Part shown: positions 1-64,000 of the stretch, piece by piece
Position numbering within the stretch: position 1 is the stretch's first letter
Layout: each line of letters starts with the position of its first letter
Assembly (NCBI GenBank): GCA_035565355.1
Contig: DATMSM010000044.1
Location: 7,373 to 71,372 of the forward strand
Direction of reading: 5' to 3'
DNA from: Rhodocyclaceae bacterium
GTDB taxonomy: Bacteria > Pseudomonadota > Gammaproteobacteria > Burkholderiales > Rhodocyclaceae
DNA length: 64,000 nt
Notes under the pieces: model-generated
What the model was told of the DNA's origin: nothing
The model's database searches: none
Seen by the model: the letters and a program-made list of their open reading frames with translations, nothing else
Translations under genes and position numbers: made by a program

Positions 1-1580
1 AGATTCCCGAGATTCTGCAGAACGCCGTTGTCTATTCGCTCGACATGGGCGCCCTCCTCGCCGGGACCAAGTATCGCGGCGATTTCGAGCAGCGCCTGAA
101 GGCCGTGCTGAAGCAGCTGGCCGACAATCCGGATGCGGTTCTTTTCATCGACGAGATCCACACCCTGATCGGCGCCGGCTCGGCATCAGGCGGCACGCTC
201 GACGCGTCCAACCTCTTGAAGCCCGCCCTGTCTTCGGGCGCCTTGAAGTGCATCGGCGCCACCACCTACAACGAATTCCGTGGCGTGTTCGAGAAGGATC
301 ACGCGCTCTCCCGGCGCTTCCAGAAGGTCGATATCAACGAGCCGTCGGTGGATGAGACCGTATCCATCCTGCGCGGCTTGAAGTCGCGCTTTGAGGAACA
401 CCACGGCGTCAAGTATTCGGCCGCCGCGATCTCCAGCGCCGCCGAGCTGTCGGCCAAGTACATCAACGACCGCCACTTGCCGGACAAGGCCATCGACGTC
501 ATCGACGAAGCCGGTGCTGCCCAGCGCATCCTGCCCAAGTCCAGGCAGAAGAAGCTGATCGGCAAGGGCGAGATCGAGGACATCGTCGCCAAGATCGCGC
601 GCATCCCGCCGCAGCATGTGTCGGCGGACGACCGCAGCGCACTCAAGAACCTCGACCGCGACCTCAAGAATGTCGTGTTCGGCCAGGACAAGGCGATCGA
701 TGCGCTGGCCAAGGCGATCAAGATGTCGCGCTCCGGTCTTGGCAACCCACAAAAGCCGATTGGTTCCTTCCTCTTTTCCGGCCCTACCGGTGTCGGCAAA
801 ACCGAAGTGGCACGCCAACTCGCCTATTGCATGGGTATCGAGCTGATCCGCTTCGACATGTCCGAGTACATGGAGCGTCACGCCGTGTCGCGCCTGATCG
901 GTGCGCCACCGGGCTATGTCGGTTTCGATCAGGGCGGCCTGCTTACGGAAGCCGTCACCAAGAAGCCGCACGCCGTGCTGCTGCTCGATGAAATCGAGAA
1001 GGCGCATCCGGACATCTTCAACATCCTGTTGCAGGTCATGGACCACGGCACGTTGACCGACAACAACGGGCGCAAGGCCGACTTCCGCAATGTGGTCATC
1101 ATCATGACCACCAACGCGGGCGCCGAAGCCCTGCAAAAGACCAGCATCGGCTTCACGACCAACAAGCAGGCCGGCGACGAAATGGGCGACATCAAGCGCC
1201 TGTTTACGCCCGAGTTCCGCAACCGTCTGGATGCCATCATTTCCTTCGCCGCGCTCAACGCGGAGATCATTCTGCGCGTGGTCGACAAGTTCCTGATGCA
1301 GCTGGAAGCGCAATTGCACGAGAAGAAGGTCGAAGCTATCTTCACCGATGCATTGCGTGCCTGGCTGGCCGAAAAGGGTTTCGATCCGCTCATGGGCGCT
1401 CGCCCGATGTCGCGTCTGATCCAGGACAGCATCCGCTCCGCCCTTGCCGACGAGTTGCTGTTCGGCAATCTGGTGCACGGCGGCAAGGTCACCATCGACC
1501 TCGACCAGGACAGCGAGGAGGAAGGCAAGATCAAGCTGACCATAGAGGAAAAGTCGGAGCCCGCTCACGCGGAACGCTGA
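1..1580 (+). CDS. clpA: ATP-dependent Clp protease ATP-binding subunit ClpA (5' end outside window)
   Basis: Frame 3 is open to the window edge (IPEILQNAVVYSLDMGALLAGTKYRGDFEQRL). It has a second AAA+ module with Walker A GPTGVGKTEVARQLA and Walker B LLLDEIEKAHPD. There is no ClpB-type long middle domain. Confidence 0.93.
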   Translation, partial: IPEILQNAVVYSLDMGALLAGTKYRGDFEQRLKAVLKQLADNPDAVLFIDEIHTLIGAGSASGGTLDASNLLKPALSSGALKCIGATTYNEFRGVFEKDHALSRRFQKVDINEPSVDETVSILRGLKSRFEEHHGVKYSAAAISSAAELSAKYINDRHLPDKAIDVIDEAGAAQRILPKSRQKKLIGKGEIEDIVAKIARIPPQHVSADDRSALKNLDRDLKNVVFGQDKAIDALAKAIKMSRSGLGNPQKPIGSFLFSGPTGVGKTEVARQLAYCMGIELIRFDMSEYMERHAVSRLIGAPPGYVGFDQGGLLTEAVTKKPHAVLLLDEIEKAHPDIFNILLQVMDHGTLTDNNGRKADFRNVVIIMTTNAGAEALQKTSIGFTTNKQAGDEMGDIKRLFTPEFRNRLDAIISFAALNAEIILRVVDKFLMQLEAQLHEKKVEAIFTDALRAWLAEKGFDPLMGARPMSRLIQDSIRSALADELLFGNLVHGGKVTIDLDQDSEEEGKIKLTIEEKSEPAHAER

Positions 1581-1603
1581 TGCCCGCTGCAGACTGCAAC
1601 TAG

Positions 1604-1630
1604 AAAAAGCCGCGCACTGCGCGGCTTTTT
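1604..1630. terminator. Bidirectional rho-independent terminator between clpA and the convergent sensor kinase
   Basis: Stem GCCGCGC / GCGCGGC (1609-1625), flanked by an A5 run upstream and a T5 run downstream. Confidence 0.7.
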
Positions 1631-1713
1631 CTTGTCTGACTCACCCTTCCGCTGCGCTGGCCTCCCCCTGCCACTGCCCCTCCGTACGGACAGGACATTC
1701 AGCGCGGCTGAAG

Positions 1714-4700
1714 CTAAGCCGCCCCTTTGCGATAAGCGGCAACTGCCACCAGCACGCTGGCGTAATCCTGCTGTACGGCTTCGCTCCAGTCCGCAGCCGG
1801 CAGGCGGCCCTGTCGGGCAGCGGTCTCGACGCCGCGCAAGCGGGCCACCAGGTGCGGACTGCTCAGTTGCGCAAACAGGCCGATCAGCAGATGACACTGG
1901 TCCGCGAAGCCGGTGCTGTCGCCGACGGCCAGCAGCGCCTGCAGGGTTTGCAACTGGGCCGGCGCATCCGCCAGCACCGCGTCGACGATGGCCTCAGCCA
2001 GGTGCGCATCACCGCCGCAGGTCTGCATCAAGGCCTGAACATCGAACAGCGCCTGCGCATCCGCCGCTGTGGGTGTCGGACCTGCCGGCAACACAGCGGC
2101 AGGCCTGAGCCAGTGCAGTATCTTGTAGCGTAGCTCGTCCAGCGCGACCGGCTTAGGCAGATAGTCATCCATGCCGGCCTGCAGGCAGCGCTCGCGGTCA
2201 CCGCTCAGGGCGTTTGCGGTCATGGCGATGACCGGGATATGGCGATTGGGCTCGCCAGCGATGCCGCTGCGGATCAGGCGGGTGGCGGCAAAACCGTCCA
2301 TGACTGGCATCTGGCAATCCATCAGCACCAGATCAAAGTGCTTGCGCGCAAGCAGGCGTACGGCTTCATCGCCATTGCCGACGGCCTCCGCCTGCAGGCC
2401 GATCCGGCCGAGCATCTGCAGCGCCACCTTCTGATTGATGAGCGCGTCATCGACAACCAGAATGCGCAAGTCGCTGGCAAGCATCTCGACGGGCACCGGC
2501 ACGTCACGCTGCTGCGGCAGCGCTTCCGGCAAAGGCAGGCATAGCCGGACAGTGAAGGTGGAGCCGACACCCAGCGCTGACTCGACCGTTACCCGCCCGT
2601 CCATGAGATCCACCAGGCCACGCGTAATGGACAGGCCCAGGCCGGTACCGCCAAAGCGCCGGGTGACCGAGGAGTCGCCCTGGTAGAACGGCGCGAACAG
2701 GCCGCTGACGACATCCGGTGCCATGCCCACGCCAGTGTCGCGCACGACGATATCAAAACAGGCACGGTGGGCGTCGACGCTCTCCACACTGACCTCGACG
2801 CTGATGCTGCCCTGCTCGGTGAACTTGATGGCATTGCCGAGCAGGTTGACCAGCACCTGGCGCAGACGCGCCGCATCGCCACTCAAGCAGTGCGGCAGCC
2901 GCGTATCGGTGTGCAAGCGCAGATCAATGCCGCGCGCGCGCGCCTGCGGCAGGAACATGCCCACCACGCCTGCCAGCAGCGGCCTCGGCTCGAAGGGCAG
3001 CATTTCGAGTTCCAGTTTGCCGGCTTCGACCTTGGAGAAGTCGAGAATATCGTTGATGATGATGAGCAGCGATTCGGCGCTGGAAACGATGATCTCCGCG
3101 TACTCCTGCTGTTCGGCGTTGAGCGAGGTGCCTTGCAGCAGCTGGGCCATGCCGATCACGCCGTTCATGGGTGTGCGGATTTCATGGCTCATGGTTGCCA
3201 GGAAGGTGCTCTTGGCTCGGCTCGCCTGCTCCGCCACTTCCTTGGCCTGCAGCAGCGAGGCCTCCGCTTCCTTGAGGCGACTGATATCAAGCGCAATGCC
3301 CAGGTAGCCGGTGATCTGGCCATCGATGGCGCGCATGGTGGTCACCGACAGGGACACCCGACACTGCGAGCCGTCCTTGCGGATATAGCTCCACTCGCGC
3401 TGCTCCGAGCCGTGCACGCGCGGCAGTTCGGTGAGGGTACGGAAGCCCTGCACCGGATAAGCCAGTTGTGTGCTCAGCTCCTGCCCGCGTTGCTGCAGCT
3501 CCTGCGCATCATGAAAGGCGACCGGCGTCATGCGTCCGACCATCTCCTCGGCGCTGAAGCCCAGCAGACGTTCGGCACCGCGATTGAAGACCACGATCAA
3601 ACCTTCGGTGTCCGTGGCCACAATCGACACCTCTGAGGCCGCATCAAGCAAGGCCTGATAACGCTGATTGAGCTCAAGCACGGCATTCTCGGCTTCATGC
3701 CGCTCGGTGATGTCATGCACGACACAATAAAGCAGCGCCCGCCCGTCGAGACTCAGCGGGCCCACGTGCATCTCGACATCGCGCAACTGCCCGCTCTTCA
3801 GTTGGTGCTGCTGGAACACATGTCTGCGCTCTCCAGCGACGGCAGCATGCAAGATCTCATCCAGTGCCGCTGGGTCGGTATTGGCGATCGTCGCCAGCGA
3901 CAGGCCGCGCATGTCCACCGCCGCAATGCCGTAGTAGCGCACCGCAGCCTCATTGGCTTCGACGATGCTAGCGTCGGCCGGATCGACAAGCAGGGCGGTG
4001 ACGCCGGAATGACTGAAGATGGAACGGTAGCGTTCTTCGCTAGAGCGAAGCGATGCGGTCAGACGGTCGGCGATACGATGTGCGCGCTGCCGCGTATTGA
4101 CGAAGGCCCAGGTCATGCCGAACAACAGCAGGCAGATGGTCACCATGGAACCCAGCGCCACCCAGGCCGTGTCGGCGCGCAGGCGGTTGCCGTAGCCAGG
4201 CAAGGCGGTATAGCGCAGTGTCCAGACACGCCCCGCCAGCGCCAGGCGCGTGGTCTGATGCAGGGTTTCACCGCTGACCGGACGCGCCTGCAGGTGCAGG
4301 CTGTCGTAGAGCAAGGCGTCGGCAGAGGCGCTGTCGCCATCGAAGATTTCAAGGCGAACATCCTGAAGCTGCTGGCTGAGCAGCGACTCCATCAGCTCGT
4401 TGACGCGGAAGGCGAGAAAGATCCAGCCGCTCAGCGCCCGGCGCCTGTCCTCGACCGAATGCAGGCTTACATTGCTGCCATACACAGGGTAGAACACCAG
4501 GACGCTGGCAGCCGCCATCGCCCCGCCGTCGCCGAGCACTTGTGTCTTGCCGGAGAAGGCCGGCTCACCGGTATCGCGCGCGCGCTCCATCGGCCGCTTC
4601 AACACGGCGTCGGTCAGCATGTCGTGGCCGAAGATGCGGCGTGCCTCCTCGGAAAAAGGCTCCAGGAAATGCACGCTGCTGTAGTCCTTGCGTAGTTGGG

Positions 4701-5163
4701 GCGGCCTGAGATCAAAATCGCCGTAGCCCTCGCTCCGCACTTCGTCCACATAGGCGTCACGCCCATCGGCGGGTATCCGGCGGACGTAGGCCATGCCCTG
4801 CACGCCGCGCGGATTTTCCGCCAGATTCAGTTCCCACACATAGTGACGCCAGGCGCTGCGGCTCACTTGCTCGTTGGCGGCAAACAGGCCGGCGGCGCCG
4901 CGCAGCATGTGTTCGTTGCTGTCCATACGCTCGCTGATACGGGCACTGATCAGGGCGATGTCGGCGTTGAACTGATCGAAACGAGCACGATCGATGCGCG
5001 CATCAATGGCCTGCCAGAGCAGGCCCATGGCCAGCGCACAAATGACAAACGCCGCCAGCGGCGCCCAATGGCGACGCCTCACGGAGAAAGGCTCGGCCAC
5101 GGCAAGCTGCTCACGGCCACTTTGCGCGTGGCCGGGTTCGACGTCTGGCCTAAAGGTCTTCAT
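1714..5163 (-). CDS. Hybrid sensor histidine kinase (CHASE - TM - PAS repeats - HisKA - HATPase - REC - Hpt)
   Basis: H-box SHEIRTPMNGV, G-box DTGVGM...GGTGLGLSI, receiver LVLMDCQMPVMDG...KP, and a C-terminal helical Hpt-like tail. The N-terminal periplasmic region looks CHASE-like, followed by PAS segments. Start set at MKTFRPD (5163) rather than the upstream ORF-track Met. Confidence 0.88.
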   Translation of the reverse strand: MKTFRPDVEPGHAQSGREQLAVAEPFSVRRRHWAPLAAFVICALAMGLLWQAIDARIDRARFDQFNADIALISARISERMDSNEHMLRGAAGLFAANEQVSRSAWRHYVWELNLAENPRGVQGMAYVRRIPADGRDAYVDEVRSEGYGDFDLRPPQLRKDYSSVHFLEPFSEEARRIFGHDMLTDAVLKRPMERARDTGEPAFSGKTQVLGDGGAMAAASVLVFYPVYGSNVSLHSVEDRRRALSGWIFLAFRVNELMESLLSQQLQDVRLEIFDGDSASADALLYDSLHLQARPVSGETLHQTTRLALAGRVWTLRYTALPGYGNRLRADTAWVALGSMVTICLLLFGMTWAFVNTRQRAHRIADRLTASLRSSEERYRSIFSHSGVTALLVDPADASIVEANEAAVRYYGIAAVDMRGLSLATIANTDPAALDEILHAAVAGERRHVFQQHQLKSGQLRDVEMHVGPLSLDGRALLYCVVHDITERHEAENAVLELNQRYQALLDAASEVSIVATDTEGLIVVFNRGAERLLGFSAEEMVGRMTPVAFHDAQELQQRGQELSTQLAYPVQGFRTLTELPRVHGSEQREWSYIRKDGSQCRVSLSVTTMRAIDGQITGYLGIALDISRLKEAEASLLQAKEVAEQASRAKSTFLATMSHEIRTPMNGVIGMAQLLQGTSLNAEQQEYAEIIVSSAESLLIIINDILDFSKVEAGKLELEMLPFEPRPLLAGVVGMFLPQARARGIDLRLHTDTRLPHCLSGDAARLRQVLVNLLGNAIKFTEQGSISVEVSVESVDAHRACFDIVVRDTGVGMAPDVVSGLFAPFYQGDSSVTRRFGGTGLGLSITRGLVDLMDGRVTVESALGVGSTFTVRLCLPLPEALPQQRDVPVPVEMLASDLRILVVDDALINQKVALQMLGRIGLQAEAVGNGDEAVRLLARKHFDLVLMDCQMPVMDGFAATRLIRSGIAGEPNRHIPVIAMTANALSGDRERCLQAGMDDYLPKPVALDELRYKILHWLRPAAVLPAGPTPTAADAQALFDVQALMQTCGGDAHLAEAIVDAVLADAPAQLQTLQALLAVGDSTGFADQCHLLIGLFAQLSSPHLVARLRGVETAARQGRLPAADWSEAVQQDYASVLVAVAAYRKGAA

Positions 5164-5252
5164 GCCGATATCGTACCCATATTCGCGCGGCAGCGGCCGG
5201 GGCTGGGCGATAATGCACGTCGTAGCAACCCGCATCCCGATATGATTCAGGC

Positions 5253-6731
5253 ATGGAAATCGAATTCAAACTCAGCTGCACGCCCGATACCGCACAGGCA
5301 TTGGGCCGGCACCTGACCCGGCTGACCGGTGCCGCGCCGCACAAGCTGCAACTGCAGAACACCTATTACGACACCCCGAATCAGGACCTGCGGGCGCAGG
5401 GCATAGCCCTACGCATCCGCAAACAGGGCCGCCTCAAACTACAGACGGTCAAGTGCGCCGGCATCGTCAGCGGCGGGCTCAGCAGCCGGCCGGAGTGGGA
5501 AACTCCCTATAGCGGCCGCTTCGACTTCAATGCCGTCGATGTCGCCGAGGTACGCGATACGCTCGAAACCCTGGCGCACCTGCCAGGTTACCGCGCCACG
5601 CTGGACACCGACTTCAGCCGCCATGTCTGGCATTGGCGCCCAGAGGCAGACACCGATATCGAGATTGTCATCGATCGCGGCCGTATCGTCGCCGGCGCGC
5701 GCGAGGAAGCCATCTGCGAGATTGAGCTTGAGCTTGTCAGCGGCGAGCCCGCGCGACTGCTGGATCTGGTCGCTCTGCTGGGTACCGTGGCGCCGCTGTT
5801 TCCCGCGCCGCTGTCCAAGGCCACGCGCGGCAGCCGCCTGCTCTCCACTCCGCCCCCGCCCGCCCCTGTAACGGCAAGCCATGCGCAGCACTGTCACGCT
5901 GCCTTCAATGCGCTGGCTCAGGCCTGCCTCGACCATATCAGCATCAACCTGCCTGCCAACTGCACCTATTTCTCCGACGACAACCTGCACCAGGTACGCG
6001 TCGGGCTGCGCCATCTGCGCGCCCTGCTGCAGATGTTCCGCCCCCTGATGCGGGACGGCTGGCCGCGCAAGGCCATCGCAGATGGCGCGCGCCACCACAT
6101 GCAGGCCCTGGCTCACTCACGCGAGCTGCATGTGCTCCTGCATGAAGTCGTGACGCCGGCTGCAAACACGCTGGAGCCGCGTGCCGAACAGGCCTTGCGC
6201 AAGCAGCTCGACGCCATGCACAAGCGCGCCTTCGCCGCGGCCGAAACGCATCTGCTGACACAGACGTTTTCGACCTGGCTGCTGCATACCAGCCTGGCCC
6301 TGTACGCCCGCCCCCTGCGTCACAAGGCCGGTGCCCAGGCCTGGTCCCCCCAGGCACACGCGCTGGTCAGCAAGCGACTCACCGCCTATAACAAGCGGCT
6401 GAAACGCACCCAGCCCCGGCCCACGTCTCTGCACGCGCTACGCAAGCACGGCAAGCATCTGCGCTACCAGTTGGCGGTAAGCGCGCTGCATCCCGCTGCC
6501 GGCAAGGCCCTCGCACAACTGCAGGAAACCCTGGGCGGGCTCAACGATCTGCATGTCGCGGGTGACATCTTCGGACGCCTGCCGGCCACCCATGCGGATA
6601 GCATTGCGGACATCGCAAAATACCACCTGCCCCGCCATACCAAACTGCAGCTGCGCGCGGCAGACCAGCTCAAGCAACTGCGGCGCACATTGCACAAGCT
6701 GCCAGCCAAATCCGGGAAAAACCGCATATGA
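5253..6731 (+). CDS. CYTH (triphosphate tunnel) plus CHAD domain protein
   Basis: N-terminal MEIEFKL...EIELEL strand pattern is typical of CYTH. The long helical His/Arg-rich C-terminal half is typical of CHAD. Confidence 0.75.
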   Translation: MEIEFKLSCTPDTAQALGRHLTRLTGAAPHKLQLQNTYYDTPNQDLRAQGIALRIRKQGRLKLQTVKCAGIVSGGLSSRPEWETPYSGRFDFNAVDVAEVRDTLETLAHLPGYRATLDTDFSRHVWHWRPEADTDIEIVIDRGRIVAGAREEAICEIELELVSGEPARLLDLVALLGTVAPLFPAPLSKATRGSRLLSTPPPPAPVTASHAQHCHAAFNALAQACLDHISINLPANCTYFSDDNLHQVRVGLRHLRALLQMFRPLMRDGWPRKAIADGARHHMQALAHSRELHVLLHEVVTPAANTLEPRAEQALRKQLDAMHKRAFAAAETHLLTQTFSTWLLHTSLALYARPLRHKAGAQAWSPQAHALVSKRLTAYNKRLKRTQPRPTSLHALRKHGKHLRYQLAVSALHPAAGKALAQLQETLGGLNDLHVAGDIFGRLPATHADSIADIAKYHLPRHTKLQLRAADQLKQLRRTLHKLPAKSGKNRI

Positions 6732-7183
6732 ATCTGATCCTGTGGCGCCACGCCGAAGCAGAGGACATCGCGCCGGACCATAGCGACGTCAACCGACGCC
6801 TTACCGATCGAGGTCACAAGCAGGCGCAGAAAATGGGTGCCTGGCTGGACCAGCAGTTGCCTGCCGAGACGCGCATTCTGGTCAGCCCGGCACAGCGCAC
6901 GCGCCAGACCGCCGAGGCGCTCGGGCGCAAGTTCGAAATCGAGCCGCGCCTGTTTACCGATGCCGACGTCGGCCGCTACCTGGAAGCATCGGCCTGGGGC
7001 AGCAGCGATGAAACCCGGCTTCTGGTCGGCCACCAACCCACGCTGGGCCAACTGGCGGCCCTGCTCATGTGCGGCCAGCCGCTGCCGTGGTCGGTCAAAA
7101 AAGGTGCCATCTGGTGGCTGGCCTACGAAGGCACGCGCCAGCCGGCGCGCCTCATCTGCATGCTCGACAGCAAAACCCTCTGA
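6728..7183 (+). CDS. sixA: Phosphohistidine phosphatase SixA
   Basis: MNLILWRHAEAE...RRLTDRGHKQA is the RHG phosphatase motif. Size is about 150 aa. ATGA start/stop overlap with the preceding gene. Confidence 0.8.
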   Translation: MNLILWRHAEAEDIAPDHSDVNRRLTDRGHKQAQKMGAWLDQQLPAETRILVSPAQRTRQTAEALGRKFEIEPRLFTDADVGRYLEASAWGSSDETRLLVGHQPTLGQLAALLMCGQPLPWSVKKGAIWWLAYEGTRQPARLICMLDSKTL

Positions 7184-7191
7184 CACACTTT

Positions 7192-7857
7192 ATGCGCGAT
7201 ACCCTCATCTTCGATTTCGACGGCACTCTGATCGACTCGGCCCCCGGCATCCTCGCCACCTATGCCGAAGTGCTCTCCGCCGCCGGCATCACCCCGGCCG
7301 TGCCGCTGGATCAACACCTCATCGGCCCGCCGCTGCAACCCACCATGGAAAGACTGGTCGGTAATCGGCGCGATGACACCGCATTGCTGCAAGCCTTAGT
7401 TGAAGATTTCAAGCAGCGCTACGCCACCACCGGCGTCGCCCACACACCGGCCTACCCGGGGGCGGATGACACCCTGCGCATCCTGCGGGAACAGGGTTAC
7501 ACCTTGTACTTGGCAACCAATAAACGCGCCGAGCCAACGCTCGCCCTGCTAGAAAAGTTTCGCTGGCAAGCGCATTTTCAGCGGGTGTATTGCATAGACT
7601 CGCCGCAACCACCCTTCGCTGACAAGACGGCAATGCTGCAGCAACTATTACTGGAGAATGATTTGACTTCAGAACAGTGTCTGTATTTAGGTGATACTCG
7701 CGGCGACTATCTGTCGGCCACCGCCTGTAACATCGCCTTTGCGGCAGCGCTTTGGGGTTATGGCGATTGGCAAGATGCTCATGAAGCATCGGAGTTCATA
7801 CGAGGCCGGTACGAGCAGTTGTCCGACTTTTGCACCGCCCTAGGAAAAAAACAGTAG
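7192..7857 (+). CDS. HAD-family hydrolase (phosphoglycolate phosphatase-like)
   Basis: Motif I FDFDGTLIDS sits directly after the Met at 7192. The upstream ORF-track extension overlaps sixA and was not used. Confidence 0.8.
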   Translation: MRDTLIFDFDGTLIDSAPGILATYAEVLSAAGITPAVPLDQHLIGPPLQPTMERLVGNRRDDTALLQALVEDFKQRYATTGVAHTPAYPGADDTLRILREQGYTLYLATNKRAEPTLALLEKFRWQAHFQRVYCIDSPQPPFADKTAMLQQLLLENDLTSEQCLYLGDTRGDYLSATACNIAFAAALWGYGDWQDAHEASEFIRGRYEQLSDFCTALGKKQ

Positions 7858-7889
7858 TAACAGGACAATCGCTTCTCCGCCAACGTACA

Positions 7890-8834
7890 TCAGTCGAAAT
7901 TGATTCTTTCCTGCTCAACCACGATCGGGCGCTTTTGCAGGTAGGTATGGATGGAGCCGACGTACTCGCCAAGAATGCCTATGAAAACCATTAGTACGCC
8001 GAACATGAAGAACATCCCGATCATGAGCGGCGCAATGCCCATAGGGAAGCGCTCCCAGAACAAAATCTTCGCCACTAGAAAAACCAGCGCCGCGAACAGG
8101 CTGAGCCCGCCGATCGCGAACCCGGCAAACGCCGCAAGCCGGATGGGCACCTTCGAATGGCTAATAATGCCTAGCATAGCGATGTCATATAAAGTGTAGA
8201 AGTTATTCTTCGAGATGCCACGTAAACGACGCGGTTGCTCGAACGGCACAGTTTTGATCTCATATCCCAACTCGCAGATAAGGCCGCGTACGAAAGGGTA
8301 AGGGTCGTCAATGGCGCGCAAATGATCGAGCACCTCTCGGTCATACAAGCCAAAGCCGGTAGAGTCGGCAACTAGCCGAATATCGGCAATTCGATTGAGA
8401 GAGCGGTAGTAGCTCTTGCGTATTGCATGTACCCAGGCGAACCCCCCCTGGGCTACCGGCTTTGTCGCCATGACGAGCTTATAGCCCTCCTCCCAGTGTT
8501 TGATGAACTGGGGAATCATCTCGGGCGGGTCTTGCAAGTCCGAAGCGAGATAAACGGTCGCCATGCCACGTGATTGCAAAACGCCGTAGTAAGGTGACCG
8601 GATATGACCGAAGTTACGGACATTCACAATGACCTTGACCATCGGATCAATGGCCGCCAAGCGCCTCAGCTTTTCGACGGTTCCATCCTGCGAATGATTG
8701 TCGATGAAAATGAGTTCGAAATCGTAATCGCAGACATTGAGGATCGCTGCCTTAATGCGGGTATACAGCTCGCCGACATTGTCTTCTTCGTTGTAGCATG
8801 GAGTAACGATGCTCAAAAGTTTGCGTTCAGTCAT
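7890..8834 (-). CDS. Family 2 glycosyltransferase, polyprenyl-phosphate sugar transferase type (GtrB/ArnC/CsbB-like)
   Basis: LSIVTPCYNEEDN and DNHSQDGT motifs, plus two C-terminal TM helices (LAAFAGFAIGGLSLFAALVFLVA and LMIGMFFMFGVLMVFIGILGEY), as in GtrB/ArnC. Confidence 0.85.
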   Translation of the reverse strand: MTERKLLSIVTPCYNEEDNVGELYTRIKAAILNVCDYDFELIFIDNHSQDGTVEKLRRLAAIDPMVKVIVNVRNFGHIRSPYYGVLQSRGMATVYLASDLQDPPEMIPQFIKHWEEGYKLVMATKPVAQGGFAWVHAIRKSYYRSLNRIADIRLVADSTGFGLYDREVLDHLRAIDDPYPFVRGLICELGYEIKTVPFEQPRRLRGISKNNFYTLYDIAMLGIISHSKVPIRLAAFAGFAIGGLSLFAALVFLVAKILFWERFPMGIAPLMIGMFFMFGVLMVFIGILGEYVGSIHTYLQKRPIVVEQERINFD

Positions 8835-9289
8835 GTCCGATCAGCTCCTCCGCCTTTGAAGGTAAATCTCTTATGCGCAAAATACGATACGCCTACGGTA
8901 ATAAGTATCGTCAAAGCCTGGGCCAGCCATACGCTCTGGCGTAAACCGTCAACCAGCGCCGTAAACAAGGCGATGCTCACGATGGACATGCCACCATAGG
9001 CAACATAGCAGCGGAGATACTCGCGCAGCCAGTTTCCGTGAGTCCGAAAGACGAAAAGCTTGTATGTCAGGAACGACATCGAGATCGCAAGCACATTGGC
9101 AATCAATGCGACCTCCCACGTTGCCAACTGCGGTGAGAGCTTAGCGTAAAGGAAAACGACGATGCCATATGCGAACGCGGTGTTCCACGCACCTGCAATT
9201 AGGTAGCGAACCGGCTGCCGCTGACTTGTGATTCCCAAGAGAATCGCCCCAATTTGCCTTATCCCTGCACAAAGCTTAGCGCGCCGCAT
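8831..9289 (-). CDS. GtrA-family small membrane protein (lipid-linked sugar translocase-like)
   Basis: About 150 aa with 4 TM segments. YLIAGAWNTAFAYGIVVFLY and a C-terminal FAHKRFTFK motif are typical of GtrA. Stop overlaps the GT2 start. The start is uncertain (9289 or 9322). Confidence 0.7.
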   Translation of the reverse strand: MRRAKLCAGIRQIGAILLGITSQRQPVRYLIAGAWNTAFAYGIVVFLYAKLSPQLATWEVALIANVLAISMSFLTYKLFVFRTHGNWLREYLRCYVAYGGMSIVSIALFTALVDGLRQSVWLAQALTILITVGVSYFAHKRFTFKGGGADRT

Positions 9290-10250
9290 CGGATAGTCCG
9301 GCCATTGTCCGGATGGCGTCATCCAGCGTATAGGAAAGAGTTAATTCCAGCTCGGCACGGGCTTTCGCAATTGAGGGCACATACCGATTGCGAAAGCTCT
9401 GCGCGGCAGGGTCAGGCGTTGCGGCAATCCGAACATCTTTTCCCGGAGCGACCAAATCGCGGACGAGATATGCGAGTTCTCGGATAGAAATGGCAGCGTC
9501 AGACCCAACGTTGTATGCCTGGCCCGCCCGTCCCCTGGACAGCAAAGCGTACAACCAATGAGCGAGGTCTCTTTGATCCATATATGAACGTATGGGCATG
9601 CCATCCCCATTGACAAGAATCTCTGGCGCCCCCAAGGCATCACGGACGAAATTCCCAATAGCAAAATGCACATCTTGAGGAAGGTCAGGCCCTGCAAAAG
9701 CAAAGCAACGCGCAATGACCGGCTCTAAATCGTGCTGGCTCTGGTAGAGCGCGCATAGGTGCTCTGCGCAACGTTTGGCGACGCTGTAAGCATGCTGGGC
9801 ATCAAGTGGATCCGGCATGCCGTTGTAGCTTTCGGGAATCTGCTCCATTTCCGGCGGCTGTGGGCCATACGCCCCCCCGGAACTCGTAAGGAGGAAGCGT
9901 CGGATACCACGAGACACGGCGTAGTCCAGCATATGGCGCGTGCCGTCCGCAATCTGCGTATAACGCTGCAATGACGTCAGGTTCGGCCCTAGCGTGGAAT
10001 CGGTAGCAGCGTGCAGAAGATGGGTGTAGCCGCTATCGCGGGGCAGCGTTTGCGGATCAAGAATGTCCCCCCGGTGGAAGCGCAGCCATGCATGCCCGGC
10101 GAACTCGGGGTGGCGCTCCAGAAAGACTTGCGGGGAGCGACTCAGCACCGTGACCGAGGGCGTCGCCATTCCGTGCTCGGCCAGCCCGCACCAGTGGCGT
10201 AACAAGGCCTTGCCGAAAAACCCCGTCCCTCCCGTCAATAGCAGCTTCAT
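9276..10250 (-). CDS. NAD-dependent epimerase/dehydratase-family SDR (candidate sugar ketoreductase/epimerase)
   Basis: MKLLLTGGTGFFGKALL Rossmann motif at the N-terminus and the YSVAKRCAE catalytic YxxxK. Start taken at 10250. Confidence 0.85.
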   Translation of the reverse strand: MKLLLTGGTGFFGKALLRHWCGLAEHGMATPSVTVLSRSPQVFLERHPEFAGHAWLRFHRGDILDPQTLPRDSGYTHLLHAATDSTLGPNLTSLQRYTQIADGTRHMLDYAVSRGIRRFLLTSSGGAYGPQPPEMEQIPESYNGMPDPLDAQHAYSVAKRCAEHLCALYQSQHDLEPVIARCFAFAGPDLPQDVHFAIGNFVRDALGAPEILVNGDGMPIRSYMDQRDLAHWLYALLSRGRAGQAYNVGSDAAISIRELAYLVRDLVAPGKDVRIAATPDPAAQSFRNRYVPSIAKARAELELTLSYTLDDAIRTMAGLSDAAR

Positions 10251-10275
10251 AGTCAGTGACGTCTCCGCGCTCATG

Positions 10276-11400
10276 TCAGCGTGAACGGGGAACGGCGTAG
10301 AGCACGGACTCAAAAGAGTTGAAGTAATGCTGACGAATGTAGAACGCGTAGTCGGGGCAAAGCTCGAACAACAACTCGGGCAGGGCCCAAGGGTCCTGCG
10401 GGTTATGGTAGAGCGACATGGTCAGCACGGGGCGGCAGCGTTCGATGGTACGGCGCGCGCCGTCCAGCACCTGGGCCTCCGCCCCTTCCACATCCAACTT
10501 GATGAGATCGACCTGAATCTGCGGCAGCATCTGATCAAGCGCCACGGCAGCGATGTGGATATCGCCATGCACGCCGATCTGGCCGCCTTCGCCCTGCCCT
10601 GAACTAAAGGTCAGGATGGAATACTTGTCGGCCGCCGCCAAAGGCAGGCAGATTGCCTGCGGATGCCGCACACGGATATTGCCGGTCAGGGTATCGAAAT
10701 TACCGGGGTCGGGTTCGAGCAGGAAAGCCTGTGTGCAATGGATATCGGGCTGGCTTACCAAATCAGAAAAGGTATCGCCGGTATACGCGCCGCAATCCAC
10801 GTAAGTGATGGGCTTTTTGCTCAGCGAGTGTAAGGTGATCTCATTGAAATACTGCTTTTCCTCAGAGCAGAAGCTGGCAAATGGAAGATCCAGCCCAAGG
10901 CGGAAGGCGGCCATGCGCAACAGAATGTCGCGACTCTCCTGATCCGCTAGCCGCTCGGCCACACGTGCCATGCGCTCAAGCCCGGAAATAAGGAAGTCCC
11001 GTTTGCTTAACCAGAAGCGCCAGCCCAGTTCCTGCGAGTACGCATCATATGTATCCCAGGGCATGAGCATCTGCGAAAACCCGGCCTTGGCGGCGATTGA
11101 CACCAGCTCGTCAAAAGGCGTGGCCCGGTTGAGAATCCCGAGCGCTAACTGAGAGGCCTTGTCCTTATGCGCGAGCGTAGGCCAGTCGACCACCGGCAGA
11201 TCGGAAACGCTGCCAATCTTGGGGGCTGTCTCGACAAAACCCGCCACCTGGATGCCATTCCCCTGCATGGCCCGACACAGACTTCGGCCAAAGTTACCGG
11301 CGCCGAAAATCCAGATCGGACGTGCCGCATCAATCTGTGCTGCAGGCCTTGCCGCAGCTGCGGCCAACTGGGAGAAATTAGCGTAGGGAAGCATGTTCAT
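10276..11400 (-). CDS. FkbM-family SAM-dependent methyltransferase with an N-terminal Rossmann-like domain
   Basis: YVDCGAYTGDT and LIKLDVEGAE motifs are typical of FkbM. N-terminal IFGAGNFG. ATGA overlap with the upstream ThDP enzyme gene. Confidence 0.75.
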   Translation of the reverse strand: MNMLPYANFSQLAAAAARPAAQIDAARPIWIFGAGNFGRSLCRAMQGNGIQVAGFVETAPKIGSVSDLPVVDWPTLAHKDKASQLALGILNRATPFDELVSIAAKAGFSQMLMPWDTYDAYSQELGWRFWLSKRDFLISGLERMARVAERLADQESRDILLRMAAFRLGLDLPFASFCSEEKQYFNEITLHSLSKKPITYVDCGAYTGDTFSDLVSQPDIHCTQAFLLEPDPGNFDTLTGNIRVRHPQAICLPLAAADKYSILTFSSGQGEGGQIGVHGDIHIAAVALDQMLPQIQVDLIKLDVEGAEAQVLDGARRTIERCRPVLTMSLYHNPQDPWALPELLFELCPDYAFYIRQHYFNSFESVLYAVPRSR

Positions 11401-13223
11401 GCATGAGCCGGCGTGGCAGAGACGGCTCGGATGGCCGCCGCCTCCTCGCGGATACTGTCGAGCTCGGCTGTCTGCAGGAAGGGATGCATGTCATCAAGTT
11501 CCGGGGTGATGAACTTACCGTCTTCGCCGACGCGGGACTTGATGCGCGGCACGAACTCCTGACGGGGATCGACATGCAGATCGATCAGCAGTGGGCCATC
11601 CTGCGCGAGCAACTCATCGAACTGCGCAAAATCCGCTTCGGTAGCAATGGAAGCAGCCCTCAGCCCGTAGGCACTGGCAACTGCAGCATAGTCCGGGAAC
11701 TCCACACCGGAATCGGGGGTTGCTCCAATGACGCGGCCGAAAAAGTTTTCATGCGTCTGCCAGATGGACAGATAGCCGCTATTGTTGAGCACGATCACAA
11801 CGACGTTCAGGCCGCTTGTCTTCAGCGTCTGCAGTTCCTGAATATTCATCTGCAGGCTACCGTCGCCGGCAAAGCAAATGACTCTCCGCCCGCCGCTAGC
11901 CCGTGCAGCGACCGCTGCGCCAAGGGCCGCAGGCAAATCATAGCCCATCGAGGCCGAGCCAGAGTTGCTGAACAAGCGCTGGTCTTTTTGCAAAGTCCCG
12001 ACCTGGAAAGGCAGGATGCAGGCAGAAGCGTTACCGGAGACGACGATATCGTCGGACCGCATTTGCTTGAATATGCGCTCAACCATGAGGTATGGATTCA
12101 AAGGCGCATTCGGAATCTGGCGATGCTCGTTCGAGGCTTTGTATTTCACGCCTATCTTCTGGCACCACTGCGCCCACGGCCGATAATCGGGCAGCTTGAC
12201 GGATGCAAGTTCATTTTCGAGCACATCCAGGAAAGCGGATAGATCCGCCTCCACTGTGAAGTCGACCTTGATTGTGGGCTTGTTCAATTCCACAGGGTCG
12301 ATATCGACCTGTGCCACCCAGGCATTCTTGGCGAACGCATCCCAGTTGTAGCTGGTCTGGCGAATATTGAGTCGAGAACCGAGAACGAGAACAAAGTCGG
12401 CATTCTGCAGACAGAAGTTACCGGCACGTGTACCGATGGTACCCGGTCGCCCCGCAAAGAGCGGGTGATCGGAAGCAATCAGATCGTGGGTCCAGGCGGT
12501 GGTTAGCGGGATGCCGAGGCGCTCGATGAGCGACAGCAGGCGACCTTCCGTCTTAGACAGCCGCACCCCCGTGCCGCCCAAAATCAGGGGACGATGGCTG
12601 AGCTTTAGCTTTTCCAGAATGCTGCGGCAAGCTTGCGGCAAAGACTGTGATGCGCGAGGCTGGGGCGCTTGTGGTTTCGGAATGTCGATCTGGATGGTGG
12701 ACTGCTGAATATCCAGGGGAATGTCGAGCCACGCCGGCCCCGGACGCCCCGACGTAGCCTCGATGAATGCGCTGGGCAGAGCGGACACGAGGTCTTGCTC
12801 ATCGCGGACAAGATGCGCAAATTTACAGGCCGGGGCCGCCATCGCGATGGTCGGCCCTTCCTGATCGCCCAGCTGTCTCAGTTGAGGCAGATCGTAGAAA
12901 GACACACAGGTCTCACGCTTGATTTGCCCCGACAGAATGAGCATCGGGATGGAGTCGGTAAACGCCCCAAAAACACCGTTGAGCGCATTGATCGAGCCCG
13001 GCCCTGAGGTCAACATGACGACTGCGGGCTTACCCATAATCCGCGCATAGCCTTCGGCGGCCATCGCGCAAGCCTGCTCGTGGTGCATGAAGGTACATTG
13101 CAGCCGGGGATGCCCCCCCAACGCCTGGTTGAGAAACATGGCGCCGCCGCCGGTGACAGTAAACACCTGCTCGATGCCGCGCTCAACGAGCCAGTCGGCA
13201 ATTTGCTCCGAAATACGCTTCAT
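11397..13223 (-). CDS. Thiamine-diphosphate enzyme of the acetolactate-synthase family (YerE-like candidate)
   Basis: 608 aa. N-terminal ThDP pyrimidine-binding region (VFTVTGGGAMFLNQAL...HEQACAMAAEGYAR) and C-terminal GDGSLQMNIQELQT...NN ThDP/Mg motif. Confidence 0.85.
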   Translation of the reverse strand: MKRISEQIADWLVERGIEQVFTVTGGGAMFLNQALGGHPRLQCTFMHHEQACAMAAEGYARIMGKPAVVMLTSGPGSINALNGVFGAFTDSIPMLILSGQIKRETCVSFYDLPQLRQLGDQEGPTIAMAAPACKFAHLVRDEQDLVSALPSAFIEATSGRPGPAWLDIPLDIQQSTIQIDIPKPQAPQPRASQSLPQACRSILEKLKLSHRPLILGGTGVRLSKTEGRLLSLIERLGIPLTTAWTHDLIASDHPLFAGRPGTIGTRAGNFCLQNADFVLVLGSRLNIRQTSYNWDAFAKNAWVAQVDIDPVELNKPTIKVDFTVEADLSAFLDVLENELASVKLPDYRPWAQWCQKIGVKYKASNEHRQIPNAPLNPYLMVERIFKQMRSDDIVVSGNASACILPFQVGTLQKDQRLFSNSGSASMGYDLPAALGAAVAARASGGRRVICFAGDGSLQMNIQELQTLKTSGLNVVVIVLNNSGYLSIWQTHENFFGRVIGATPDSGVEFPDYAAVASAYGLRAASIATEADFAQFDELLAQDGPLLIDLHVDPRQEFVPRIKSRVGEDGKFITPELDDMHPFLQTAELDSIREEAAAIRAVSATPAHA

Positions 13224-14333
13224 TCAAAGTCCACGATTCAAAATAAGGCTCTTCAAAGCCACGTTTTCGCTGTACGGACCATCGATGTGATTGATCGTCA
13301 AACGCTCATCCGCCTTGATCGGCGCCTGCAGCTTTTCGCCGTTCATCACTTCCCGGCATGAGAGTTGCCCCTTATGCAGAGGCACCGCAAGGTAGAAGTC
13401 CTTCTCAAAATCATCCTTGTTGAAGACGTAGCCGACATCAAGGTCGCGACGCGCATACGCACCACGAACCAACGCGTCCAGATACTCCGTCTCCTTGCGC
13501 GTGATAACGCGCCGGCTATCGCTCACACCGCCGCACATTTCCTTGGCCTTATGAAAAGCCTTGAACCAGACGTCGCATTGTTCGGGAAGCGAACAATAAG
13601 AAGAAACCGCAACCCCTTCGTAGTTGATGTCGATATGACGCTCCCAGGTCCGTGCTCCCTTACCGTAGGAGATCAGCATGGAAGAGTGCCAATCGTGGTA
13701 TTCGTGAGTGGAAAGGCCGATTACATGATTCGGATAGCGCTTGCGCAGATAGTCGACCTGATCAAGACAGAGCTCGGAGTCCTCGCTGGGATAGAGGGAG
13801 ACGCAATGATTGATGGCCAGCGGAATATCCCGCTTCTCGAAAAAACGGACCATGTCGTCGAGATCCTTTTCCGAAGCGCCGCCTGTGGAAACAATCGTCG
13901 GCCGGCGAGTAGAGGCAATCTTTTCGATCAGCATCCAGTCATTCATGTCCGAACTCGCGATCTTGATGATCGGCATGTCGAACTCCACGCACAGGTCGAC
14001 AGAAGCCTCGTCAAACGGCGTAGACATGGGAATGCATCCGACATTCCTGACCTCTTCCACCATACGAAAAAACTCAGCCTTGGAAAGCTTAGTGTCTTCC
14101 GTTTTCTTTATATACCGCAGCTCGGTATTGCCCTTGAACTCAGGATGGACAAACTCGTCCACATCGCGGAACTGTAGCTTTATCGCGGCCTTCACATTGT
14201 TGTAGCGGACAATGGCACCATGGTCGCGAACAATCTTCAAGCCCCGTTCCAGCTTGCCCCAATGGTTATTGGCCAACTCAAGCACGAAAAGATTCTCGAA
14301 CAAATCTTTATCACGTTGACTGGTGGTGCGCAT
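13224..14333 (-). CDS. N-acetylneuraminate synthase (NeuB/SpsE) family protein with a C-terminal SAF-like domain
   Basis: The ELANNHWG motif corresponds to the NeuB (I/A)ExxxNHxG motif, followed by IKIASSDMND. Size 369 aa. No neuA or neuC partner is in the window. Confidence 0.65.
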   Translation of the reverse strand: MRTTSQRDKDLFENLFVLELANNHWGKLERGLKIVRDHGAIVRYNNVKAAIKLQFRDVDEFVHPEFKGNTELRYIKKTEDTKLSKAEFFRMVEEVRNVGCIPMSTPFDEASVDLCVEFDMPIIKIASSDMNDWMLIEKIASTRRPTIVSTGGASEKDLDDMVRFFEKRDIPLAINHCVSLYPSEDSELCLDQVDYLRKRYPNHVIGLSTHEYHDWHSSMLISYGKGARTWERHIDINYEGVAVSSYCSLPEQCDVWFKAFHKAKEMCGGVSDSRRVITRKETEYLDALVRGAYARRDLDVGYVFNKDDFEKDFYLAVPLHKGQLSCREVMNGEKLQAPIKADERLTINHIDGPYSENVALKSLILNRGL

Positions 14334-14467
14334 CCTTCCTCCAAGTATCTATTTAGTAGAAGCAACGCCAGAATCAGCTGGGGCTGGCGTTCGAAATTTA
14401 TCTGAATCAACAACGATGCGGCATCGATCCAGCCGGGTAGTCCAACCATGATCGATCTCGCACTTCG

Positions 14468-15808
14468 CTAGAAGCCCACCCCGAAGAAGGACTCCAGTTT
14501 TTCAACGGTAAAATCAAGCATTTCCCGGCTCAGTCCGGGAAAAACACCCAACCAGAAAGTCCGATTCATCACGACATCCGTATTGGTCAAGGTACCGCTC
14601 ACCCTGAAGTTCCTACCCATCATGTAAGGCTGTCTTGTCAAATTCCCCGCGAACAATAGACGAGTGCCTATCTTGTTCTGCTCAAGGAAATTGATGAGAT
14701 CGACACGATCAACACCAGCACCCTCCTTTAGCACCAACGGAAACCCGAACCAGGACGGCTCTGAGTTCGGCGTTGCCTCGGGCAGATGCAGGAATTCGGC
14801 ACAGCTTTGCAGGCGCTCCTTGAGATAGGCAAAATTGGCGCGGCGCTGAGCAATGAAATCCTTCACACGATCCATCTGCGCCAAAGCACATGCCGCCTGC
14901 ATGTCCGAGATCTTCAGGTTGTAGCCCAGATGACTATAGGTGTACTTGTGGTCATAGCCCTCAGGCAGATCCCCCAACTTCCAGCAAAACCGCTTGTTGC
15001 AAGTGTTGTCCTTGCCCGGCTGACAGTAGCAATCCCTTCCCCAGTCGCGGAAAGACTCGGCAATTGTCTTAAGTTCCGCGTTATTGGTGAATACCGCGCC
15101 ACCTTCACCCATGGTGATGTGGTGCGCAGGGTAAAAACTCAAGGTTGCAATATCACCGAACGTGCCGACCAATTCTCCGCCATAGGTCGCCCCAAGCGCA
15201 TCACAACAATCCTCGACCAACCACAGATTGTGCTTTTTGCACAACGCAGTAACCACGTCCAGGTTGAAGGGATTCCCCAGACTATGCGCCAGCATGATGG
15301 CTTTGGTCTTGGGCGAAATAGCCGCTTCGATCTTGCTGGCATCGATATTGTGAGTCGCCAAGTCAACGTCGACAAACACAGGCACTGCGCCGAATTGCAG
15401 AATGGGATTCACGGTCGTCGGGAAGCCCGCCGCGACGCCAATAACTTCGTCGCCGGGTTTGATGGCGCGCTCACCCAGCTTGGGGCTCGTCAAGGTGCTG
15501 AAGGCAACAAGATTTGCCGAAGAGCCGGAGTTGACCGTTATCACATACTTCACGCCCAGGAACTGCGCGAGACGTTCCTCAAACATCGCGTTAAAGCGCC
15601 CGGTCGTCAGCCAGCCATCCAATGATGCCTCGACCATGAGCTGTAGCTCTTTGGCGCCGATCACCTTGCCCGATACCGGTATCGGTGTTTGCCCAGGAGC
15701 AAAGGGCTTTGGCGCATAAGCGATATCAGCATATTGTTGAACCAGATCGGCGATCTGGACACGCAACTTTTCGAGTTGCGCTTGAGAAGAAACGTTGGCG
15801 CTCGTCAT
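14468..15808 (-). CDS. rfbH: CDP-6-deoxy-4-keto-hexose 3-dehydrase (E1, RfbH/DdhC type)
   Basis: DegT-fold protein in which the PLP lysine position reads [14 protein letters not shown] (His instead of Lys). A C-X57-C-X1-C-X7-C spacing (DCC...[13 protein letters not shown]) was counted in the translation. Start taken at MTSANV (15808). Confidence 0.88.
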
Positions 15809-16875
15809 AGGGACTCGGTGTATTGGGAAACTTGTTCCAGGCACAGCGCACGCATATCGTGGCCCTGCAGCCATGCACGATGCCACTCAGCAACGCGTGT
15901 CAGGGCGGTTTCCAGATTCCAGCGCGGCGACCACTGCAATCGCTGACGCGCCTTGGAAATATCCAGCTTTAAGAAGCCCGCTTCATGCGGATGCTCTCCA
16001 TTTTGCGGTATCCAAGTGGCGTTATTGCCCCACGCCGTGCACAAGCGCTCGACGATCCACTGCACCGACTGGGCGTCCTCGTCACGCGGGCCGAAATTCC
16101 AGCTCTCGGCAAAAGCCTGGCCTTGTTCATGCAGACGCTCGGCCAGTACGAGATAGCCGGAAAGTGGCTCCAACACATGCTGCCATGGGCGAACCGCATG
16201 CGGATTCCTGAGCTGCACAGACTCTTGGCGCTCCAAGGCGCACAGAATATCCGGCACCAGCCGGTCTGCCGCCCAGTCGCCGCCGCCGATGACATTGCCA
16301 GCACGCGCGGTTGCCATCGCAATCCCCGCCTCTTTCAGGAAGGAGTTGCGATAAGCGCTGCTGACCAGTTCCGCACACCCCTTGCTGCTCGAGTAGGGAT
16401 CATAGCCACCGATGGGCTCGTTTTCTCGATAGCCCCAGACCCATTCACGGTTTTCGTAGCACTTGTCGGTCGTGATATTGACGATGGCCCGCACGGAAGC
16501 GGTATGGCGCGCGGACTCCAACACATGCGCTGTTCCCATCACGTTGGTGGCATACGTTTCAAGTGGCTGCTGATATGACTGTCGGACTAAAGGCTGCGCC
16601 GCCATGTGAATCACGATTTCTGGCTGGAACTCACGGACCAAGGACTGCAGCAAAGAAAAATCGCGGATGTCTGCAATGCAGTGATCCATCCCTTCCGCCA
16701 CGTTCGCTACCCGGAACAATGCAGGCTCGGTAGGCGGCGCCAAAGCGACACCGCGTACGATAGCCCCCATGCTCTGCAACCACAGGCTAAGCCAGCTTCC
16801 CTTGAAGCCGGTGTGCCCCGTTAAAAGAACCCGCCTGCCCCGCCAGAATTGCGGACGAACTTGAGCGGAGCTCAT
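15805..16875 (-). CDS. rfbG: CDP-glucose 4,6-dehydratase
   Basis: [18 protein letters not shown] and YSSSKGCAE motifs. ATGA-type overlaps with both rfbF and rfbH. Confidence 0.9.
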
Positions 16876-17642
16876 TCCCAGACTTTCCAGGGCGCCTTGC
16901 CCGACGCCCATAGCTCTTCCAGATGACTCTTGTCGCGCAGCGTATCCATGGGCTGCCAGAAGCCATGATGCAGGTAGGCGCTCAACTGCCCCTCCCTTGC
17001 GAGCCTATCCATCGGCTCCTTCTCCCATGCCGTGTCATCGCCATCAATGTAGTCCAGCACCTTGGGCGACAGAGCGAAGAAGCCCCCATTGATCCACGCT
17101 CCATCTCCCTGAGGCTTTTCCTGAAAGCGGCTTACCTTGCCTTCGCTCAGGACTAGAGCGCCGAAGCGACCAGGGGGCTGAGTTGCCGTCAATGTCGCCA
17201 GACAACCTTTTTCCTTGTGAAAAGCCAACAGTTTGGAAATATCGACATCTCCGACTCCATCACCGTAGGTACAGCAAAAATCCTCCTCCCCGAGGTAGGG
17301 GCGCAGCCTTTTGATCCGTCCCCCTGTCATCGTGTCATCCCCGGTATCGACCAGCGTCACCCTCCAGGGCTCCGCGTTGTTGTGATGCACTTCCATCTTG
17401 TTCTTCGCCATATCGAAGGTCACGTTCGACATGTGCAGAAAATAGTTCGCGAAGTACTCCTTGATTACATAGCTCTTGTAACCCAGGCAAATAATGAACT
17501 CATTGACTCCGTGGGCGGAATAGATCTTCATGATGTGCCACAGAATGGGTTTCCCACCCACCTCCACCATGGGTTTAGGCTTCACCGAAGTTTCCTCGCT
17601 AATACGAGTCCCCAAGCCTCCCGCTAAGATCACTGCCTTCAA
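16872..17642 (-). CDS. rfbF: Glucose-1-phosphate cytidylyltransferase
   Basis: [18 protein letters not shown]...[20 protein letters not shown] is very characteristic of RfbF/DdhA. 256 aa. Confidence 0.92.
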
Positions 17643-17757
17643 GTTACTTCTCCTTTGACACTATCCAATGCCGACGAATCGGGTTCTAAACCCGCATGCC
17701 GTTTCTCGGAGAGTGATACCCTGACGGCCTCTCCGACCGCCTCCAGCACTCCACCCA

Positions 17758-19596
17758 ATGACCAAATATCCAACAAGCCAGCACTTGATGCCATGGGCAG
17801 GGTATCTGTGTGCACTCGCCGTTCTGGAAATCACGTTCGGCAGATTTTTTTCTCCGGCACACACGGTGGGCCACGACTACGCAACTGCCATGCCAGGGCT
17901 ACTGGATGGCTACTACTGGTTCCTGAATAACGGCATCAGCACCCCACCTTGGTTCACCCCCGCCTTCTGCGCTGGTGTCCCACTTTTTTCCGATCCGCAA
18001 TCACTCTTCTACTCCCCCATACAATTCTTCGCCTTCTTCGCGGATCCGCTGAGGGCCTCCCACCTGGCCTTGCTCGCCTATTCGAGCCTAGGCTATCTGG
18101 GCATGTACCTGCTATGTCGGCAACGACTCGGGCTGTCGACCGCAGCCTCGATCTTTGCCGCCTTGCTGTGGATGCTAAACGGTTTTGTTACGCATCGCAT
18201 GATCATCGGCCATATTGGATTTCTCGGCATCAGCCTGATCCCTCTGCTCACCTACCTTCTCCTCTCGACTTCCACCTCCAAGCCAACCAAAGCCCTATGC
18301 ATAACAGGCGCCGGCATTCTCCTGGCCAGTTGGGTGCATTCCGGACTTGGTACGCTATTGATCGCCGCAGCGCTCTCCGTCTGGGGGTTAATCTGTATCG
18401 CCGTCATCCGCGGGGCGCCGGCTCGCGCAGCATACTTGAATAGCGTAGCAGCGGCGACTCTTGGACTCGGCCTCTCCGCATCCAAGCTCGCGGCGACCAT
18501 CAGCACCATGAGCAATCTGGAACGAACCATGTATCCCTTGCCCGGCTTTGCTTCTGTCGGCGACCTATTACTGGCCTCGTTCAGCACCATGATGCTGCCC
18601 AGCAGCCTGGCACAGCCTATGGCCTGGCCGCTTGTACACAATGCCAAGATCTACTTGGATATACATGAATGGACGTTAAACATTACGCCCATTCCATTCG
18701 CGCTCATCCTGCTTGCCGTACTGGTATCGCTCATTCGCAAGCAATCGCAGCCACTCGCCCGCCCTGCACCATCGGCGCTGAGCCATACACTGCTTCTACT
18801 ATTGATCCTATTCATTTCGCTGGCGGTGCAGTTTTATTCCCCTGGCTGGAATGCCTTTCTCAAGACCGCGCCTATCCTTAAATCGATTTCGACGCCGACA
18901 CGCTGGATGGTGCTCTGGCTGCCCATCGTCTGCGTAGGCGCTGCCATCTCACTCAATTACCTTTGCGCGCTGACGCGCAGAAAGGCCGCATGGCAAGCCG
19001 GTAGCTCACTGCTACTGTGCGTTGCTGTCAGCCTGCTGGTTTATACAGAACCGCGCCCCTACTACGAAAACCAGGGCTATGATCCGAACCCCGTTATCGG
19101 AGCCTTCGAACAAGCCAGTCGGCCAGGATTCAAGCCACACCTGGATAGGCTGGGGGCCTATATTGATTCAGCGGGCAATGTCATCTCTCCTCTGTACCGC
19201 AACAATCTTTTTATTGAGGGCGTATCCCAAGCCTTCTGTGCGAACCCGATTTTTGGTTATTTCCTTGAAGCCTACGATCCCAAAGACCTGGCGCCCGGCA
19301 GTCTTTTGAAGACACTTCCATCCGGCCATTTAAACGTTAAGAATCCGGCCTGCTATACCTTCCCGACCGAGAATCATTGCCGACCCGGCGACCATTTCCT
19401 GCCTCAGAATATTGAAGCCGCACAACGTTTTACCAACTACCAGCAGTGGGCGTTTGTACGCCCTGTCAAACAGAGCGTGTGTGATGGCCTCACGCTCGCG
19501 AGCGTCATACTCAGCTTGGGGATACTCCTGATTTGCGGCCCCCTTACCGTGCTGAAAAGTGCCCGATTCTGTTGCCCGCCGCAGCCCCCGAAGTGA
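17758..19596 (+). CDS. Large polytopic membrane protein, candidate GT-C-type (YfhO/Gtr-type-specific-like) glycosyltransferase
   Basis: 612 aa with at least 10 hydrophobic segments and a soluble C-terminal part. It diverges from the sugar operon that encodes GtrA and the GtrB-like GT2. The functional assignment rests on context only. Confidence 0.5.
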   Translation: MTKYPTSQHLMPWAGYLCALAVLEITFGRFFSPAHTVGHDYATAMPGLLDGYYWFLNNGISTPPWFTPAFCAGVPLFSDPQSLFYSPIQFFAFFADPLRASHLALLAYSSLGYLGMYLLCRQRLGLSTAASIFAALLWMLNGFVTHRMIIGHIGFLGISLIPLLTYLLLSTSTSKPTKALCITGAGILLASWVHSGLGTLLIAAALSVWGLICIAVIRGAPARAAYLNSVAAATLGLGLSASKLAATISTMSNLERTMYPLPGFASVGDLLLASFSTMMLPSSLAQPMAWPLVHNAKIYLDIHEWTLNITPIPFALILLAVLVSLIRKQSQPLARPAPSALSHTLLLLLILFISLAVQFYSPGWNAFLKTAPILKSISTPTRWMVLWLPIVCVGAAISLNYLCALTRRKAAWQAGSSLLLCVAVSLLVYTEPRPYYENQGYDPNPVIGAFEQASRPGFKPHLDRLGAYIDSAGNVISPLYRNNLFIEGVSQAFCANPIFGYFLEAYDPKDLAPGSLLKTLPSGHLNVKNPACYTFPTENHCRPGDHFLPQNIEAAQRFTNYQQWAFVRPVKQSVCDGLTLASVILSLGILLICGPLTVLKSARFCCPPQPPK

Positions 19597-19712
19597 CATT
19601 TTTTGTCAGCGGAGCTGTCTTTTTTGGGCACGACTCCGTGGGTAATGTGCAACATTCAGAATAACAAGCCGTAATCTAGGCACATTCGTCATGGTGTTGC
19701 CTTCAGCTTCTA

Positions 19713-19728
19713 TGGCATGCTCCTTGCT
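19713..19728 (+). promoter_or_regulatory. Sigma-54 (-24/-12) type promoter upstream of the short pilin gene
   Basis: TGGCAT-gctcc-TTGCT matches TGGCAC-N5-TTGCW with correct GG/GC spacing. It lies about 125 nt upstream of the pilin ATG. Confidence 0.55.
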
Positions 19729-19852
19729 GCATGTTGCTATAGCACAACCGCACTCAAGGGCATGGGAAGTCCAACCTGGAGCCAAGCGGTTTGCCGACAA
19801 GCTGGATGCGGATCCGCTTTTCCGACAAAACTCTTACTCTACGGAGACTTTT

Positions 19853-20035
19853 ATGGCCAAAAAAACCCAGCGGGGTTTTACTCTGATTGAGCTGATGATC
19901 GTAGTTGCCATCATCGGCATCCTGGCTGCGATTGCCATCCCGCAATTCAGCGAATACACCAGGAAGGGCGAGAACAAGGCGGCTCAGTCCGACACTCGCA
20001 ACATCCTGACGCAAGCCATCGCCAACAGCCAATAA
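19853..20035 (+). CDS. Truncated type IVa prepilin (PilA-N-like, alpha-1 helix only)
   Basis: MAKKTQRG|[24 protein letters not shown] has the class III signal with Gly-1, Phe+1 and Glu+5. The mature part is only 52 aa. A GGAG Shine-Dalgarno lies 7 nt upstream of the ATG. Confidence 0.85.
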
Positions 20036-20052
20036 TTCCAGGAGACTCCAAT

Positions 20053-20400
20053 ATGAATCCGAATAGCAAAAAAGCGCTGGAAGCCATCCTCGTCGGCGGC
20101 GTACTGGTTGTATCCCTGAACGCGAGCGCTCAAACCGGCGCCTGCACCGGTGGTACCGGCGTGGGGATTCCGAGTGACCCAACCGCCTTCGTGAAGACCT
20201 CCTTCGTGCCGAAGTGCTCGGCCAATGTGAACGCCGTGTATCTGGACTCCGGCGCTGCCTTCAGTGTCGCGGGTTATTCCGCCAAGGGCAACCAAAGCTA
20301 TGGTGGTTCCAGCGAAGGTGGCAGCGTCAGCATGTGCACCACCTTTGGTGTCGGCGCCGCCCCGACCCTGAGCCCCAGCACGACTTCCGGCTGCTCCTGA
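20053..20400 (+). CDS. Secreted Gly/Ser/Thr-rich 4-Cys protein (candidate PilA-C-like pilin partner)
   Basis: AGGAG Shine-Dalgarno. Sec-type signal peptide (ILVGGVLVVSLNASA|QT). Four Cys in the mature part. Starts 17 nt after the pilin stop. Confidence 0.6.
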   Translation: MNPNSKKALEAILVGGVLVVSLNASAQTGACTGGTGVGIPSDPTAFVKTSFVPKCSANVNAVYLDSGAAFSVAGYSAKGNQSYGGSSEGGSVSMCTTFGVGAAPTLSPSTTSGCS

Positions 20401-20412
20401 TCCAGCCTTTGG

Positions 20413-20442
20413 AAAAAGCCGGCTTTGCGCCGGCTTTTTTTT
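20413..20442 (+). terminator. Rho-independent terminator/attenuator after the two pilin-related genes
   Basis: Stem AGCCGGC / GCCGGCT followed by a T8 run. The next ORF starts only 6 nt later. Confidence 0.7.
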
Positions 20443-20447
20443 CGCCC

Positions 20448-21266
20448 ATGTCTCTGACTCCTTACACTCAACATATTTCCATCGCATGGAAGCTCGGCGT
20501 CCGCAGCCATGCCATACGCGCGCTGGTCGCATTCGGCGTGTTTCTTCTTGGCGCTGCGTTTCTCGCTGGAGCATTCTCTTTGCGCCAGCCGCTTATCGTC
20601 ACCCTGGATGTCGGCATCAGCGGCATTCGCCTACTGACGGTCTTGCTAACCCTGTTCTGGATGCAGGAAGCCTTCGTACACGACATCGAGCGCCGCACCC
20701 TGACCCTGGCCTTCAGTTTGCCGCTTGATCGCATCACCTACGTACTGGGGCGCTTTATCGGCATCATGCTTTTGATTTCGCTTGCCGTCACCACTTGGGG
20801 AGCTGCCCTTGCAATTGCCGACCAGTTTGCCAGTTGGGGCTACCCCGGGTCCTCGCGCCCGGCTTTGGGGTTGCGCTACGTCGCCATGCTAATGGGCATC
20901 ATGCTTGATGCCTGGGTTATCGGCGCATTCGTCCTCGCCGTCGCCAGTGTCGCACAAACGCCGCTATTGCCTTTTCTGACCGGTGCCGCGTTCGCGGTCT
21001 CCGCCCGCAGCATAGGCGCCGTACTCGATTACCTGAGTTATTCATCCTCCGTGGATGCTGCAACGAAGGCCTATTTCCTAAGCCTCATCGACAAGCTACG
21101 CTGGATCCTACCCGACCTCGGACTATTGGACTGGCGCGCCGCCACCCTATATGGTCAAGACTTTCCGTGGCCACAGGCGCAGTCAGGGATGGCAATTGCC
21201 TTCGGCTACCTTATTGTTTTCCTATCCATTGCCGTCTTTGCGTATCGCCGGCGAGAATTTTACTGA
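20448..21266 (+). CDS. Polytopic membrane protein, ABC-2-type permease-like
   Basis: 272 aa with about 6 hydrophobic segments. No clear Shine-Dalgarno. TGATG overlap with the following gene. An ABC ATPase is encoded 4 kb downstream in the same operon. Confidence 0.55.
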   Translation: MSLTPYTQHISIAWKLGVRSHAIRALVAFGVFLLGAAFLAGAFSLRQPLIVTLDVGISGIRLLTVLLTLFWMQEAFVHDIERRTLTLAFSLPLDRITYVLGRFIGIMLLISLAVTTWGAALAIADQFASWGYPGSSRPALGLRYVAMLMGIMLDAWVIGAFVLAVASVAQTPLLPFLTGAAFAVSARSIGAVLDYLSYSSSVDAATKAYFLSLIDKLRWILPDLGLLDWRAATLYGQDFPWPQAQSGMAIAFGYLIVFLSIAVFAYRRREFY

Positions 21267-24200
21267 TGTCCGCTCAAGCGCCAGACTCCATGCTCCCGCT
21301 CCTGCAGGCGATCCAGTCCTGCGTCAATCAGGGACAAGCTGCTGAAGCCATCCGTCTGTGGGAGGAAGCCGGGCGCCCCGAAAACCGGGAAACCCTTTTT
21401 CTTACGGCGATTGCCGTGCAGCAACTGGACGACCTCGCTTTGGCCCGAGCCAAGCTGGAGAAGGCCCTCGCGCTCGACCCGGACTACCCTCCGGCACAAC
21501 TGCGTCTTGCCCAGGTTGCGCTGAGCGCATTGGACTACCCCGCGACCATCGCCTGGGCAGACCGCTACCTGAATTACCGGCCGTACAGCCAGGAGGCCAT
21601 CAGCTGGAAGGTCTTCGCCATGCAGAAAAACGGCCAGGCGGAAGCTGCGGAGCAGGCCCTGATGGAGTACATCAGGGTTTTTCCCTATTCTCTGGCCACA
21701 GCACAATGCAGCATCGTGATCGCCAATGAACGCAAGGCCTATGTCTATGCCCTACTCATGGGAGGACGGTTACCGCTAGAGCACTGGCACAGGAGTTACG
21801 CTGGACAAACGCTGGCGGCTTGTTGCTTCCATCTCTCCCATGCGCCGCTGATGCATGCAGTTGTCGATATTGTTTACGCCGATACGGTAGCGGAAGAGGA
21901 CGCTGAATATGCTGCACTGATCGGTAATCTGGCGACGCTCGGCGACGCCTATGAAGATGCGGTGCAATGGTACACGCGTGCACGCCAACTCGACCCGCAC
22001 GCCGAGACAAGCTGGTTCAACGAGGCCATCAGTCGCTGGGCGACCGGGGACTTTGCCGCAGGAAGCATCGCCTACCGCGAACGCGGCAAGCTGATGAAGC
22101 TCATGCGTCTGGATGGAATACCGGAATGGCGCGGTGAGAATCTGGAAGGCAAGACACTGCTTGTGCATAGCGAACAAGGCAGCGGAGACGTCATCCAGTT
22201 CATCCGCTATATGCCGTATCTGCGCGAAATCGCAGGCACCGTGCTGTTCAATACCTACCCTGACATTCTTGCACTGCTGCGGACAGACGAAAAAAGTACG
22301 GCGGCCCAGGGCCTGAACGAAAGTCTCCTCGACAAAATCGACTATCAGATCTGGATGATGGACGTGCCAGGCTATCTGAGGCCGAACGGCCTTGCCGACT
22401 TCCCGGCGGATACACCCTATCTGTTCCCGCCTCAAGAAAGGGTTGCCTCATGGAAGAATCGCCTGGCCCCCTACCAAGGTCTAAAGGTCGGTCTGGTTTG
22501 GGCCGGCAACCCCGAACACGCAAATGATCCCAATCGCTCAGCCAGCCTAGCCGAATGGTCGGCATTGAGTGAACTGCAAGGCGTACACTGGTTTTCCTTG
22601 CAAAAAGGCCACGGAGAGCCAGAAGCGAGTTACCCACCGCCAGGGCTGACGCTGAACAATCTCAGCCCGGAAATTCGCGACTTTTCCGATACCGCAGCCA
22701 TCCTCGCAAATCTGGACTTGCTGATCAGCGTAGACACATCGGTGGCCCATTTGGCCGGTGCGTGCGGACGTCCTTGCTGGACCTTATTGCCGAAGCAATG
22801 CATCGACTGGCGCTGGGCCAACCAGCCCGAGATTCCGCACTACTATCCCAGCATGCGTCTGATTCGCCGACAAAAGGAGGACATCGGCTGGGATAGCCTG
22901 GTACGGCGCGAGGTCATCCCCAGGCTCATTGAGCTCGGTGCCACCACGCGTCCAACCCCATCGGAAACATCTCTATCGGCTTATGCGCAGACGCTGGCGC
23001 AGGCGCGCACTACGTTGCAGAACGGGAAGCTGAGCGAAGCGTTAACCCTGTCAGTTCAAGGACTCACGGAGTACCCAGGCGACCCTCGCCTGCAGATGGT
23101 TTGCGCCGACGCGCACATTCGCATGGGCAACAAGGTGTCTGCCGGAGAATGCGCTGCCGAAGTGCTACGCATCTTCCCGCGCAGTGTCAACGCGCATCGC
23201 ATCGCTATGCAGTCGGCCAAAAAGGACAACCTCTTGGGAATGAGTACTCATCTCCAGGCGATGTTGCGTATAGAGCCGGACAACCATGCCATCTGGCAAG
23301 ACGCTGCACGCTTCTACATGACCCACCATGCGCCGCTGATCGCCTATCTCGTCATGCGACACCTGGTGTCACTTAACCCCTCGCACTCGCATATCACTAC
23401 GCTGGCCATTTCTCTGTTGCGCTTGGGCAATCGAGATGCAGCGGCCTCCTTACTTGCAGACATCGAACCTGCGTCTGGAGACAGCCTTGAGCTCCTCCAA
23501 GAGCTCTACTACGCCTGCGCAACCCTTAATCAACGGGACAAGGCGGACCTATTGCAGTCCGCCATCACAGCCCGAGGGCCGATAGGCTCGGACCTCGGCC
23601 TGATGATAGGCTCCATGCTTCTGAGGTGGGGAGAGCAAGAGGGCTGGAAGTTCTATAACCTCTGCAATTGGCCCGACCCCGTCGAGACGCCGCTCAACGT
23701 CCCGATCTGGAACGGCGAAGCATTGGATGGCAAGCATCTGTTGATTTATCAGGATCAAGGCTATGGAGACGTCATTCAGTTCTTCCCCCTGATAAACAGA
23801 TTACCGTCGGCAAGAAAAATTACGCTCTCGGTGTTCTCCGAGGTGCGTGATCTGCTGAGCGAACAAAGTCTCCCGCGGGGGCTTGAGATCATTACCCACA
23901 AAAAGCTGTCGGAAGACTCGGCGCACTATGACTACAGAATCGGTTTCATGCATTGGGTTGCAGGCCTTGCGCCGGATTTGACCAGGCTGCCCGCCCCCTA
24001 TCCCTACCTGCGTGTATCGAGCTCTCCTCGCCTGGAGACATGGGAACAAAAGATGATGGTCGATGCTGGCTTTAAAGTCGGTATCGCATGGGCAGGAAAC
24101 CCCGCGCACTTCAACGACTACAACCGTTCCACGCAACTGGGTGATTGGTTGCCGCTCACTCAGATTTCTGGCATCTCACTGTATAACCTGCAGCGCGACC

Positions 24201-24550
24201 ACGCATCAGATCAGGTTTTTGAATATCCGCAGTTCGAATTTCAAAATATCGTGGCGGATTGCAAGACTCTCCGCGACACCGCCGCCGCGATGCGTATGCT
24301 TGATCTAGTTGTCATCGTAGACACTGGACCGGCCCACCTCGCCGCATCGCTCGGTGTCGAAACCTGGATTCTTCTTCCTAACCTCGGCAACGACTTCCGC
24401 TGGATGCAGGAACGCGATGATTGTCCGTGGTACCCGAGCGTTCGGCTGTTCCGACAGGATATCAACGAGCCCTGGTCTTCCGTGCTGCAGCGTGTTGCTA
24501 CGGCACTTCATGAACGGATGGCGCATCCGGCGAACGTGGTCGCATGCTGA
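21266..24550 (+). CDS. Tandem TPR - GT9-like glycosyltransferase (two TPR+GT modules in one 1094-aa protein)
   Basis: Two internally repeated modules, each with a helical TPR-like region. Module 1 has GSGDVIQFIRY...VGLVWAGNPEHANDPNRS...DTSVAHLAGACGRPCWTLLP...YYPSMRLIRRQ. Module 2 has GYGDVIQFFPL...VGIAWAGNPAHFNDYNRS...DTGPAHLAASLGVETWILLP...PWYPSVRLFRQ. Confidence 0.8.
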   Translation: MSAQAPDSMLPLLQAIQSCVNQGQAAEAIRLWEEAGRPENRETLFLTAIAVQQLDDLALARAKLEKALALDPDYPPAQLRLAQVALSALDYPATIAWADRYLNYRPYSQEAISWKVFAMQKNGQAEAAEQALMEYIRVFPYSLATAQCSIVIANERKAYVYALLMGGRLPLEHWHRSYAGQTLAACCFHLSHAPLMHAVVDIVYADTVAEEDAEYAALIGNLATLGDAYEDAVQWYTRARQLDPHAETSWFNEAISRWATGDFAAGSIAYRERGKLMKLMRLDGIPEWRGENLEGKTLLVHSEQGSGDVIQFIRYMPYLREIAGTVLFNTYPDILALLRTDEKSTAAQGLNESLLDKIDYQIWMMDVPGYLRPNGLADFPADTPYLFPPQERVASWKNRLAPYQGLKVGLVWAGNPEHANDPNRSASLAEWSALSELQGVHWFSLQKGHGEPEASYPPPGLTLNNLSPEIRDFSDTAAILANLDLLISVDTSVAHLAGACGRPCWTLLPKQCIDWRWANQPEIPHYYPSMRLIRRQKEDIGWDSLVRREVIPRLIELGATTRPTPSETSLSAYAQTLAQARTTLQNGKLSEALTLSVQGLTEYPGDPRLQMVCADAHIRMGNKVSAGECAAEVLRIFPRSVNAHRIAMQSAKKDNLLGMSTHLQAMLRIEPDNHAIWQDAARFYMTHHAPLIAYLVMRHLVSLNPSHSHITTLAISLLRLGNRDAAASLLADIEPASGDSLELLQELYYACATLNQRDKADLLQSAITARGPIGSDLGLMIGSMLLRWGEQEGWKFYNLCNWPDPVETPLNVPIWNGEALDGKHLLIYQDQGYGDVIQFFPLINRLPSARKITLSVFSEVRDLLSEQSLPRGLEIITHKKLSEDSAHYDYRIGFMHWVAGLAPDLTRLPAPYPYLRVSSSPRLETWEQKMMVDAGFKVGIAWAGNPAHFNDYNRSTQLGDWLPLTQISGISLYNLQRDHASDQVFEYPQFEFQNIVADCKTLRDTAAAMRMLDLVVIVDTGPAHLAASLGVETWILLPNLGNDFRWMQERDDCPWYPSVRLFRQDINEPWSSVLQRVATALHERMAHPANVVAC

Positions 24551-25356
24551 AAATATGGCCCTCTGTCATGCTGGCTGCCGGAATCGGGCTGACGGCACTG
24601 GGAAATCATCTGCGTCCACCACCACGGCCGATGCAGGAAAGCCTCTCGGTCATGATCCCCGTCCCAGTTCAAATTGTGGCGGCATTTGGCGATCGCTATC
24701 TGGCGGCCAACATAGGCACTTGGCGTGCAATCATGGTTGGCACGCATCGGATGTCCAAAGACGAACTGACAGCGCTTTCCCAAGTACAAGACAGTGCATC
24801 TTGGCTCAATCCAGGCCATGAAGACAACTATTACACTGCTGCCGCCATCCTGCCATGGGCTGGCGAACTTGAGGCGACGCAACGTATTCTCAAGCGCGCC
24901 ACCCAAGCGCGCCCCCACGATCTGTACCCTTCGTTTTTTCATGGCTTCAACGCACTCTACTTTCTAGGCGATGGACTCACTGCAAGCCAGTCATTGAGGA
25001 CAGCAGCGGCCCATGCTCAGTCAAACGATGAACGCCAGGCATTGTCCGTATTGGCGGCACGCTGGTCCGAGCGAAACAACGCCCCACAGATTGCCATTGG
25101 TATCGTTTCGCATATGGCAAAGGAAAGCAAAGACCCGGCGCTCAAGGCATATTTGGCACAAAGAGTCGTCAGACTGGAAGGGCTGGTACAGCTACGTGCT
25201 GCGGCAACCCGCTATCAAGAGCGTTATGGCCGCCCACTGGAAAACCTCGAGCAGTTGGTCAGTGCCGGCATACTTGCCGCCGTGCCTGTTGATCCGCTTG
25301 GCGATGGATACGGATTGCAGGACAATCAACCCGTACTGTTGTCACCGAAAAACTGA
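24544..25356 (+). CDS. Hypothetical protein with an N-terminal membrane anchor or signal
   Basis: 270 aa. N-terminal hydrophobic segment VMLAAGIGLTAL followed by a helical repeat-like body. Translationally coupled (ATGCTGA overlap) to the TPR-GT gene. Confidence 0.5.
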   Translation: MLKIWPSVMLAAGIGLTALGNHLRPPPRPMQESLSVMIPVPVQIVAAFGDRYLAANIGTWRAIMVGTHRMSKDELTALSQVQDSASWLNPGHEDNYYTAAAILPWAGELEATQRILKRATQARPHDLYPSFFHGFNALYFLGDGLTASQSLRTAAAHAQSNDERQALSVLAARWSERNNAPQIAIGIVSHMAKESKDPALKAYLAQRVVRLEGLVQLRAAATRYQERYGRPLENLEQLVSAGILAAVPVDPLGDGYGLQDNQPVLLSPKN

Positions 25357-25361
25357 ACTAT

Positions 25362-26288
25362 ATGCCGGATATTATTTCTGCCAGCAACGTCAGCAAACAC
25401 TATCGCAAGGGTTTGCGCCGACACATCTTCAATGCCCTCGAAGATGTGAGCTTTAGCGCTGCCGCCGGCGAGTCAATCGGTTTCATCGGCCACAATGGTG
25501 CGGGCAAGAGCACCATGATCAGGATCATCATGGGCTTGCAGACACCGACGAGCGGTTCTGTGCTGTTGCAGGGCATGGACCCGCGGGTGCCGGAAAGCCG
25601 CCGCGGTGTTGCCTACGTTCCGGAGAACCCGCTGCTCTACGACCACCTCAGCCCCAATGAGCTCATCCGACTGACGACACTCAGCCACGGAATCTCACCG
25701 AATGAGACCGCAGCGCGTACGCGGAAGTGGTTAGAAAGACTCAACCTTGCCGAAGTCGCGGACAAGCGCGTACGGCAATTTTCCAAGGGGATGGTGCAGC
25801 GTACGACACTCGCCATGGCTTTAGCGGTGGAGCCGCGCTTTCTGATTCTCGATGAACCGCTTTCCGGGCTGGACCCGACCGGGCGGCGCGAGGTCGTGGA
25901 GATTCTTTCTGAATACCGAAGAAACGGTGGCGGAATGCTGTTCTCGTCTCACGTGCTGACCGACGTGGAAGTGCTCGCCGATCGTTTCCTCTTTATTCAC
26001 AAAGGTCGCATTCGCGTCACGGGAACCCCGGGCACCCTACTGCAAGGCCACGAAGACAGTTACGAAGTCATCATCGAAGCGACGGACGAACCGCCCCCGG
26101 GATTTTCACAGCTATATGGGCTCCAGTACAAACTGGAGCTCGACGCAAATGCGCTTGAGATGAAGTTGTCGGAATTGAGAAACAAGAACGGAGTGCGCCT
26201 GATCAACATTCGTTCCAGAAATACGCTCGAATCGGCCTATTTCAGATTTGTCGCGGAAGCCGAACGATCCGACGCCCGACCATCGTAA
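25362..26288 (+). CDS. ABC transporter ATP-binding protein (ABC-2 exporter type)
   Basis: Walker A GHNGAGKST, signature FSKGMVQR, Walker B LILDEPLSGLD. Confidence 0.9.
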   Translation: MPDIISASNVSKHYRKGLRRHIFNALEDVSFSAAAGESIGFIGHNGAGKSTMIRIIMGLQTPTSGSVLLQGMDPRVPESRRGVAYVPENPLLYDHLSPNELIRLTTLSHGISPNETAARTRKWLERLNLAEVADKRVRQFSKGMVQRTTLAMALAVEPRFLILDEPLSGLDPTGRREVVEILSEYRRNGGGMLFSSHVLTDVEVLADRFLFIHKGRIRVTGTPGTLLQGHEDSYEVIIEATDEPPPGFSQLYGLQYKLELDANALEMKLSELRNKNGVRLINIRSRNTLESAYFRFVAEAERSDARPS

Positions 26289-26305
26289 TTAGGAAGAGAT
26301 TCAAC

Positions 26306-27115
26306 ATGGATGGCTACAATGCTCGCCTGGAAGTCGATATTCCCTATTTACAGCCGCATAGCGCATGCAAGGTCTGTGGAGAACAAGCCAGCCTGTATGG
26401 CGTAGTCGACTTTACTAAGACCTGCGCGCAAGAACTCAAACTAGCGCCAGTCGGCGTCCCGGTCTACTACTATCAATGCAGCCACTGCCAGTTTTTATTT
26501 ACGCGGGCATTCGACAAGTGGACGGTCGGCGACTTCAATCGCCACATCTATAACAAAAACTACCAGGTATTCGACCCTGATTCCCTGGAAATACGTCCGA
26601 GCAGTTTCTACGTTTTTTTTCAAGAAGTCCTAAGCAAACACCGGGGCCGCATTCGCGGATTGGACTATGGGGGGGGCAACGGTCTATTGTCGCGTTTAAT
26701 GGTCGATAAGGGCTACGACTTCAGCACTTGGGATCCAATGGAGGCGGAACAGACCATTCCCGAAGGTAAATTCAACCTCATCAGCGCCATTGAAGTAGCT
26801 GAGCACGTTCCCGATCCCCATACGTTCTTTACCGCCATAGACCGTTACTTATCCCAAGATGGGCTCTGCTTTTTCACTACCGCAGTCCAGGATAGCGCCG
26901 ATATCGAAGACCTGATGGCTTGGTGGTACGTAGCTCCCATCAATGGCCATATCAGCTTGTACTCGCATAAAGCCATTGAGCATTTATGTGCCCAATATGG
27001 TCTGCGAGGCCATATCAGTGGCGGTCGACACTTTCTCTACCGAGAGCCTACACCGCTTCTTGATGAGTTTATAAACACCATACTCTCCCATGAGGAGGCA
27101 AGTCACAGCAGCTAA
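26306..27115 (+). CDS. Class I SAM-dependent methyltransferase with an N-terminal CxxC...CxxC zinc ribbon
   Basis: CKVCGEQ...CSHCQ, followed by LDYGGGNG (motif I). Confidence 0.7.
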   Translation: MDGYNARLEVDIPYLQPHSACKVCGEQASLYGVVDFTKTCAQELKLAPVGVPVYYYQCSHCQFLFTRAFDKWTVGDFNRHIYNKNYQVFDPDSLEIRPSSFYVFFQEVLSKHRGRIRGLDYGGGNGLLSRLMVDKGYDFSTWDPMEAEQTIPEGKFNLISAIEVAEHVPDPHTFFTAIDRYLSQDGLCFFTTAVQDSADIEDLMAWWYVAPINGHISLYSHKAIEHLCAQYGLRGHISGGRHFLYREPTPLLDEFINTILSHEEASHSS

Positions 27116-27165
27116 GCCTCAGCGGGGAAGCTGATATCAGATGCAACTTCGTCGGGGGTATTCGG

Positions 27166-27612
27166 CTATCTAGCCTTACCTGCCAGCGCCTTCGCCAGCC
27201 GGCGGAAATCATGCTCCGCTTGCCACTCTGCTCGTTCGGGCGTGGCATGCGCGTACGATAGAGCCTCTTCAGGGTTCTGTTTGAGGAAGGCATCCAGAGT
27301 TTGGCGCAGAATGCCATGATGCGGCAGCATCGGTCCCATGAACAACACCAGCTCCTTGCGTTGAATCAGCAAGGTCGGAAAGTTCTCGATATCCCAGTCT
27401 TCGACACCCGAGTTCTCGTCCTCGATATCGACCCACACGAAGCCCACGTCGGGATATCGCGCCTCCATCTCCCGGAAACCGTCCTCATACTCGCGGCAAG
27501 TACCGCACCAGGCGGCACAAAGACAAACGACGAGGAATTCGCGGGCGATTGGGTCCAGGGGGTTCGGGGCGGACATCAGGGCGGTTAGAATTGCGGTTTG
27601 GTATTCGATCAT
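27166..27612 (-). CDS. Thioredoxin-family protein
   Basis: AAWCGTC redox motif (WCxxC). 148 aa. Confidence 0.75.
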   Translation of the reverse strand: MIEYQTAILTALMSAPNPLDPIAREFLVVCLCAAWCGTCREYEDGFREMEARYPDVGFVWVDIEDENSGVEDWDIENFPTLLIQRKELVLFMGPMLPHHGILRQTLDAFLKQNPEEALSYAHATPERAEWQAEHDFRRLAKALAGKAR

Positions 27613-27639
27613 ACCCGATCACCACTGTATTCTTCAGCC

Positions 27640-28413
27640 ATGAGCCTAGCCCTAGCCACCGACCAACGTCTCCCCGCCACACCGATCAGCGAGGCTGAGC
27701 GCGCACTGCGCATCGACCTGGCCGCCGCATATCGCCTGGCTGCCCGCCAAGGCTGGGACGACCTGATCTATACGCATATCACAGCCCGCGTTCCCGGCGA
27801 GGACGGCGCCTTTCTCATCAACCCGTTTGGTCTGCGCTTCGACGAAATCACCGCCGCCAGCCTGGTCAAGATCAATATCCACGGCCAGATCTACGGCGAC
27901 GCCGATGTGGAAGTGAATGCCATCGGCTTTCGCATCCACGCCACCGTGCATGCAGCCCGTCACGATGCGCATTGCGTCATGCATCTGCACAACGTCAATG
28001 CAATTGCCGTGTCGGCCCAGCTCGACGGCCTGCTGCCGATTTCGCAGCATGCGATGCGCTTCTACAAGCAGATCGGCTATCACGACTACGAAGGCCTGTC
28101 ACTGACCGAACCCGAGGGGCGGCGCATGGTTCAAAGTCTGGCCGACTACCCGGCCCTGCTACTGCGCAATCACGGCAGTCTGGTGTGCGGCCGCACCGTG
28201 GCCGAAGCGTATGTGTTGATGGACACGCTGGACAAAGCCTGCCAGATCCAGCTCAAGGCCCAGGCCGGTGGTACGGAGCTGGTGACGCCGCCGCCCCAAG
28301 TCCTGCAACACACCGCGCGCCAGCTCGTCAGCGACGATGTGCCGGAAGGCGAACGCGAGTGGCCGGCGCTGCTGCGCCTGCTCGATCAGAGCGACGCCTC
28401 ATACCGCAACTAA
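27640..28413 (+). CDS. Class II aldolase/adducin-family protein
   Basis: THITARVP...HATVHAARHDAHCVMHLHN...LRNHG pattern, typical of the metal-binding His residues of class II aldolases. Confidence 0.8.
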   Translation: MSLALATDQRLPATPISEAERALRIDLAAAYRLAARQGWDDLIYTHITARVPGEDGAFLINPFGLRFDEITAASLVKINIHGQIYGDADVEVNAIGFRIHATVHAARHDAHCVMHLHNVNAIAVSAQLDGLLPISQHAMRFYKQIGYHDYEGLSLTEPEGRRMVQSLADYPALLLRNHGSLVCGRTVAEAYVLMDTLDKACQIQLKAQAGGTELVTPPPQVLQHTARQLVSDDVPEGEREWPALLRLLDQSDASYRN

Positions 28414-28440
28414 GTACAAGCTTTTCAAAAGGAGCCTCTT

Positions 28441-28629
28441 ATGCCCACTTTCAACGTTCAGATTTTCGAAGGCCGCACGCTCGAAGAGAAGCGCGAGTTC
28501 GTCAAAGCCATCACCGAAGCCAGCTGCCGCACCATAGGCTGCACGCCGGAATCCGTGGATGTCATCATCACCGAACTGAAGAAGGAGCACTGGGCCACCG
28601 GCGGCGTGCTCTGGTCGGACCGATCCTGA
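28441..28629 (+). CDS. 4-oxalocrotonate tautomerase-family protein
   Basis: MPTFNVQIFEGRTLEEKREFVKAITEA with catalytic Pro1. 62 aa. Confidence 0.85.
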   Translation: MPTFNVQIFEGRTLEEKREFVKAITEASCRTIGCTPESVDVIITELKKEHWATGGVLWSDRS

Positions 28630-28646
28630 CACCCACGCTACGTAAT

Positions 28647-28689
28647 AAAAAGCGGAGCCTAAGTTAAGAACCTAGGCTCCGCTTTTTAT
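28647..28689. terminator. Bidirectional rho-independent terminator
   Basis: Stem AGCGGAGCCT / AGGCTCCGCT with A-run and T-run flanks, between convergent genes. Confidence 0.7.
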
Positions 28690-28778
28690 TGCCTGTCTAT
28701 TGAGGGAGGCGGGCACAAGCACGATGAACCCTAGCTCCCCCTCCCCGAGGGAAAGGGGCTAGGACTCAGGCTTGCCTG

Positions 28779-29660
28779 TCACCACTCGATCTCCATCCCC
28801 TCGCGCGCCAGCACGACCTCTGGCCCGTTCGCAGGCACCCGCGTCAGCATGTCGGCAAACACCTTTTCCAGTTCCTCGTCGCTACGCGTCGGCTCATGGT
28901 GGGTACAAATCAGCTTCTTGGCGCCGACCCGGTAGGCCAGCTCCAGGCTGTTGTCAAAAGTACCGTGCCCCCAGCCCACCTTGGACGGATATTCGGCCGT
29001 GGTGTATGAACAGTCCATGACCAGCACATCCACGCCCTGCAAAAAAGCGTCGAGCTCGGCCTGACGTGCATCGATCATGGCCTGGTACTCGTCGTAGTCA
29101 GCATCCCCGGGTGTGTAGATATTGGTCCAGGGCTCATGGTCACCGCTGAAGAACATCGACTTTCCCTGGCATTCGACACGGTAGCCGAAGTTGGTGACTG
29201 GGTGGTTCAGCAAGGTATTGCACACGGCCGCATCGCCGACAATTACGGTCTCGCCTATCGCCAGCGTCTGATATTCGATTGCCGCGCGCAACTCCGCCTC
29301 GCGCACCGGAAAATAGCTGTACTGCAACTGCACATTCATGATCTGCTCGATGCCACTGCCGGAAACAAAATCGTAGGCGCCATGGATCTTGGCCTTGTTG
29401 CCGGGGATATAGAGCGGGGTAAAGAAGGGCAGGCCCTGGATATGGTCCCAGTGCGTGTGGGTGATGAAGATATTGGCGCTGACCGGTAATTGCTTGAGCA
29501 GGGACTGAGCTAGCGGAAAGATGCCAGTCCCGGCATCGAAGATAAGCAGCTCGCCCGCATCGCTGCGCACCTCGATACAGGTCGTGTTGCCGCCATAGCG
29601 CGCGGTATGCGGGCCAGGCGACGCAATCGAACCGCGTACGCCCCAGAAACGAATCTTCAT
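28779..29660 (-). CDS. MBL-fold metallo-hydrolase
   Basis: MKIRFWGVRGS... and the THTHWDH motif (HxHxDH). Confidence 0.8.
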   Translation of the reverse strand: MKIRFWGVRGSIASPGPHTARYGGNTTCIEVRSDAGELLIFDAGTGIFPLAQSLLKQLPVSANIFITHTHWDHIQGLPFFTPLYIPGNKAKIHGAYDFVSGSGIEQIMNVQLQYSYFPVREAELRAAIEYQTLAIGETVIVGDAAVCNTLLNHPVTNFGYRVECQGKSMFFSGDHEPWTNIYTPGDADYDEYQAMIDARQAELDAFLQGVDVLVMDCSYTTAEYPSKVGWGHGTFDNSLELAYRVGAKKLICTHHEPTRSDEELEKVFADMLTRVPANGPEVVLAREGMEIEW

Positions 29661-29679
29661 ACTGCGACTATCCTCCGCA

Positions 29680-30543
29680 TTATTCCGCCTCGACCTGGGC
29701 AAAACTGCGTGCCTCGGCCACAAACTTGTCGATATCCCCCAGGCTGGCGATCACGGCTTCCAGATCGGTGCCGAAGCGCTGCGGTGCAATCGCCCCCTCG
29801 CCCAGGCGATAGGGATTGCCGGCATCACCGAATTGACGATAACGGCAGATCTGATCGGCCATGCGCAGACAATCGCCCATTGCATTCTGCCCAGCCTCGC
29901 TGTGGTGATTACGAATGCACTCGACCAAGGAGGGCGGAAACTGCCAACGTTCAGCCAGCATGGAACCGACTACGGTGTGATCCGCGCCGATGACAGCGGC
30001 CTCGGCGACATGCAACTGCACATTGTGCGCCGCGCAGTAATCCAGTGCCTCACGAAACTCCGTCGGCATGAACTGGGCAAACACCACTTTGCCGAAATCA
30101 TGCAGCAATCCGGCGATATAACAGTCACCGGGGTCCAACTCGCCCGCAAGCTGGTGGCTGGCCAACGCACGAGCAATCGAGGCCACGGTCAGCGAATGCA
30201 TCAGGTATTTCTGCACGTCAAAGCCGGCTGCATTCGTGCGCGGCAGGATACCCACCGCCGCAAACGACAGTGCCATATTCTTGACGGTATTGAGGCCCAG
30301 ATAGACGACAGACTGATTGATCGACGTCATTTTGCTGGGCAGCGAGAAGGCCGCGGAATTGATGACCTTGAGGATCTTGACCGTCATCACCGGATCCTTC
30401 TCGATGACGCCGACCAGCTCCCGCGGCAGGCAATTGATGTTGCGCGTCAGCTCAAGCACCTTCTGCACGCTCTTGGGAAAGGCGGGCATGCGTTCGACGG
30501 CGGCACCAAGCTTCTTTTCGACGTCCGGAGAAATCTGGCTCAC
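29680..30543 (-). CDS. HDOD domain-containing signalling protein
   Basis: [15 protein letters not shown]...AGLLHDFGK pattern is typical of HDOD. Confidence 0.8.
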
Positions 30544-30647
30544 GGGCAGTTTTCCGATGCGGGATGGCGCATTATAAAGTCAGGCACTATTCACAGGCCC
30601 GGGCACAGATGCGAAAATCCCGCCCACCCAGCCGAAATAACAACACG

Positions 30648-31439
30648 ATGATTCCCTTCTCCGACCTGCCCCTGCCGCATCGCCCCGCCGAACCGGGCAC
30701 CGTCTATCTGGTCGGCGCCGGCCCCGGCCACCCGGAACTGCTGACCGTGCGTGCAGCGCGCCTACTTGCCCAGGCCGATGCACTTGCTTACGATCACTTG
30801 GTCGCCCCGGAAATCATCGCCATGGCGCCAGCCCATGCCGAACGCATCTATGTCGGCAAGGAACGCAATCAGCACACCCTGCCGCAAGACGATCTTAACC
30901 TGCTGCTGGTGAAGCTGGCCAAGGCCGGCAAGCGCGTGGTGCGGCTCAAAGGTGGCGATCCCTACATCTTCGGGCGCGGCGGTGAAGAGGCAGAAATCCT
31001 GGCCGCGCACGGAGTGCCTTTTGAGGTCGTGCCCGGCGTCACCGCGGCCGCCGGCGTCGCCGCCTACGCCGGCATTCCGCTGACCCATCGCGAGCATGCC
31101 CAAGCCTGTGTCCTAGTCACCGGCCACCTCAAGGATGGCAGCGCCGACCTGGACTGGGTGGGACTGGCGCGCAAGGAACAGACGGTGGTCATCTACATGG
31201 GACTGCAAGGCCTGCCGACGCTGTGCACTCGCCTGATCGAACATGGCCTACCCAGCGACTGGCCGGCCGCCATTGTCCAGCAGGGCACAACCGCACGGCA
31301 AAGAACGGTGGTGGGTACACTCAGCACCTTGCCCGCGCTGGCCGAAGCGGCGCAGCTCAAGGCACCCACGCTGATCGTCATCGGCAGTGTGGTCAGCCTG
31401 CGCGAGAAGCTGGCCTGGCTGGACGAACCGGCGCTATAA
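30648..31439 (+). CDS. cobA: Uroporphyrinogen-III C-methyltransferase
   Basis: [22 protein letters not shown]...[16 protein letters not shown]. Start set at MIPFSDL. Confidence 0.9.
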
Positions 31440-31462
31440 AGTAGTCGCGCAGCCCCACAAGC

Positions 31463-31495
31463 AAAAAAGCCTCACCGATCGGTGAGGCTTTTTTA
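31463..31495. terminator. Bidirectional rho-independent terminator
   Basis: Stem AGCCTCACC / GGTGAGGCT with A6 upstream and T6 downstream. Confidence 0.75.
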
Positions 31496-31510
31496 GCGGA
31501 CATGTACCAA

Positions 31511-32119
31511 TCAGACGCTGATGGTGTTTTCGTTGATCGCCCAGATTTCGCGGTAGGCGCCGGCCAGCTTGATGAGTTGCGTATACGGCACCGGCTTGTG
31601 GAACACCGACACGCCGGGCGGCAGGCCGCCGCGACTTTCGATCTCGGACGGCTCCAGCGCGGTCGCCACAACAATTTGCATGGGCTTGGCCAAGGCACGC
31701 TTGGTCAGCGTTTCCAACATGCCGAAACCATCAATGCCCGGCATCACCAGGTCAGTCACCAGCAGGTCCGGCTGTTGCTCGCCAATCAGCAGCAAAGCTT
31801 CGTAGCCCGACTCGGCGGTACGCACATTGACGCGCTGCTTGCCCATACGCACCAGCACGGTCTGGTACATCTCGCGCTGAACGGGGTCATCCTCGACCAC
31901 CAGGATCTCGAAACGATGAACCGGAATCGCCAGCTCGGCACGGCGACGAGCCAGCACTTCGTCAACTGAGGTACGCAGGATGCGGCGGTGACCGCCCGGC
32001 GTCTTCCAGGCCTTCAGACGGCCCTCTTCCACCCATATCTGCGCTGTGCGCACACTGATACCAAGGGCCAAGGCGGCCTCACGCGTCGAGCATGTTTCTT
32101 CCGGATTACGGATGTCCAT
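31511..32119 (-). CDS. Response regulator with an N-terminal excisionase/MerR-type HTH and a C-terminal receiver
   Basis: STREAALALGISVRTAQIWVEEGRL HTH, then ILVVEDD...LLVTDLVMPGIDG...HKP receiver motifs. Confidence 0.8.
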   Translation of the reverse strand: MDIRNPEETCSTREAALALGISVRTAQIWVEEGRLKAWKTPGGHRRILRTSVDEVLARRRAELAIPVHRFEILVVEDDPVQREMYQTVLVRMGKQRVNVRTAESGYEALLLIGEQQPDLLVTDLVMPGIDGFGMLETLTKRALAKPMQIVVATALEPSEIESRGGLPPGVSVFHKPVPYTQLIKLAGAYREIWAINENTISV

Positions 32120-32310
32120 TGGGGTCTCCAGATTTCAGTTTTTTCGATAATAGCATTTGAACGAGAAACAAGAAAGCCCCCATGGCCTTGTCATGGAAGC
32201 TCAAATTGCAAGCAAATGCTAGATGGAATTCGCGCACCCTACCCTGGCGCCAGGAAGTCGCATTTAGCCCATTTGCGAGTCAGGCGAGAATTATCAGCGG
32301 GGAGGGTTTG

Positions 32311-32348
32311 AAAAAAGAAAAAGGGCCATCGGGTAGATGGCCCTTTTT
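32311..32348 (-). terminator. Rho-independent terminator downstream of tRNA-Pro (also usable from the plus strand)
   Basis: Stem GGGCCATC / GATGGCCC with a long A-run on the plus strand (a U-run on the minus transcript) and T5 on the other side. Confidence 0.7.
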
Positions 32349-32389
32349 GCGGGAAGTTCAAGCTGCGTCGTTTGTACTACCCGAATTTT

Positions 32390-32467
<78 letters not shown>

Positions 32468-32478
32468 CAAGCTTGAAA

Positions 32479-32874
32479 TTATACCAGAGGACGCGCCGGC
32501 AAACGCAGCATCTCGATGATGTTTGCAAGTTCCGCGCGCAAACTCGGCAGTGCCGACTCGGCCTCGGATTTATGCTCACGCAGATTGTGCGGCTCATCGA
32601 GGCGATTGCGTGCACCGCTGATGGTGAAGCCCTCCTGGTAAAGCAATTCGCGGATACGCCGCACCAGCAGCACTTCGTGGTGCTGGTAGTAGCGCCGGTT
32701 GCCGCGACGCTTGACCGGCTTGAGCTGCGTGAACTCCTGCTCCCAGTAGCGCAGCACATGCGGCTTGACGCCGCACAACTCGCTCACTTCACCGATCGTG
32801 AAGTAGCGCTTCGCCGGGATAGGCGGCAACTCCTGCAATTCACTGGACGGCGTTTGCATGATCCAGCGTTTCAA
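32479..32874 (-). CDS. MerR-family transcriptional regulator
   Basis: [28 protein letters not shown]. Sits directly downstream of ihfA. Confidence 0.8.
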
Positions 32875-33145
32875 CCGCGAGCTTGAGCTTCTGGCTGGCG
32901 TGGAAGGTCACCACGCGCCGTGCGGTGATCGGAATCTCTTCCCCGGTCTTGGGGTTGCGGCCCGGCCGCTGCGGCTTATCGCGCAGCTGGAAATTACCGA
33001 ACCCGGAAAGCTTGACGCTGTCACCGCTTTCGAGGGCGATGCGAATCTCGTCGAAGAATGCTTCCACCATGTCCTTGGCTTCGCGTTTGTTGAGCCCGAC
33101 CTTCTCAAACAAAAGATCGGCCAGTTCTGCCTTGGTCAATGTCAT
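32840..33145 (-). CDS. ihfA: Integration host factor subunit alpha
   Basis: [34 protein letters not shown]...[26 protein letters not shown]. Confidence 0.93.
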
Positions 33146-33206
33146 TCTGACTCCCTGGTCATTATTTGTTTTTGGGACCCCCAGGAGGCTCCCCTCCCAT
33201 ACTGCT

Positions 33207-35582
33207 TCAGGCGCGCAATTCGGCGCCGAGTTGCTGCGCCGCTGCGACCAGTTTTTCGATCGCTGCATCGACTTCGGCGTCTGCAAGAGTCTTGCGAGTA
33301 TCTTGCATAACTACCCGAAATGCAAGGCTTTTTTTCCCTTCTTCGAGTCCCTTGCCTTGATAAAGGTCGAACAGATTGACGCCCTTGACGATGTCATCAG
33401 CCGCCTGCTTCAAGCCATCCAGCAAGGTTTGCAGCGAGGTTTCCTGCGCCACGACGAAGGCCAGATCGCGTTCGACAACGGGGAAACGGGAAACGCTGCC
33501 GTAGTTCGGCATGGGAGCCGCCAGCAGCGCCGGCAGCTCTAGCTCAAAGACGACGGGCGCGGCGCCAAGCTCGTATTTCTGCGCCCATTCCGGATGCAAT
33601 TCGCCGACCACGCCGATGCGTTCACCATTCAGTAACACAGCGGCGCTACGCCCCGGATGCAGGGCTGGGTGCACGATCTTCTCGAAGCGCAGGGTTTGAC
33701 CGGCGAACAAGGCCTCGACATCGCCCTTCACGTCGAAAAAGTCTACGTTGCGCGACTTGCTGCCCCATTGCTCAGGATCAGCAGGGCCAGCCGCCAGGCC
33801 CGCCACGCGCAGCGGCTGCGTAAAGCCGGGCACGGGCGTTCCAGAAGCATCGCGCCAGAAACAGCGACCGATCTCGAACACGCGCACGCGGCTGGTGCGG
33901 CGTTTGAGGTTGAAGGAGAGCGTATTCACGAGGCCACCGATCAGCGTGGTGCGCATGACGCCCATCTGGCTGGCAATCGGGTTGGCAAGCACGATGGGCT
34001 TGTCATTGCCGGCGAAATCCTTTTCCCAGGCGGTCTCGACGAAGCTGAAGTTCACCACTTCCTGATAGTCGCGCTCGGCCACCAGGCGACGTACCTGCAT
34101 AGGCGTACGCTGCATTTCCGGCAGCGGCAGCATGGCCACGCGATTGTCCGGGGCCGGCGCGGGAATATTGTCGTAGCCGTAAAGACGGGCAACTTCCTCG
34201 ATCAGATCCTCTTCGATTTCCATGTCGAAGCGATGCGCCGGCGGCGTCACCACGAAGGTATCGCCGTCCGCAGTCCACGGGAAACGCAAGTGCTTGAGCT
34301 GGGTCTCCACGGTCCCGCGCGCGAAGTCCATGCCGATGACTTTGCTGAGACGGGCCAAACGCAGGCGCAGCGGCTGGCGCTTGGGCAAATCGGCCTCCGA
34401 CACCATCTCGACCACCGGACCGGCAGCACCGCCGCAGATTTCCAGTACCAGCTGCGTGGCGCGCTCCAGGGCGTCGACCTGGCGGCTGAAATCCACGCCG
34501 CGTTCGAAACGATAGGAGGAGTCGGTCGAGAAATTCAGTGCGCGTGCCTTACCAGCGATCACCTCGGGTGCAAAGAAGGCACTCTCAAGGAAAATTTCGG
34601 TGGTTGCCGTGGTGACGCCACTCTCCTCGCCACCCATGATGCCACCCAGCGCCAGCGCACGCGCTTCGTCGGCGATCAGCACAGAATCGGCATCCGGCGC
34701 AATGGTGTTGCCGTTCAGCAATTGCAGCTGCTCGCCGGCCTTGGGCAGACGCACGTGAATCGCACCCGACAGCTTCGCGTTGTCGAAGGCATGCATGGGC
34801 TGGCCCTGCTCGAGCAGCACATAGTTGGTGATGTCGACAATCACGGAGATGGAGCGGATGCCGCTGCGCGCCAGGCGCTGGACCATCCACCCCGGCGTGA
34901 CGGCCGCGGCATTGACGCCGCTGACCACTCGACCGGCGTAGCGCGGGCAGTGCTGTTTTGCCTCAACGACGACAGCACGCGTCTTGTCGCTGCTCACGGC
35001 GGCCGGCTTAATTTCAGGCGCGGTCAGATCGCAACCGGTCAGCGCAGCGACTTCGCGCGCAATACCGAGGATGGACAGACAGTCGGCACGGTTAGGCGTG
35101 AGCTTGAGGGTGAACAGCTTATCGTCGAGTCCGAGATAATCGCGGATATCCGTACCGACCGGCGCGTCAGCCGGCAGTACCAGGAGGCCGTCGCTCTCTT
35201 CGGCGATCCCCAACTCCTTGGCCGAGCACAGCATGCCGAAGCTTTCGACATCGCGAACCTTGGCCGCCTTGATATTGAAGTCACCCGGCAGTTGGGCGCC
35301 AACCAGTGCGCACGGCACCTTGAGACCCACGGCTGCATTGGGGGCGCCGCAGACGATCTGCAGCACTTCGCCACCGACATTGACGGTGGTGAGGCGCAGC
35401 TTATCGGCATTCGGATGTTTTTCAGCGGTCAGGATTTCGCCGACGACCACCTTGTTGAAGGCCGGCGCAGCGGGATCGAGCTCTTCCAGCTCAAGACCGG
35501 CCATGGTCAGCAAGTGGCCCAGCTCATCGCTGGTGAGCTTGGGGTTTACAAAACTACGCAGCCAGTTTTCCGAGAATTGCAT
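33207..35582 (-). CDS. pheT: Phenylalanine--tRNA ligase beta subunit
   Basis: [14 protein letters not shown] start. 791 aa. Sits directly after pheS. Confidence 0.97.
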
Positions 35583-35611
35583 GCTGAGTTCTTCTACTTG
35601 AATTGGCGGGG

Positions 35612-36721
<1,110 letters not shown>

Positions 36722-36757
36722 TTAGCCCAGACCTCCCTTTTCGTACGCAGCTTTTAA

Positions 36758-37117
36758 TTAAGCAGCGAGTTTGGCCTTGGCTTGGTTGGCAAGGGCGGCA
36801 AAAGCAGCCTTGTCAAACACGGCCAGATCGGCCAGCACCTTGCGATCAACTTCGATCGAGGCCTTCTTCAGACCATTCATCAGGGTGCTGTACTTCATGC
36901 CCAGCTCGCGAGCCGCTGCGTTGATACGAGCGATCCACAGGGCACGGAACTGGCGCTTGCGTTGGCGACGGTCACGGTAGGCGTATTGGCCGGCCTTCAT
37001 CACCGCCTGCTTGGCGACGCGATAGACACGGCTGCGACGACCGCGGTAACCCTTGGCCTGTACAAGAACCTTCTTGTGGCGCGCGCGCGCCGTTACACCA
37101 CGTTTAACTCTTGGCAT
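36758..37117 (-). CDS. rplT: 50S ribosomal protein L20
   Basis: [18 protein letters not shown] start. 119 aa. Confidence 0.97.
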
Positions 37118-37128
37118 GGTCTAACTCC

Positions 37129-37326
37129 TTAAGCGTAGGGCATCATCGCGCGGATGTGGCCGACATCGGCTGCCACAACTGCAGTGGCGCCGCGCAGCTG
37201 GCGCTTCGACTTGGTGGTTTTCTTGGTCAGAATGTGGCGCTTGAACGCCTGACCACGCTTGACGCTACCGCCGGCGCGCACTTTGAAGCGCTTGGCAGCC
37301 CCGCTCTTGGTTTTCATCTTCGGCAT
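37129..37326 (-). CDS. rpmI: 50S ribosomal protein L35
   Basis: [16 protein letters not shown] start. 65 aa. The upstream ORF-track extension was discarded. Confidence 0.95.
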
Positions 37327-37495
37327 CGAAGATCTCCTTCTTCTATGGCGACAGGTGACTTCCACCACGGAAGCACTTGGGAACCTGGAACCACGGTATT
37401 TCCGCCGCTGCTTGCGCAAGGACGGGAATTCTTTACTGCTTACTTCTCAAAACTCGTTCCCCGATTTCCGGGGATAAGTAAGGGGATGGGTCCCC

Positions 37496-38014
37496 TTACT
37501 TCTTCTTGGGCGCCAGCATCATCACGAGCTGACGACCTTCCATCTTCGGGAACTGCTCGACGATCGCGATTTCATCGAGATCCGCCTTCACACGTTCCAG
37601 CTGGCGCATACCAATCTCTTGGTGAGCCATTTCACGACCGCGAAAACGCAGCGTGATCTTGGCCTTGTCGCCTTCATTCAAAAACTTCACCAGATTGCGC
37701 ATCTTGATCTGGTAATCGTTCTCGTCCGTACCCGGACGGAACTTGATTTCCTTGACCTGAACCTGCTTCTGCTTCAGCTTGGCTTCGTGCTGGCGCTTGG
37801 CTTCCTGGTACTTGAACTTGCCGAAGTCCATGATGCGACACACGGGCGGCTTCGCCAGCGGCGCGATCTCGACCAGATCAAGTTCGGCCTCTTCGGCCAT
37901 TGCCAAGGCAGCTCGTAAAGACATGATGCCGAGTTGCTCGCTTTCCGGGCCGACCAGACGGACTTCGACCGCGGTTATTTCATCGTTGACGCGTTGCGTC
38001 TTTTCCTGAGCGAT
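37496..38014 (-). CDS. infC: Translation initiation factor IF-3, non-AUG (AUC) start
   Basis: The conserved N-terminus [23 protein letters not shown] lies upstream of the first Met. The in-frame stop TGA is at 38018-38020, and ATC (38012-38014) is the only near-cognate start, 8 nt after a GGAGA. Confidence 0.88.
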
Positions 38015-38040
38015 GGTTCAGTTCTCCATAAATTCAAAAA

Positions 38041-39957
38041 TCAAGTCACCACGCCCCGGCTGCTTTTCTCTTGCAGCAGGCGTTCAATCAAGGCTTCGGG
38101 AGTCATTTGCCCTAAATCCTGATTGCCGCGGGCACGCACGGCGACCAACCCAGCTTCCTTTTCCTTGTCGCCGATGACGACTTGGTAAGGACGCTTCAAC
38201 AAGCTATGTTCGCGTATTTTATAGTTAATTTTCTCGCTACGCAAATCGCACTCAACGCGGAAGCCTGCCGCACGCAGCTTTTCGGCGACATTCTGAGCAT
38301 ATTCGCCCTGTGCTTCCGAAATGTTAGCAACCACTACCTGCACAGGCGAGAGCCACAGCGGCAGGGCACCGGCATGGTTTTCAATCAATATGCCGATAAA
38401 GCGCTCCAATGAGCCGAGGATCGCGCGATGCAGCATCACCGGAATGTGACGGGCATTGTCTTCGCCCACATATTCGGCGTCGAGGCGGGTCGGCATGGAG
38501 AAGTCCACCTGTACCGTGCCACACTGCCAGGAGCGACCGATCGCGTCCTTGATGTGGAACTCGATCTTGGGACCGTAGAAGGCGCCCTCGCCCGGCAGCT
38601 CTTCCCACTCCAGACCGCTCGCGCGCAGGCCGGAACGCAGCGCATTCTCGGCCTTGTCCCAGACCTCGTCGGAGCCGACGCGGCTGTCCGGGCGCAAAGC
38701 CAGCTTGACCGACACATCGGTAAAGCCGAAGTCCGCATAGACCTTGCGCACCAGCGCATTGAAGGCAGTGACTTCCGGCTCGATCTGGTCGTCGGTGCAG
38801 AAAATGTGGCCATCGTCTTGCGTGAAACCGCGCACGCGCATGATGCCGTGCAGCGCACCCGAGGGTTCATTGCGGTGACAGGAGCCAAACTCGCCGTAAC
38901 GCAGCGGCAACTCCTTGTACGAACGCAGGCCGTCGTTGAAAATCTGGATATGACCGGGGCAGTTCATCGGCTTGACCGCATAGTCGCGGCTTTCCGATTC
39001 GGTCGTGAACATATTGGCCTTGTAGTGCTCCCAGTGACCTGACTTTTCCCACAGGGTCTTGTCGAGAATCTGCGGGCAACGCACTTCCTGATAGCCGTTG
39101 TCGCGATAGACCGCGCGCATGTACTGCTCGACTTCCTGCCACACGGTCCAGCCGTGCGGATGCCAGAACACTAGGCCCGGCGCTTCTTCCTGCAGGTGGA
39201 ACAGATCGAGCTGTTTGCCGAGCTTGCGGTGATCGCGCTTCTCCGCCTCTTCCAGCATGTGCAGGTAGGCGTCGAGCTCATCCTTCTTGGCCCAGGCGGT
39301 GCCGTAGATGCGCTGCAGCTGTTCGTTCTTGGAGTCGCCACGCCAGTAGGCGCCGGCCACCTTCATCAGCTTGAAGGCCTTCAACTTGCCGGTGGACGGC
39401 ACGTGCGGGCCGCGGCACAGATCGATGAAATCGCCTTCTCTATATAGAGAGACATCCTCGTTGGCCGGAATCGCCGCAATCAGCTCGGCCTTGTAGATCT
39501 CGCCGATGCCCTTGAAGAACTCCACCGCCTTGTCGCGCGACCAGACTTCGCGCGTGACCGGCAGATCCTTCTTGGCCAGCTCGGCCATGCGCTTCTCGAT
39601 CGCCTCGAGGTCTTCAGGCGTAAACGGGCGCTTGTAGGCAAAATCGTAGTAGAAGCCGTTTTCGATGACCGGACCGATGGTCACCTGCGCATCCGGAAAC
39701 AACTCCTTGACGGCATAGGCCAACAAGTGAGCGGTCGAGTGGCGGATGGTATCCAGACCTTCGGGGTCCTTGTCGGTGATGATGGCCAGATCCGCATCGT
39801 TCTCGATACGGAAAGAGGTATCGACGACCTTGCCGTCCACCTTGCCGGCGATCGCCGCCTTGGCGAGACCAGGGCCGATCGAGGCGGCCACCTCGGCAAC
39901 TGTCACAGCTTGGTCAAAGCGACGCTCGGAACCATCGGGCAAACGAATCGCGGGCAT
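38041..39957 (-). CDS. thrS: Threonine--tRNA ligase
   Basis: [17 protein letters not shown]-domain start. 638 aa. Class II motifs are present. Confidence 0.97.
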
Positions 39958-40005
39958 ATGCGGGCCTTTAGGAATTACTGGGTAACGATACGGAAACTAT
40001 GGACG

Positions 40006-40038
40006 AAAAAAAAAGTGCGGGGGTGAGCCGCACTTTTC
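40006..40038 (-). terminator. Rho-independent terminator about 50 nt upstream of thrS and downstream of tRNA-Val
   Basis: The minus strand reads AGTGCGG-ctcaccc-CCGCACT followed by T9. Confidence 0.75.
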
Positions 40039-40182
40039 TTCAGAAGGAACTGAATGAGCCGAACTCCACCCGGGCGTTGTTACGCTGCGGCAAAAGTTCG
40101 AGTTCGGGTCATTCCGATTGCTCCCTCTAGGGCAAACGCCTTAAAAACGAATTAACGATTTTAAAACGTCCTACCAGGATTC

Positions 40183-40259
40183 TGGTAGGCGCGATTGGAC
40201 TCGAACCAACGACCCCCACCATGTCAAGGTGGTGCTCTAACCAGCTGAGCTACGCGCCT
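40183..40259 (-). tRNA. tRNA-Val (anticodon GAC)
   Basis: The reverse complement reads AGGCGCGTAGCTCAGCTGGTTAGAGCACCACCTTGACATGGTGGGGGTCGTTGGTTCGAGTCCAATCGCGCCTACCA. It has anticodon stem CCACC/GGTGG, loop TT-GAC-AT and an encoded CCA. Confidence 0.9.
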
Positions 40260-40370
40260 GCAAAGACGAGCATTATAGGGGATTTTTTCGCGGCGTGGAA
40301 GAACTTCCGAAAATTTTCCGCAGACAAGCAAGGTTTACATCGGCGGAGTACTCCGGTTATATTGCCGCCC

Positions 40371-40886
40371 ATGCGTTTTAAGCCCACCCTGCTCGCGGCC
40401 GTTTTTTCCGCTCTCTCCGTCCTGTCTGCCGCGTCGGCACAGGCGGGCGAAGCCGTTGCCGATGTCTCGGTGCAGGAGAACGCTTCGCTGATGAGTCGCG
40501 CCACCACGTCCATGCAGACAGCGATGGACGACGCGCTGAATCTGATCGGCGTGCGCTACAAGCGCGGCGGGACCTCGCCGGAAACCGGTTTCGATTGCAG
40601 CGGCTTTGTCGTTCACGTCTTCCGTGAAGGCATGGGGCTGATACTCCCGCGCACCTCGCGCGAGATCAGCAAGGAAGGCGCCGTCGTCAAGAAAAACGAG
40701 CTGCAGCCGGGCGACCTGGTGTTCTTCAACACCATGCGCCGCACCTTCTCCCACGTCGGCATTTATCTGGGCGAAGGACAATTCATCCATTCGCCGCGCA
40801 GCGGCGGCAAGGTGCGCATTGAAAACATGCGCGATGCATACTGGGCCAAACGCTACGAAGGGGCTCGCCGCGTCAGCATGGAGTGA
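40371..40886 (+). CDS. NlpC/P60 (C40) peptidoglycan endopeptidase with a signal peptide
   Basis: Signal MRFKPTLLAAVFSALSVLSAASAQA. Catalytic GFDCSGFVVHVF and HVGIYLGEGQFIHSP. The ORF-track start overlapping the tRNA was rejected. Confidence 0.85.
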   Translation: MRFKPTLLAAVFSALSVLSAASAQAGEAVADVSVQENASLMSRATTSMQTAMDDALNLIGVRYKRGGTSPETGFDCSGFVVHVFREGMGLILPRTSREISKEGAVVKKNELQPGDLVFFNTMRRTFSHVGIYLGEGQFIHSPRSGGKVRIENMRDAYWAKRYEGARRVSME

Positions 40887-40912
40887 TCCATTCCCGGATG
40901 TGCCACAGAACA

Positions 40913-40937
40913 AACCAGCCACGGGCTGGTTTTTTTA
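40913..40937 (+). terminator. Rho-independent terminator
   Basis: Stem AACCAGCC / GGCTGGTT followed by a T-run. Confidence 0.7.
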
Positions 40938-41005
40938 TGTCCGAATTTCATGCACATGAGAATTGTTAGCGTTTAGAATGCCTTAGCTTTTCTTTCATAA
41001 CAGGC

Positions 41006-42046
41006 ATGACCCGAAGGACAACAATGCAAGCCATTCTGAAAACCGCTCTGGGCACCCTTTTCCTGGCAACGCTGGCAGGCGCTGCCCAGGCCGAAGACAA
41101 GGTGCTGAATCTGTATTCGGCCCGTCACTATCAGACCGACGAGGCGCTTTACAGCAACTTTACGCGCATCACCGGCATCACCATCAACCGCATCGAGGGC
41201 AAGGAAGAAGAGCTGCTCGAACGTATCAAGAACGAAGGTGCCAACAGCCCGGCCGATATCTTCCTGACCGTAGACGCCTCGCGCCTGGCACAAGCCGAGC
41301 AACTTGGCCTGTTCGCCCCGGTCAAGTCCAAGGTGCTGGAATCGCGCATTCCCAAGCATCTACGCTCCGACAGTTGGTTCGCCTTTTCCAAGCGCGCGCG
41401 CGTCATCATCTATAACAAGGCGCAGTTCACGGCCGCCGATGCACAGAACTACGAAGATCTGGCAAGCCCCAAGTTCAAGGGCAAGGTGTGTTCGCGCTCA
41501 GGCTCGCACCCCTACAACATCTCGCTGATGGCGGCGCTCGTCGCGCATAACGGCGAAGCCAAGACTGAAGCCTGGGCCAAGGGCATCGTCGCCAACTTCG
41601 CACGCGCGCCCAAGGGCGGCGATACCGACCAGATCAAGGCAGTCAGTGCCGGCGAATGCGGCGTGGCCGTCTCCAACACCTACTATCTGGTGCGCCTGCT
41701 GCGCTCGAGCAAGCCGGAAGACAAAAAGATCATGGACAACATCGGCATCGTCTGGCCGAACCAGACAAGTTACGGCACGCATGTGAACATCTCCGGTGGC
41801 GGCATGCTCAAGTCCGCGCCGCACAAGGAGGCCGCCGTCAAGTTCATGGAATATCTGGTATCCGATCTGGCCCAGGAATACTTTGCCAACGGCAACAATG
41901 AATGGCCGGTGATCGCAAATGCCTCGACCAAGAACGAAACCCTGGATTCGCTGGGCAAGTTCAAGGAAGACACGCTGCCGGTCGCCACCCTGGCCAAGAA
42001 CGCCACCGTGGCCCAGAAGATCTCGGATCGTTCGGGTTATCGCTAA
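41006..42046 (+). CDS. Fe(3+) ABC transporter substrate-binding protein (FbpA/AfuA-like)
   Basis: Signal peptide ending AGAAQA, then KVLNLYSARHYQTDEALY. About 340 aa. Confidence 0.85.
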   Translation: MTRRTTMQAILKTALGTLFLATLAGAAQAEDKVLNLYSARHYQTDEALYSNFTRITGITINRIEGKEEELLERIKNEGANSPADIFLTVDASRLAQAEQLGLFAPVKSKVLESRIPKHLRSDSWFAFSKRARVIIYNKAQFTAADAQNYEDLASPKFKGKVCSRSGSHPYNISLMAALVAHNGEAKTEAWAKGIVANFARAPKGGDTDQIKAVSAGECGVAVSNTYYLVRLLRSSKPEDKKIMDNIGIVWPNQTSYGTHVNISGGGMLKSAPHKEAAVKFMEYLVSDLAQEYFANGNNEWPVIANASTKNETLDSLGKFKEDTLPVATLAKNATVAQKISDRSGYR

Positions 42047-42063
42047 ACCGTAAGCGCTGCAGT

Positions 42064-42107
42064 AAAAAAAGCCTCGCTCTTTGAATGGGCGAGGCTTTTT
42101 TATTTTC
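42064..42107. terminator. Bidirectional rho-independent terminator between the SBP gene and the convergent permease gene
   Basis: Stem AGCCTCGC / GCGAGGCT with A7 upstream and T-runs downstream. Confidence 0.7.
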
Positions 42108-42139
42108 GAGTCCCCAGCGCACCCTGTGCGCCCGCCCGT

Positions 42140-43807
42140 TCAGCGGCGGCTGCGCGCAATCTGTCGCGACAGCGCAATCAAGGGCAGCAAACCGGCCAGG
42201 ACGATGGTCAGGGCCGCCGTCGAGGCCTCGCTCAGACGCTCGTCGGCGGCGAGAATATAGGTCTGGGTGGCCAGCGTGTCGAAGTTGAAGGGGCGCATCA
42301 CCAGCGTGGCCGGCAGCTCCTTCATCACATCGACGAACACCAGCAGGCCCGCTGTCAAAAGACTGCCGCGCAGCATCGGCAGATGCACGCGGCGCAGAGT
42401 TTCGCCCGGCGCGCAGCCCAGGCTCTTCGCCGCATCCTCCATATTCGGCGTTACCTTGGCGAGTCCTGCCTCCACCGTCTGCAGTGCCATGCCCAGAAAG
42501 CGCACCAGATAGGCATAGACCAGGGCAGCAATGCCGCCGGTCAGGATCAGACCTGGGTTACTGCCGCCCAGGTCTTGCCAGAGCGTTGCCAGCACATGAT
42601 CAAGACGCGTCACCGGAATCAGTACCCCCACGGCAATCACGGAACCCGGTACCGCATAGCCCAGGCTGACGACCCGATTGGCCCAGCGCGGCACGCGGCT
42701 GCGGCGCGAGCGTGCTGCGTAGGCCAGCGCGACTGCCAGCAGCATGGCCAGCACTGCCGTCAGCGAAGCCAGCACCACGCTGTTGCGTACGAGAATAAAG
42801 AAGCGTGTACCGAATTGCGCATCGCCCTCGCTCAGCGTCATATCCAGCAGCACTCCCGCCGGCAAGAGGAAGCCAATGATCAGGGGCAACAGGCACAAGC
42901 CACTCGCCGCCCAGCCGCGCCAGCCTGTGAGCGTACGGCTCACGACGCTGCGGCTGCGTGCGGCGCCGGCACCGAAACGGGCGCGGCCGCGGCTGAAATG
43001 CTCCAGCGCCAACAGTAGAAACACAAAGCTGAGCAGACAACCCGCCAGCTGTGCCGAGGCCACGCGGTCACCCAGCGCAAACCAGGTGCGGTAAATGCCG
43101 GTGGTAAAGGTATCGACGCCGAAATAGGCCACCGTGCCGTAATCGGCCAGGGTTTCCATCAAGGCCAGGGCGGTGCCGGCCACGAGGGCGGGCCGCGCCA
43201 GTGGCAGCGACACGCGCCAGAAGCTCTCCCACGGCGACAGCCCCAGCGAACGCGCCGCCTCCAGCGCAGAGCCGGCCCGCTCCAGAAAGACGGTGCGCGC
43301 CAGCAGATACACATAGGGATAGAGCACGCAGATGAACAGCACGATCGCGCCACCCAGGCTGCGCACATCAGGAAACCAGTAGTCGCCGTAGTTCCAGCCA
43401 AAAACCTCACGCAGCCAACTCTGCACCGGGCCGACGAACTGCAGCAAGTCGGTATAGGTATAGGCCATGACATAGGCCGGCATGGCCAGCGGGATCACCA
43501 GCGCCCACTCGAAGATACGGCGTCCGGGAAAGTCATGCATCGCCGTGAGCCAGGCCGCGCCGACGCCAACCGCCGTCACACCCACCCCAACGCCCAGGCA
43601 CAGCCACACGGTATTGAGCACGTACTCAGGCAGGACCGTCGCCAGCAGATGCGCCCAGGTGTCGCCGGTACCGCTGAAGAAGAGATTGCTGCCGACCACG
43701 AACACGGGCAGCGCCACCAGCGCTGCAATCAGCACGGCAGCCAGGGCAGCAAGAGGGGTAAAGGGCAGGCGCAAGGGGTTCCAGCGAAGGAAGGCGAAGC
43801 CGCGCAT
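42140..43807 (-). CDS. Iron(III) ABC transporter permease (two fused MetI-like domains, FbpB-like)
   Basis: 555 aa from MRGFAFLRWNPLRL. Two EAAxxLG-like loops (LEAARSLGLSPWESFWRVSLP and EDAAKSLGCAPGETLRRVHLP). The 162-aa upstream ORF extension overlaps the ATPase gene and was rejected. Confidence 0.85.
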   Translation of the reverse strand: MRGFAFLRWNPLRLPFTPLAALAAVLIAALVALPVFVVGSNLFFSGTGDTWAHLLATVLPEYVLNTVWLCLGVGVGVTAVGVGAAWLTAMHDFPGRRIFEWALVIPLAMPAYVMAYTYTDLLQFVGPVQSWLREVFGWNYGDYWFPDVRSLGGAIVLFICVLYPYVYLLARTVFLERAGSALEAARSLGLSPWESFWRVSLPLARPALVAGTALALMETLADYGTVAYFGVDTFTTGIYRTWFALGDRVASAQLAGCLLSFVFLLLALEHFSRGRARFGAGAARSRSVVSRTLTGWRGWAASGLCLLPLIIGFLLPAGVLLDMTLSEGDAQFGTRFFILVRNSVVLASLTAVLAMLLAVALAYAARSRRSRVPRWANRVVSLGYAVPGSVIAVGVLIPVTRLDHVLATLWQDLGGSNPGLILTGGIAALVYAYLVRFLGMALQTVEAGLAKVTPNMEDAAKSLGCAPGETLRRVHLPMLRGSLLTAGLLVFVDVMKELPATLVMRPFNFDTLATQTYILAADERLSEASTAALTIVLAGLLPLIALSRQIARSRR

Positions 43808-43855
43808 TATAATTGAGGGTGATTCACACTCCGCCTCCCGGGCACGCAAACCAAC

Positions 43856-44917
43856 GTGAGCCAAACCGCCGCACTCCTGCAGATCAAGGGCCTCCAGCAT
43901 CGCTACGGCGAGCAGGTCGTGATCGACAATCTTTCGCTGCAACTTGCCGAGGGCGAGATCGGTTGCTTGCTTGGCAGCTCCGGTTGCGGCAAGACCACGG
44001 TGTTGCGCTGCATCGCCGGCTTCGAGCATGCGCAGGGCGGACGAATCGAGGTTGCGGGCGTCACTCTGAGCGCACCAGGACAACACATGCCGCCGGAACG
44101 CCGCCGCATCGGCATGGTGTTCCAGGACTACGCGCTGTTTCCCCATCTCGACATCGCCACCAATATCGCCTTCGGCCTGCGCGGCCTGTCGGCAACAGAG
44201 GCCGCTGCGCGTGTTGAGGAACTGCTCGAACTGATCGGCCTCGCCGGCCGCAGCAAGCGCTATCCGCACGAGATTTCCGGCGGCCAGCAGCAACGCGTGG
44301 CCCTCGCCCGCGCACTGGCGCCCCGACCACGCCTGCTCCTGCTCGATGAGCCCTTCAGCAATCTCGACGTGGAACTGCGCGAGCGGCTTTCACAGGAGGT
44401 GCGCAGCATTCTCAAGCAGAGCGGCACCACGGCGATATTGGTGACGCACGACCAGAACGAAGCTTTCGCCGTGGCCGACAAGGTCGGCGTCATGCGCGCC
44501 GGCCGCATCGAGCAGTGGGACACACCTTATCGCCTCTATCATCAGCCGGAAACCCGTTACGTCGCCGACTTCATCGGCCAGGGCGCCTTCCTGGCAGGCA
44601 CGGCGGTGGACAGCCATACCGTGGCCATGGAGCTGGGGGCGCTGCAAAGCCTCAGCCCCATCGACTGCCACGATCCCGCCCCCATGCAGATCTTGCTGCG
44701 TCCCGACGATGTGGTGCATGACGACGCCAGCACACTGACGGCCGAAGTGGTCAACCGCATCTTCCGCGGCGCCGACTTCCTCTACACCCTGCGCCTGGCC
44801 TCGGGCGCCGAAGTGCTGTCGCTAGTGCCCTCACACCATAACCACGCCATCGGCGAACACATCGGCATCCGCATCGATGCCGATCACGTCGTCACTTTCC
44901 GAGCCGGGCAGACTTGA
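43856..44917 (+). CDS. ABC transporter ATP-binding protein (FbpC/PotA-like with a C-terminal TOBE-like domain)
   Basis: Walker [10 protein letters not shown], signature [15 protein letters not shown], Walker [15 protein letters not shown] start. Confidence 0.9.
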
Positions 44918-45639
44918 TACCCTGGCTGCCGCCCGAGCCAGTATTCCCCCCGCTGGAATCCGCGCTGAGCGAACCCAATGGCCCGAACGGATTGCTCGCC
45001 GCCGGCGGCGACCTCTCCCCTGAGCGCTTGCTGAGCGCCTACGCACGAGGCATTTTCCCCTGGTTCTCCAAGGGTGACCCCATCCTCTGGTGGAGCCCGG
45101 ATCCGCGCATGGTGCTGACCCCAAGCGAGATCATCATCCGTCGCTCCCTGGCCAAGGTGCTGCGCAACTGCACCTATGAAATACGCGTGGATACGGCGTT
45201 TGCCGGTGTCATGGCCGCTTGCGCCGCGCCCCGGCAGGACGGGCAGAGCGGCACCTGGATCGTGCCGGAGATTCAAACCGCCTATGTGCGCCTGCATGAA
45301 CTTGGTTACGCGCACAGCGTCGAAACCTGGATAGACGGGAAACTCGCGGGTGGTCTCTACGGCGTAGCCCTGGGTCATGCCTTCTTCGGCGAATCGATGT
45401 TCTCGCGCCACAAGGATGCCTCCAAGATCGCGCTCGCCCACCTGTGCGTCCTGCTGCAACAGAAAGGTTTTGGCATAATTGATTGCCAGATGGAAACTAC
45501 TCACCTAGCCTCGCTCGGCGCTCGCCCCATCCCTCGCAGCGAATTCGCTGCCCGGCTGGGGGTGCTTGTGCCCCAGCAAGGCGAAGTCGGCCCATGGTCG
45601 GCTGCTACCGTGAGCGGACATTTCCGCAAGGACGCCTGA
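44914..45639 (+). CDS. aat: Leucyl/phenylalanyl-tRNA--protein transferase
   Basis: [35 protein letters not shown] is very close to the E. coli Aat motif. TTG start overlaps the preceding stop. Confidence 0.92.
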
Positions 45640-45640
45640 G

Positions 45641-46384
45641 ATGGCCTACCTGCGCGACCTTCCCCCCTTCCCGCTGCTGCACTTCTACGCCACGGCGCCT
45701 TACGGCTGCTCCTACCTGCCGGGCCGCGTGGCGCGCTCGCAGGTCGCCACGCCGACCCATCTGATCGACAACGACACCTACGGCGAACTTGTGCGTGCCG
45801 GCTTCCGCCGCAGCGGCGTGTTCACCTATCGCCCGCACTGCGGCACCTGCCGCGAGTGCGTGCCGGTGCGCCTGCGCGTCGCCGACTTCAAGCCCAATCG
45901 CAGCCAGCGCCGCTCGCTCAAGCAGCACGCCGCGCTGGTGCCGCGCGAAATGGGCCTGGGCTTCCGCGAGGACCACTATCAGCTTTACCAGCGCTACCAG
46001 GCGGCGCGTCACTCCGGCGGCGGCATGGACAGCGACAGCCGTGAGCAGTACGCCCAGTTCCTGCTGCAAAGCCACGTCGATAGCTGCCTCGTGGAGTTTC
46101 GCGAAGACGGCGTGCTGCGCATGGTCAGCATCATCGATCTACTCTCGGACGGACTCTCGTCCGTCTATACCTTCTACGATCCGGATATCGAGCACGCCAG
46201 CTACGGCACCTTCGGCATCCTGTGGCAGGTGGCGCAATGCCAGCACCTGAAACTGCCCTATCTGTATCTGGGCTACTGGATACGCGACAGCCAGAAGATG
46301 GCGTACAAGGCCAGCTTCCGTCCGCTGGAACGCTTGAGCGATGAGCCGGGTACCGACAGACTCTGGGTGGATCTCACGCCTTAG
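45641..46384 (+). CDS. bpt: Arginyl-tRNA--protein transferase family protein (Bpt)
   Basis: CSYLPGR...FRRSG...[16 protein letters not shown] and SSVYTFYDP motifs. Confidence 0.9.
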
Positions 46385-46444
46385 CGCCGGGACTCAGCCC
46401 ACGCCCCCGAGAAGGGGACGGGAGGCAGGTTAAAATGCGGCGCT

Positions 46445-47449
46445 ATGCTGCCCTACTCCCTTGCCCGCCCCTTCCTGTTTTCGCTAGACGCGGAAACCGC
46501 CCATGAATTCACGCTGAACACCTTGCGTCGCACGCAGGGACTGATGCCCGCCTGTGCCTCCAGCGGCCGCCCTGTGCATGTGATGGGCATCGACTTTCCC
46601 AACCCGGTCGGTCTCGCCGCCGGGCTCGACAAGAACGGCGAGTGCATCGAGGCCTGGGGCAAGCTGGGTTTCGGCTTTGTCGAGATCGGCACCGTCACGC
46701 CGCGCCCGCAGCCGGGCAACCCCAAGCCGCGCATGTTCCGCCTGCCGGAGGCCATGGGCATCATCAACCGCATGGGCTTCAACAACCACGGCGTAGACAA
46801 TCTGCTCGCCAATGTCGCCGCCAGCAAGTACAAGGGCGTGCTCGGCATCAATATCGGCAAGAATTTCGACACGCCGATCGAGAACGCCGCCGACGACTAC
46901 CTGATCTGTCTGGACAAGGTCTACGCGGCCGCCAGCTATGTGACGGTCAATATCTCCTCGCCGAACACCAAGAACCTGCGCCAGTTGCAGGGCGAATCCG
47001 AGTTGGATGCCCTGCTCGGCGCATTGAAGGCGCGGCAGACCGAGCTGACCCAGCGGCACGGCAGATATGTGCCGATCACGCTAAAGATCGCGCCCGATCT
47101 CGACGAGGCACAGATCGTGAATATCGCCGATGCACTGCGCCGTCATCGTATCGACGGCGTGATTGCCACCAACACCACCCTGGGGCGCGCAGGCGTCGAA
47201 CACCTCAAGTATGGCGCTGAAGCCGGCGGCCTGTCCGGCGCGCCGGTCTTCGAGAAATCCACCGCCGTAGTCGCGGCACTGAGCCAGGCCCTGGCCGGCG
47301 AACTGCCCATCATCGCGGCCGGCGGCATCACCGATGGCGCCAAGGCCAAGGCCAAACTCGATGCCGGCGCCAGCCTGGTGCAGATCTACTCGGGCATGAT
47401 CTTCCGCGGCCCGACGCTGATTGCGGAAAGCATCCAAGCGACCCGCTGA
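46445..47449 (+). CDS. pyrD: Dihydroorotate dehydrogenase (quinone)
   Basis: [14 protein letters not shown]...[26 protein letters not shown]...ISSPNT motifs. Confidence 0.95.
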
Positions 47450-47563
47450 CCCAAGACCGCTAAGAACTTTAGGTTATATATTTCCTTTTTATAAGTATTT
47501 TCCAAATCTAAACGAGTCCAGTAACATCCGCCTTCCCATAAAAGGCGGTCTGAGTACTTACTC

Positions 47564-48343
47564 ATGGATTTTGGCTATTCAGTTGCAGGTTTCATTGTCG
47601 GCGCCATCGTCGGCCTGACGGGTGTCGGCGGCGGTTCGCTGATGACGCCCCTGCTCGTGCTGATGTTCGGCATCCACCCGGCCAAGGCCGTGGGTACCGA
47701 CCTGCTCTACGCCGCCATCACCAAATCCGGCGGTACCTGGGTGCATGCCAGGAAGGGTACGGTGGACTGGAAAATCACCGGCCTGCTCGCCGCCGGCAGC
47801 ATGCCCGCCACCGTCATCACCCTGCTGCTGGTGCACTTCTATGCGCCGGGCGGCTTCGGCAATGCGACCCACCTTATCTCCGTAGCGCTGGGTATTGCGT
47901 TGCTGTTGACCGCGCTTTCGCTGATCTTCCGCACCAAGCTGCTGACCTGGGCGCAATCGCGCCAGCGCACGCCGCGCAGCCAGAAGGCGACCGACCGCTT
48001 GACCATCCTTACCGGTCTTATCCTCGGCGTACTCGTTTCGCTGTCTTCCGTGGGCGCGGGCGCCCTGGGCGTCACTGCCCTGCTGTTTTTGTATCCGACG
48101 CTGCCAACGGTTAAAATCGTGGGTTCGGACATTGCCCATGCCGTGCCCTTGACCCTGGTCGCGGGCATCGGTCACTGGTTCATGGGCAGTGTGGATTTTG
48201 AACTGCTGGGGGCGCTGCTGGTCGGCTCCCTGCCCGGCATCTATCTCGGCAGCCATCTGGCCGTTCGCATTCCGGAAAAAGTATTGCGTCCCAGTCTTGC
48301 CGCCATTCTGCTCTTCACCGGCAGCAAGCTGCTGGCGAACTAG
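47564..48343 (+). CDS. TauE/SafE-family sulfite exporter-like membrane protein
   Basis: Two repeated halves, each with a GVGGGSLMTPLL / SVGAGALGV motif. Confidence 0.8.
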   Translation: MDFGYSVAGFIVGAIVGLTGVGGGSLMTPLLVLMFGIHPAKAVGTDLLYAAITKSGGTWVHARKGTVDWKITGLLAAGSMPATVITLLLVHFYAPGGFGNATHLISVALGIALLLTALSLIFRTKLLTWAQSRQRTPRSQKATDRLTILTGLILGVLVSLSSVGAGALGVTALLFLYPTLPTVKIVGSDIAHAVPLTLVAGIGHWFMGSVDFELLGALLVGSLPGIYLGSHLAVRIPEKVLRPSLAAILLFTGSKLLAN

Positions 48344-48374
48344 AACAGATAGAGAACACCCCAAAGGCTCTCCT

Positions 48375-50069
48375 ATGTACCGTTACGATCATTACGACCA
48401 GGCCATTGTCGACGACCGCGTGAAGCAGTTCCGCGATCAGACCAATCGCTATCTGGCCGGCACCCTGTCCGAGGACGAATACCGTCCGCTCCGCCTGCAG
48501 AACGGGCTCTACATCCAGCGCTATGCGCCCATGCTGCGCATCGCCATTCCTTACGGTCTGCTCTCTTCCAAGCAATTGCGGGCGCTGTCGGACATCGCGG
48601 CGAAGTACGACCGCAGCTACGGCCACATCAGCACGCGCCAGAACCTGCAACTGAACTGGCCCAAGCTCGAAGACGTGCCGGAAATCCTGGCCGAACTGGC
48701 CAAGGTCGAGATGCACGCCATCCAGACCTCAGGTAACTGTATCCGCAACGTGACCAGCGACCAGTTCGCCGGCGTCTCGCCCGACGAGCTCACCGATCCG
48801 CGCCCCTGGTGCGAGATCCTGCGCCAGTGGTCGACCTTCCACCCGGAGTTCGCCTACCTGCCGCGCAAGTTCAAGATCGCCGTGAACGCTGCCGATACCG
48901 ACCGTGCCGCCACCCGCGTGCATGACATCGGCCTCGACGTGCTGAAGGATGCCGACGGCAACATCGGCTTCCGCGTCATTGTCGGCGGCGGTCTCGGCCG
49001 CACCCCCATCGTCGGCGTCGTGATCAAGGACTTCCTGCCCTGGCAGCACCTGATCACCTATCTCGAATGCATCCTGCGCGTGTACAACCTGCACGGTCGC
49101 CGCGACAACAAGTACAAGGCGCGCATCAAGATCCTGGTCAAGGCGCTGGGCATTGAGGAGTTCCGCCGCCAGGTCGAGAACGAATGGGCCTACGTCAAGG
49201 ATGGCGCGGCCACCCTGACCGAGGCCGAAGTCGAGCGCATCCAGAAGCACTTCACCGATCCGGCCTGGAAGCAACTTGACGACATCAGTCTCGAAAGCAT
49301 CAGTGCAGAGAAGAATGACAAGGCCTTCACGCGCTGGCTCGAACGCAATGTGCACGACCACAAGAAGCCCGGCTACGCCGCCGTGACGCTGTCGCTCAAG
49401 GACCCCAAGACCGCGCCGGGCGACATCACCAGCGCGCAGATGAACTTCGTCGCCGACCTTGCCGACAAGTACAGCTTCGGCGAGCTACGTACTTCGCACG
49501 AACAGAACATCATCCTGGCCGACGTCGAAAAGTCGCGCCTGCATGAGCTGTGGCTGGAAGCCCGCGCCCACAGCCTGGCCTCGCCCACCGTCGGCCTGCT
49601 GCAGGACATCATCTGCTGCCCCGGCGGCGACTTCTGCTCGCTCGCCAACGCCAAGTCCATCCCGATCGCCACCGCGATCCAGGAACGCTTCGACGATCTC
49701 GACTACCTGCACGACATCGGCGAACTCGATCTCAACATCTCCGGCTGCATGAATGCCTGCGGGCACCATCACGTCGGCAATATCGGCATCCTCGGCGTCG
49801 ACAAGAGCGGCTCAGAGTGGTACCAGGTCTCGATCGGCGGCCGCCAGGGCTATAACGCCCACCTCGGCGACGTCATCGGCCCGTCCTTTGCCGCTGCCGA
49901 GATTCCGGACGTGATCAGCCAGTTGATCGAAACCTATATCGACAACCGCGAAAGCGACGACGAACGCTTTGTGGATGCCGTACATCGCCTTGGCATCGGC
50001 CCCTTCAAGGAGCGCGTCTATGCCAACAAGAATAATGCCGGCAAGGAAAGGGCGGTTGCCAATGGCTAA
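48375..50069 (+). CDS. cysI: Sulfite reductase hemoprotein-type nitrite/sulfite reductase
   Basis: Siroheme/4Fe-4S ligands CPGGDFC...SGCMNACGHH. Start set at MYRYDHYDQ. Confidence 0.88.
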   Translation: MYRYDHYDQAIVDDRVKQFRDQTNRYLAGTLSEDEYRPLRLQNGLYIQRYAPMLRIAIPYGLLSSKQLRALSDIAAKYDRSYGHISTRQNLQLNWPKLEDVPEILAELAKVEMHAIQTSGNCIRNVTSDQFAGVSPDELTDPRPWCEILRQWSTFHPEFAYLPRKFKIAVNAADTDRAATRVHDIGLDVLKDADGNIGFRVIVGGGLGRTPIVGVVIKDFLPWQHLITYLECILRVYNLHGRRDNKYKARIKILVKALGIEEFRRQVENEWAYVKDGAATLTEAEVERIQKHFTDPAWKQLDDISLESISAEKNDKAFTRWLERNVHDHKKPGYAAVTLSLKDPKTAPGDITSAQMNFVADLADKYSFGELRTSHEQNIILADVEKSRLHELWLEARAHSLASPTVGLLQDIICCPGGDFCSLANAKSIPIATAIQERFDDLDYLHDIGELDLNISGCMNACGHHHVGNIGILGVDKSGSEWYQVSIGGRQGYNAHLGDVIGPSFAAAEIPDVISQLIETYIDNRESDDERFVDAVHRLGIGPFKERVYANKNNAGKERAVANG

Positions 50070-50574
50070 GATAATCAAGCACAACAATATCGTCGACGAT
50101 AGCTGGACGCTGCTTCGCCTCGCTGAAGGCGAGACGGCCGAGAGCGTGCAGCTGCCGGCCGGCGACCTCATCGTTCCCCTGGCTGTCTGGCAGGCGCGCA
50201 AGACCGAACTGCTGGCCCGACCGCAACGCGGCGTGTGGCTGGCACCGGACGAACTGGCCCAGGACATCGCCACCGACCTCGCCAACCTGCAGCTCGTCGC
50301 CATCGACTTTCCGCAGTTTGCCGACGGCCGCGGCTATTCCACCGCCGCCCTGCTGCGCAGCCGCTTCGGCTGGCGTGGCGAACTGCGCGCCATCGGCGAG
50401 GTGCTCCGGGACCAGCTCTTCTATCTGCACCGCGTCGGCTTCGATGCCTATGCGATTCGCGAAGGCAAGGACATCGAGGACGCGCTGAAAGCGCTTAACG
50501 ACTTCTCCGAAACCTATCAGGCCGCCGTGGATGAACCACTGCCCCTGTTCCGTCGCCGCGGCCGCGCCGCCTGA
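50062..50574 (+). CDS. DUF934-family protein (conserved partner of CysI)
   Basis: MAKIIKHNNIVDDSW...FADGRGYSTAALLR. Overlaps the cysI stop by 8 nt. Confidence 0.75.
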   Translation: MAKIIKHNNIVDDSWTLLRLAEGETAESVQLPAGDLIVPLAVWQARKTELLARPQRGVWLAPDELAQDIATDLANLQLVAIDFPQFADGRGYSTAALLRSRFGWRGELRAIGEVLRDQLFYLHRVGFDAYAIREGKDIEDALKALNDFSETYQAAVDEPLPLFRRRGRAA

Positions 50575-50582
50575 GCCTGAAC

Positions 50583-51302
50583 ATGCCGGACGCAAGACTC
50601 AAGGCCAAAAATCATGCGCTGCCGCCTGAAAAGGTGGAAGCAGCACTGACCCTGCTGCGCCAGGTGGCCAGCGACTATTCGCCGGCCACTTTCGCCAACA
50701 GCCTCGGCGCCGAGGACATGGTGCTGACGGACATGATCCTGCGCGAGAAGATCGCGCTGGAGATCTTCCTGCTCGACACCGGCCGCCTGCCCATCGAAAC
50801 CTACGATCTGCTCGCCGCCGTCGAAAAGCGCTACGGCACCACCTTCAAGGTCTATTACCCCAAGCACGATCTGGTCGAGGAGTATGTGCGTACGCATGGC
50901 ATCAATGCCTTCTACGAGTCCATCGATCTGCGCAAGGGCTGCTGCTACGTGCGCAAGGTGGAACCGCTGGGCCGCGCCCTGGCCGGCAAGAAGGCCTGGG
51001 TGACGGGCCTGCGCGCCGAACAGGCGGCCACGCGCAGCGGCCTGCCCTTGCACGAGAAGGACGCGGGCAACGGACTGGAGAAATTCAATCCGCTCGCCGA
51101 CTGGAGCGAAAAGGATGTGTGGGCCTATATCGCCCAGTACGACGTGCCGTACAACGCCCTGCACGACAAGTTCTACCCCAGCATCGGCTGTGCGCCGTGC
51201 ACCCGCTCGGTCACGCCGGGCGAGGACATACGCTCAGGTCGTTGGTGGTGGGAATCGCCCGAACTGAAAGAGTGCGGTCTGCACGTGAAGAAGTCGGCCT
51301 GA
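50583..51302 (+). CDS. cysH: Adenylyl-sulfate (APS)/PAPS reductase, thioredoxin-dependent, Fe-S-type
   Basis: C-terminal ECGLH motif, plus the CC (KGCCYVRK) and CxxC (GCAPCT) cysteine pairs that mark the Fe-S APS-reductase subgroup. Confidence 0.88.
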   Translation: MPDARLKAKNHALPPEKVEAALTLLRQVASDYSPATFANSLGAEDMVLTDMILREKIALEIFLLDTGRLPIETYDLLAAVEKRYGTTFKVYYPKHDLVEEYVRTHGINAFYESIDLRKGCCYVRKVEPLGRALAGKKAWVTGLRAEQAATRSGLPLHEKDAGNGLEKFNPLADWSEKDVWAYIAQYDVPYNALHDKFYPSIGCAPCTRSVTPGEDIRSGRWWWESPELKECGLHVKKSA

Positions 51303-51342
51303 GACGCGGTCAAAAAACTGCGGCAAAAACGGAAAAGCAAAG

Positions 51343-52254
51343 ATGAAAACCATGAGTAAAACACTCTCCCATCTCGACTGGCTCGAAGCCGAAGCCATCC
51401 ACATCATGCGCGAGGTCGCTGGCCAGTGCGCCAACCCGGCCCTGCTCTTCTCCGGCGGCAAGGACTCGGTCTGCCTGCTGCGCCTCGCCGAAAAAGCTTT
51501 CCGCCCGGGCCGCTTCCCCTTCCCGCTGGTGCATATCGACACCGGCCACAACTACAAGGAAGTGACCGACTTCCGCGACAAGCGTGCCGCCGAACTCGGC
51601 GAGCGCCTGATCGTGCGCTCGGTCGAAGACTCGATGAAGCGCGGTACCGTCGTGCTGAAGTCGGAGCTAGAACCGCGCAACAAGCACCAGTCGGTGACGC
51701 TGCTGGAAACCATCGCCGAGTTCGAGTTCGACGCCTGTATCGGCGGTGCCCGCCGCGATGAGGAAAAGGCCCGCGCCAAGGAGCGCATCTTCTCCTTCCG
51801 CGACGAGTTCGGCCAATGGGACCCGAAGAACCAGCGCCCCGAGCTTTGGGACCTGTACAACGCGCGCGCCTTCAAGGGCGAAAACATCCGCGCCTTCCCG
51901 ATCTCGAACTGGACCGAACTGGACGTGTGGCAATACATCGAGCGCGAAGGCCTCGAACTGCCGTCGATCTACTTCGCCCACCAGCGCCAGATCGTCAAGA
52001 AGAACGGCCTGCTGCAACCGGTGACCGAGGTGACCCCGATCAAGGACGGCGACGTGGCAGAAACCATGACCGTGCGTTTCCGCACCGTCGGCGACATCAC
52101 CTGCACGGCACCGGTCGAATCGGATGCCAGCAACATCCGCCAGATCATTGAAGAAACCGCGGCAACCACCGTGACCGAGCGCGGCCAGACGCGTCTGGAC
52201 GACCAGACCTCGGAAGCCTCAATGGAACAACGCAAGAAGGAAGGGTATTTCTAA
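51343..52254 (+). CDS. cysD: Sulfate adenylyltransferase subunit 2
   Basis: LLFSGGKDSVCLLRLA PP-loop and HIDTGHNYKE. Confidence 0.95.
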   Translation: MKTMSKTLSHLDWLEAEAIHIMREVAGQCANPALLFSGGKDSVCLLRLAEKAFRPGRFPFPLVHIDTGHNYKEVTDFRDKRAAELGERLIVRSVEDSMKRGTVVLKSELEPRNKHQSVTLLETIAEFEFDACIGGARRDEEKARAKERIFSFRDEFGQWDPKNQRPELWDLYNARAFKGENIRAFPISNWTELDVWQYIEREGLELPSIYFAHQRQIVKKNGLLQPVTEVTPIKDGDVAETMTVRFRTVGDITCTAPVESDASNIRQIIEETAATTVTERGQTRLDDQTSEASMEQRKKEGYF

Positions 52255-53546
52255 TGGGCGCTAATGAAATTCAAGATCGCGGCGTACTGCGCTTTCTGAC
52301 CTGCGGCAGCGTCGACGACGGCAAGAGCACGCTGATCGGCCGCCTGCTGTTCGACACCAAAACCATCCTGGTCGATACGCTCAACGCCATCGAGCGCACC
52401 TCCAAGAAGCGCGGCATGGAAGCGGTGGACCTGTCCCTGCTTACCGACGGCCTGCAGGCCGAGCGCGAGCAGGGCATCACCATCGACGTGGCCTACCGCT
52501 ACTACAGCACCGGCACGCGCAAGTACATCATCGCCGATGCGCCGGGCCACGAGCAGTACACCCGCAACATGGTGACTGCCGCCTCGACCGCCAACCTCGC
52601 CATCATCCTCATCGATGCGCGCAAGGGCATGCTGACGCAGACGCGTCGCCACTCCTACCTGGCCAACCTGGTCGGTATTCCGCATCTGCTGGTTGCCATC
52701 AACAAGATGGACCTCGTCGATTACGACCAGGCCGTGTTCGAGAAGATCAAGGCCGAATACCTCGCATTCGCCCAGCAGATCGGTCTCAAGGATGTGCGCT
52801 TCATCCCTATGTCGGCGCTGAATGGCGACATGATCGTGGATCGTGGCGACAAGCTGGACTGGTACGATGGTCCGACCCTGCTCGAAATTCTCGAAGCGGC
52901 GCCCTGCGCCCACGGTGAAAACGGTGGCGACCGCGATGAGCGCTTCCGCTTCCCGGTGCAGTTCGTGTGCCGCCCGCACGACTCCGCCAACCCCGAGCTG
53001 CACGACTATCGCGGCTTCATGGGACGCATCTCGTCCGGCTTCATCGCCAAGGGCGATGCCGTGACCGTGCTGCCCTCGGGCGCGACCAGCACGGTCAAGG
53101 ACATCCAGATCTACGGCGAATCGCTGGCCGAAGCGCATGCCGATCAGTCGGTAACCCTCCTGTTGGAGGATGAAGTCGATATCTCGCGCGGCGACATGAT
53201 CGTCAAGAGCGCTGCGCAACCGACCACCACCAAGCAGATCGAGGCCGTGCTGTGCTGGCTGTCGGAAACACCGCTGGATAAGGCGCGCAAATATGTCGTG
53301 CGCCACACCACGCGCGAATCCAAGGCCATCCTGGCCGGCATCGAATACCGTCTCGACATCAACACGCTGGAAAAACAGGGCGCCGACAAGCTGGCGGTAA
53401 ACGACATCGCCAAGGTGACGATCAAGCTGGCCCAGCCGCTGGCCATCGATCCTTACTCGGAGAACCGTGCCACCGGCGCTTTCATCGTCATTGATGAGTC
53501 AACCAACAACACGGTGGGTGCCGGCATGATTTTGAACGCCGCTTAA
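52254..53546 (+). CDS. cysN: Sulfate adenylyltransferase subunit 1 (GTPase only, no fused APS kinase)
   Basis: GSVDDGKSTLIGRLL, DAPGHEQY and NKMD GTPase motifs. At 430 aa there is no CysC domain. TAATG overlap with cysD. Confidence 0.95.
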   Translation: MGANEIQDRGVLRFLTCGSVDDGKSTLIGRLLFDTKTILVDTLNAIERTSKKRGMEAVDLSLLTDGLQAEREQGITIDVAYRYYSTGTRKYIIADAPGHEQYTRNMVTAASTANLAIILIDARKGMLTQTRRHSYLANLVGIPHLLVAINKMDLVDYDQAVFEKIKAEYLAFAQQIGLKDVRFIPMSALNGDMIVDRGDKLDWYDGPTLLEILEAAPCAHGENGGDRDERFRFPVQFVCRPHDSANPELHDYRGFMGRISSGFIAKGDAVTVLPSGATSTVKDIQIYGESLAEAHADQSVTLLLEDEVDISRGDMIVKSAAQPTTTKQIEAVLCWLSETPLDKARKYVVRHTTRESKAILAGIEYRLDINTLEKQGADKLAVNDIAKVTIKLAQPLAIDPYSENRATGAFIVIDESTNNTVGAGMILNAA

Positions 53547-53731
53547 GCGGCGTTCAAAATCACAGCTAAGCACTCCCTCCCCCGCCCCGTCCGGGGCTCG
53601 CATTGCACTGCTCGCCCGCTCATGCGGCGCAAAGCAGTGCTTTGCGAATTCCCGCCTTCGCCCCACATGGAAGGGGCGAAACCGGTCGGTCCGCTCTTCG
53701 CCGATACGGTCAAGTCGCGTAAGATTGCCGC

Positions 53732-54229
53732 ATGAAGCTGCTCACGCCCACACGCATCTTTGTTCTGACCTTCCTGGCCGGTGCCGGTCTGGTTGGCGGC
53801 GGCTTGTATCTGGCCAAGACGCTCAATCTGGCGGCCTGCCCGCTGTGCATTTTGCAGCGCATGGTGTATCTGGCGCTGGCGCTCTCCTCCCTGATCGGCC
53901 TAGTACTGTCACGCTGCCGCCTGTCGCAGGTGCTGGTCGCGCTCGGCAATAGCGGGCTGGCCGGACTGGGCGCCTTTATCGCCGGCTACCAAGTCTGGCT
54001 GCAGCGCTTCGCCACCGACATCAGTTGCACCGCCAACGCTCCCTGGTGGGAAGAGTTTGTTTACTGGGCCGGGGAGAAAGTCCCGCCTCTGTTCGAGGCG
54101 ACGGGCCTGTGTTCGGAAGCCGGCTGGAAGTTCCTCGGCCTCGCCATCGCCGACTGGTCGCTGCTGGCCTTCAGCGGCCTGCTGCTACTGTCGCTGCTTG
54201 CCTTCGCCAAGATCCTGCGCGGCAGATAA
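53732..54229 (+). CDS. dsbB: Disulfide bond formation protein B
   Basis: Four TM segments. First loop has CPLCILQR and the second periplasmic loop has a Cys pair. Confidence 0.85.
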   Translation: MKLLTPTRIFVLTFLAGAGLVGGGLYLAKTLNLAACPLCILQRMVYLALALSSLIGLVLSRCRLSQVLVALGNSGLAGLGAFIAGYQVWLQRFATDISCTANAPWWEEFVYWAGEKVPPLFEATGLCSEAGWKFLGLAIADWSLLAFSGLLLLSLLAFAKILRGR

Positions 54230-54259
54230 ACGCCCGCCGCGCCGCGATTTGGCGGAAAA

Positions 54260-55099
54260 TTGCAGCATTCGCCAATCAAGAGCGTTACCCCGATGAGTAG
54301 TACCTATCCCGTTTTTCGTCTTCACCCCGCGCCTAGCACCGAGGCTGAACGGCTGATCGCGAAAATTGACGCCGTCCTTCCCCAGACGCAGTGCACCAAG
54401 TGCGGCTATGACGGCTGTCGCCCCTATGCCGAGGCCATTGCGCGCGGCGAGGCCGACATCAATCAGTGCCCGCCCGGCGGCGACCATGGCATTCATGTGC
54501 TGGCCGAGCTGCTGGACAAGCAATACAAGCCGCTGAACCCGGCCAATGGCTTCGAGCAGCCACGTATGGTGGCCTTCATCGACGAGCCGATCTGTATCGG
54601 CTGCACCTTGTGCATTCAGGCCTGCCCGGTCGATGCCATCGTCGGCGCCGCCAAGCTGATGCACACCATCGTTCCCGACCTCTGCTCCGGCTGCGACCTC
54701 TGCGTTGCGCCCTGCCCGGTCGACTGCATCAGCATGCAGCCCGTCACCGCCGAGGAACTGGCACTGGATCGCAGCGAACAATGGCGCAGCCAGCATGAAT
54801 TCCTTTTGTTTCGCGAGCAACGCAACAAGGAAGAAAAGAGCAAACCCGTCGGTGCTAAAGCACCGACCTCGCCGGCTGATGCCGGCATCGCCGAACCGTC
54901 CGCCCCCTCATCGGCTGTAGCAGCAGCGGCCGATCTGATGCCACTGGATGCAAAGCGCGCTCTGATCGCCGCCGCCATGGAGCGCGCGCGCCAACAGCGC
55001 GAGGCGGCCGCGCCGCAGAACACTGACAATCTCAGCGATGCCACACGCGCGGAAATCGAAGCCATCGAAGCGCGACGCAAGAAGAACGAGAACAGCTGA
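54260..55099 (+). CDS. RnfB/RsxB-like 4Fe-4S ferredoxin
   Basis: [13 protein letters not shown]...CPPGG, then two CxxCxxCxxxCP motifs. The start could be 54293. Confidence 0.8.
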
Positions 55100-55105
55100 G
55101 CCCAG

Positions 55106-55744
55106 ATGAATCCCCAAACGCGATACGAAATCTTCAAGCGTCTCGCCAAGTCGATTCCCGAGCCGGAAACCGAACTGGAATATGAAACGCCCTACCAACT
55201 GCTGGTCGCGGTCGTGCTCTCGGCCCAGGCCACGGACAAGGGGGTGAATATCGCCACGCGGCCCCTGTTCAAGAAGGCGCCGACGCCCGAGCAGATGGTC
55301 AAACTGGGTCTGGAAGGTATTACCGAAGCGGTCAAGACCATAGGCCTGTTCCGCACCAAGGCCAAGAATGTGCTGGCGCTGTCCGAACTGTTGATCGCTC
55401 ACCATGGCAGCCAGGTGCCGGATGACCGCGACGCCCTGGAAGCCCTGCCGGGTGTTGGCCGCAAGACGGCCAATGTCATACTCAACACCATCTTCGGCCA
55501 TCCGACTATCGCGGTGGATACGCACATCTTCCGCTTCGCCAATCGCACCAGAATTGCACCGGGCAAGGATGTGCGCGCGGTCGAGGACAAGCTGATCAAG
55601 GTGGTGCCCAAGGACTTCCTCGTCGATGCGCACCACCTGATGATCCTGCATGGCCGCTACGTGTGCAAGGCACGCACGCCCGAATGCTTTCGCTGCGTCA
55701 TCAATGACCTGTGCGAATTCAAAGAGAAAAATCTGGAGTACTGA
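55106..55744 (+). CDS. nth: Endonuclease III
   Basis: HhH-GPD LPGVGRKTANV and the C-terminal Fe-S cluster CKARTPECFRCVINDLC. Confidence 0.95.
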   Translation: MNPQTRYEIFKRLAKSIPEPETELEYETPYQLLVAVVLSAQATDKGVNIATRPLFKKAPTPEQMVKLGLEGITEAVKTIGLFRTKAKNVLALSELLIAHHGSQVPDDRDALEALPGVGRKTANVILNTIFGHPTIAVDTHIFRFANRTRIAPGKDVRAVEDKLIKVVPKDFLVDAHHLMILHGRYVCKARTPECFRCVINDLCEFKEKNLEY

Positions 55745-55750
55745 AATCCA

Positions 55751-56179
55751 ATGAGCCTCTTCAATCCCACCCGTGATCAAGTCCGCCTCTTCTTCATCGA
55801 CGCCTGGAAGAAGGAGCGCGAAGGCCTGCCGCAGACGCCGCTGGAAATGCAGGCCTCGACCTTCGTGAAATGGCATCCGGAATATCATGCCCTGCTCGAG
55901 GCACCGGACGCGCTAACGCGCGAATGGACACCCGAAGACGGCGAGACCAACCCCTTCCTGCATCTGTCCATGCATCTGGCCATCTACGAACAGTTGCAGA
56001 TCGACCAGCCGCCCGGCCTGCGCGACGCCTTCACAAAACTCTGCGACAAGCACGGCAACCAGCACGATGCTTTCCACGACGTACTCGAATGCCTGGGTGA
56101 GACAATGTGGCAGGCCCAACGTAGCGGCCAGCCGCCGGACAGCGCCGCCTATGTCGAATGCGTGCGGATGAAGCTATAA
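55751..56179 (+). CDS. DUF1841-family protein
   Basis: 142-aa conserved hypothetical protein (NPFLHLSMHLAIYEQL). Confidence 0.65.
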   Translation: MSLFNPTRDQVRLFFIDAWKKEREGLPQTPLEMQASTFVKWHPEYHALLEAPDALTREWTPEDGETNPFLHLSMHLAIYEQLQIDQPPGLRDAFTKLCDKHGNQHDAFHDVLECLGETMWQAQRSGQPPDSAAYVECVRMKL

Positions 56180-56216
56180 ACAAGACCTGAGCGCCAACCC
56201 AGCCCGAGGACTCATC

Positions 56217-57059
56217 ATGCGTTTCGAAGGAAGCTCGACCTACGTTGCCACGCCGGATCTGATGCTTGCGGTCAATGCCGCCATCACCCTGCAGCGCCCC
56301 TTGCTGATCAAGGGTGAGCCAGGCACCGGCAAGACCATGCTGGCTGAGGAGGTTGCCGCCGCGCTGAGCAAGCCGCTGTTCCAGTGGCATATCAAGTCGA
56401 CGACCAAGGCGCAGCAGGGACTCTACGAATATGACGCTGTCTCGCGCCTGCGTGACTCGCAACTGGGCGATGATCGCGTCAGGGATATCCGCAACTACAT
56501 CGTCAAAGGCACGCTGTGGCAAGCCTTTGAATCCGACCAGCAGGCCGTAGTCCTGATCGATGAGGTCGACAAGGCCGACATCGAGTTCCCCAACGACCTG
56601 CTGCGCGAACTCGATCGCATGGAGTTCACCTGCTACGAGACGCACGAGACGATCAAGGCCAGGCACCGGCCGCTGATCATCATCACGTCAAACAACGAGA
56701 AGGAACTGCCGGATGCCTTTCTGCGTCGCTGCTTCTTCCACTACATCAGCTTTCCGGACCGGGAAACGATGGCAAAGATCGTCGAGGTGCATTTCCCCAA
56801 GCTCAAGCAGGAATTGCTGCGCGAGGCGCTGGAGGTGTTTTTCGACATCCGTCAGGTACCCGGGCTGAAGAAGAAGCCTTCGACCTCCGAGCTCATCGAC
56901 TGGCTGAAGCTGATGGTGGCCGAGGACATTCCGGCCGATGCCTTGCGCAGCGCCGACCGCCGCACCGTCATCCCGCCGCTGGCCGGCGCCCTGCTCAAGA
57001 ACGAGCAGGATGTGCATCTCTTCGAGCGACTGGCTTTCATGAGCCGCGCCGGCAAGTAA
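56217..57059 (+). CDS. MoxR/CoxD-like AAA+ ATPase
   Basis: Walker A GEPGTGKT and Walker B VVLIDEVDKA. Confidence 0.85.
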   Translation: MRFEGSSTYVATPDLMLAVNAAITLQRPLLIKGEPGTGKTMLAEEVAAALSKPLFQWHIKSTTKAQQGLYEYDAVSRLRDSQLGDDRVRDIRNYIVKGTLWQAFESDQQAVVLIDEVDKADIEFPNDLLRELDRMEFTCYETHETIKARHRPLIIITSNNEKELPDAFLRRCFFHYISFPDRETMAKIVEVHFPKLKQELLREALEVFFDIRQVPGLKKKPSTSELIDWLKLMVAEDIPADALRSADRRTVIPPLAGALLKNEQDVHLFERLAFMSRAGK

Positions 57060-57069
57060 GGACACCGCG

Positions 57070-58245
57070 GTGCTGATCGACTTCTTTCTGCACCTGAAGA
57101 ACAAGCAACTGCCGGTCTCGACCAAGGAGTTCCTAACCCTGCTCGAAGCCATGCAGGCGGGTTTGTCGAATCACAATATCGACGACTTCTACATCCTGTC
57201 ACGCGCCTGCCTGGTCAAGGACGAAAAGCACTACGACAGGTTCGATCTCGCCTTTGGCGAGTACTTCAAGGGCGTGGCAGCCCTTCCGGGCATGGCCGAT
57301 GCCATCCCCGAAGATTGGCTCAAGTACATCAGCAGCCGCTATCTCAGCGAAGAGGCCAAAGCTGCGCTGGAAAGAATGGGCCTGGACAAGCTGCTCGAAG
57401 AATTCCAGAAGCGCATGGACGAACAGAAGGGCCGCCACCAGGGCGGCAACAAATGGATAGGCACCGGCGGTTCCAGCCCCTTTGGTCACAGTGGCTACCA
57501 TCCGGAAGGCATACGCGTGGGCGGGGAATCAGCCGGCCACCGCACTGCCATCAAGGTCTGGGAAAACCGCGAATTCAGGAACCTCGACGACACGCTGGAG
57601 CTGGGTACGCGCAACATCAAGGTGGCGCTCAAAACCCTGCGCAAATTCGCACGCAGCGGCGCGGCCGACGAGCTCGACCTGGAAGGCACCATCACCAGTA
57701 CCGCGCGCAATGCCGGCTGGCTGGATCTCCGCATGCGGCCGGAACGGCGCAATGCGATCAAGGTGCTGCTCTTCCTCGACGTGGGCGGATCGATGGATGA
57801 CCATATCCTGCAGTGCGAGGAGCTTTTCTCTGCCGCGCGGCAGGAGTTCAAGCACCTGGAATACTTCTACTTCCACAACTGCATCTACGACCATGTCTGG
57901 CGCGACAACCGGCGCCGCCGCACCGAGGCGATTCCGCTGCACGACGTGCTGCACAAGTACGGCAGCGACTACAAGCTGATCATCGTCGGCGACGCCAGCA
58001 TGGCGCCCAGCGAGATCCTTCATCCCAACGGTAGCGTCGAATACAACAACGCCGAATCAGGCCAGACCTGGATGAGGCGTCTGCTCAGCACCTATCCCCA
58101 CGCCGTATGGCTGAACCCGGAACCCGGGCACATGTGGCAATACACCCGCTCGATCGGCCTCATGCAGGAGCTCATGCAGGGGCGCATGTACCCGCTGACC
58201 CTCGACGGTCTGGGCAGCGCCATGCAGGAACTCAGGAGAAAGTAG
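57070..58245 (+). CDS. VWA domain protein (CoxE-like partner of the MoxR ATPase)
   Basis: LLFLDVGGSMD MIDAS-like motif. GTG start 11 nt after the MoxR gene. Confidence 0.8.
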   Translation: MLIDFFLHLKNKQLPVSTKEFLTLLEAMQAGLSNHNIDDFYILSRACLVKDEKHYDRFDLAFGEYFKGVAALPGMADAIPEDWLKYISSRYLSEEAKAALERMGLDKLLEEFQKRMDEQKGRHQGGNKWIGTGGSSPFGHSGYHPEGIRVGGESAGHRTAIKVWENREFRNLDDTLELGTRNIKVALKTLRKFARSGAADELDLEGTITSTARNAGWLDLRMRPERRNAIKVLLFLDVGGSMDDHILQCEELFSAARQEFKHLEYFYFHNCIYDHVWRDNRRRRTEAIPLHDVLHKYGSDYKLIIVGDASMAPSEILHPNGSVEYNNAESGQTWMRRLLSTYPHAVWLNPEPGHMWQYTRSIGLMQELMQGRMYPLTLDGLGSAMQELRRK

Positions 58246-58259
58246 CCCGGGCGCCGCGC

Positions 58260-60080
58260 TCAGCCTGGCGGCGCGACCTTGAGTACTTCCTCTATCGTGG
58301 TCAGCCCCGCCGCCACCTTCATGGCGCCGGAGATGCGCAAGGGCTTGGTACCCTCGCGCATCGCCTGCTCGCGCAAGTCGTTCAGATCGCCTTGAGCGGC
58401 CAGCACCTTCTTGAACTCGGGCGTCAGCATCAGGATTTCATACAGGCCGACGCGGCCCTGGTAACCGGTCATGCGGCAATCCAAACAGCCGACGGGGTAG
58501 TAGATATTGGCGGGTACCTTGGCCTTCCACGGCGATACCAACTCATTCCAGGCCGCCTCTTCCTCCGGCCGGATCGGGTGCGCGGCCTTGCAGGCCGGGC
58601 ACAGGGTGCGCACCAGGCGCTGCGCCATCACGCCAAGCACGGTGGCGTTAATGAGATAGGCCGGCACGCCGAGATCGAGCATGCGCGTGACCGCCGAGGC
58701 CGCATCGTTGGTGTGCAGTGTGGATAGGACCAGGTGGCCGGTCAGGGCCGCCTGGATCGCCATCTCGGCGGTTTCCAGGTCGCGGATTTCGCCGACCATG
58801 ATGATGTCCGGGTCCTGCCGCATCAGGGCGCGCACGCCGGCGGCGAAGGTCACGCCGATATCCGACTGCACCTGCACCTGATTGAAGGCGCTCTCGACCA
58901 TTTCGATCGGATCTTCGAGCGTGCACACATTGACCTCATCGGTCGCCAGCTGCTTGAGCGTGGTGTACAGCGTAGTGGTCTTGCCGGAGCCGGTCGGGCC
59001 GGTGACCAGAATGATGCCGTTGGGCTTGGCGGTCATGCCGTCCCAGCGCGCCTTGTCTTCGGGCGAGAAGCCGAGATCGGCGAAGTCGCGCACCAGCACT
59101 TCCGGATCGAAGATACGCATCACCAGCTTCTCACCGAAGGCGGTGGGAATGGTGGACAGACGCAGCTCGACCTCCTGCCCGTCCGGCATCTTGGTCTTGA
59201 TACGGCCATCCTGCGGGCGACGCTTCTCGACCACATCCATGCGGCCGAGAATCTTGATGCGGCTGGTCATTGCATTCAGCACCGACTTGGGGATCTGGTA
59301 GACCTGATGCAGCACGCCATCGATGCGGAAACGCACGATGCCCAACTCGCGGCGCGGTTCGATGTGAATGTCGCTGGCGCGCTGGTCGAAAGCGTATTGC
59401 CACAGCCAATCGACAATGCGCACGATGTGCTGGTCGTTGGCGTCGAACTGCTTGTTGCTGTTGCCAAGCTCGACCAGTTGCTCAAAATTACTGGCACCGC
59501 CATTGCCTTCGCCCGACTTCATTGCCCCCTTGACCGAACGCGCCAGGTTGTAGAACTCGACCTGGAAGCGCGTGATGTCGTTGGGGTTCGCCACCACCAG
59601 CCGGATATCCTTGCGGATGATGGGCTGCAGCTCGGCCTCCCATTCACGCATGAAGGGCTCGGCGGTGGCGATCACCACCTCGTGCGGCTTGACCTCGACC
59701 GGCAGGATGCCAAAGCGGGTTGCATAGGCGCTGCTCATCACCTCGGTAACGGCGGAAAAATTGGTCTTGAGCGGGTCGATATGCACATAGTCGAGACCGG
59801 CCCAGCCGGCCATCCACTGTGTCAGGCTATCCACATCCAGAACACGATGCGGCGGCTTCAGCGACTTCCAGCGCTGTTCGGCGATCAACACCAGCGGATG
59901 CGTTGCCCCCTTGTAATGGCGGCGCTCATGCTTGAACTGTGCGGCAACATCGGGATCGATAAGCTGGCTTTCAAGCAGCGCATCGATCAGTTCGACCAGC
60001 GCGACACGATGCGCGGCAGTGTGCGCAGCGCTGGCGCTGCTGGCAGGACGAGCGGCCGTTTTGGCGTTAGGTGTGCTCAT
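58260..60080 (-). CDS. GspE/PilB-family type II/IV secretion ATPase
   Basis: Walker A GPTGSGKTT, Asp box, Walker B IIMVGEIRD, His box, tetracysteine CPACK...CLDC, and an N-terminal T2SSE_N-like domain. Start set at MSTPNAK. Confidence 0.9.
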   Translation of the reverse strand: MSTPNAKTAARPASSASAAHTAAHRVALVELIDALLESQLIDPDVAAQFKHERRHYKGATHPLVLIAEQRWKSLKPPHRVLDVDSLTQWMAGWAGLDYVHIDPLKTNFSAVTEVMSSAYATRFGILPVEVKPHEVVIATAEPFMREWEAELQPIIRKDIRLVVANPNDITRFQVEFYNLARSVKGAMKSGEGNGGASNFEQLVELGNSNKQFDANDQHIVRIVDWLWQYAFDQRASDIHIEPRRELGIVRFRIDGVLHQVYQIPKSVLNAMTSRIKILGRMDVVEKRRPQDGRIKTKMPDGQEVELRLSTIPTAFGEKLVMRIFDPEVLVRDFADLGFSPEDKARWDGMTAKPNGIILVTGPTGSGKTTTLYTTLKQLATDEVNVCTLEDPIEMVESAFNQVQVQSDIGVTFAAGVRALMRQDPDIIMVGEIRDLETAEMAIQAALTGHLVLSTLHTNDAASAVTRMLDLGVPAYLINATVLGVMAQRLVRTLCPACKAAHPIRPEEEAAWNELVSPWKAKVPANIYYPVGCLDCRMTGYQGRVGLYEILMLTPEFKKVLAAQGDLNDLREQAMREGTKPLRISGAMKVAAGLTTIEEVLKVAPPG

Positions 60081-60170
60081 GGAAGACCTTGCGGGGCGGA
60101 TTGCGCACAATATAGCTGAGCGGCGGGTGCTTCTGTACTTTCCGGGCGTGCCGGACCGAAGCAGTGTCGC

Positions 60171-61133
60171 TCAAACCGCAGCAAAGCGGGCCAGAAAGAC
60201 GGCGCTGACCGTGTCGATGGACGCGGCATCCAGGCCGGTAATGCCACCCGCCGACTCGCGCCCGCCGCCGCCCGGGAACTCGCGGCAAAAGCGCGCCGCG
60301 CCGTAAGGGCGCAGTTGCGGCGCCCTTACGCTGGCGGTGTAGCTGCCCCGGCCATCCGGGCAGAAAATCAGGTGCGCGCGGGCACGCTCCTGTTGCGACA
60401 GCGCGTTCGCCCAGACACCGATAGCCCGGCGCGCCCAGGGCCGATCCGGCAGCACATAAATAGCGCAGTCCGAGGTTAGGGTGCCAGGCTGCACGGCGCT
60501 GACTGCCGCCATATCTTCCTCATAGCCCGCCTTCAGGGTCGCGTAAGCCTCAGCTGCGGCAACGAAGGCGAAAGGATCGCCGTACTCGCGCAGGATGCCG
60601 TACAGCACGACCGGATCGAAGTGCAAATCGGCCAGCTCGCTACCGTAGCCGTTGTAGTTCAGCAGCTCGCCCAACTGGCGCAGGGTCGCGGTACGCGCCT
60701 GATCGAAGCCAGCGGCCTGCGCCAGCCGGCCGGCCACACTGGGCATATTGTCGCCAAAGGCGCCCGCCACCGCCCAGGCCGGCTGGGCGCCGCCGGTGGC
60801 GTGATACACCAGCAGACTGGTACATACCTCGGGCGACTCATCCACCGTCAGCGTCAGGGCCGGATGCTGCAAGCGCTCGCCGGGATGGTGGTGGTCAAAA
60901 TAGCGAATCACGGCGCCGTCGGCCAGCAATCGCGCCACATCGGCCCGGTTGTTCTCGAAATTGATATCCAGTACCAGCAGCGTCTTGCCGACGCCACTGT
61001 CGACCCGGCGCAGCAATGCATTGTCACGCTTGACCCCACTCAGGAGGCTGGCCTCGGCCGGATAGCGCAAACGCCACTGCATGAGCGCGCACAAGCCATC
61101 GGCATCACCGTTGAATACGTCGATCAGTTCCAT
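60171..61133 (-). CDS. DHH/DHHA1-like phosphoesterase-family protein
   Basis: DGDADGLCA and FDHHHPG motifs. C-terminal GGGGRESAGG resembles the GGGH motif of DHHA1. Confidence 0.65.
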   Translation of the reverse strand: MELIDVFNGDADGLCALMQWRLRYPAEASLLSGVKRDNALLRRVDSGVGKTLLVLDINFENNRADVARLLADGAVIRYFDHHHPGERLQHPALTLTVDESPEVCTSLLVYHATGGAQPAWAVAGAFGDNMPSVAGRLAQAAGFDQARTATLRQLGELLNYNGYGSELADLHFDPVVLYGILREYGDPFAFVAAAEAYATLKAGYEEDMAAVSAVQPGTLTSDCAIYVLPDRPWARRAIGVWANALSQQERARAHLIFCPDGRGSYTASVRAPQLRPYGAARFCREFPGGGGRESAGGITGLDAASIDTVSAVFLARFAAV

Positions 61134-61327
61134 TCTGCTCGTGAGATCCGTAAAAGAGGCGGCTGCACGCTTCCATAAGAAAACGGACCGCCGGGATTGG
61201 CACCTGAATTGGGCCGACGCCGCAGGCGGCAGCTATTGCCTTTTGACCGGCAATAGCTGCCGGAGCCCGGACCTGCCTCATGTGCCACACCCTGATTATT
61301 CCATGCGCAAGCCCCAAAAGTGGTACT

Positions 61328-61343
61328 TGGCACGCTAGCTGCT
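61328..61343 (+). promoter_or_regulatory. Candidate sigma-54 promoter upstream of the first flagellin gene
   Basis: TGGCACG-ctag-CTGCT has correct GG/GC spacing and lies about 40 nt upstream of the ATG. No sigma-28 motif was seen in this intergenic region. Confidence 0.4.
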
Positions 61344-61382
61344 AAAGGGCCTGGGTAGCTGTACATTGACAGGAGAGCCCTC

Positions 61383-62075
61383 ATGGCCCAGGTAATCAAC
61401 ACCAATATTGCTTCGCTGAACGCCCAGCGCAATCTCAACGGTTCGCAAGGTGCAATGAACCAGGCCATCCAGCGCCTGTCCACAGGTCTGCGCATCAACA
61501 GCGCCAAGGACGACGCCGCCGGCCTCGCAATCTCGCAACGCATGACCAGCCAGATCAACGGCTTGAACCAGGCTGCGCGCAACGCCAACGACGGTATCTC
61601 GCTGGCCCAGACCGCAGAAGGCGCCCTGTCCTCCGCCGGCGACATCCTGCAGCGCATCCGCACCCTGGCTGTTCAGTCGGCCAACGCGACCAACTCCAGC
61701 ACCGACCGCGCCTCGCTGAACGCCGAAGTCCAGCAACTGACGCAGGAACTGCAGCGCATCGCCACCAGCACCCAGTTCAACGGTCTGAACCTGCTCGACG
61801 GCAGCTTCACCACCGCCACTTTCCAGGTCGGCGCCAATGCCAACCAAACCATTACCGCCAACTCGGGCAACTTCCAGACCAGCGCCTACGGCAACTACCG
61901 TATCGGCGGTCTGGCTGCCTACAAGTCCAACGGCATCGGCGACATGACCGTCGGCACCACCAATACCTCGGGCGCAGCCGGCTACGGCGACGCCTGGCTG
62001 GCCAAGGCCGGCACCACCGACGGCAATAGCTCCGCGGTGGCTGGTGCCACCGCCGCCGGCCAGTTTACGCTGACC
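61383..62075 (+). repeat. Direct repeat copy 1 (5' ~690 bp of the flagellin gene, near-identical to 63308-64000)
   Basis: The two flagellin N-terminal regions align residue for residue with few substitutions over at least 230 codons, at an offset of 1925 bp. The antisense shadow ORFs are also duplicated. Confidence 0.85.
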
Positions 62076-63056
62076 TCGGCCACCGGTACCTACGACGTCC
62101 TGTACAACGCGGGCGCCAGCGCGGCCGACATCGCCAATGCGGTCAACCGTCTCAGCACCGGCGTGACCGCCTCGGCCATCACGCAAGCCGTGCTCGGCGG
62201 ATCGAGCGGCACTGCTGCACTTGCCCAGAACACCACCTACACCTTCCAGATCGCCAACGACTTCAATCCCGGCTCGAATCCGTCCAGCTTCACGACCGTG
62301 TCCTTCAAGGTGGGCGGCGCCGCCACCGATGGCTCGGCGGTCAACTCGGCAGAGCAACTGAATGCTGCCGTCCAGGCCTTCAATGACGCGGCCGGCCGTA
62401 GCGGCTTTACCGCCGAGGCCGTACAGACCGAAGACAATCAATGGGCCATCAAGCTGACCAGCGAAGCCGGCAAGGATTTGCGCATTGCCGCCGACAGCAG
62501 CACGGCCAACGCCGTGGCGCTCACCGACATCTCGGTGCTGGACGGCAGCACCGACACGATTGACGCCCTGGGCGTCAGCCTCAACGGCACCACAGGCGCT
62601 GCCAACGGCGACTGGGATGCAGCCGATGGCGCCTGGGTCACCGGTCGCGTAATCTTCGATTCCGACAAGTCCTTCTCGATCACGACCTCGATCGCCGACA
62701 TATTTGTGGCAGGCGCCGGCAGCTACGGCGGCCAACTACAGGCCGTCTCACAGATGGACATTTCCTCCTATGACGCCTCCTTGCGCACCATCTCGATGGT
62801 CGATTCGGCCTTGTCCTCGATCAGCAGCCAGCGTGCCCGCTACGGCGCCATGCAAGGCCGCTTCGAGAACGCCATCACCAATCTGAACGCCACGGCGGAA
62901 AACCTGACGGCCTCGCGCTCCCGTATCCTCGATACGGACTTCGCGGCCGAAACGGCCAACCTGACCCGCGCCCAGATCCTGCAGCAGGCAGGGGTTGCCA
63001 TGCTGGCACAGGCCAATGCCCTGCCCAACACCGTACTATCCTTGCTGCAGCAGTAA
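61383..63056 (+). CDS. fliC: Flagellin (557 aa)
   Basis: [18 protein letters not shown]...[20 protein letters not shown]-terminus and C-terminal [33 protein letters not shown]. Confidence 0.96.
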
Positions 63057-63072
63057 GCTAAGCTACTGAAAT

Positions 63073-63107
63073 AAAAAGGGGATCTCAGCAACGAGATCCC
63101 CTTTTTT
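63073..63107 (+). terminator. Rho-independent terminator after the first flagellin gene
   Basis: Stem GGGGATCTC / GAGATCCCC followed by T6. Confidence 0.8.
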
Positions 63108-63184
63108 ACATACGGAACGCCTCCCATCGCCTGCTCTTACCCGCCCGACTCACCCGGGCCAATCAGGGAAAGATAAAAAAGTCC

Positions 63185-63211
63185 TAAAGTTCTCCTGCCG
63201 ATTGCCGCTAA
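63185..63211 (+). promoter_or_regulatory. Sigma-28 (FliA) type promoter upstream of the second flagellin gene
   Basis: TAAA-N15-GCCGCTAA compared with the consensus TAAA-N15-GCCGATAA. It lies about 95 nt upstream of the ATG. Confidence 0.6.
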
Positions 63212-63307
63212 TGGACCTGTGACAGCGGATTAGTAAGCCGCTGATCGTGTGAAGGCTGGCTTCCCCAGCCGATTTGATCTCAGCGGTAACCTGATAGGAG
63301 AGCCATC

Positions 63308-64000
63308 ATGGCATCAGTAATTAATACCAACGTTGCTTCGCTGAACGCGCAACGTAATCTGACCGGTTCGCAAGGTGCAATGAACACGGCCATTCAACGC
63401 CTGTCCACCGGCCTGCGCATCAACAGCGCCAAGGACGACGCCGCCGGCCTCGCCATTTCCGCCCGTATGACCAGCCAGATCAATGGCTTGTCGCAGGCAG
63501 CACGTAACGCCAACGATGGCATCTCGCTGGCCCAGACCGCTGAAGGCGCCCTGTCCTCCGCCGGCGACATCCTGCAGCGCATCCGCACCCTGGCTGTTCA
63601 GTCGGCCAACGGCACCAATGCCAGCACCGACCGCTCCTCGCTGAACGCCGAAGTCCAACAGCTGACGCAAGAGCTGCAGCGCATCGCCACCACCACCCAG
63701 TTCAACGGCCTGAACCTGCTCGACGGCAGCTTCACCACCGCCTCCTTCCAGGTCGGTGCCAACGCCAACCAGACCATTACCGCCAACTCCGGCAACTTCC
63801 AGACCAGCGCCTACGGCAACTACCGCATCGGCGGCCTGGCAGCCTACAAGTCCAACGGCATCGGCGACATGACCGTCGGCACCACCAACACCACCGGCGG
63901 CACCGGCGTCGGCGACGCCTGGTTGGCCAAGAATGGGACTGACGGCAATACTTCCGCCGTCGCCGGCGCAACTGCCGCCGGTGAGTTCATGCTGACCACC
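63308..64000 (+). CDS. fliC: Flagellin paralogue (3' end outside window)
   Basis: [50 protein letters not shown]. The frame is open to the window end. It is missing from the ORF track because there is no stop codon in the window. Confidence 0.93.
63308..64000 (+). repeat. Direct repeat copy 2 (5' part of the second flagellin gene)
   Basis: See copy 1. Similarity continues to the window edge. Confidence 0.85.

Follow-up and report, generated by a model that had tools for sequence, protein, structure and literature searches.

The region analysed here, in a 64,000-nucleotide stretch of Rhodocyclaceae DNA (the window), places genes for sugar synthesis and transfer beside a short pilin gene and an ABC transport system, which raises the question of whether the two act together and what the sugar is attached to. 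In the reading preferred here, given a probability of roughly 0.6, a pilin locus of the Geobacter/Myxococcus type is combined with a glycosylation island whose likely acceptor is the pilus. All 17 reading frames are present without internal stops, the genes are tightly packed and the family assignments hold in Pfam and NCBIfam profile searches; the gene content and gene functions given in an earlier note on this DNA thus stand, with the starts of rfbH, rfbG and the SDR gene corrected to internal ATGs and those of the permease and TPR-GT9 genes to 20448 and 21266. The translational coupling described there is likewise real, with ATGA overlaps at the rfbF/rfbG, rfbG/rfbH, ThDP/FkbM and GtrA/GT2 junctions, a TGATG at the permease/TPR-GT9 junction and a 7-nt overlap between the TPR-GT9 and 270-aa protein genes. 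The following features are located from the pilin promoter onwards:

19713..19728, plus strand: sigma-54-type promoter-like site TGGCATgctccTTGCT, 125 nt 5' of the pilin ATG
19853..20035, plus strand: short helix-only type IVa prepilin of the PilA-N type (N_methyl, E 3.7e-11)
20053..20400, plus strand: 115-aa secreted Gly/Ser/Thr-rich protein with a C-terminal Ser, in the PilA-C position
20416..20442, plus strand: terminator-like hairpin (GCCGGC-loop-GCCGGC, then T8) between the 115-aa protein and permease genes
20448..21266, plus strand: PilI-like ABC-2 permease, 272 aa, about six transmembrane helices, assigned by its Geobacter homologue
21266..24550, plus strand: double TPR-GT9 protein, 1094 aa, cytoplasmic, an accessory insert (TPR families and two Glyco_transf_9 stretches)
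24544..25356, plus strand: PilG-like 270-aa protein (P270) with a hydrophobic N-terminus and a helical extracytoplasmic part
25362..26288, plus strand: PilH-like ABC ATPase (ABC_tran, E 3e-31)
26306..27115, plus strand: accessory SAM methyltransferase with an N-terminal Cys4 motif (Methyltransf_23, E 4e-27)

On homology and synteny, the 19.7-26.3 kb segment is assigned as a type IVa major-pilin locus of the Geobacter and Myxococcus kind. The prepilin most likely starts at position 19853, giving a 60-aa protein with the leader MAKKTQRG ahead of F and a mature part of 52 aa; the 114-aa open reading frame from 19691 is an unlikely product. Its best PDB matches are to Geobacter 'geopilin domain 1' (7tgg, 9egp and 2m7g/6vk9; E 1e-16 to 9e-15). 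In G. hydrogenophilus, pilB-T-C-S-R are followed by genes for a 69-aa pilin, a 115-aa protein, a 267-aa ABC2_membrane_2 protein, a 282-aa domainless protein and a 294-aa ABC_tran protein, and four products of the window match this locus collinearly: the pilin (72% identity to PilA-N, E 7e-12), the permease (E 1.7e-13 to the 267-aa protein), P270 (33% identity to the 282-aa protein, E 1e-22) and the ATPase (37% identity, E 9e-46). The permease match to ABC2_membrane_2 itself (21.5 bits) falls under the Pfam cut-off of 27.2, while P270 has no Pfam domain and its 464 homologues are all unnamed. In Myxococcus, where PilGHI was already known in 1998, the system is needed for pilus assembly. The likeness to this system (TCDB 3.A.1.144.5) is drawn through the annotated Geobacter positions and the domain content: the corresponding positions in G. 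sulfurreducens KN400 are annotated as PilA, PilI, PilG and PilH, and myxobacterial PilI is an ABC2_membrane_2 protein and myxobacterial PilG domainless (supplement, PMC6060248). The combination is therefore not undescribed, as the earlier note had held, since its core of pilin, 115-aa protein, permease, P270 and ATPase is the Geobacter pilA-N/pilA-C/pilI-pilG-pilH locus, which probably also corresponds to that of the Geobacter "xap" ATPase.

This cassette occurs in at least 175 species genomes, the number with P270 relatives, mostly of Rhodocyclales and Chitinimonas. Neighbourhood counts derive from 80 fetched loci among the 175 matching species, in which the cassette is kept on one strand and the permease is found in all 80. 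The 115-aa protein has no Pfam or NCBIfam family match and no PDB match, and its family does not significantly match the sequence of G. sulfurreducens PilA-C in the PDB. At least 60 family members are encoded directly 3' of the short pilin and share a KCSANV...SxKG...GG motif and Cys pairs, with Ser or Thr as the C-terminal residue in 48 of 60 (p ~1e-15). A profile of the family weakly matches the syntenic 115-aa open reading frame of G. hydrogenophilus (E 0.006, for a notional 1000 sequences).

The sigma-54-like site is one of four one-mismatch matches in the 64 kb, and in 74 related loci the strict motif precedes the pilin gene 12 times, where about 0.33 occurrences would be expected; the hairpin has a fold energy of -20.1 kcal/mol (z = -2.8). 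Because this promoter-like site precedes the pilin and the hairpin follows the 115-aa protein gene, the plus strand is not one operon, and the two-operon arrangement proposed earlier is too simple, as at least three transcription units lie on this strand. The sigma-54-type promoter would drive the short pilin and its 115-aa secreted partner, and the pilus-associated ABC system of PilI permease, extracytoplasmic PilG (P270) and PilH ATPase would follow. The remaining genes lie upstream:

7890..8834, minus strand: GT2 polyprenyl-phosphate glycosyltransferase, GtrB/ArnC/PgfS-like (Pfam Glycos_transf_2, E 1.5e-25)
8831..9322, minus strand: GtrA-family small membrane protein, a putative lipid-linked-sugar flippase (Pfam GtrA_DPMS_TM, 56.9 bits, cut-off 26.1)
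9276..10274, minus strand: SDR epimerase/dehydratase/reductase (Pfam Epimerase, E 2.2e-33)
10276..11400, minus strand: FkbM-family methyltransferase (Pfam Methyltransf_21 and TIGR01444, both over cut-off)
11397..13223, minus strand: YerE-like ThDP-dependent carboligase for branched-chain sugar formation (three TPP domains, Pfam)
13224..14333, minus strand: NeuB-family PEP-condensing, ulosonic acid synthase-like enzyme (Pfam NeuB, E 3.7e-35)
14468..15808, minus strand: RfbH, E1-type CDP-6-deoxy-4-keto-hexose 3-dehydrase (NCBIfam PRK15407, 755.6 bits, cut-off 423)
15805..16875, minus strand: RfbG, CDP-glucose 4,6-dehydratase (TIGR02622, 515.7 bits, cut-off 278)
16872..17642, minus strand: RfbF, glucose-1-phosphate cytidylyltransferase with a TTG start (TIGR02623, 467.3 bits, cut-off 300)
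17643..17757, between strands: 115-bp intergenic region separating the divergent rfbF and GT-C genes, from the gene models
17758..19596, plus strand: GT-C-fold glycosyltransferase, 612 aa (predicted structure and Foldseek)

The divergent gap, earlier taken as a shared promoter region, is present, but a sigma-70 consensus scan of 17643-17757 gave no promoter match. RfbF, RfbG and RfbH would make CDP-4-keto-3,6-dideoxyhexose; no gene for an E3 reductase (RfbI/AscD) is found in the island. The YerE-like carboligase could then branch the carbon chain, in the manner of yersiniose synthesis. Its closest solved relative is JanthE (8rph; E 9e-90, 305 bits versus 239 bits for acetolactate synthase), a YerE-like enzyme (PMC12188165). 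The NeuB-family enzyme, which scores under the PseI and NeuB equivalog cut-offs of NCBIfam and has 3g8r as its best PDB match (E 6e-58), may supply the donor for branching. The SDR, for which no NCBIfam model reaches cut-off and which is possibly a YerF-like reductase, would reduce the product and the FkbM enzyme would methylate it.

The GT2 protein, with transmembrane segments in its hydrophobic C-terminal helices (~229-288), has PgfS and ArnC as its best NCBIfam matches, both under cut-off. It would load the sugar onto undecaprenyl phosphate, although GtrB-type enzymes are not known to use CDP-sugars, and GtrA would flip it across the membrane for transfer in the periplasm by the 612-aa protein. 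The latter belongs to a family of 1223 representatives and has no Pfam, NCBIfam or PDB sequence match. Its AF2 model (pLDDT 93.4, pTM 0.93) retrieves STT3, AglB, DPY19, AftD, PglB, Emb, Pmt4 and ArnT in Foldseek (probability >=0.95, mostly 1.0), and all confident matches are GT-C enzymes. From its modelled fold the protein is thus predicted to be a GT-C transferase of lipid-linked sugar, which would partner GtrA and GT2 as a GtrC-type enzyme. This role in sugar transfer is supported by the confident fold and by homologues encoded with GtrA and/or GT2 elsewhere (L086, L088 and L089).

Whether this sugar reaches the pilus is addressed by the gene neighbourhoods. The GT-C protein's two closest homologues (48% and 44% identity) again abut the pilin-ABC cassette, so that the neighbourhood supports the sugar-pilin link. 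In L086 the GT-C gene forms a co-directional operon with orthologues of the ThDP (61%), NeuB (66%), GT2 (57%) and GtrA (35%) genes, and orthologues of these five genes adjoin the cassette in L086 and L085. These are independent contigs, with a gene arrangement different from that of the window. Co-occurrence in related genomes, the check proposed in the earlier note, thus does not refute the link. GT2 orthologues (54-60% identity) occur next to the cassette in 13-18 loci and NeuB orthologues (58-66%) in 10-11; depending on the gene, 8-18 of the 80 species loci have GT2, NeuB and ThDP in convergent orientation downstream of it. A large polytopic protein gene, from one of at least five families, lies just 3' of pilH in 37 of 70 loci. 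A Wzy_C protein of the O-oligosaccharyltransferase type and sulfatase-type enzymes are among them, and the families other than GT-C show no profile similarity to it.

The sugar operon and GT-C protein could instead be an ordinary Gtr-type module modifying O-antigen, LPS core or exopolysaccharide, brought next to the pilin through a hypervariable, horizontally exchanged site with no functional link. The classical role of GtrA/GtrB/GT-C systems, and of rfbFGH, is in the O-antigen, rfbFGH is confined to this window among the 80 loci compared, and the island is low in G+C (53-59%, with flanks at 62-64%). The GT-C family is also not pilin-specific, because its distant members (34-38% identity) occur with GtrA and GT2 with no pilin in view, or alone in triplicate. 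This alternative deserves serious weight but is unlikely: the adjacency outlives rearrangement, being divergent and upstream here and convergent and downstream in L085, L086 and 13-21 other loci, a periplasm-facing polytopic enzyme is encoded directly 3' of pilH in more than half of the loci, and glycosyltransferase genes occur even inside the cassette, translationally coupled. The earlier proposal that sugar and pilin genes act together is thus backed by a recurring neighbourhood, while the acceptor is what we infer from it, most likely the pilus itself. The best candidate glycosylation site would lie on the 115-aa subunit, in its Ser/Thr-rich tail and at its C-terminal Ser.

The TPR-GT9 protein, which matches a Rhodocyclaceae MAG protein in GenBank at 100% identity, is coupled to the permease and P270 genes, but is an optional insert at this position (9 of 80 loci, plus L085 and L086); it may act as a second, cytoplasmic glycosyltransferase. 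ABC-2 transporters include glycan exporters, and some genomes carry glycosyltransferase genes within the operon. It is conceivable that TPR-GT9 builds a glycan on a lipid carrier and that the permease, P270 and ATPase export this polysaccharide or glycolipid, the pilin genes being mere neighbours. According to citing statements in PMC5585712, PMC4974642 and PMC11934962, GSU1501 (xapD), which encodes an ABC ATPase and lies five genes downstream of pilA-N, is necessary for exopolysaccharide and cytochrome anchoring. This export is nevertheless doubtful, as in 68 of 79 loci the P270 gene follows that of the permease immediately, without an intervening glycosyltransferase gene, the permease matches ABC2_membrane_2 rather than the Wzm family, the ATPase has no Wzt_C domain (Pfam) and Geobacter encodes a separate Wzm/Wzt pair further downstream. 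Deletion of Myxococcus pilGHI abolishes S motility as well as EPS, and EPS is also lost on deletion of pilA or other pil gene clusters (PMC5544727). The "dedicated exporter" of a glycosylated product postulated earlier is accordingly better described as a conserved component of the pilus locus. That TPR-GT9 glycosylates flagellin and nothing pilus-related is very improbable: a 31%-identical homologue lies next to flagellin genes inside a flagellar cluster of Citrifermentans bemidjiense, the window encodes a 557-aa flagellin (61383-63056) and the flagellin glycosyltransferase FlmG likewise joins TPR and glycosyltransferase domains (PMC7591256), but TPR-GT9 sits between pilI and pilG, overlapping both, is likewise placed in the nine species loci, L085 and L086, and lies 34 kb from the flagellin gene.

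The pilus reading therefore divides the region into a pilin-ABC core that is already known and a decoration module to which the novelty is limited. TPR-GT9, rfbFGH and the terminal methyltransferase (elsewhere among the 80 loci, present in L004 alone) are accessory genes outside the core. From the families, the fold and the recurrent neighbourhood, a low-G+C, strain-specific island appears to have been assembled around and into the conserved cassette, and its sugar-making and sugar-attaching genes probably provide a strain-specific decoration of the pilus.

All 17 reading frames named in the earlier note were found and are intact, and the ATGA and TGATG overlaps it described are present in the gene models. 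On the minus strand, RfbF (TIGR02623), RfbG (TIGR02622) and RfbH (PRK15407) score above the curated NCBIfam cut-offs and are encoded together with a NeuB-family enzyme, a three-domain ThDP enzyme, an FkbM methyltransferase, an SDR, GtrA and a GT2 enzyme whose best NCBIfam matches are PgfS and ArnC. The plus strand encodes a prepilin, a protein with TPR repeats and two Glyco_transf_9 stretches (TPR-GT9), an ABC ATPase, a Methyltransf_23 enzyme and a permease whose match to ABC2_membrane_2 is weak and below the Pfam cut-off. Family searches of the plus-strand proteins assigned no family to the 612-aa polytopic protein, the 115-aa secreted protein (P115) or a 270-aa protein (P270). The start codons of the prepilin, permease and TPR-GT9 genes were corrected as listed here.

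Plus-strand features and their occurrence by tblastn in the loci of the best 80 of the 175 related genomes, where the cassette lies on one strand
17758-19596, plus strand: 612-aa polytopic protein
start corrected to 19853, plus strand: short pilin, 60 aa (52 aa mature); 74/80 loci, 61-88% identity
20053-20400, plus strand: P115; P115-like protein in 44/80 loci by tblastn, in at least 60 loci by position and common motifs
start corrected to 20448, plus strand: permease; 80/80 loci
start corrected to 21266, plus strand: TPR-GT9, its 1094-aa product identical to a Rhodocyclaceae MAG protein
24544-25356, plus strand: P270; 80/80 loci
plus strand, within the cassette at 19.7-26.3 kb: ABC ATPase; 79/80 loci

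The prepilin carries a class III leader (MAKKTQRG↓FTLIELM) with the G↓FTLIE cleavage/methylation site and Glu5, and matches both Pfam N_methyl (E 3.7e-11) and TIGR02532 (E 4e-11). At 52 aa, the mature pilin is within the ~50-65 aa size of the helix-only PilA-N type, and its top PDB matches are the Geobacter PilA-N chains (geopilin domain 1; 7tgg, 9egp and 2m7g/6vk9). The P115 gene starts 17 nt 3' of the pilin stop codon in the same orientation, and its product has a signal peptide and falls within the ~105-125 aa size of PilA-C. P270 has 464 homologues, all of them unnamed. In a scan of one genome per species, its relatives were found in 175 species genomes, the best 80 of which belong to Accumulibacter, Sulfuritalea, Propionivibrio, Dechloromonas, Rugosibacter, Chitinimonas and their kin. 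The Geobacter hydrogenophilus locus reached through a PilA-N homologue contains pilB, pilT, pilC, pilS, pilR and genes for a 69-aa pilin and a 115-aa protein, followed in order by a trio coding for a 267-aa ABC2_membrane_2 protein, a 282-aa domainless protein and a 294-aa ABC_tran protein. The window is collinear with this locus, with significant matches for the pilin (E 7e-12), permease (1.7e-13), P270 (1e-22) and ATPase (9e-46). Proteins at the same positions in Geobacter sulfurreducens KN400 are named PilA, PilI, PilG and PilH (Sharma et al. 2018 supplementary table, PMC6060248), and the myxobacterial PilI and PilG are an ABC2_membrane_2 and a domainless protein, respectively (PMC6060248 supplement). 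The window thus contains a PilGHI-type gene set beside a major pilin gene: an ATPase, a permease (sub-cut-off ABC2_membrane_2) and a domainless extracytoplasmic protein. On the strength of the collinear Geobacter homology and the published labels, the split pilin and the ABC genes are taken here as one known, though poorly understood, pilus locus. The combination, previously considered undescribed, therefore has at its core the described Geobacter/Myxococcus-type pilus locus, to which the ABC pair belongs, and the function assigned to this pair, that of a dedicated exporter, is not established.

Searches of the PDB with the single P115 sequence and with a 45-sequence family profile gave no match to the PilA-C of 6VK9 (GSU1497). 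The weak top match of the P115 profile was to the syntenic open reading frame of G. hydrogenophilus (E 0.006 at Z = 1000), and pilA-C has been described as highly divergent (PMC6201914). The P270 profile found nothing meaningful in the PDB. The permease matches PF12679 and PF13346 only, lacking the Wzm-type ABC2_membrane domain (PF01061), and the ATPase lacks Wzt_C, so that a Wzm/Wzt O-antigen exporter was rejected as an identity for the ABC pair; Geobacter encodes a separate Wzm/Wzt pair downstream of the cassette.

Compared with the Geobacter pilA-N/pilA-C/pilI-pilG-pilH locus (GSU1496-GSU1501; 6VK9 filament; xapD), the gene order and sizes of the window match throughout: a short pilin, a secreted protein of ~115 aa, a 267-272-aa ABC-2 permease, a 270-282-aa domainless protein and an ABC ATPase, with four of the five proteins significantly similar and collinear. 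Also shared are the sigma-54-type promoter logic and the presence of a polytopic GT-C-like gene and sugar genes just 3' of pilH. The window differs in its betaproteobacterial host (a Rhodocyclaceae MAG), the absence of adjacent pilBTCSR genes, a P115 without significant similarity to the G. sulfurreducens PilA-C, a double TPR-GT9 gene between pilI and pilG, and a module comprising CDP-dideoxyhexose genes, YerE-like and NeuB-like enzymes, GtrA/GT2 and a GT-C protein without a Pfam model.

The plus strand had been read as a single operon, but a sigma-54-type site (TGGCATgctccTTGCT) is present at 19713-19728, 125 nt 5' of the pilin ATG, and a GC-rich hairpin followed by T8 lies between the P115 and permease genes (20416-20442; -20.1 kcal/mol, z = -2.8). 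The former is one of four matches with one mismatch in the whole window, and among 74 related loci the strict motif precedes the pilin gene in 12, where ~0.33 would be expected. The sigma-54-like site and the terminator-like hairpin would split the strand into at least three units, containing the 612-aa protein gene, the pilin and P115 genes, and pilI, TPR-GT9, pilG, pilH and the methyltransferase gene, respectively. The putative pilin-P115 unit agrees with the bicistronic pilA-N/pilA-C of Geobacter (PMC5174107, PMC6201914). In 20-38 of the 80 loci (L004-L083; e.g. L020:1-8200), a gene block ~1-8 kb 5' of the pilin gene encodes a CHASE2 adenylate/guanylate cyclase, an MBL-fold protein, a protein with cNMP-binding and rhodanese domains, a 792-aa GAF-T2SSE ATPase and a GAF-HD-GYP protein. 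This gene content suggests that a dedicated assembly ATPase is under cyclic-nucleotide control. The window has no CHASE2/GAF-T2SSE block upstream, and MBL and HDOD genes are found inverted downstream (28779-30543). A 791-aa minus-strand frame (33207-35582), considered as a GAF-T2SSE ATPase, is PheT. A 616-aa MshEN and T2SSE assembly ATPase is encoded on the minus strand at 58260-60110 and is 36% identical to the GAF-T2SSE ATPase preceding the cassette in other Rhodocyclales; no other pil genes were seen near it.

While the cassette itself is conserved, the genes within and around it vary. In 68 of 79 loci the P270 gene adjoins the permease gene, and in nine loci the two are separated by a 3.3-3.7-kb insert, the TPR-GT9 gene. 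The insert is carried by the cultivable Parachitinimonas caeni (L011). Other loci (L026:4710-9160, L054, L057 and L031) carry two tandem genes for TPR-GT41 (O-GlcNAc-transferase-like) proteins between the P115 and permease genes, so that both the glycosyltransferase family and the junction of the cassette differ from those in the window. In 37 of 70 loci, a gene within 1.5 kb 3' of the ATPase gene codes for a large polytopic protein (≥400 aa, ≥7 transmembrane helices). These post-pilH proteins belong to at least five families, three without a Pfam model, one Wzy_C and one sulfatase-type. The slot is occupied by a Wzy_C protein in L080, by a 9-TM and TPR protein with a VDD motif in Geobacter, and by a TPR_2 and PMT_2 protein in Geopsychrobacter, where it adjoins 14 kb of inserted sugar genes, a Glyco_transf_9 gene among them. 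Wzy_C (PglL/TfpO-type) or sulfatase-family (PptA/LtaS-type) proteins are encoded at L080:11686-13167, L075:2918-4894 and L051:15524-17434, which suggests alternative pilus modifications, with glycan transferred en bloc or with phospho-forms. Given the variable inserts and varied post-pilH enzymes, the cassette is a scaffold that has been conserved, while the surface-modification island it carries is hypervariable. At 53-59%, the G+C content of the island in the window (7890-28000) is below that of the housekeeping flanks (62-64%), which would fit either horizontal acquisition or hypervariability of the locus. Genes for tRNA-Pro (32390-32466) and tRNA-Val (40183-40259) lie downstream of it.

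RfbF, RfbG and RfbH would yield a CDP-4-keto-3,6-dideoxyhexose, given an E3 reductase; no such reductase (RfbI/AscD/DdhD) is encoded among the nine genes of the minus-strand operon, all assigned to other families, or in the island. As a match to the ThDP enzyme, JanthE (8rph; 305 bits, E 9e-90), a YerE-like aldehyde-ketone carboligase (PMC12188165), outscores the best acetolactate synthase (239 bits, E 6e-70), and this kinship points to a yersiniose-like 4-C-branched sugar as the probable product, which the SDR could reduce and the FkbM enzyme could methylate. The NeuB-family enzyme has 3g8r as its best PDB match and its gene accompanies the ThDP gene in 8-11 loci; a role as supplier of a 2-keto-acid donor is speculative. 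The rfbFGH genes were found in none of the other loci examined. A 134-nt non-coding gap (14334-14467) separates rfbH from the NeuB-family gene in an otherwise overlapping operon, and may be the junction of an acquired rfbFGH block with a NeuB-ThDP-GT2 block that recurs elsewhere. The window resembles the yersiniose pathway (DdhABCD-YerE-YerF) in RfbF/G/H, the YerE-like ThDP enzyme and the SDR, and differs in the missing E3 (DdhD/RfbI) gene and in the additional NeuB-family enzyme and FkbM methyltransferase.

The 612-aa protein has no sequence match in Pfam, NCBIfam or the PDB, and an exact-sequence look-up returned no record. Its family comprises 1223 cluster representatives (E < 1e-3) that align over the full length, and a Pfam scan of 33 members matched no family. 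The Wzy_C domain of TfpO/PilO/PglL-type O-oligosaccharyltransferases was absent from the protein and from all 33 members. An AlphaFold2 model built from a 33-sequence alignment has a pLDDT of 93.4 and a pTM of 0.93, the alignment being required (pLDDT 42 from the single sequence). Foldseek comparison of this model with the PDB retrieved, at high probability, only GT-C glycosyltransferases: yeast and human STT3, AglB, DPY19, AftD, PglB, EmbA/B, Pmt4, ArnT, PimE and ALG3 (TM ~0.35-0.45, E ~1e-3; probability 0.99-1.0 for STT3, AglB, PglB, DPY19, AftD and ArnT). The post-pilH families poly517 and poly649 were rejected as remote relatives (profile-profile probability < 1%). Both GtrA_DPMS_TM and Glycos_transf_2 score above cut-off in the window, and the GT2 has C-terminal hydrophobic helices as a membrane anchor.

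The gene neighbourhoods of GT-C homologues link the polytopic protein to GtrA and/or GT2 on three contigs (L086, L088 and L089). On L085 (48% identical), the GT-C gene is preceded by an FkbM gene and converges on genes for a 118-aa protein, permease, TPR-GT9, P270 and ATPase. On L086 (44% identical), an operon for ThDP, SDR, radical-SAM, GT2, NeuB, GtrA and GT-C proteins converges on those for ATPase, P270, TPR-GT9 and permease, with identities to the window of 61% (ThDP), 57% (GT2), 66% (NeuB) and 35% (GtrA). On L088 and L089 (34-38% identical), the GT-C gene follows genes for GtrA and GT2 or a GtrA gene by itself, with no pilin gene in view, and L090 (1858-7357) encodes three tandem paralogues of 615, 609 and 603 aa on a contig with no GtrA, GT2 or pilin gene. 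The closest relatives are thus associated with pilus loci; the family as a whole is not. From its predicted fold and its GtrA/GT2 neighbours, the 612-aa protein is assigned as the GT-C member of a GtrA/GtrB/GT-C triad. The window shares with GtrABC-type systems the joint encoding of GtrA, a GtrB-like GT2 and a GT-C; in the latter, however, the donor is usually UDP-glucose and the classical acceptor is the O-antigen, not a pilus.

The acceptor of the sugar is favoured, by neighbourhood, to be the pilus over the O-antigen. Three observations argue for this: the adjacency of sugar and pilin genes outlasts rearrangement, several kinds of periplasm-facing modification enzymes share one slot, and the P115 family is rich in Gly, Ser and Thr with Ser or Thr at the C-terminus. 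The last holds for 48 of 60 family members (binomial p ~1e-15, against a background Ser+Thr frequency of 0.30 in the preceding 20 residues). In the group I pilin of Pseudomonas aeruginosa the C-terminal Ser is the acceptor, which the P115 tail recalls. Geobacter PilA is reported to carry glycerophosphate at Tyr32 (PMC6201914). Against a pilus acceptor, the homology of P115 to PilA-C is unproven and the distant GT-C relatives are not pilin-linked. Co-occurrence of the sugar and pilin genes, on which the earlier note had staked its proposal, was observed, with orthologues of the ThDP, NeuB, GT2, GtrA and GT-C proteins encoded beside the cassette in L086. Its view that these genes act together is accordingly plausible by co-occurrence, although the core belongs to a system already described and the acceptor is not established.

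The TPR-GT9 gene overlaps both pilI and pilG, which ties it to the pilus locus. A homologue in Citrifermentans bemidjiense (31% identical) is encoded in the flagellar cluster beside flagellin genes, and the flagellin glycosyltransferase FlmG likewise joins a TPR domain to a glycosyltransferase domain (PMC7591256), making a protein-directed role plausible by analogy. PDB searches with TPR-GT9 returned TPR repeat matches only and no GT9 structure, favouring neither LPS heptosyltransferases nor TibC-type protein heptosyltransferases. That the target is instead the flagellin of the window itself is a minor alternative. A 557-aa flagellin with Flagellin_N and Flagellin_C domains and a long central region is encoded at 61383-63056 on the plus strand and is a possible substrate of a TPR-type glycosyltransferase.

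Pilin glycosylation islands with variable accessory genes adjoining the major pilin gene are found in P. aeruginosa (TfpO/PilO; TfpW with lipid-linked arabinose) and Neisseria (PglL; PptA/PptB). Both they and the window have polytopic periplasm-facing transferases using lipid-linked sugars, and the equivalent slot in loci related to the window holds Wzy_C-type and sulfatase-type enzymes. The putative transferase in the window is not Wzy_C and not demonstrably TfpW-like. It would use as donor a single CDP-derived sugar linked to Und-P, and would probably act on a separate subunit of PilA-C-like type.

Myxococcus xanthus PilGHI (TCDB 3.A.1.144.5; UniProt O30384-O30386), matched by the window through the Geobacter trio, similarly comprises an ATPase, an ABC2_membrane_2 permease and a domainless extracytoplasmic protein encoded beside pilA. 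It is needed for pilus assembly and S motility, and differs in its gene order, G-H-I, behind a full-length pilin. To our knowledge, no glycosyltransferase insert occurs at that locus. Deletion of pilGHI in Myxococcus abolishes both S motility and EPS (PMC5544727). The ABC ATPase GSU1501, encoded by xapD, is reported to be an exopolysaccharide exporter, and gene counting in the KN400 table (cf. L084:12302-13186) leads us to infer that it is the PilH of PilGHI. By analogy with the EPS loss in Myxococcus pil mutants, the reported Xap phenotypes might then be secondary to a pilus defect.

PilI/G/H could work together with the variable enzymes around them as a single machine for decorating pili. 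In this scheme, a lipid carrier would receive its glycans from cytoplasmic TPR-glycosyltransferases (GT9 in the window, GT41 in other loci) and from a GtrB-like GT2, and delivery to the periplasmic face would fall to PilI/G/H, GtrA or both. Interchangeable polytopic transferases, represented in the window by a GT-C from the family without a Pfam model, would then join the glycans to a two-protein pilus, at the C-terminal Ser/Thr tail of its PilA-C-like subunit. For the window, the scheme predicts a new branched 3,6-dideoxy sugar, CDP-derived, which the YerE-like enzyme would make with a keto-acid donor produced by the NeuB-family enzyme. The scheme is unlikely, with a probability of roughly 0.15. 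If true, PilGHI would gain a function after 25 years and the Geobacter 'Xap' phenotype would be a pilus-glycosylation or pilus-assembly defect.

The core of the locus is already described, and current knowledge is not overturned by any of these points. If the present reading is right, the split-pilin cassette with its ABC transporter is not a speciality of the Desulfuromonadales, being found in at least 175 species genomes, mostly of Rhodocyclales and Chitinimonas. Among the carriers are Accumulibacter, Dechloromonas, Propionivibrio and Sulfuritalea, all of relevance to wastewater and groundwater, and this distribution bears on the debate over the purpose of these pili. The combination of RfbFGH with a YerE-like carboligase and a NeuB-like enzyme would be a candidate route to an undescribed branched deoxy sugar. 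The locus would be a hotspot of interchangeable surface-modification enzymes, including a large GT-C family without a Pfam model (~1200 cluster representatives), and the glycosyltransferase genes spliced into the pilI-pilG junction provide a testable handle on the unsolved function of PilGHI/Xap.

Follow-up and report, generated by a model that had tools for sequence, protein, structure and literature searches.

What does a 612-residue membrane protein do when its gene lies between a CDP-sugar operon and a pilin gene? The question arises from a 64,000-nucleotide stretch of Rhodocyclaceae DNA (the window), in which the protein, here called X612, is encoded divergently from the sugar operon. A preliminary description had read the locus as a Gtr- or YfhO-like three-component module of periplasmic glycosylation and had given X612 its GT-C role from context. 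We propose that X612 is probably a periplasm-facing GT-C enzyme that completes, as third component, a lipid-linked system of extracytoplasmic glycosylation; the other two components are encoded by the last two genes of the divergent operon. If so, the locus would be a variant of the known three-component periplasmic scheme in which a rare branched deoxysugar is attached to a surface target, for which the adjacent pilin is a possibility.

Organisation of the locus

The sequence features of the preliminary description were all confirmed at the positions given there. The minus-strand genes upstream of the GT2/GtrA pair, encoding RfbF, RfbG, RfbH, a NeuB-like enzyme, a YerE-like ThDP enzyme, an FkbM-family protein and an SDR, are tightly packed (Table 1). 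RfbF, RfbG and RfbH score above their equivalog cut-offs, RfbH with 756 bits against 423, in agreement with the CDP-deoxyhexose operon described earlier. The overlapping gtrA and gtrB genes close the operon, and the gtrA TGA stop and the GT2 start codon share an ATGA overlap, which makes the translational coupling suggested before plausible. The GtrA-family protein covers the whole Pfam model (positions 1–117 of 117) and, by analogy, is a candidate flippase for an undecaprenyl phosphate (Und-P)-linked sugar. The GT2 indeed has two C-terminal hydrophobic helices (residues ~236–259 and ~270–288) and is, from its sequence, a predicted Und-P sugar loader. Its best NCBIfam matches, PgfS (172 bits) and ArnC (96 bits), are full length and under the equivalog cut-offs, far under in the case of PgfS (500 bits). 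X612, the GtrB-type GT2 and GtrA each occur in exactly one copy in the genome of the window. Two further GT-C genes of this genome are of the PMT_2 type, and the lipid-linked sugar might in principle serve their products as well. The 115-bp spacer between rfbF and X612 contains no match to the sigma-70 consensus.

Table 1 Features of the locus, with positions in the window
Feature	Positions	Strand	Evidence or remark
GtrB/ArnC/PgfS-type GT2 polyprenyl-phosphate glycosyltransferase, 314 aa	7890..8834	-	PF00535, E=1.5e-25
GtrA-family small membrane protein	ORF 8831..9322, likely start 9289	-	PF04138, E=2.9e-15
NAD-dependent SDR (epimerase/dehydratase family), candidate YerF-like ketoreductase of the branched sugar	9276..10313	-	PF01370, E=2.2e-33
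FkbM-family methyltransferase, presumed sugar tailoring	10276..11400	-	PF05050, E=3.5e-14; TIGR01444
YerE-like ThDP-dependent carboligase, with a predicted role in attaching the two-carbon branch at C-4	11397..13223	-	all three TPP domains
NeuB-family (SpsE-like) enzyme	13224..14333	-	PF03102, E=3.7e-35
RfbH/E1, CDP-6-deoxy-4-hexulose 3-dehydrase	14468..15808 (ORF to 15886; likely start 15808)	-	NF011936, E=1.4e-227
RfbG, CDP-glucose 4,6-dehydratase	15805..16911	-	TIGR02622, 516 bits (cut-off 278)
RfbF, glucose-1-phosphate cytidylyltransferase, first gene in operon	16872..17642	-	TIGR02623, 467 bits (cut-off 300)
Divergent rfbF/X612 intergenic region, 115 bp, presumed shared promoter region	17643..17757	.	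read from sequence
X612, 612-aa ORF	17758..19596	+	GT-C-fold membrane glycosyltransferase (predicted), unannotated family
PilA-N, 60-aa helix-only type IV pilin, Geobacter type; candidate acceptor or acceptor part	19853..20035 (real start 19853)	+	PF07963, E=3.7e-11
PilA-C-like secreted protein, Ser/Thr/Gly-rich, with cysteines; candidate O-glycosylation target	20053..20400	+	translation

Family and predicted fold of X612

X612 matches no Pfam, NCBIfam or PDB sequence model, those of the known GT-C families included, and tblastn returned no match to it in 50,697 phage records or in 72,556 plasmid records. It belongs to a large, unannotated family of 840 clusters at 50% identity (E<=1e-30), with homologues in, among others, the cultivable species Undibacterium nitidum and Thiorhodococcus fuscus. 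Faint Pfam matches of family members fall on three membrane-protein families, DUF6044, GT-C_AftD and YfhO, two of which are named GT-C or GT-C-related; the YfhO match occurs in 1 of 42 members (E=0.007). Membership of YfhO itself was rejected because X612 does not match PF09586, so that the earlier likening to YfhO and Gtr holds for the mechanism and fails for family membership. ArnT was rejected as well (no PMT_2 or ArnT HMM match), as were TfpW, by the tests run, and a Wzy_C O-antigen ligase or polymerase, Wzy_C being unmatched along with all other Pfam families.

The AlphaFold2 model of X612 is confident (pLDDT 93.5, pTM 0.93), and ~12 TM helices are predicted. In a Foldseek search of the PDB, all matches with a probability of at least 0.9 were GT-C enzymes, namely STT3 (6ezn_F, best E-value, 4.4e-4), DPY19, AglB, Pmt4, AftB, AftD, EmbA/B, ALG9, ALG3, PglB and ArnT (5f15, probability 0.97, TM-score 0.40/0.44), with TM-scores of 0.3–0.46 and modest E-values of 4e-4 to 0.08. 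The GT-C role that had been deduced from context thus gains structural support. The remaining matches were LeuT-type and other transporters. Such matches, and the lack of any family HMM match, would suit a transporter or scaffold whose position by a sugar operon is incidental. We regard this as very improbable, since the transporter matches have probabilities of at most 0.2 and TM-scores near 0.1, against 0.9–1.0 and 0.3–0.46 for GT-C enzymes, an acidic residue is kept at the GT-C catalytic position and many phyla share the GtrB/GtrA neighbourhood.

That acidic residue, D40, is 97% conserved and lies directly past TM1 in the helix-containing first periplasmic loop (residues 32–96). Conserved basic residues (R147, H152, K243, R256, K369 and R382) and cysteines are located in loops of the predicted periplasmic side, a layout that agrees with the description of GT136 and ArnT (PMC11127046). 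Between TM11 and TM12 lies a cysteine-containing periplasmic domain of 140 residues (430–569), in which we found no structural neighbour and no recognisable carbohydrate-binding module; this domain gives no hint of the acceptor's identity. X612 is likely a GT-C glycosyltransferase working with GtrB and GtrA.

The X612-GtrB-GtrA neighbourhood

We compared 79 loci related to X612, 1.23 Mb in total. In 36 of the 79 loci a GT2 of the GtrB type, having two or more hydrophobic, TM-like segments, lies within 5 kb of the X612 homologue, and in 21 it lies within 1 kb; in 27 loci the nearest copy is on the homologue's strand. The outer 5–10 kb flanks (447 kb in total) hold two such genes, indicating that the linkage goes beyond chance. 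In roughly half of the loci GtrB is missing from the 5 kb around the homologue. In 25 loci a GtrA gene lies at most 5 kb away. GT2 and, in second place, GtrA are the commonest immediate neighbours of X612 homologues, and the link is conserved across many phyla; this conservation and the missing Wzy_C match speak against an O-antigen polymerase or ligase unrelated to the GT2/GtrA pair.

The same neighbourhood bears on whether X612 might instead be an oligosaccharyltransferase, moving en bloc onto pilin a complete Und-PP-linked glycan that the TPR-GT9 and GT2 enzymes would assemble and the ABC transporter would export, rather than a monosaccharide transferase fed by GtrB. The top Foldseek matches are indeed the oligosaccharyltransferases STT3, AglB and PglB, and an ABC exporter and cytoplasmic glycosyltransferases adjoin the pilin genes. 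However, the TM-score of 0.42 to STT3 does not stand out from those to AftB (0.43) and ArnT (0.40), no WWDxG-type motif is present among the conserved residues of X612, known pilin O-oligosaccharyltransferases belong to the unmatched Wzy_C family, and the commonest neighbours across phyla are GtrB and GtrA, which make and flip Und-P-monosaccharides. En-bloc transfer is therefore improbable.

The donor sugar

The ThDP enzyme has JanthE (8rph) as its closest solved relative, with E=9e-90 compared with 6.5e-70 for the best acetolactate synthase, and JanthE is by description YerE-like (PMC12188165). SDR orthologues with 52–62% identity lie in the same operons in loci L001, L013, L033 and L072 of the comparison set; the NeuB-family enzyme (best PDB match 3g8r, E=5.8e-58) has a 79% identical orthologue in L001. 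The E3 reductase required by E1/RfbH is missing from the operon in the gene list obtained by profile search. We infer that the donor is an Und-P-linked, yersiniose-like C-4-branched 3,6-dideoxyhexose derived from CDP-glucose.

The donors of characterised GtrB, ArnC, CsbB and DPM1 enzymes are UDP- or GDP-sugars, and we know of no GtrB-type enzyme with demonstrated use of a CDP-sugar. The GT2 might thus load an ordinary sugar, for example glucose from UDP-glucose, on Und-P, leaving the rare CDP-sugar to the TPR-GT9 double glycosyltransferase in the cytoplasm; the other glycosyltransferases of the window (21167–24550) do need a donor. We consider this unlikely, because gtrA and gtrB overlap as the last genes of the CDP-sugar operon and, in loci L024, L025, L045 and L072, GtrB and the X612 homologue are the sole glycosyltransferases detected, the rest of the rare-sugar operon encoding sugar-tailoring enzymes. 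In L045 the order on a single strand is RfbG-RfbH-RfbF-transketolase-SDR-GtrB-GtrA-X612. Moreover, an NDP-sugar epimerase/dehydratase (SDR) is fused to GtrB in 11 loci. Among the 15 loci with a GtrB at least 50% identical to that of the window, 11 also carry ThDP or transketolase branching genes. On balance we favour the product of the CDP-sugar operon as the donor.

According to the proposed mechanism, RfbF, RfbG and RfbH, with functions assigned by equivalog HMMs, would make CDP-4-keto-3,6-dideoxyglucose. The YerE-like enzyme would then add a two-carbon branch at C-4, the SDR would reduce the product, and the FkbM and NeuB-like enzymes may tailor it further to a yersiniose-like branched dideoxyhexose. 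The GtrB/ArnC-type GT2 would load this sugar on Und-P at the cytoplasmic face, and GtrA, by analogy, may aid its passage across the membrane. As the model and residue conservation suggest, X612 would finally move the sugar from Und-P onto a periplasmic acceptor, with D40 as putative catalytic base and R147, H152, K243, R256, K369 and R382 possibly gripping the lipid phosphate.

Comparison with characterised systems

The logic proposed for the window is that of the phage Gtr systems of O-antigen glucosylation (Shigella, Salmonella): Und-P is charged by a GT2 carrying two C-terminal TM helices, GtrA is the candidate for flipping, and transfer in the periplasm falls to a polytopic GT-C enzyme. 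The adjacency of gtrA and gtrB is shared as well. In contrast, X612 is unmatched in phage and plasmid records, its gene is divergent from those of its partners, no O-antigen genes lie near it, and the donor pathway leads to a CDP-derived branched dideoxyhexose instead of UDP-glucose. The three-component architecture is also shared with CsbB/GtcA/YfhO of teichoic acid glycosylation in Bacillus and Listeria, whereas X612 occurs in Gram-negative hosts with a different acceptor and falls ~250 residues short of the YfhO model with its 835 positions. The Arn system of lipid A modification likewise places a modified sugar from a nucleotide donor on Und-P; the GT2 aligns with ArnC over its full length and ArnT is a structural neighbour of X612, but no arnA, arnB or arnD genes are present and GtrA takes the place of ArnE/F as flippase candidate.

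GT136 (Citrobacter youngae ORF12) belongs to a three-component pentofuranose system, and its family, too, was defined by resembling no existing GT family (PMC11127046). By its description, its anatomy is very similar to that predicted for X612: ~11 TM helices, a small helical periplasmic domain past TM1 that holds the catalytic Asp (D31; predicted D40 in X612) and an extra periplasmic domain past TM11. Unlike the window with its GtrB and GtrA, the GT136 system obtains its donor by a PRPP-dependent polyprenyl-phosphoribose synthase and MATE flipping, and the C-terminal domain of GT136 is a carbohydrate-binding module, whereas that of X612 has no structural neighbour. In streptococci, PgfS/PgfM and GtrB/PgtC2, pairing GtrB-type with GT-C enzymes, O-glycosylate Ser/Thr-rich extracytoplasmic protein regions (PMC12041528). 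The GT2 of the window scores best against PgfS, and we propose the same kind of reaction for PilA-C, although the streptococcal systems are Gram-positive, use UDP-derived sugars and have different GT-C families.

Like X612, TfpW, the arabinosyltransferase of Pseudomonas aeruginosa group IV pilin, is a GT-C enzyme encoded beside a major pilin gene, and it O-glycosylates pilin in the periplasm from a polyprenyl-phosphate-linked sugar (bioRxiv 10.1101/2020.04.19.049825), a role to which we liken that of X612 as a proposal. In both, periplasmic loop 1 bears an acidic motif that is essential or conserved. TfpW combines 11 TM helices with a C-terminal TPR domain, its donor being D-arabinofuranose made by DprE1/DprE2 (bioRxiv 10.1101/2020.04.19.049825); X612, by contrast, has no TPR, its cysteine-containing periplasmic domain precedes a twelfth TM helix, and it pairs with GtrB and GtrA.

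The acceptor

The same three-component mechanism could act on a polysaccharide, either LPS O-antigen or core or a glycan made and exported through the downstream ABC transporter and TPR-GT9 genes, which resemble the Geobacter xap locus. To our knowledge, all well-studied Gram-negative GtrA/GtrB systems modify O-antigen. ABC-2 permease, ATPase and TPR-GT genes lie directly downstream, 15 of 77 loci combine X612 with TPR-GT9 genes, which are also present in the three same-family genomes with a TPR-GT9 match on the X612 contig, and 66 of the 79 loci lack a pilin gene within 10 kb. Yersiniose-type sugars are known in LPS (PMC4753412). Against such an acceptor, the 25 most frequent Pfam families in 139 immediate neighbours do not include wzx, wzy, waaL or any further O-antigen family, the C-terminal domain of X612 contains no recognisable carbohydrate-binding module, and pilin genes are enriched near the X612 family. 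We hold a polysaccharide acceptor to be a serious possibility, somewhat short of even chances. It would parallel Gtr, GT136 and YfhO, all of which act on polymers that have already been exported.

If one acceptor had to be named, we would choose the adjoining split pilin (PilA-N/PilA-C) or a glycan that it carries; a pilin or pilin-linked acceptor is put forward tentatively. The pilin gene noted earlier downstream of X612 is indeed present, preceded by an exact sigma-54 -24/-12 element at 19713–19728, suggesting that X612 and the pilin are separate transcription units; the PilA-C-like protein has a hydrophobic segment at its N-terminus. Fifteen pilin-motif ORFs were found within 10 kb in 13 of the 79 loci, compared with 8 in the window's own 2.54-Mb genome, an enrichment of about four-fold (Poisson p about 1e-5) against this single-genome background. 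The pilin neighbourhood is thus recurrent, though confined to a minority of loci. It is scattered over the X612 tree in several separate lineages, requiring 12 changes, and so arose repeatedly. In L047 a single strand carries, in order, pilin, TPR-GT9, an unannotated 163-aa ORF, GT2 and X612. Proteins of TfpW-like architecture, separate from X612, lie beside it in 10 loci, and L001 has the order pilin, TfpW-like protein, X612.

Organization of the locus

The sugar genes of the locus form a single, tightly packed operon on the minus strand, with rfbF first and the GT2 gene last, whereas X612, the 612-aa membrane protein, is encoded divergently. A sigma-70 scan of the rfbF/X612 spacer found no promoter. 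All the sequence features named in the preliminary description, namely a GT2 with two C-terminal TM helices, a coupled GtrA gene, a divergent 612-aa ORF, a CDP-sugar operon and a pilin gene, were indeed present.

Features of the X612 locus (positions in the window)
Feature	Position	Strand	Remarks
GT2	7890-8834	-	PF00535; full-length PgfS/ArnC alignment
GtrA-family gene	8831-9322, likely start 9289	-	PF04138 above gathering score
SDR	9276-10313	-	
FkbM methyltransferase	10276-11400	-	
YerE-like ThDP enzyme	11397-13223	-	
NeuB-like gene	13224-14333	-	
rfbH/E1	14468-15808	-	passes NCBIfam equivalog cut-off
rfbG	15805-16911	-	passes NCBIfam equivalog cut-off
rfbF	16872-17642	-	passes NCBIfam equivalog cut-off
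X612	17758-19596	+	divergent from rfbF, 115-bp spacer
X612 residues 431-569	19048-19464		highly conserved periplasmic domain
sigma-54 -24/-12 element	19713-19728		125 nt 5' of PilA-N start
PilA-N-type pilin, 60 aa	true start 19853		downstream of X612
PilA-C-like secreted protein			downstream of X612, after PilA-N

The GtrA-family protein matched PF04138 over the whole model (56.9 bits; gathering cut-off, 26.1), and the overlap of its stop codon with the ATG of the GT2 gene reads ATGA. Within the GT2, PF00535 covers residues 8-172, the alignments with PgfS and ArnC extend over residues 7-306 and 5-308, respectively, and the two hydrophobic C-terminal TM helices span roughly residues 236-259 and 270-288. 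Because its scores against PgfS and ArnC were under the equivalog cut-offs, this GT2 is a relative within the GtrB/ArnC-type family and not an orthologue. The sigma-54 element is the sole exact match to TGGCAY-N5-TTGCW in the window. On the 3' side of the split pilin follow, in order, genes for an ABC-2 permease, a double TPR-GT9 protein, a 270-aa protein, an ABC ATPase and a methyltransferase.

Predicted GT-C fold of X612

An AlphaFold2 model of X612, computed from an alignment of 42 sequences, was very confident (pLDDT 93.5, pTM 0.93). It predicts about 12 TM helices. The first periplasmic loop spans 65 residues and includes helices, the loop that follows TM7 has 72 residues, and TM11 and TM12 are separated by a domain of 140 residues. 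In a Foldseek search of the PDB, the matches with a probability of at least 0.9 were exclusively GT-C enzymes (STT3, DPY19, AglB, Pmt4, AftB, AftD, EmbA/B, ALG9, ALG3, PglB and ArnT), with TM-scores of 0.3-0.46 and modest E-values (best, 4.4e-4). The remaining matches were transporters, with probabilities of at most 0.2 and TM-scores of about 0.1, and the possibility that X612 is a transporter was therefore rejected.

Conservation among 183 family members agrees with this assignment. D40, present in 97% of them, lies nine residues past TM1 (residues 6-31) in the helix-containing loop, where solved GT-C enzymes have their catalytic Asp. Also conserved are R147, H152, K243, R256, Y259, E304, K369, R382 and four cysteines, and all the conserved residues map to predicted periplasmic loops or helix ends. 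Three of the four cysteines (C494, C532 and C541) fall in the domain of residues 431-569, together with the motifs NPACY and PGDHF. Modelled alone, this domain reached a pLDDT of 90.3; a Foldseek search of the PDB, in which a carbohydrate-binding module was sought, revealed no structural neighbour (best E=6.6), and the domain therefore gives no hint of the acceptor. We conclude that X612 is a GT-C-fold enzyme of a family without a Pfam or NCBIfam model.

A widespread family of hypothetical proteins

A word search retrieved 42 X612 homologues, every one labelled "hypothetical protein". Profile searches returned 840 representative clusters (50% identity) at E<=1e-30, rising to 4372 with the threshold relaxed to E<=1e-3, and a scan of one genome per species yielded 199 matching stretches. 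The best 80 of these 199 loci came from Beta- and Gammaproteobacteria, Thermodesulfobacteriota, Myxococcota, Bdellovibrionota, Nitrospirota, SAR324, Rokubacteria and the candidate phylum Ryanbacteria. A fold and a probable role can now be assigned to a large, widespread family annotated only as hypothetical, and some of its carriers are cultivable, among them Undibacterium nitidum LX22W (L039) and Thiorhodococcus fuscus KCTC 5701 (L038).

Neither the single sequence nor the 42-member profile gave a usable match in Pfam, NCBIfam or the PDB, although a few relatives faintly matched DUF6044, GT-C_AftD or YfhO in Pfam. For YfhO (PF09586), X612 had no match at E<=1 and only one of the 42 members matched (E=0.007); the model was absent from the window's source genome and was matched in three of 201 genomes of the phylum, at its C-terminal end only. 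The ArnT/PMT_2 models (PF13231 and PF02366) matched neither X612 nor any of the 42 members. An O-antigen ligase or polymerase, or an enzyme of the PglL-TfpO type, was rejected since X612 carries no Wzy_C domain (PF04932) and has no Pfam match. A TfpW-type enzyme was likewise rejected, as no TPR was matched and the C-terminal domain, a small fold with cysteines, leads into a TM helix. Finally, tblastn found no match at E<=1e-3 in 50,697 phage records, which speaks against a phage Gtr, and none in a plasmid collection. Judged by sequence, X612 belongs to none of the groups against which it was compared (YfhO, PMT_2 and Wzy_C HMMs, the TfpW TPR, and the phage and plasmid collections).

Some family members are considerably longer. 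Homologues of about 1300 aa (at 9908-13882 of L018, one of the loci carrying X612 homologues, and also in genome G022 and protein P0081) bear a C-terminal extension of about 700 aa without a Pfam match. Among the longer members P0081, P0119, P0176 and the L018 fusion, an N-terminal TPR was seen in P0176 alone and no other informative domain was found.

GtrB-type and GtrA partners

Iterated HMMs were run against the ORFs called in 79 related loci, and a GT2 was scored as GtrB-type if it had two or more hydrophobic, TM-like segments. In 36 of the 79 loci such a GT2 lay no more than 5 kb from the X612 homologue, in 21 no more than 1 kb, and the nearest one was on the same strand as the homologue in 27; the outer flanks (5-10 kb, 447 kb in total) held only two. 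GtrA was found within 5 kb in 25 loci by HMM searches. Clustering of the neighbours within 5 kb ranked GtrB first (40 loci), followed by GtrA and Methyltransf_23 (21 each), TPR-GT9 (15) and membrane proteins with a C-terminal TPR (10). Pfam families of the 139 immediate neighbours gave a similar picture (GT2, 17; GtrA, 14; methyltransferases, 9; TPR proteins, 8), and no O-antigen polymerase, ligase or flippase family was among the 25 commonest. A typical order is GtrB-GtrA-X612 on a single strand (L004, L018, L025, L033, L045 and L062). In the window's source genome (2.54 Mb, estimated complete), genes for a GtrB-type GT2, for GtrA and for X612 each occur exactly once.

A gene for a DprE1-type FAD_binding_4/ALO oxidoreductase lies directly 5' of the X612 homologue at L031:8471-9820 and in three other loci, which hints that some family members use epimerised polyprenyl-phospho-pentose donors. 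The GtrB-type GT2/GtrA neighbourhood and the DprE1-like oxidoreductase in these four loci lend indirect support to X612 as a predicted user of a lipid-phosphate-linked donor.

Taken together, these results support both parts of the earlier proposal. It had assigned a GT-C role to X612 from context, which is now backed by the confident model and its exclusively GT-C high-probability matches, and had read the locus as a three-component glycosylation module linked to a CDP-sugar pathway, which is in accordance with the frequency of nearby GtrB-type GT2 genes and with operons of the L045 type (RfbG-RfbH-RfbF-transketolase-SDR-GtrB-GtrA-X612).

The donor sugar

The nearest solved relative of the ThDP enzyme is JanthE (8rph, E=9e-90; the best acetolactate synthase reached 6.5e-70), which has been described as YerE-like (PMC12188165). 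RfbF, RfbG and RfbH with the ThDP enzyme and the SDR would follow the logic of yersiniose synthesis, placing a two-carbon branch at C-4 of a CDP-3,6-dideoxy-4-ketohexose. The NeuB-like and FkbM enzymes may tailor the branched sugar further, and because of these extra genes the product is probably something other than plain yersiniose. No gene for the E3 reductase (AscD), the partner of E1/RfbH, was found in the operon.

The NeuB-family enzyme has as its best solved relative the uncharacterised SpsE-like protein 3g8r (E=5.8e-58). Its gene accompanies a YerE-like enzyme in L001, L024, L038 and L047 (62-79% identity), and related operons have HAD phosphatases and a radical SAM/SPASM enzyme in addition.

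We argue that the GtrB-type GT2 consumes the CDP-sugar of the operon, because gtrA and gtrB are its overlapping last genes. Two further features, from related loci, argue for the same use of the sugar. The operons of L024, L025, L045 and L072 otherwise consist of genes for sugar-tailoring enzymes (a ThDP enzyme or a transketolase, SDRs, FkbM, radical SAM and HAD proteins), with GtrB and X612 as the sole glycosyltransferases detected. In addition, an NDP-sugar epimerase/dehydratase (PF01370) is fused to the N-terminus of GtrB near the X612 homologue in 11 loci (650-790 aa; L030:5834-7816, and L003, L010, L012, L015, L037, L039, L048, L056, L059 and L074), so that, as read from sequence, sugar-nucleotide tailoring appears physically joined to Und-P loading. 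Counting against the CDP-sugar as donor, we know of no GtrB-type enzyme that accepts one, and the operon lacks the E3 partner of E1. The X612 family as a whole is tied to elaborate sugar pathways with ThDP/transketolase branching, radical SAM enzymes and methyltransferases, which implies that the donor range of GtrB-type enzymes is far wider than UDP-glucose and includes CDP-sugars.

A variable island beside the pilin genes

The G+C content is 53-60% across a block of about 7.9-28 kb and 62-64% in the immediate flanks. X612 was present in five of 151 genomes of the taxonomic family and in neither of the two same-genus genomes, and its tree disagrees with taxonomy. At the matching loci of these two genomes (G050:C11:6001-26000 and contig C319 of G128), the flanking genes and those for the ABC permease, the 270-aa protein and the ATPase are kept, as are the PilA-N and PilA-C-like genes in G050, whereas X612 and the CDP-sugar operon are replaced by other genes. 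The G050 replacement comprises a TPR-GT41 gene directly 5' of PilA-N, a PAP2 protein, an amine oxidase and unknown membrane proteins of 613 and 672 aa. This retention of the flanks and ABC genes around exchanged contents indicates that the locus is an island of swappable glycosylation genes next to the pilin, and a hypervariable one.

Pilin or polysaccharide as the acceptor

The assignment of the acceptor is the least secure part of our account. Across the 79 loci (1.23 Mb), a motif scan detected 15 pilin-type ORFs, spread over 13 loci, and it detected eight in the whole 2.54-Mb source genome, an enrichment of about four-fold near the X612 family (Poisson p ~1e-5) against a background of one genome. 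Several arrangements look operonic, as in L001 (pilin, TfpW-like protein, X612) and L047 (pilin, TPR-GT9, an unannotated 163-aa ORF, GT2, X612). A pilin gene directly adjoins the X612 homologue in L076 and L049, and a pilin-TPR-GT9-GT2 operon converges on it in L006, L018 and L033. Also in favour of pilin, the link is scattered on the family tree (12 changes, compared with a shuffled mean of 13.1), so that it is recurrent rather than inherited and arose repeatedly; it was rejected as the mark of one clade and cannot define a pilin-specific subfamily. Two findings count against pilin as the acceptor: the pilin of the window has its own sigma-54 element, and in 66 of the 79 loci no pilin gene lies within 10 kb. 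It is about as likely that the acceptor is a polysaccharide, either LPS or the product of the adjoining ABC transporter and TPR-GT9 genes; the many loci lacking a nearby pilin are in line with this alternative, while the enrichment of pilin-type ORFs speaks against it.

We put forward the pilin reading in its full form only tentatively, and consider it rather unlikely as a whole: X612 would found a new GT-C family that O-glycosylates a type IV pilin, here the split PilA-N/PilA-C, with an Und-P-carried, yersiniose-like C-branched 3,6-dideoxyhexose, and the entire unit would belong to a swappable island that differs from species to species within a genus.

Relation to known systems

Three-component glycosylation through lipid-monophosphate-linked sugars modifies O-antigen, teichoic acids, lipid A and mycobacterial arabinan, as well as some pilins and streptococcal proteins. 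Each of these systems required a separate search for its GT-C enzyme, since there is almost no sequence similarity between GT-C families. The predicted mechanism of the X612 locus is that of the Gtr, CsbB/GtcA/YfhO, ArnC/ArnT, GT136 (PMC11127046) and streptococcal Pgf (PMC12041528) systems. GT136 (C. youngae ORF12) is strikingly similar to X612 in architecture, as compared by its published description only (PMC11127046). For the acceptor, the closest idea is TfpW, a pilin-adjacent GT-C enzyme (bioRxiv 10.1101/2020.04.19.049825), although the TfpW architecture is defined by a TPR domain, which X612 lacks. Our data support a combination of an unclassified, widespread GT-C family with GtrB/GtrA in Gram-negative bacteria, fed by a CDP-derived branched sugar and placed in a variable island by a split pilin.

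The significance of this combination would rise if the pilin proved to be the acceptor or if Und-P takes the CDP-sugar. Should the full pilin reading hold, this would be, to our knowledge, the first CDP-activated sugar in a GtrB/GtrA lipid-monophosphate route, and split pilins of the Geobacter type would have their first dedicated glycosylation system. With the pilin as acceptor, environmental Rhodocyclaceae would possess a new system for masking pilin; phages specific for pili are known to be blocked when pilin is glycosylated (bioRxiv 10.1101/150227).

Additional genes near X612 homologues and in the source genome

Membrane proteins of TfpW architecture, with a C-terminal TPR, adjoin X612 homologues in 10 loci (for example L001:8043-9890, L049:1-5078 and L061:6326-8290), and L049 has three in tandem. 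A small conserved ORF of about 105-160 aa without a Pfam match lies between TPR-GT9 and the soluble GT2 of pilin-linked operons (L006:12574-12888; similar in L018, L033 and L047).

The source genome encodes two other GT-C genes of the PMT_2 type, found with PF13231, neither of which is X612. One is followed by a UbiA-type polyprenyl-phosphate phosphoribosyltransferase-like gene, recognized by eye in the translation; the two (contig C51, 2486-4955) look like a second, pentofuranose-type lipid-linked glycosylation pair, and the PMT_2 enzyme probably has its own donor because the UbiA-like gene adjoins it. The other (contig C56, 2915-4612) lies within a polysaccharide cluster, and its product could in principle share the Und-P-sugar.

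Follow-up and report, generated by a model that had tools for sequence, protein, structure and literature searches.

The operon described herein, which is widely conserved among bacteria, probably builds a methylated 3,6-dideoxy sugar, as yet undescribed, that carries a long side chain. It resides in a 64,000-nucleotide stretch of DNA from a Rhodocyclaceae bacterium, called the window below. We lean modestly toward the view that the locus is a variant of the pathway for acyl-branched 3,6-dideoxyhexoses (the YerE/ErwE “unifying scheme”), wherein a NeuB-like enzyme replaces the aldolase. In our best reading, the acyl-branched-sugar pathway is the known part, and the new part is a NeuB-family donor synthase in the aldolase's place.

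Positions 9276 to 14333 are filled by four open reading frames, all on the minus strand, which confirms the existence of the four genes recognized in a first-pass annotation of this DNA. In their order on this strand, they code for a NeuB-like synthase, a ThDP-dependent enzyme, an FkbM-family methyltransferase, and an extended SDR. The genes rfbF, rfbG, and rfbH precede this set within a tightly packed operon, and the close coupling claimed earlier is evident from the junctions: the NeuB-like and ThDP genes are separated by 0 nt, the ThDP and FkbM genes overlap by 4 nt, and the FkbM/SDR junction and those of the rfb genes abut or overlap. The sole loose junction is the 134 nt between rfbH and the NeuB-like gene. 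The annotation had placed the ThDP gene first among the four, which is wrong because the NeuB-like gene comes first. It also ended the set at the SDR gene and overlooked four others. Specifically, the operon continues past the SDR gene with genes for a GtrA-like protein (8831..9322, minus strand), which overlaps both of its neighbors, and a GtrB-like GT2 enzyme (7890..8834, minus strand). It is flanked by genes for a HAD phosphatase (7192..7857, plus strand, convergent with the operon) and a polytopic membrane protein with a GT-C fold (17758..19596, plus strand, divergent from rfbF). These genes belong to the cassette as well, and their presence indicates the mode of sugar delivery.

The early steps of the predicted pathway can be assigned with the greatest ease. 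The product of rfbF/ddhA (16872..17642, minus strand) matches the equivalog model for glucose-1-phosphate cytidylyltransferase, the maker of CDP-glucose (TIGR02623, 467 bits versus a cut-off of 300), and that of rfbG/ddhB (15805..16911, minus strand; alternative start possible at the ATG at 16875) matches CDP-glucose 4,6-dehydratase (TIGR02622, 516 bits versus a cut-off of 278). The product of rfbH/ddhC (14468..15811, minus strand) corresponds to E1, the PMP- and [2Fe-2S]-dependent CDP-4-keto-6-deoxyglucose 3-dehydrase (NF011936, 756 bits; 720 bits against the Yersinia E1 structure 3bcx/3bb8). Its Schiff-base Lys is replaced by His ([14 protein letters not shown]), and it keeps the Fe-S motif C203-x57-C261-x-C263-x7-C271. 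Given this strong homology, RfbF, RfbG, and RfbH are predicted to turn glucose-1-phosphate into CDP-4-keto-3,6-dideoxy-D-glucose. The E3 reductase gene ddhD was not found in the 64-kb window and was found in only one NeuB-type locus, so a general reductase is presumably the electron source for E1. That E1 needs electrons, yet E3 is missing, counts against our best reading.

We collected 80 related NeuB-type loci and counted gene co-occurrence in the 55 that have at least 3 kb on both sides. These 55 loci span many phyla. All of them carry a ThDP gene, and most also carry rfbH (48/55), rfbF (45/55), and rfbG (44/55). Both the NeuB-like and the ThDP gene were found in 72 loci, and in 44 of these they are immediate neighbors. 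This arrangement of NeuB-like, ThDP, and rfbFGH genes is far beyond chance. The earlier suggestion that the NeuB-like enzyme is an extra tailoring activity is not borne out, since this enzyme and the ThDP enzyme are obligate partners (55/55 loci). Five loci additionally carry DHQ-synthase-like and FGGY-like genes.

The ThDP-dependent carboligase (11397..13223, minus strand; 608 aa) contains all three TPP_enzyme domains and is related to JanthE and ErwE. Among structures in the PDB, it scores best against JanthE (8rph, 305 bits, about 32% identity), followed by AHAS I (239 bits) and PpYerE (229 bits). Phylogenetic placement was conducted by neighbor joining with only three characterized references, JanthE and PpYerE among them, and one AHAS outgroup. 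Here, the ThDP enzymes linked to NeuB-like genes come out as a clade of their own with 99% bootstrap support, and this clade joins JanthE with 100% support, away from the PpYerE clade and AHAS I. By these comparisons, the enzyme is neither an acetolactate synthase nor of the YerE type, but belongs to a NeuB-linked clade allied to JanthE. Ketones and 4-hydroxy-2-oxovalerate are both accepted by JanthE as substrates (PMC12188165). The gene for JanthE lies in the context rfbFGH-JanthE-SDR-DmpF-like-DmpG-like, an ErwE-type cluster in which the last two genes form an aldolase pair for 4-hydroxy-2-oxovalerate. This DmpG/DmpF-like pair occurs only in two JanthE-type loci (L090 and L091); neither the window nor any of the 80 NeuB-type loci has it. 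No other pyruvate aldolase occurs among the gene families common to at least five of the 80 NeuB-type loci.

The NeuB-like PEP-condensing synthase (13224..14333, minus strand; 369 aa) is recognized by PF03102 with 122 bits. Its best PDB match is 3g8r (200 bits), a protein whose function is undescribed, and true NeuB structures reach 83 bits. The positions matching NmNeuB E25, K53, Q55, T110, K129, S132, S154, Y186, S213, H215, E234, and H236 are conserved in 76 to 77 of 77 aligned family members, while three pocket positions, those matching E134, N184, and D247, are D, S, and S. With the roles reported for these residues in the NmNeuB structure, the protein keeps the NeuB TIM-barrel domain along with its metal-binding pair of His residues and its PEP-binding site. 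Its AlphaFold model is of low confidence (pLDDT 62). The SAF-like tail reported in the first-pass annotation finds its sole basis in the alignment with 3g8r, which extends through residue 342, whereas Pfam shows no SAF match.

Close relatives of this protein (57 to 88% identity) occur in many phyla, and some sources label the protein a sialic acid or pseudaminic acid synthase. We rejected its assignment as a true PseI or NeuB, given that it misses both equivalog cut-offs (110.6 versus 340 bits for PseI; 99.5 versus 400 bits for NeuB). The earlier claim that NeuA/NeuC-type partners are lacking holds: no CMP-nonulosonate synthetase, NeuC, or PseB/C/F/G/H was found in the window as far as it was annotated, nor in the gene families that the 80 related loci have in common. 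More distant relatives (33 to 40% identity) carry a fused cupin domain that resembles sugar isomerases, and one of these (P0307) carries a HAD domain in addition. These cupin-fused proteins constitute a different NeuB-like subfamily from the window enzyme, a point against our best reading. Most likely, the NeuB-like enzyme of the cassette supplies the keto-acid donor for the ThDP enzyme.

There is published precedent for such a division of labor, wherein an aldolase provides a 4-hydroxy-2-oxo acid, and CDP-4-keto-3,6-dideoxyglucose is modified with it by a ThDP enzyme resembling YerE and by a reductase (PMC9306805). In the pathway that we propose, the NeuB-like synthase would take the place of the aldolase as donor maker by condensing PEP with a common aldose, probably phosphorylated, to yield a 3-deoxy-2-ulosonate. 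Chemically, a 3-deoxy-2-ulosonate is a 4-hydroxy-2-oxo acid. The HAD phosphatase would strip the phosphate at some stage of the pathway, and the ThDP enzyme would decarboxylate the keto acid and add the resulting acyl-anion equivalent to the C-4 ketone of CDP-4-keto-3,6-dideoxyglucose. This addition would create a tertiary alcohol bearing a polyhydroxylated acyl branch. The extended SDR would then reduce the branch ketone in the manner of YerF and ErwF, and the FkbM enzyme would methylate the product, probably on oxygen. The length of the side chain is set by the identity of the aldose, which cannot be read from the sequence. Ulosonic acids of at least six carbons exist mostly as cyclic hemiketals and in that form are poor ThDP donors, a consideration that counts against this scheme.

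The associations with HAD, cupin-isomerase, and DHQS-like proteins point to chemistry on free sugar phosphates. The HAD protein is a type IA, phosphoglycolate-phosphatase-like enzyme predicted to act on sugar phosphates (PF13419, 88.9 bits), and it falls under the cut-off of the PGP models (92 versus 180 bits). Its homologs occur in 24 of the 55 loci and adjoin the NeuB-like gene in 12 loci. The presence of this gene in only 44% of loci, and its convergent position outside the operon in the window, also count against our best reading.

Two further enzymes are expected to finish the sugar. The extended SDR (9276..10313, minus strand; likelier start at the ATG at 10274) has an NDP-sugar-binding domain (PF01370, 116 bits) and intact TGGTGFFG and YSVAK motifs, and in the PDB it is most similar to UDP-glucuronate decarboxylase and dTDP-glucose dehydratases. 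We propose that it is the reductase of the side-chain ketone. It shares only 29% identity with the SDRs of the JanthE cluster, which also counts against our best reading. The SAM methyltransferase (10276..11400, minus strand; 374 aa) matches the FkbM family (PF05050, 53.7 bits; TIGR01444, 61.9 bits) and, among PDB entries, 2py6 best. About 190 aa at its N terminus form an additional domain, and the N terminus gives a weak NeuD-like match. The SDR gene recurs in 32 of the 55 related loci and the FkbM gene in 29, and further loci carry methyltransferases of other types.

It is necessary to weigh this scheme against other explanations. A model built on the first-pass annotation is that a YerE-like ThDP enzyme adds a small unit (C2 from pyruvate, formyl, or glycolyl) at C-4, after which the NeuB-like enzyme extends the side-chain carbonyl with PEP to give an acidic elongated branch, and the SDR and FkbM enzymes finish the product. 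The ThDP enzyme does belong to the YerE superfamily, the genes for CDP-4-keto-3,6-dideoxyglucose are present, JanthE also accepts pyruvate in vitro, and the constant NeuB-like/ThDP linkage fits either order of action. However, the ThDP enzyme falls outside the PpYerE clade, and the acetyl branch derived from pyruvate would be a ketone, whereas NeuB-type enzymes use an aldehyde. This explanation also fails to account for the HAD phosphatase, the cupin/HAD fusions, the DHQS-like variants, and the mutual exclusion of NeuB-type and aldolase-type loci, and we consider it unlikely. The first-pass interpretation stands in part: YerE/YerF-like branching of CDP-4-keto-3,6-dideoxyglucose by the ThDP enzyme and SDR is supported, as is the view that the ThDP enzyme is no true acetolactate synthase, but the YerE-type use of a C2 unit and the supernumerary role of the NeuB-like enzyme are not. 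We regard as about equally unlikely another order of events, in which the NeuB-like enzyme adds C-3 of PEP straight to the C-4 ketone of the CDP-sugar to form a pyruvyl-methyl branch, as in shewanellose, the ThDP enzyme removes CO2 from this sugar-bound 2-oxo acid to leave an aldehyde, and the aldehyde is reduced by the SDR. This order would suit a NeuB-like gene that immediately precedes the ThDP gene without a gap, as well as the strict linkage of both genes to each other and to rfbFGH. It is also favored by the existence of sugars, such as shewanellose, whose C-4 branch derives from a three-carbon keto acid. Nevertheless, we know of no NeuB-family enzyme that uses a ketone or a nucleotide sugar, the nearest characterized ThDP relative is a carboligase acting onto ketones rather than a simple decarboxylase, and the associated HAD, cupin-isomerase, and DHQS-like proteins speak for chemistry on free sugar phosphates.

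The remaining alternatives assign the two key enzymes to separate or ordinary roles. One possibility is that two unrelated pathways are co-located, with the NeuB-like enzyme leading to a Neu/Pse/Leg nonulosonic acid and the ThDP enzyme and SDR leading to yersiniose. The Pfam NeuB domain match and the database labels mentioned above would agree with this idea, but the scores far under the PseI and NeuB cut-offs, the lack of CMP-transferase and NeuC/PseBCFGH partners in the window as far as it was annotated and in the gene families common to the related loci, and a ThDP linkage across phyla that is unexpected for independent pathways make it very improbable. There is a negligible chance that the ThDP enzyme is an ordinary acetolactate/acetohydroxyacid synthase for branched-chain amino acids. 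Although AHAS families provide its top-scoring NCBIfam models, all AHAS equivalog cut-offs are widely missed (best 315 versus 538 bits), JanthE outscores AHAS I, no regulatory small subunit adjoins the gene, and its neighbors code for sugar enzymes. Moreover, more than 50 loci have the ThDP gene within a sugar operon.

Returning to the donor-synthase scheme, the finished sugar would be moved from CDP onto undecaprenyl phosphate by the GtrB-like GT2, and the lipid-linked sugar would be flipped with the help of the GtrA-like protein. The divergent GT-C transferase would then attach the sugar in the periplasm, with either the neighboring short pilin or an exported glycan as a possible acceptor. 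The GT2 resembles GtrB, ArnC, and PgfS, which are polyprenyl-phosphate glycosyltransferases (PF00535, 90.5 bits; 172 bits for the PgfS model and 96 bits for that of ArnC, neither reaching its cut-off). Its sequence ends in two hydrophobic segments, and its homologs (47 to 78% identity) occur in 26 of the 55 NeuB-type loci. The GtrA-family protein is a small membrane protein and putative flippase (PF04138, 56.9 bits). The putative periplasmic transferase gave no Pfam or NCBIfam match. Its AlphaFold model (pLDDT 93.5) has the GT-C enzymes STT3, DPY19, AglB, Pmt4, AftB/D, EmbB, PglB, and ArnT as top PDB matches in Foldseek (probability about 1, E values of 4e-4 to 8e-2, TM scores of 0.3 to 0.46). 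Judged from family matches and this predicted fold, a Gtr/Arn-type set of GT2, GtrA-family, and GT-C proteins is encoded together in the window. Homologs of the GT-C protein adjoin GtrA/GtrB genes in L085 and in L087 to L089. The complete trio is found together in L085 and L089, the arrangements in L087 and L088 are related, and the whole architecture is present in L087, a metagenomic locus.

Directly 3′ of the GT-C gene lies a gene for a type IV pilin-like protein (19853..20035, plus strand; 60 aa; N_methyl motif, 44 bits). Pilin or pilus genes adjoin GT-C homologs in only some loci, including L085 and L089. On the basis of adjacency, we tentatively name the short pilin as a candidate acceptor of the GT-C transferase. 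The cassette also occurs directly upstream of fliC-flaG-fliD-fliS-fliT. In Pseudomonas and Comamonadaceae, with P. putida NBRC 14671 as one carrier, it neighbors fliC together with large cytoplasmic glycosyltransferases. Given its location beside fliC, the cassette sugar probably decorates flagellin in these bacteria. Our search of the literature found no glycan from any cassette-carrying organism, and we know of none.

A broader proposal is possible, though we hold it with somewhat less than even confidence. It states that a NeuB-family enzyme was recruited away from nonulosonic acid formation to a wholly different task, the making of a phosphorylated 3-deoxy-2-ulosonate from PEP and an aldose phosphate of central metabolism solely as a donor for the ThDP enzyme. 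The products would be methylated 3,6-dideoxy-4-C-(polyhydroxyalkyl)hexoses of at least 11 carbons. If true, these compounds would be methylated higher sugars of a class not seen before, placed by more than 12 phyla on flagellin, on type IV pilins, or on glycans of the envelope, and JanthE-like enzymes would gain a physiological context.

Among known systems, the cassette resembles the erwiniose genes ErwE/ErwI/ErwJ/ErwF of Pectobacterium atrosepticum and the JanthE cluster of Janthinobacterium sp. HH01, in which genes for CDP-4-keto-3,6-dideoxyglucose are followed by those for a ThDP carboligase and one or more SDRs. No solved structure is closer to the window ThDP enzyme than that of JanthE, although the two belong to separate clades. 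A 4-hydroxy-2-oxo acid donor made by an enzyme of the same cluster is a shared feature, proposed in the case of the window. In the erwiniose and JanthE systems, this donor is provided by a DmpG/DmpF-type pyruvate aldolase and acetaldehyde dehydrogenase, whereas the window has a NeuB-family PEP-dependent synthase and no aldolase. The window cassette also goes beyond these systems in its FkbM methyltransferase, HAD phosphatase, and Gtr-type delivery. Yersiniose A formation by YerE/YerF in Yersinia pseudotuberculosis (PpYerE, 5ahk) likewise involves ThDP-dependent branching at C-4 of CDP-4-keto-3,6-dideoxyglucose and subsequent reduction of the branch ketone. In contrast, YerE uses pyruvate to add a C2 branch, the PpYerE clade differs from that of the window enzyme, and yersiniose clusters contain ddhD (E3), which the window lacks. 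Long polyhydroxylated branches have been proposed to derive from hydroxylated 2-oxo acids for caryophyllose (aldolase MMAR_2331 and ThDP enzyme MMAR_2332 of Mycobacterium marinum) and for Rhodopseudomonas palustris CGA009, whose cluster includes a SAM methyltransferase as in the window. The caryophyllose donor maker, MMAR_2331, is of the aldolase/citrate-lyase family rather than NeuB-type, a comparison made by description only.

The predicted delivery set parallels the Gtr and ArnC/ArnT systems, which combine a GT2 that loads polyprenyl phosphate with a GtrA-family protein and with a GT-C enzyme for transfer outside the cytoplasm. It also recalls TfpW, the membrane glycosyltransferase classed as GT-C that modifies type IV pilins during pilin arabinosylation in Pseudomonas aeruginosa. 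Unlike these systems, the GT-C protein of the window has no family in Pfam or NCBIfam, the donor would be a CDP-activated branched sugar, and the acceptor is putative. Finally, the proposed donor branch resembles KDO formation (KdsD-KdsA-KdsC) and the synthase-phosphatase pairs for KDN-9-P and Neu5Ac-9-P, in which PEP and an aldose phosphate yield a 3-deoxy-2-ulosonate phosphate that is dephosphorylated by a HAD enzyme. The window HAD protein, of the PGP-like type IA, differs in type from KdsC. The three-step KDO/KDN logic is echoed by the NeuB-like relatives that carry fused isomerase-like and HAD domains. However, the ulosonate of the KDO and KDN pathways is CMP-activated and used whole, whereas that of the window would be decarboxylated and grafted onto another sugar.

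The gene encoding the NeuB-like protein (14333..13224, minus strand; 369 aa) stands first of the four genes that follow rfbFGH. It is succeeded on the same strand by genes for a ThDP enzyme (13223..11397; 608 aa, with all three TPP domains present), an FkbM-family methyltransferase (11400..10276; 374 aa) and an extended SDR, which starts at 10313 or, more likely, at 10274 and ends at 9276. Open reading frames and domain profiles bear out the gene families named in the first-pass annotation, although its gene order, with the ThDP gene first, was wrong. The four-gene unit it described stands, but the operon is larger than claimed: past the SDR gene it continues with a GtrA-family gene (9322..8831, minus strand) and a gene for a GtrB/ArnC/PgfS-like GT2 protein (8834..7890, minus strand). 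It is flanked by a convergent gene for a HAD-IA phosphatase (7192-7857, plus strand) and, divergent from rfbF, by a gene for a 612-aa polytopic membrane protein (17758-19596, plus strand), here called the GT-C protein. The preceding minus-strand genes rfbF (17642..16872), rfbG (16911..15805) and rfbH (15811..14468) reach NCBIfam equivalog-level scores. Junctions between operon genes are gaps or overlaps of 0 to 4 nt; only the rfbH/NeuB-like junction is wider, at 134 nt. A promoter and terminator scan of 7-20 kb returned fewer sites than shuffled sequence and is thus uninformative.

Databases contain over 8000 relatives of the NeuB-like protein, and the best 120, apart from the window's own sequence, are 81-88% identical to it; the identical copy is annotated as derived from a Rhodocyclaceae MAG. 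A scan taking one genome per species yielded 80 loci with a homolog at 57-88% identity, spread over Alpha-, Beta- and Gammaproteobacteria, Acidimicrobiales, Acidobacteriota, Anaerolineae, Verrucomicrobia, Planctomycetia, NC10, Bacteroidales, Saccharibacteria, Bacillota, Elusimicrobia, among other groups. Clustered at 50%, the family is essentially one full-length cluster. When the 55 loci with 3 kb or more of sequence on each side were searched by tblastn, a ThDP enzyme was found near the NeuB-like gene in every one (55/55), followed in frequency by rfbH (48), rfbF (45), rfbG (44), SDR (32), FkbM (29), GtrB-like GT2 (26) and HAD (24, under half). Across all 80 loci a ThDP gene is present in 72, and in 44 of these it directly adjoins the NeuB-like gene; a HAD gene does so in 12 loci. 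Unbiased clustering of neighboring ORFs added further methyltransferases, SDRs, a flippase-like protein and another polytopic membrane protein.

The NeuB-like protein scores well under the PseI and NeuB equivalog cut-offs, and matches the uncharacterized Chromobacterium protein 3g8r at 200 bits, compared to 83 bits for true NeuB. In NmNeuB numbering, E25, H30, Q55, T110, K129, S132, S154, Y186, S213, H215, E234 and H236 are invariant in 77/77 members, and the position of K53 is conserved in 76/77. In NmNeuB, this set includes the histidine pair that binds the metal and the residues that bind PEP. At the positions of E134, N184 and D247, the family instead carries D, S (A in 8 members) and S. 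With the metal and PEP residues kept and these three positions changed, the protein would seem able to condense PEP, but to have an acceptor pocket of another kind. A search of the window's annotated part, and of the families common to the related loci, showed neither a CMP-transferase nor a NeuC/Pse partner. The SAF-like tail named in the first-pass annotation gave no Pfam match, and the alignment to 3g8r runs to residue 342; the AlphaFold model (pLDDT 62), built on a shallow alignment whose members are all more than 80% identical, was set aside. The candidate phosphate-binding residue at the NmNeuB N74 position (R, N, T or S) follows no clear pattern with the presence of a HAD gene.

The partner ThDP enzyme misses every AHAS cut-off (best 315 versus 538). 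Among solved structures its best match is the carboligase JanthE (8rph, 305 bits), ahead of Escherichia coli AHAS I (239) and PpYerE (5ahk, 229), and for every member of the main group of NeuB-linked ThDP enzymes the JanthE score exceeds those to AHAS I and PpYerE. A neighbor-joining tree (32 taxa, 589 columns, 100 bootstraps) was calculated, for which the PpYerE and AHAS I sequences were rebuilt from PDB alignments and full-length JanthE was taken from a protein search. The NeuB-linked enzymes form one clade (99%), which groups with JanthE and two minor types at 100%, while the PpYerE clade (81%) is separate. This placement outside the PpYerE clade, in a tree with few references (JanthE, PpYerE and E. 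coli AHAS I), speaks against the YerE-type identity originally assigned. JanthE is described as YerE-like with a CDG motif, accepting ketones, long 2-oxo acids and 4-hydroxy-2-oxovalerate, and its physiological substrates are given as unknown (PMC12188165).

What might a PEP-condensing enzyme contribute to sugar branching? Condensation of PEP with an aldehyde gives a 3-deoxy-2-ulosonate, which belongs to the same class as a 4-hydroxy-2-oxo acid donor. In the published scheme for such sugars, a ThDP enzyme adds the branch to CDP-4-keto-3,6-dideoxyglucose, a reductase and sometimes a methyltransferase follow, and a 4-hydroxy-2-oxo acid donor is needed (PMC9306805). Given this match between donor class and product class, we propose that the NeuB-like enzyme substitutes for the aldolase, producing the ulosonate donor from PEP and an aldose. 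The ThDP enzyme would add the branch to the CDP-sugar, the SDR would then reduce the branch ketone and the FkbM enzyme would methylate the product. The solved relatives of the SDR are NDP-sugar C-4 enzymes, and the N-terminal domain of the FkbM protein weakly resembles the nucleotide-sugar-binding part of NeuD. Branch length would depend on the aldose, with glyceraldehyde-3-P giving C5, erythrose-4-P C6 and pentose-5-P C7. Longer ulosonates cyclize and are poor ThDP donors, which counts against the proposal. Two other orders of action would put the NeuB-like enzyme elsewhere in the pathway. In one, the ThDP enzyme acts first and the NeuB-like enzyme after it, which we consider improbable; in the other, the NeuB-like enzyme acts directly on the sugar ketone, a course that seems no more probable. 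We retain donor synthesis by the NeuB-like enzyme as the working proposal.

Three features suggest that the aldose substrate is phosphorylated. One is the recurring HAD gene, often beside the NeuB-like gene, although its presence in under half of the loci is a weakness. In proteins at 33-40% identity (P0302, P0304, P0307 and P0320), the NeuB-like part is fused to a cupin, a D-lyxose-isomerase-like domain; P0307 additionally has a C-terminal HAD_2 phosphatase, and P0338 has a GT2 domain. This arrangement mirrors the logic of KdsD-KdsA-KdsC. In addition, five loci (L089, at 4174-7387, L032, L016, L082 and L069) carry DHQ-synthase-like and FGGY-like genes near the NeuB-like gene, and L089 also carries a classical short-chain dehydrogenase. 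DHQ-synthase-family enzymes act on phosphorylated 3-deoxy-ulosonates, and this sub-variant hints at phosphate elimination or cyclization of the ulosonate, perhaps leading to caryophyllose-like or carbocyclic side chains. Clustering of the neighboring ORFs of the related loci turned up no family of kinases, epimerases or aldolases that might supply a special aldehyde. A class II aldolase gene in the window (27598-28413), considered as a source of the aldehyde, has a counterpart in none of them, and so was rejected as part of the system.

The supply of the CDP-sugar is a weak point of the proposal in one respect. RfbH matches the crystallized Yersinia E1 dehydrase at 720 bits, keeps His in place of the Schiff-base Lys and contains the C-x57-C-x-C-x7-C iron-sulfur motif. 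This [2Fe-2S] motif is intact although no gene for the E3 reductase (ddhD/ascD) occurs across the whole 64 kb window, and E3 was found in just one NeuB-type locus. In contrast, ddhD is present in JanthE-type and YerE-type loci such as L091. E1 requires a reductase, and general ferredoxin or flavodoxin reductases are able to serve related dehydrases.

The GT-C protein matches no Pfam or NCBIfam family. Its AlphaFold model (pLDDT 93.5, 42-sequence alignment) has STT3, DPY19, AglB, Pmt4, AftB, AftD, EmbB, ALG9, PglB and ArnT as structural neighbors. GT-C glycosyltransferases make up most of the top neighbors and all of those with probability near 1 (E values of 4e-4 to 8e-2, TM 0.3-0.46). Together, the GtrB-like GT2, GtrA and GT-C proteins would constitute a classic polyprenyl-phosphate-sugar route. 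GT-C homologs accompany GtrB and GtrA in L085, with pilB, pilC and pilin genes near, and in L089, where they lie after the NeuB-ThDP cassette and before pilB/pilC and pilins. L088 has the homolog with GtrA and, nearby, a GT2 domain fused to an SDR. In L087 the homolog and rfbFGH-GtrA-GtrB are transcribed divergently and NeuB-ThDP-FkbM is adjacent, so that the overall architecture matches that of the window.

Directly 3' of the GT-C gene lies a type IV pilin-like gene (19853-20035, plus strand; 60 aa), whose product extends ~52 aa past the cleavage motif G|FTLIELM. Geobacter PilA-N is about the same length. It is followed by a gene for a small secreted protein (20053-20400, plus strand; 115 aa) that starts with a hydrophobic, signal-peptide-like segment and is rich in Ser and Thr at its C-terminus, and the two look like a split-pilin arrangement. 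Modification of type IV pilins by a membrane glycosyltransferase has a precedent in TfpW. Pilin motifs occur close to the GT-C gene in the window and to its homologs in L085 and L089; none were found near the homologs in L086-L088, nor in the 80 NeuB-type loci. Pilin was thus dropped as a general acceptor, and for the same reason the window's own pilin as acceptor is a tentative guess. In several Pseudomonas loci (L001-L003, L007, L010-L012 and L015), rfbFGH-NeuB-ThDP-FkbM-SDR lies immediately upstream of fliC-flaG-fliD-fliS-fliT, accompanied by GT2 proteins of 900-1190 aa. Flagellin genes are also near the cassette in L009 (Acidovorax) and L006 (Xylophilus). From gene order, the Pseudomonas cassette is probably a flagellin glycosylation island, which suggests that flagellin is glycosylated with the same sugar.

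The surrounding region from ~8 to 28 kb has a GC content of 0.53-0.60, compared to 0.62-0.65 in the flanks. The window's only tRNA genes, at 32.4 and 40.2 kb, are away from the island edges, and the NeuB-like gene found no match among plasmids, phages or complete E. coli genomes. Also in the region is a gene for a 1127-aa protein (21167-24550, plus strand) that has TPR repeats at its N-terminus and a GT9-like (heptosyltransferase-like) module in two repeats; similar TPR proteins, matching GT9 or GT41, are encoded next to GT-C homologs in L086 and L087 and next to the JanthE cluster in L090. An ABC-2-like permease, an ABC ATPase and Methyltransf_23 (~20448-21266, 25362-26288 and 26306-27115, all plus strand) look like a module for ABC-type glycan export, which might provide the acceptor polymer, and have a counterpart in none of the related loci. 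Outside the island are genes for a 1173-aa CHASE-PAS-PAS hybrid histidine kinase with a receiver domain (1714-5235, minus strand) and a CYTH-CHAD protein (5253-6731, plus strand), for which no link to the sugar locus was seen.

The cassette occurs in at least 80 species of many phyla. If the proposal is correct, it is the signature of a family of long-branched bacterial sugars not described before, and offers sugar chemists a sequence-based predictor of their occurrence. The "unifying scheme" for acyl-branched sugars would gain a second route to the donor keto acid, one that is PEP-driven and therefore irreversible, and the sialic-acid-synthase fold would have a new role. For biocatalysis, it would provide a new clade of ketone-accepting ThDP carboligases along with a matched donor-generating enzyme. 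Surface filaments such as the neighboring flagellins and pilins are recognized by hosts, phages and immune receptors. The searchable literature, which mostly excludes subscription papers, held nothing relevant tying NeuB-type synthases to ThDP branching or flagellin glycans, which is weak evidence of novelty. The general branching logic is already published; the obligate pairing with a NeuB-family synthase did not turn up in that searchable literature.

The closest known comparison is the JanthE locus of Janthinobacterium sp. HH01 (L090). There, rfbF-rfbG-rfbH precede the JanthE gene (10001-11833), which is followed by genes for an SDR, an acetaldehyde-dehydrogenase-like protein, a 4-hydroxy-2-oxovalerate-aldolase-like protein, a second SDR and a glycosyltransferase. 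This architecture is that of ErwE/ErwI/ErwJ, published for erwiniose (PMC9306805), and by analogy points to an erwiniose-like sugar as the natural product of JanthE. The aldolase pair recurs in a locus of Pseudomonas extremaustralis, which also contains ddhD, a second ThDP gene that is YerE-like, and a gene of the FkbM family. The pair was found neither in the window nor in any NeuB-type locus, and the two cluster types are thus mutually exclusive. Aldolase-type (JanthE/erwiniose) and NeuB-type clusters nevertheless share the same CDP-sugar genes and use related ThDP enzymes.
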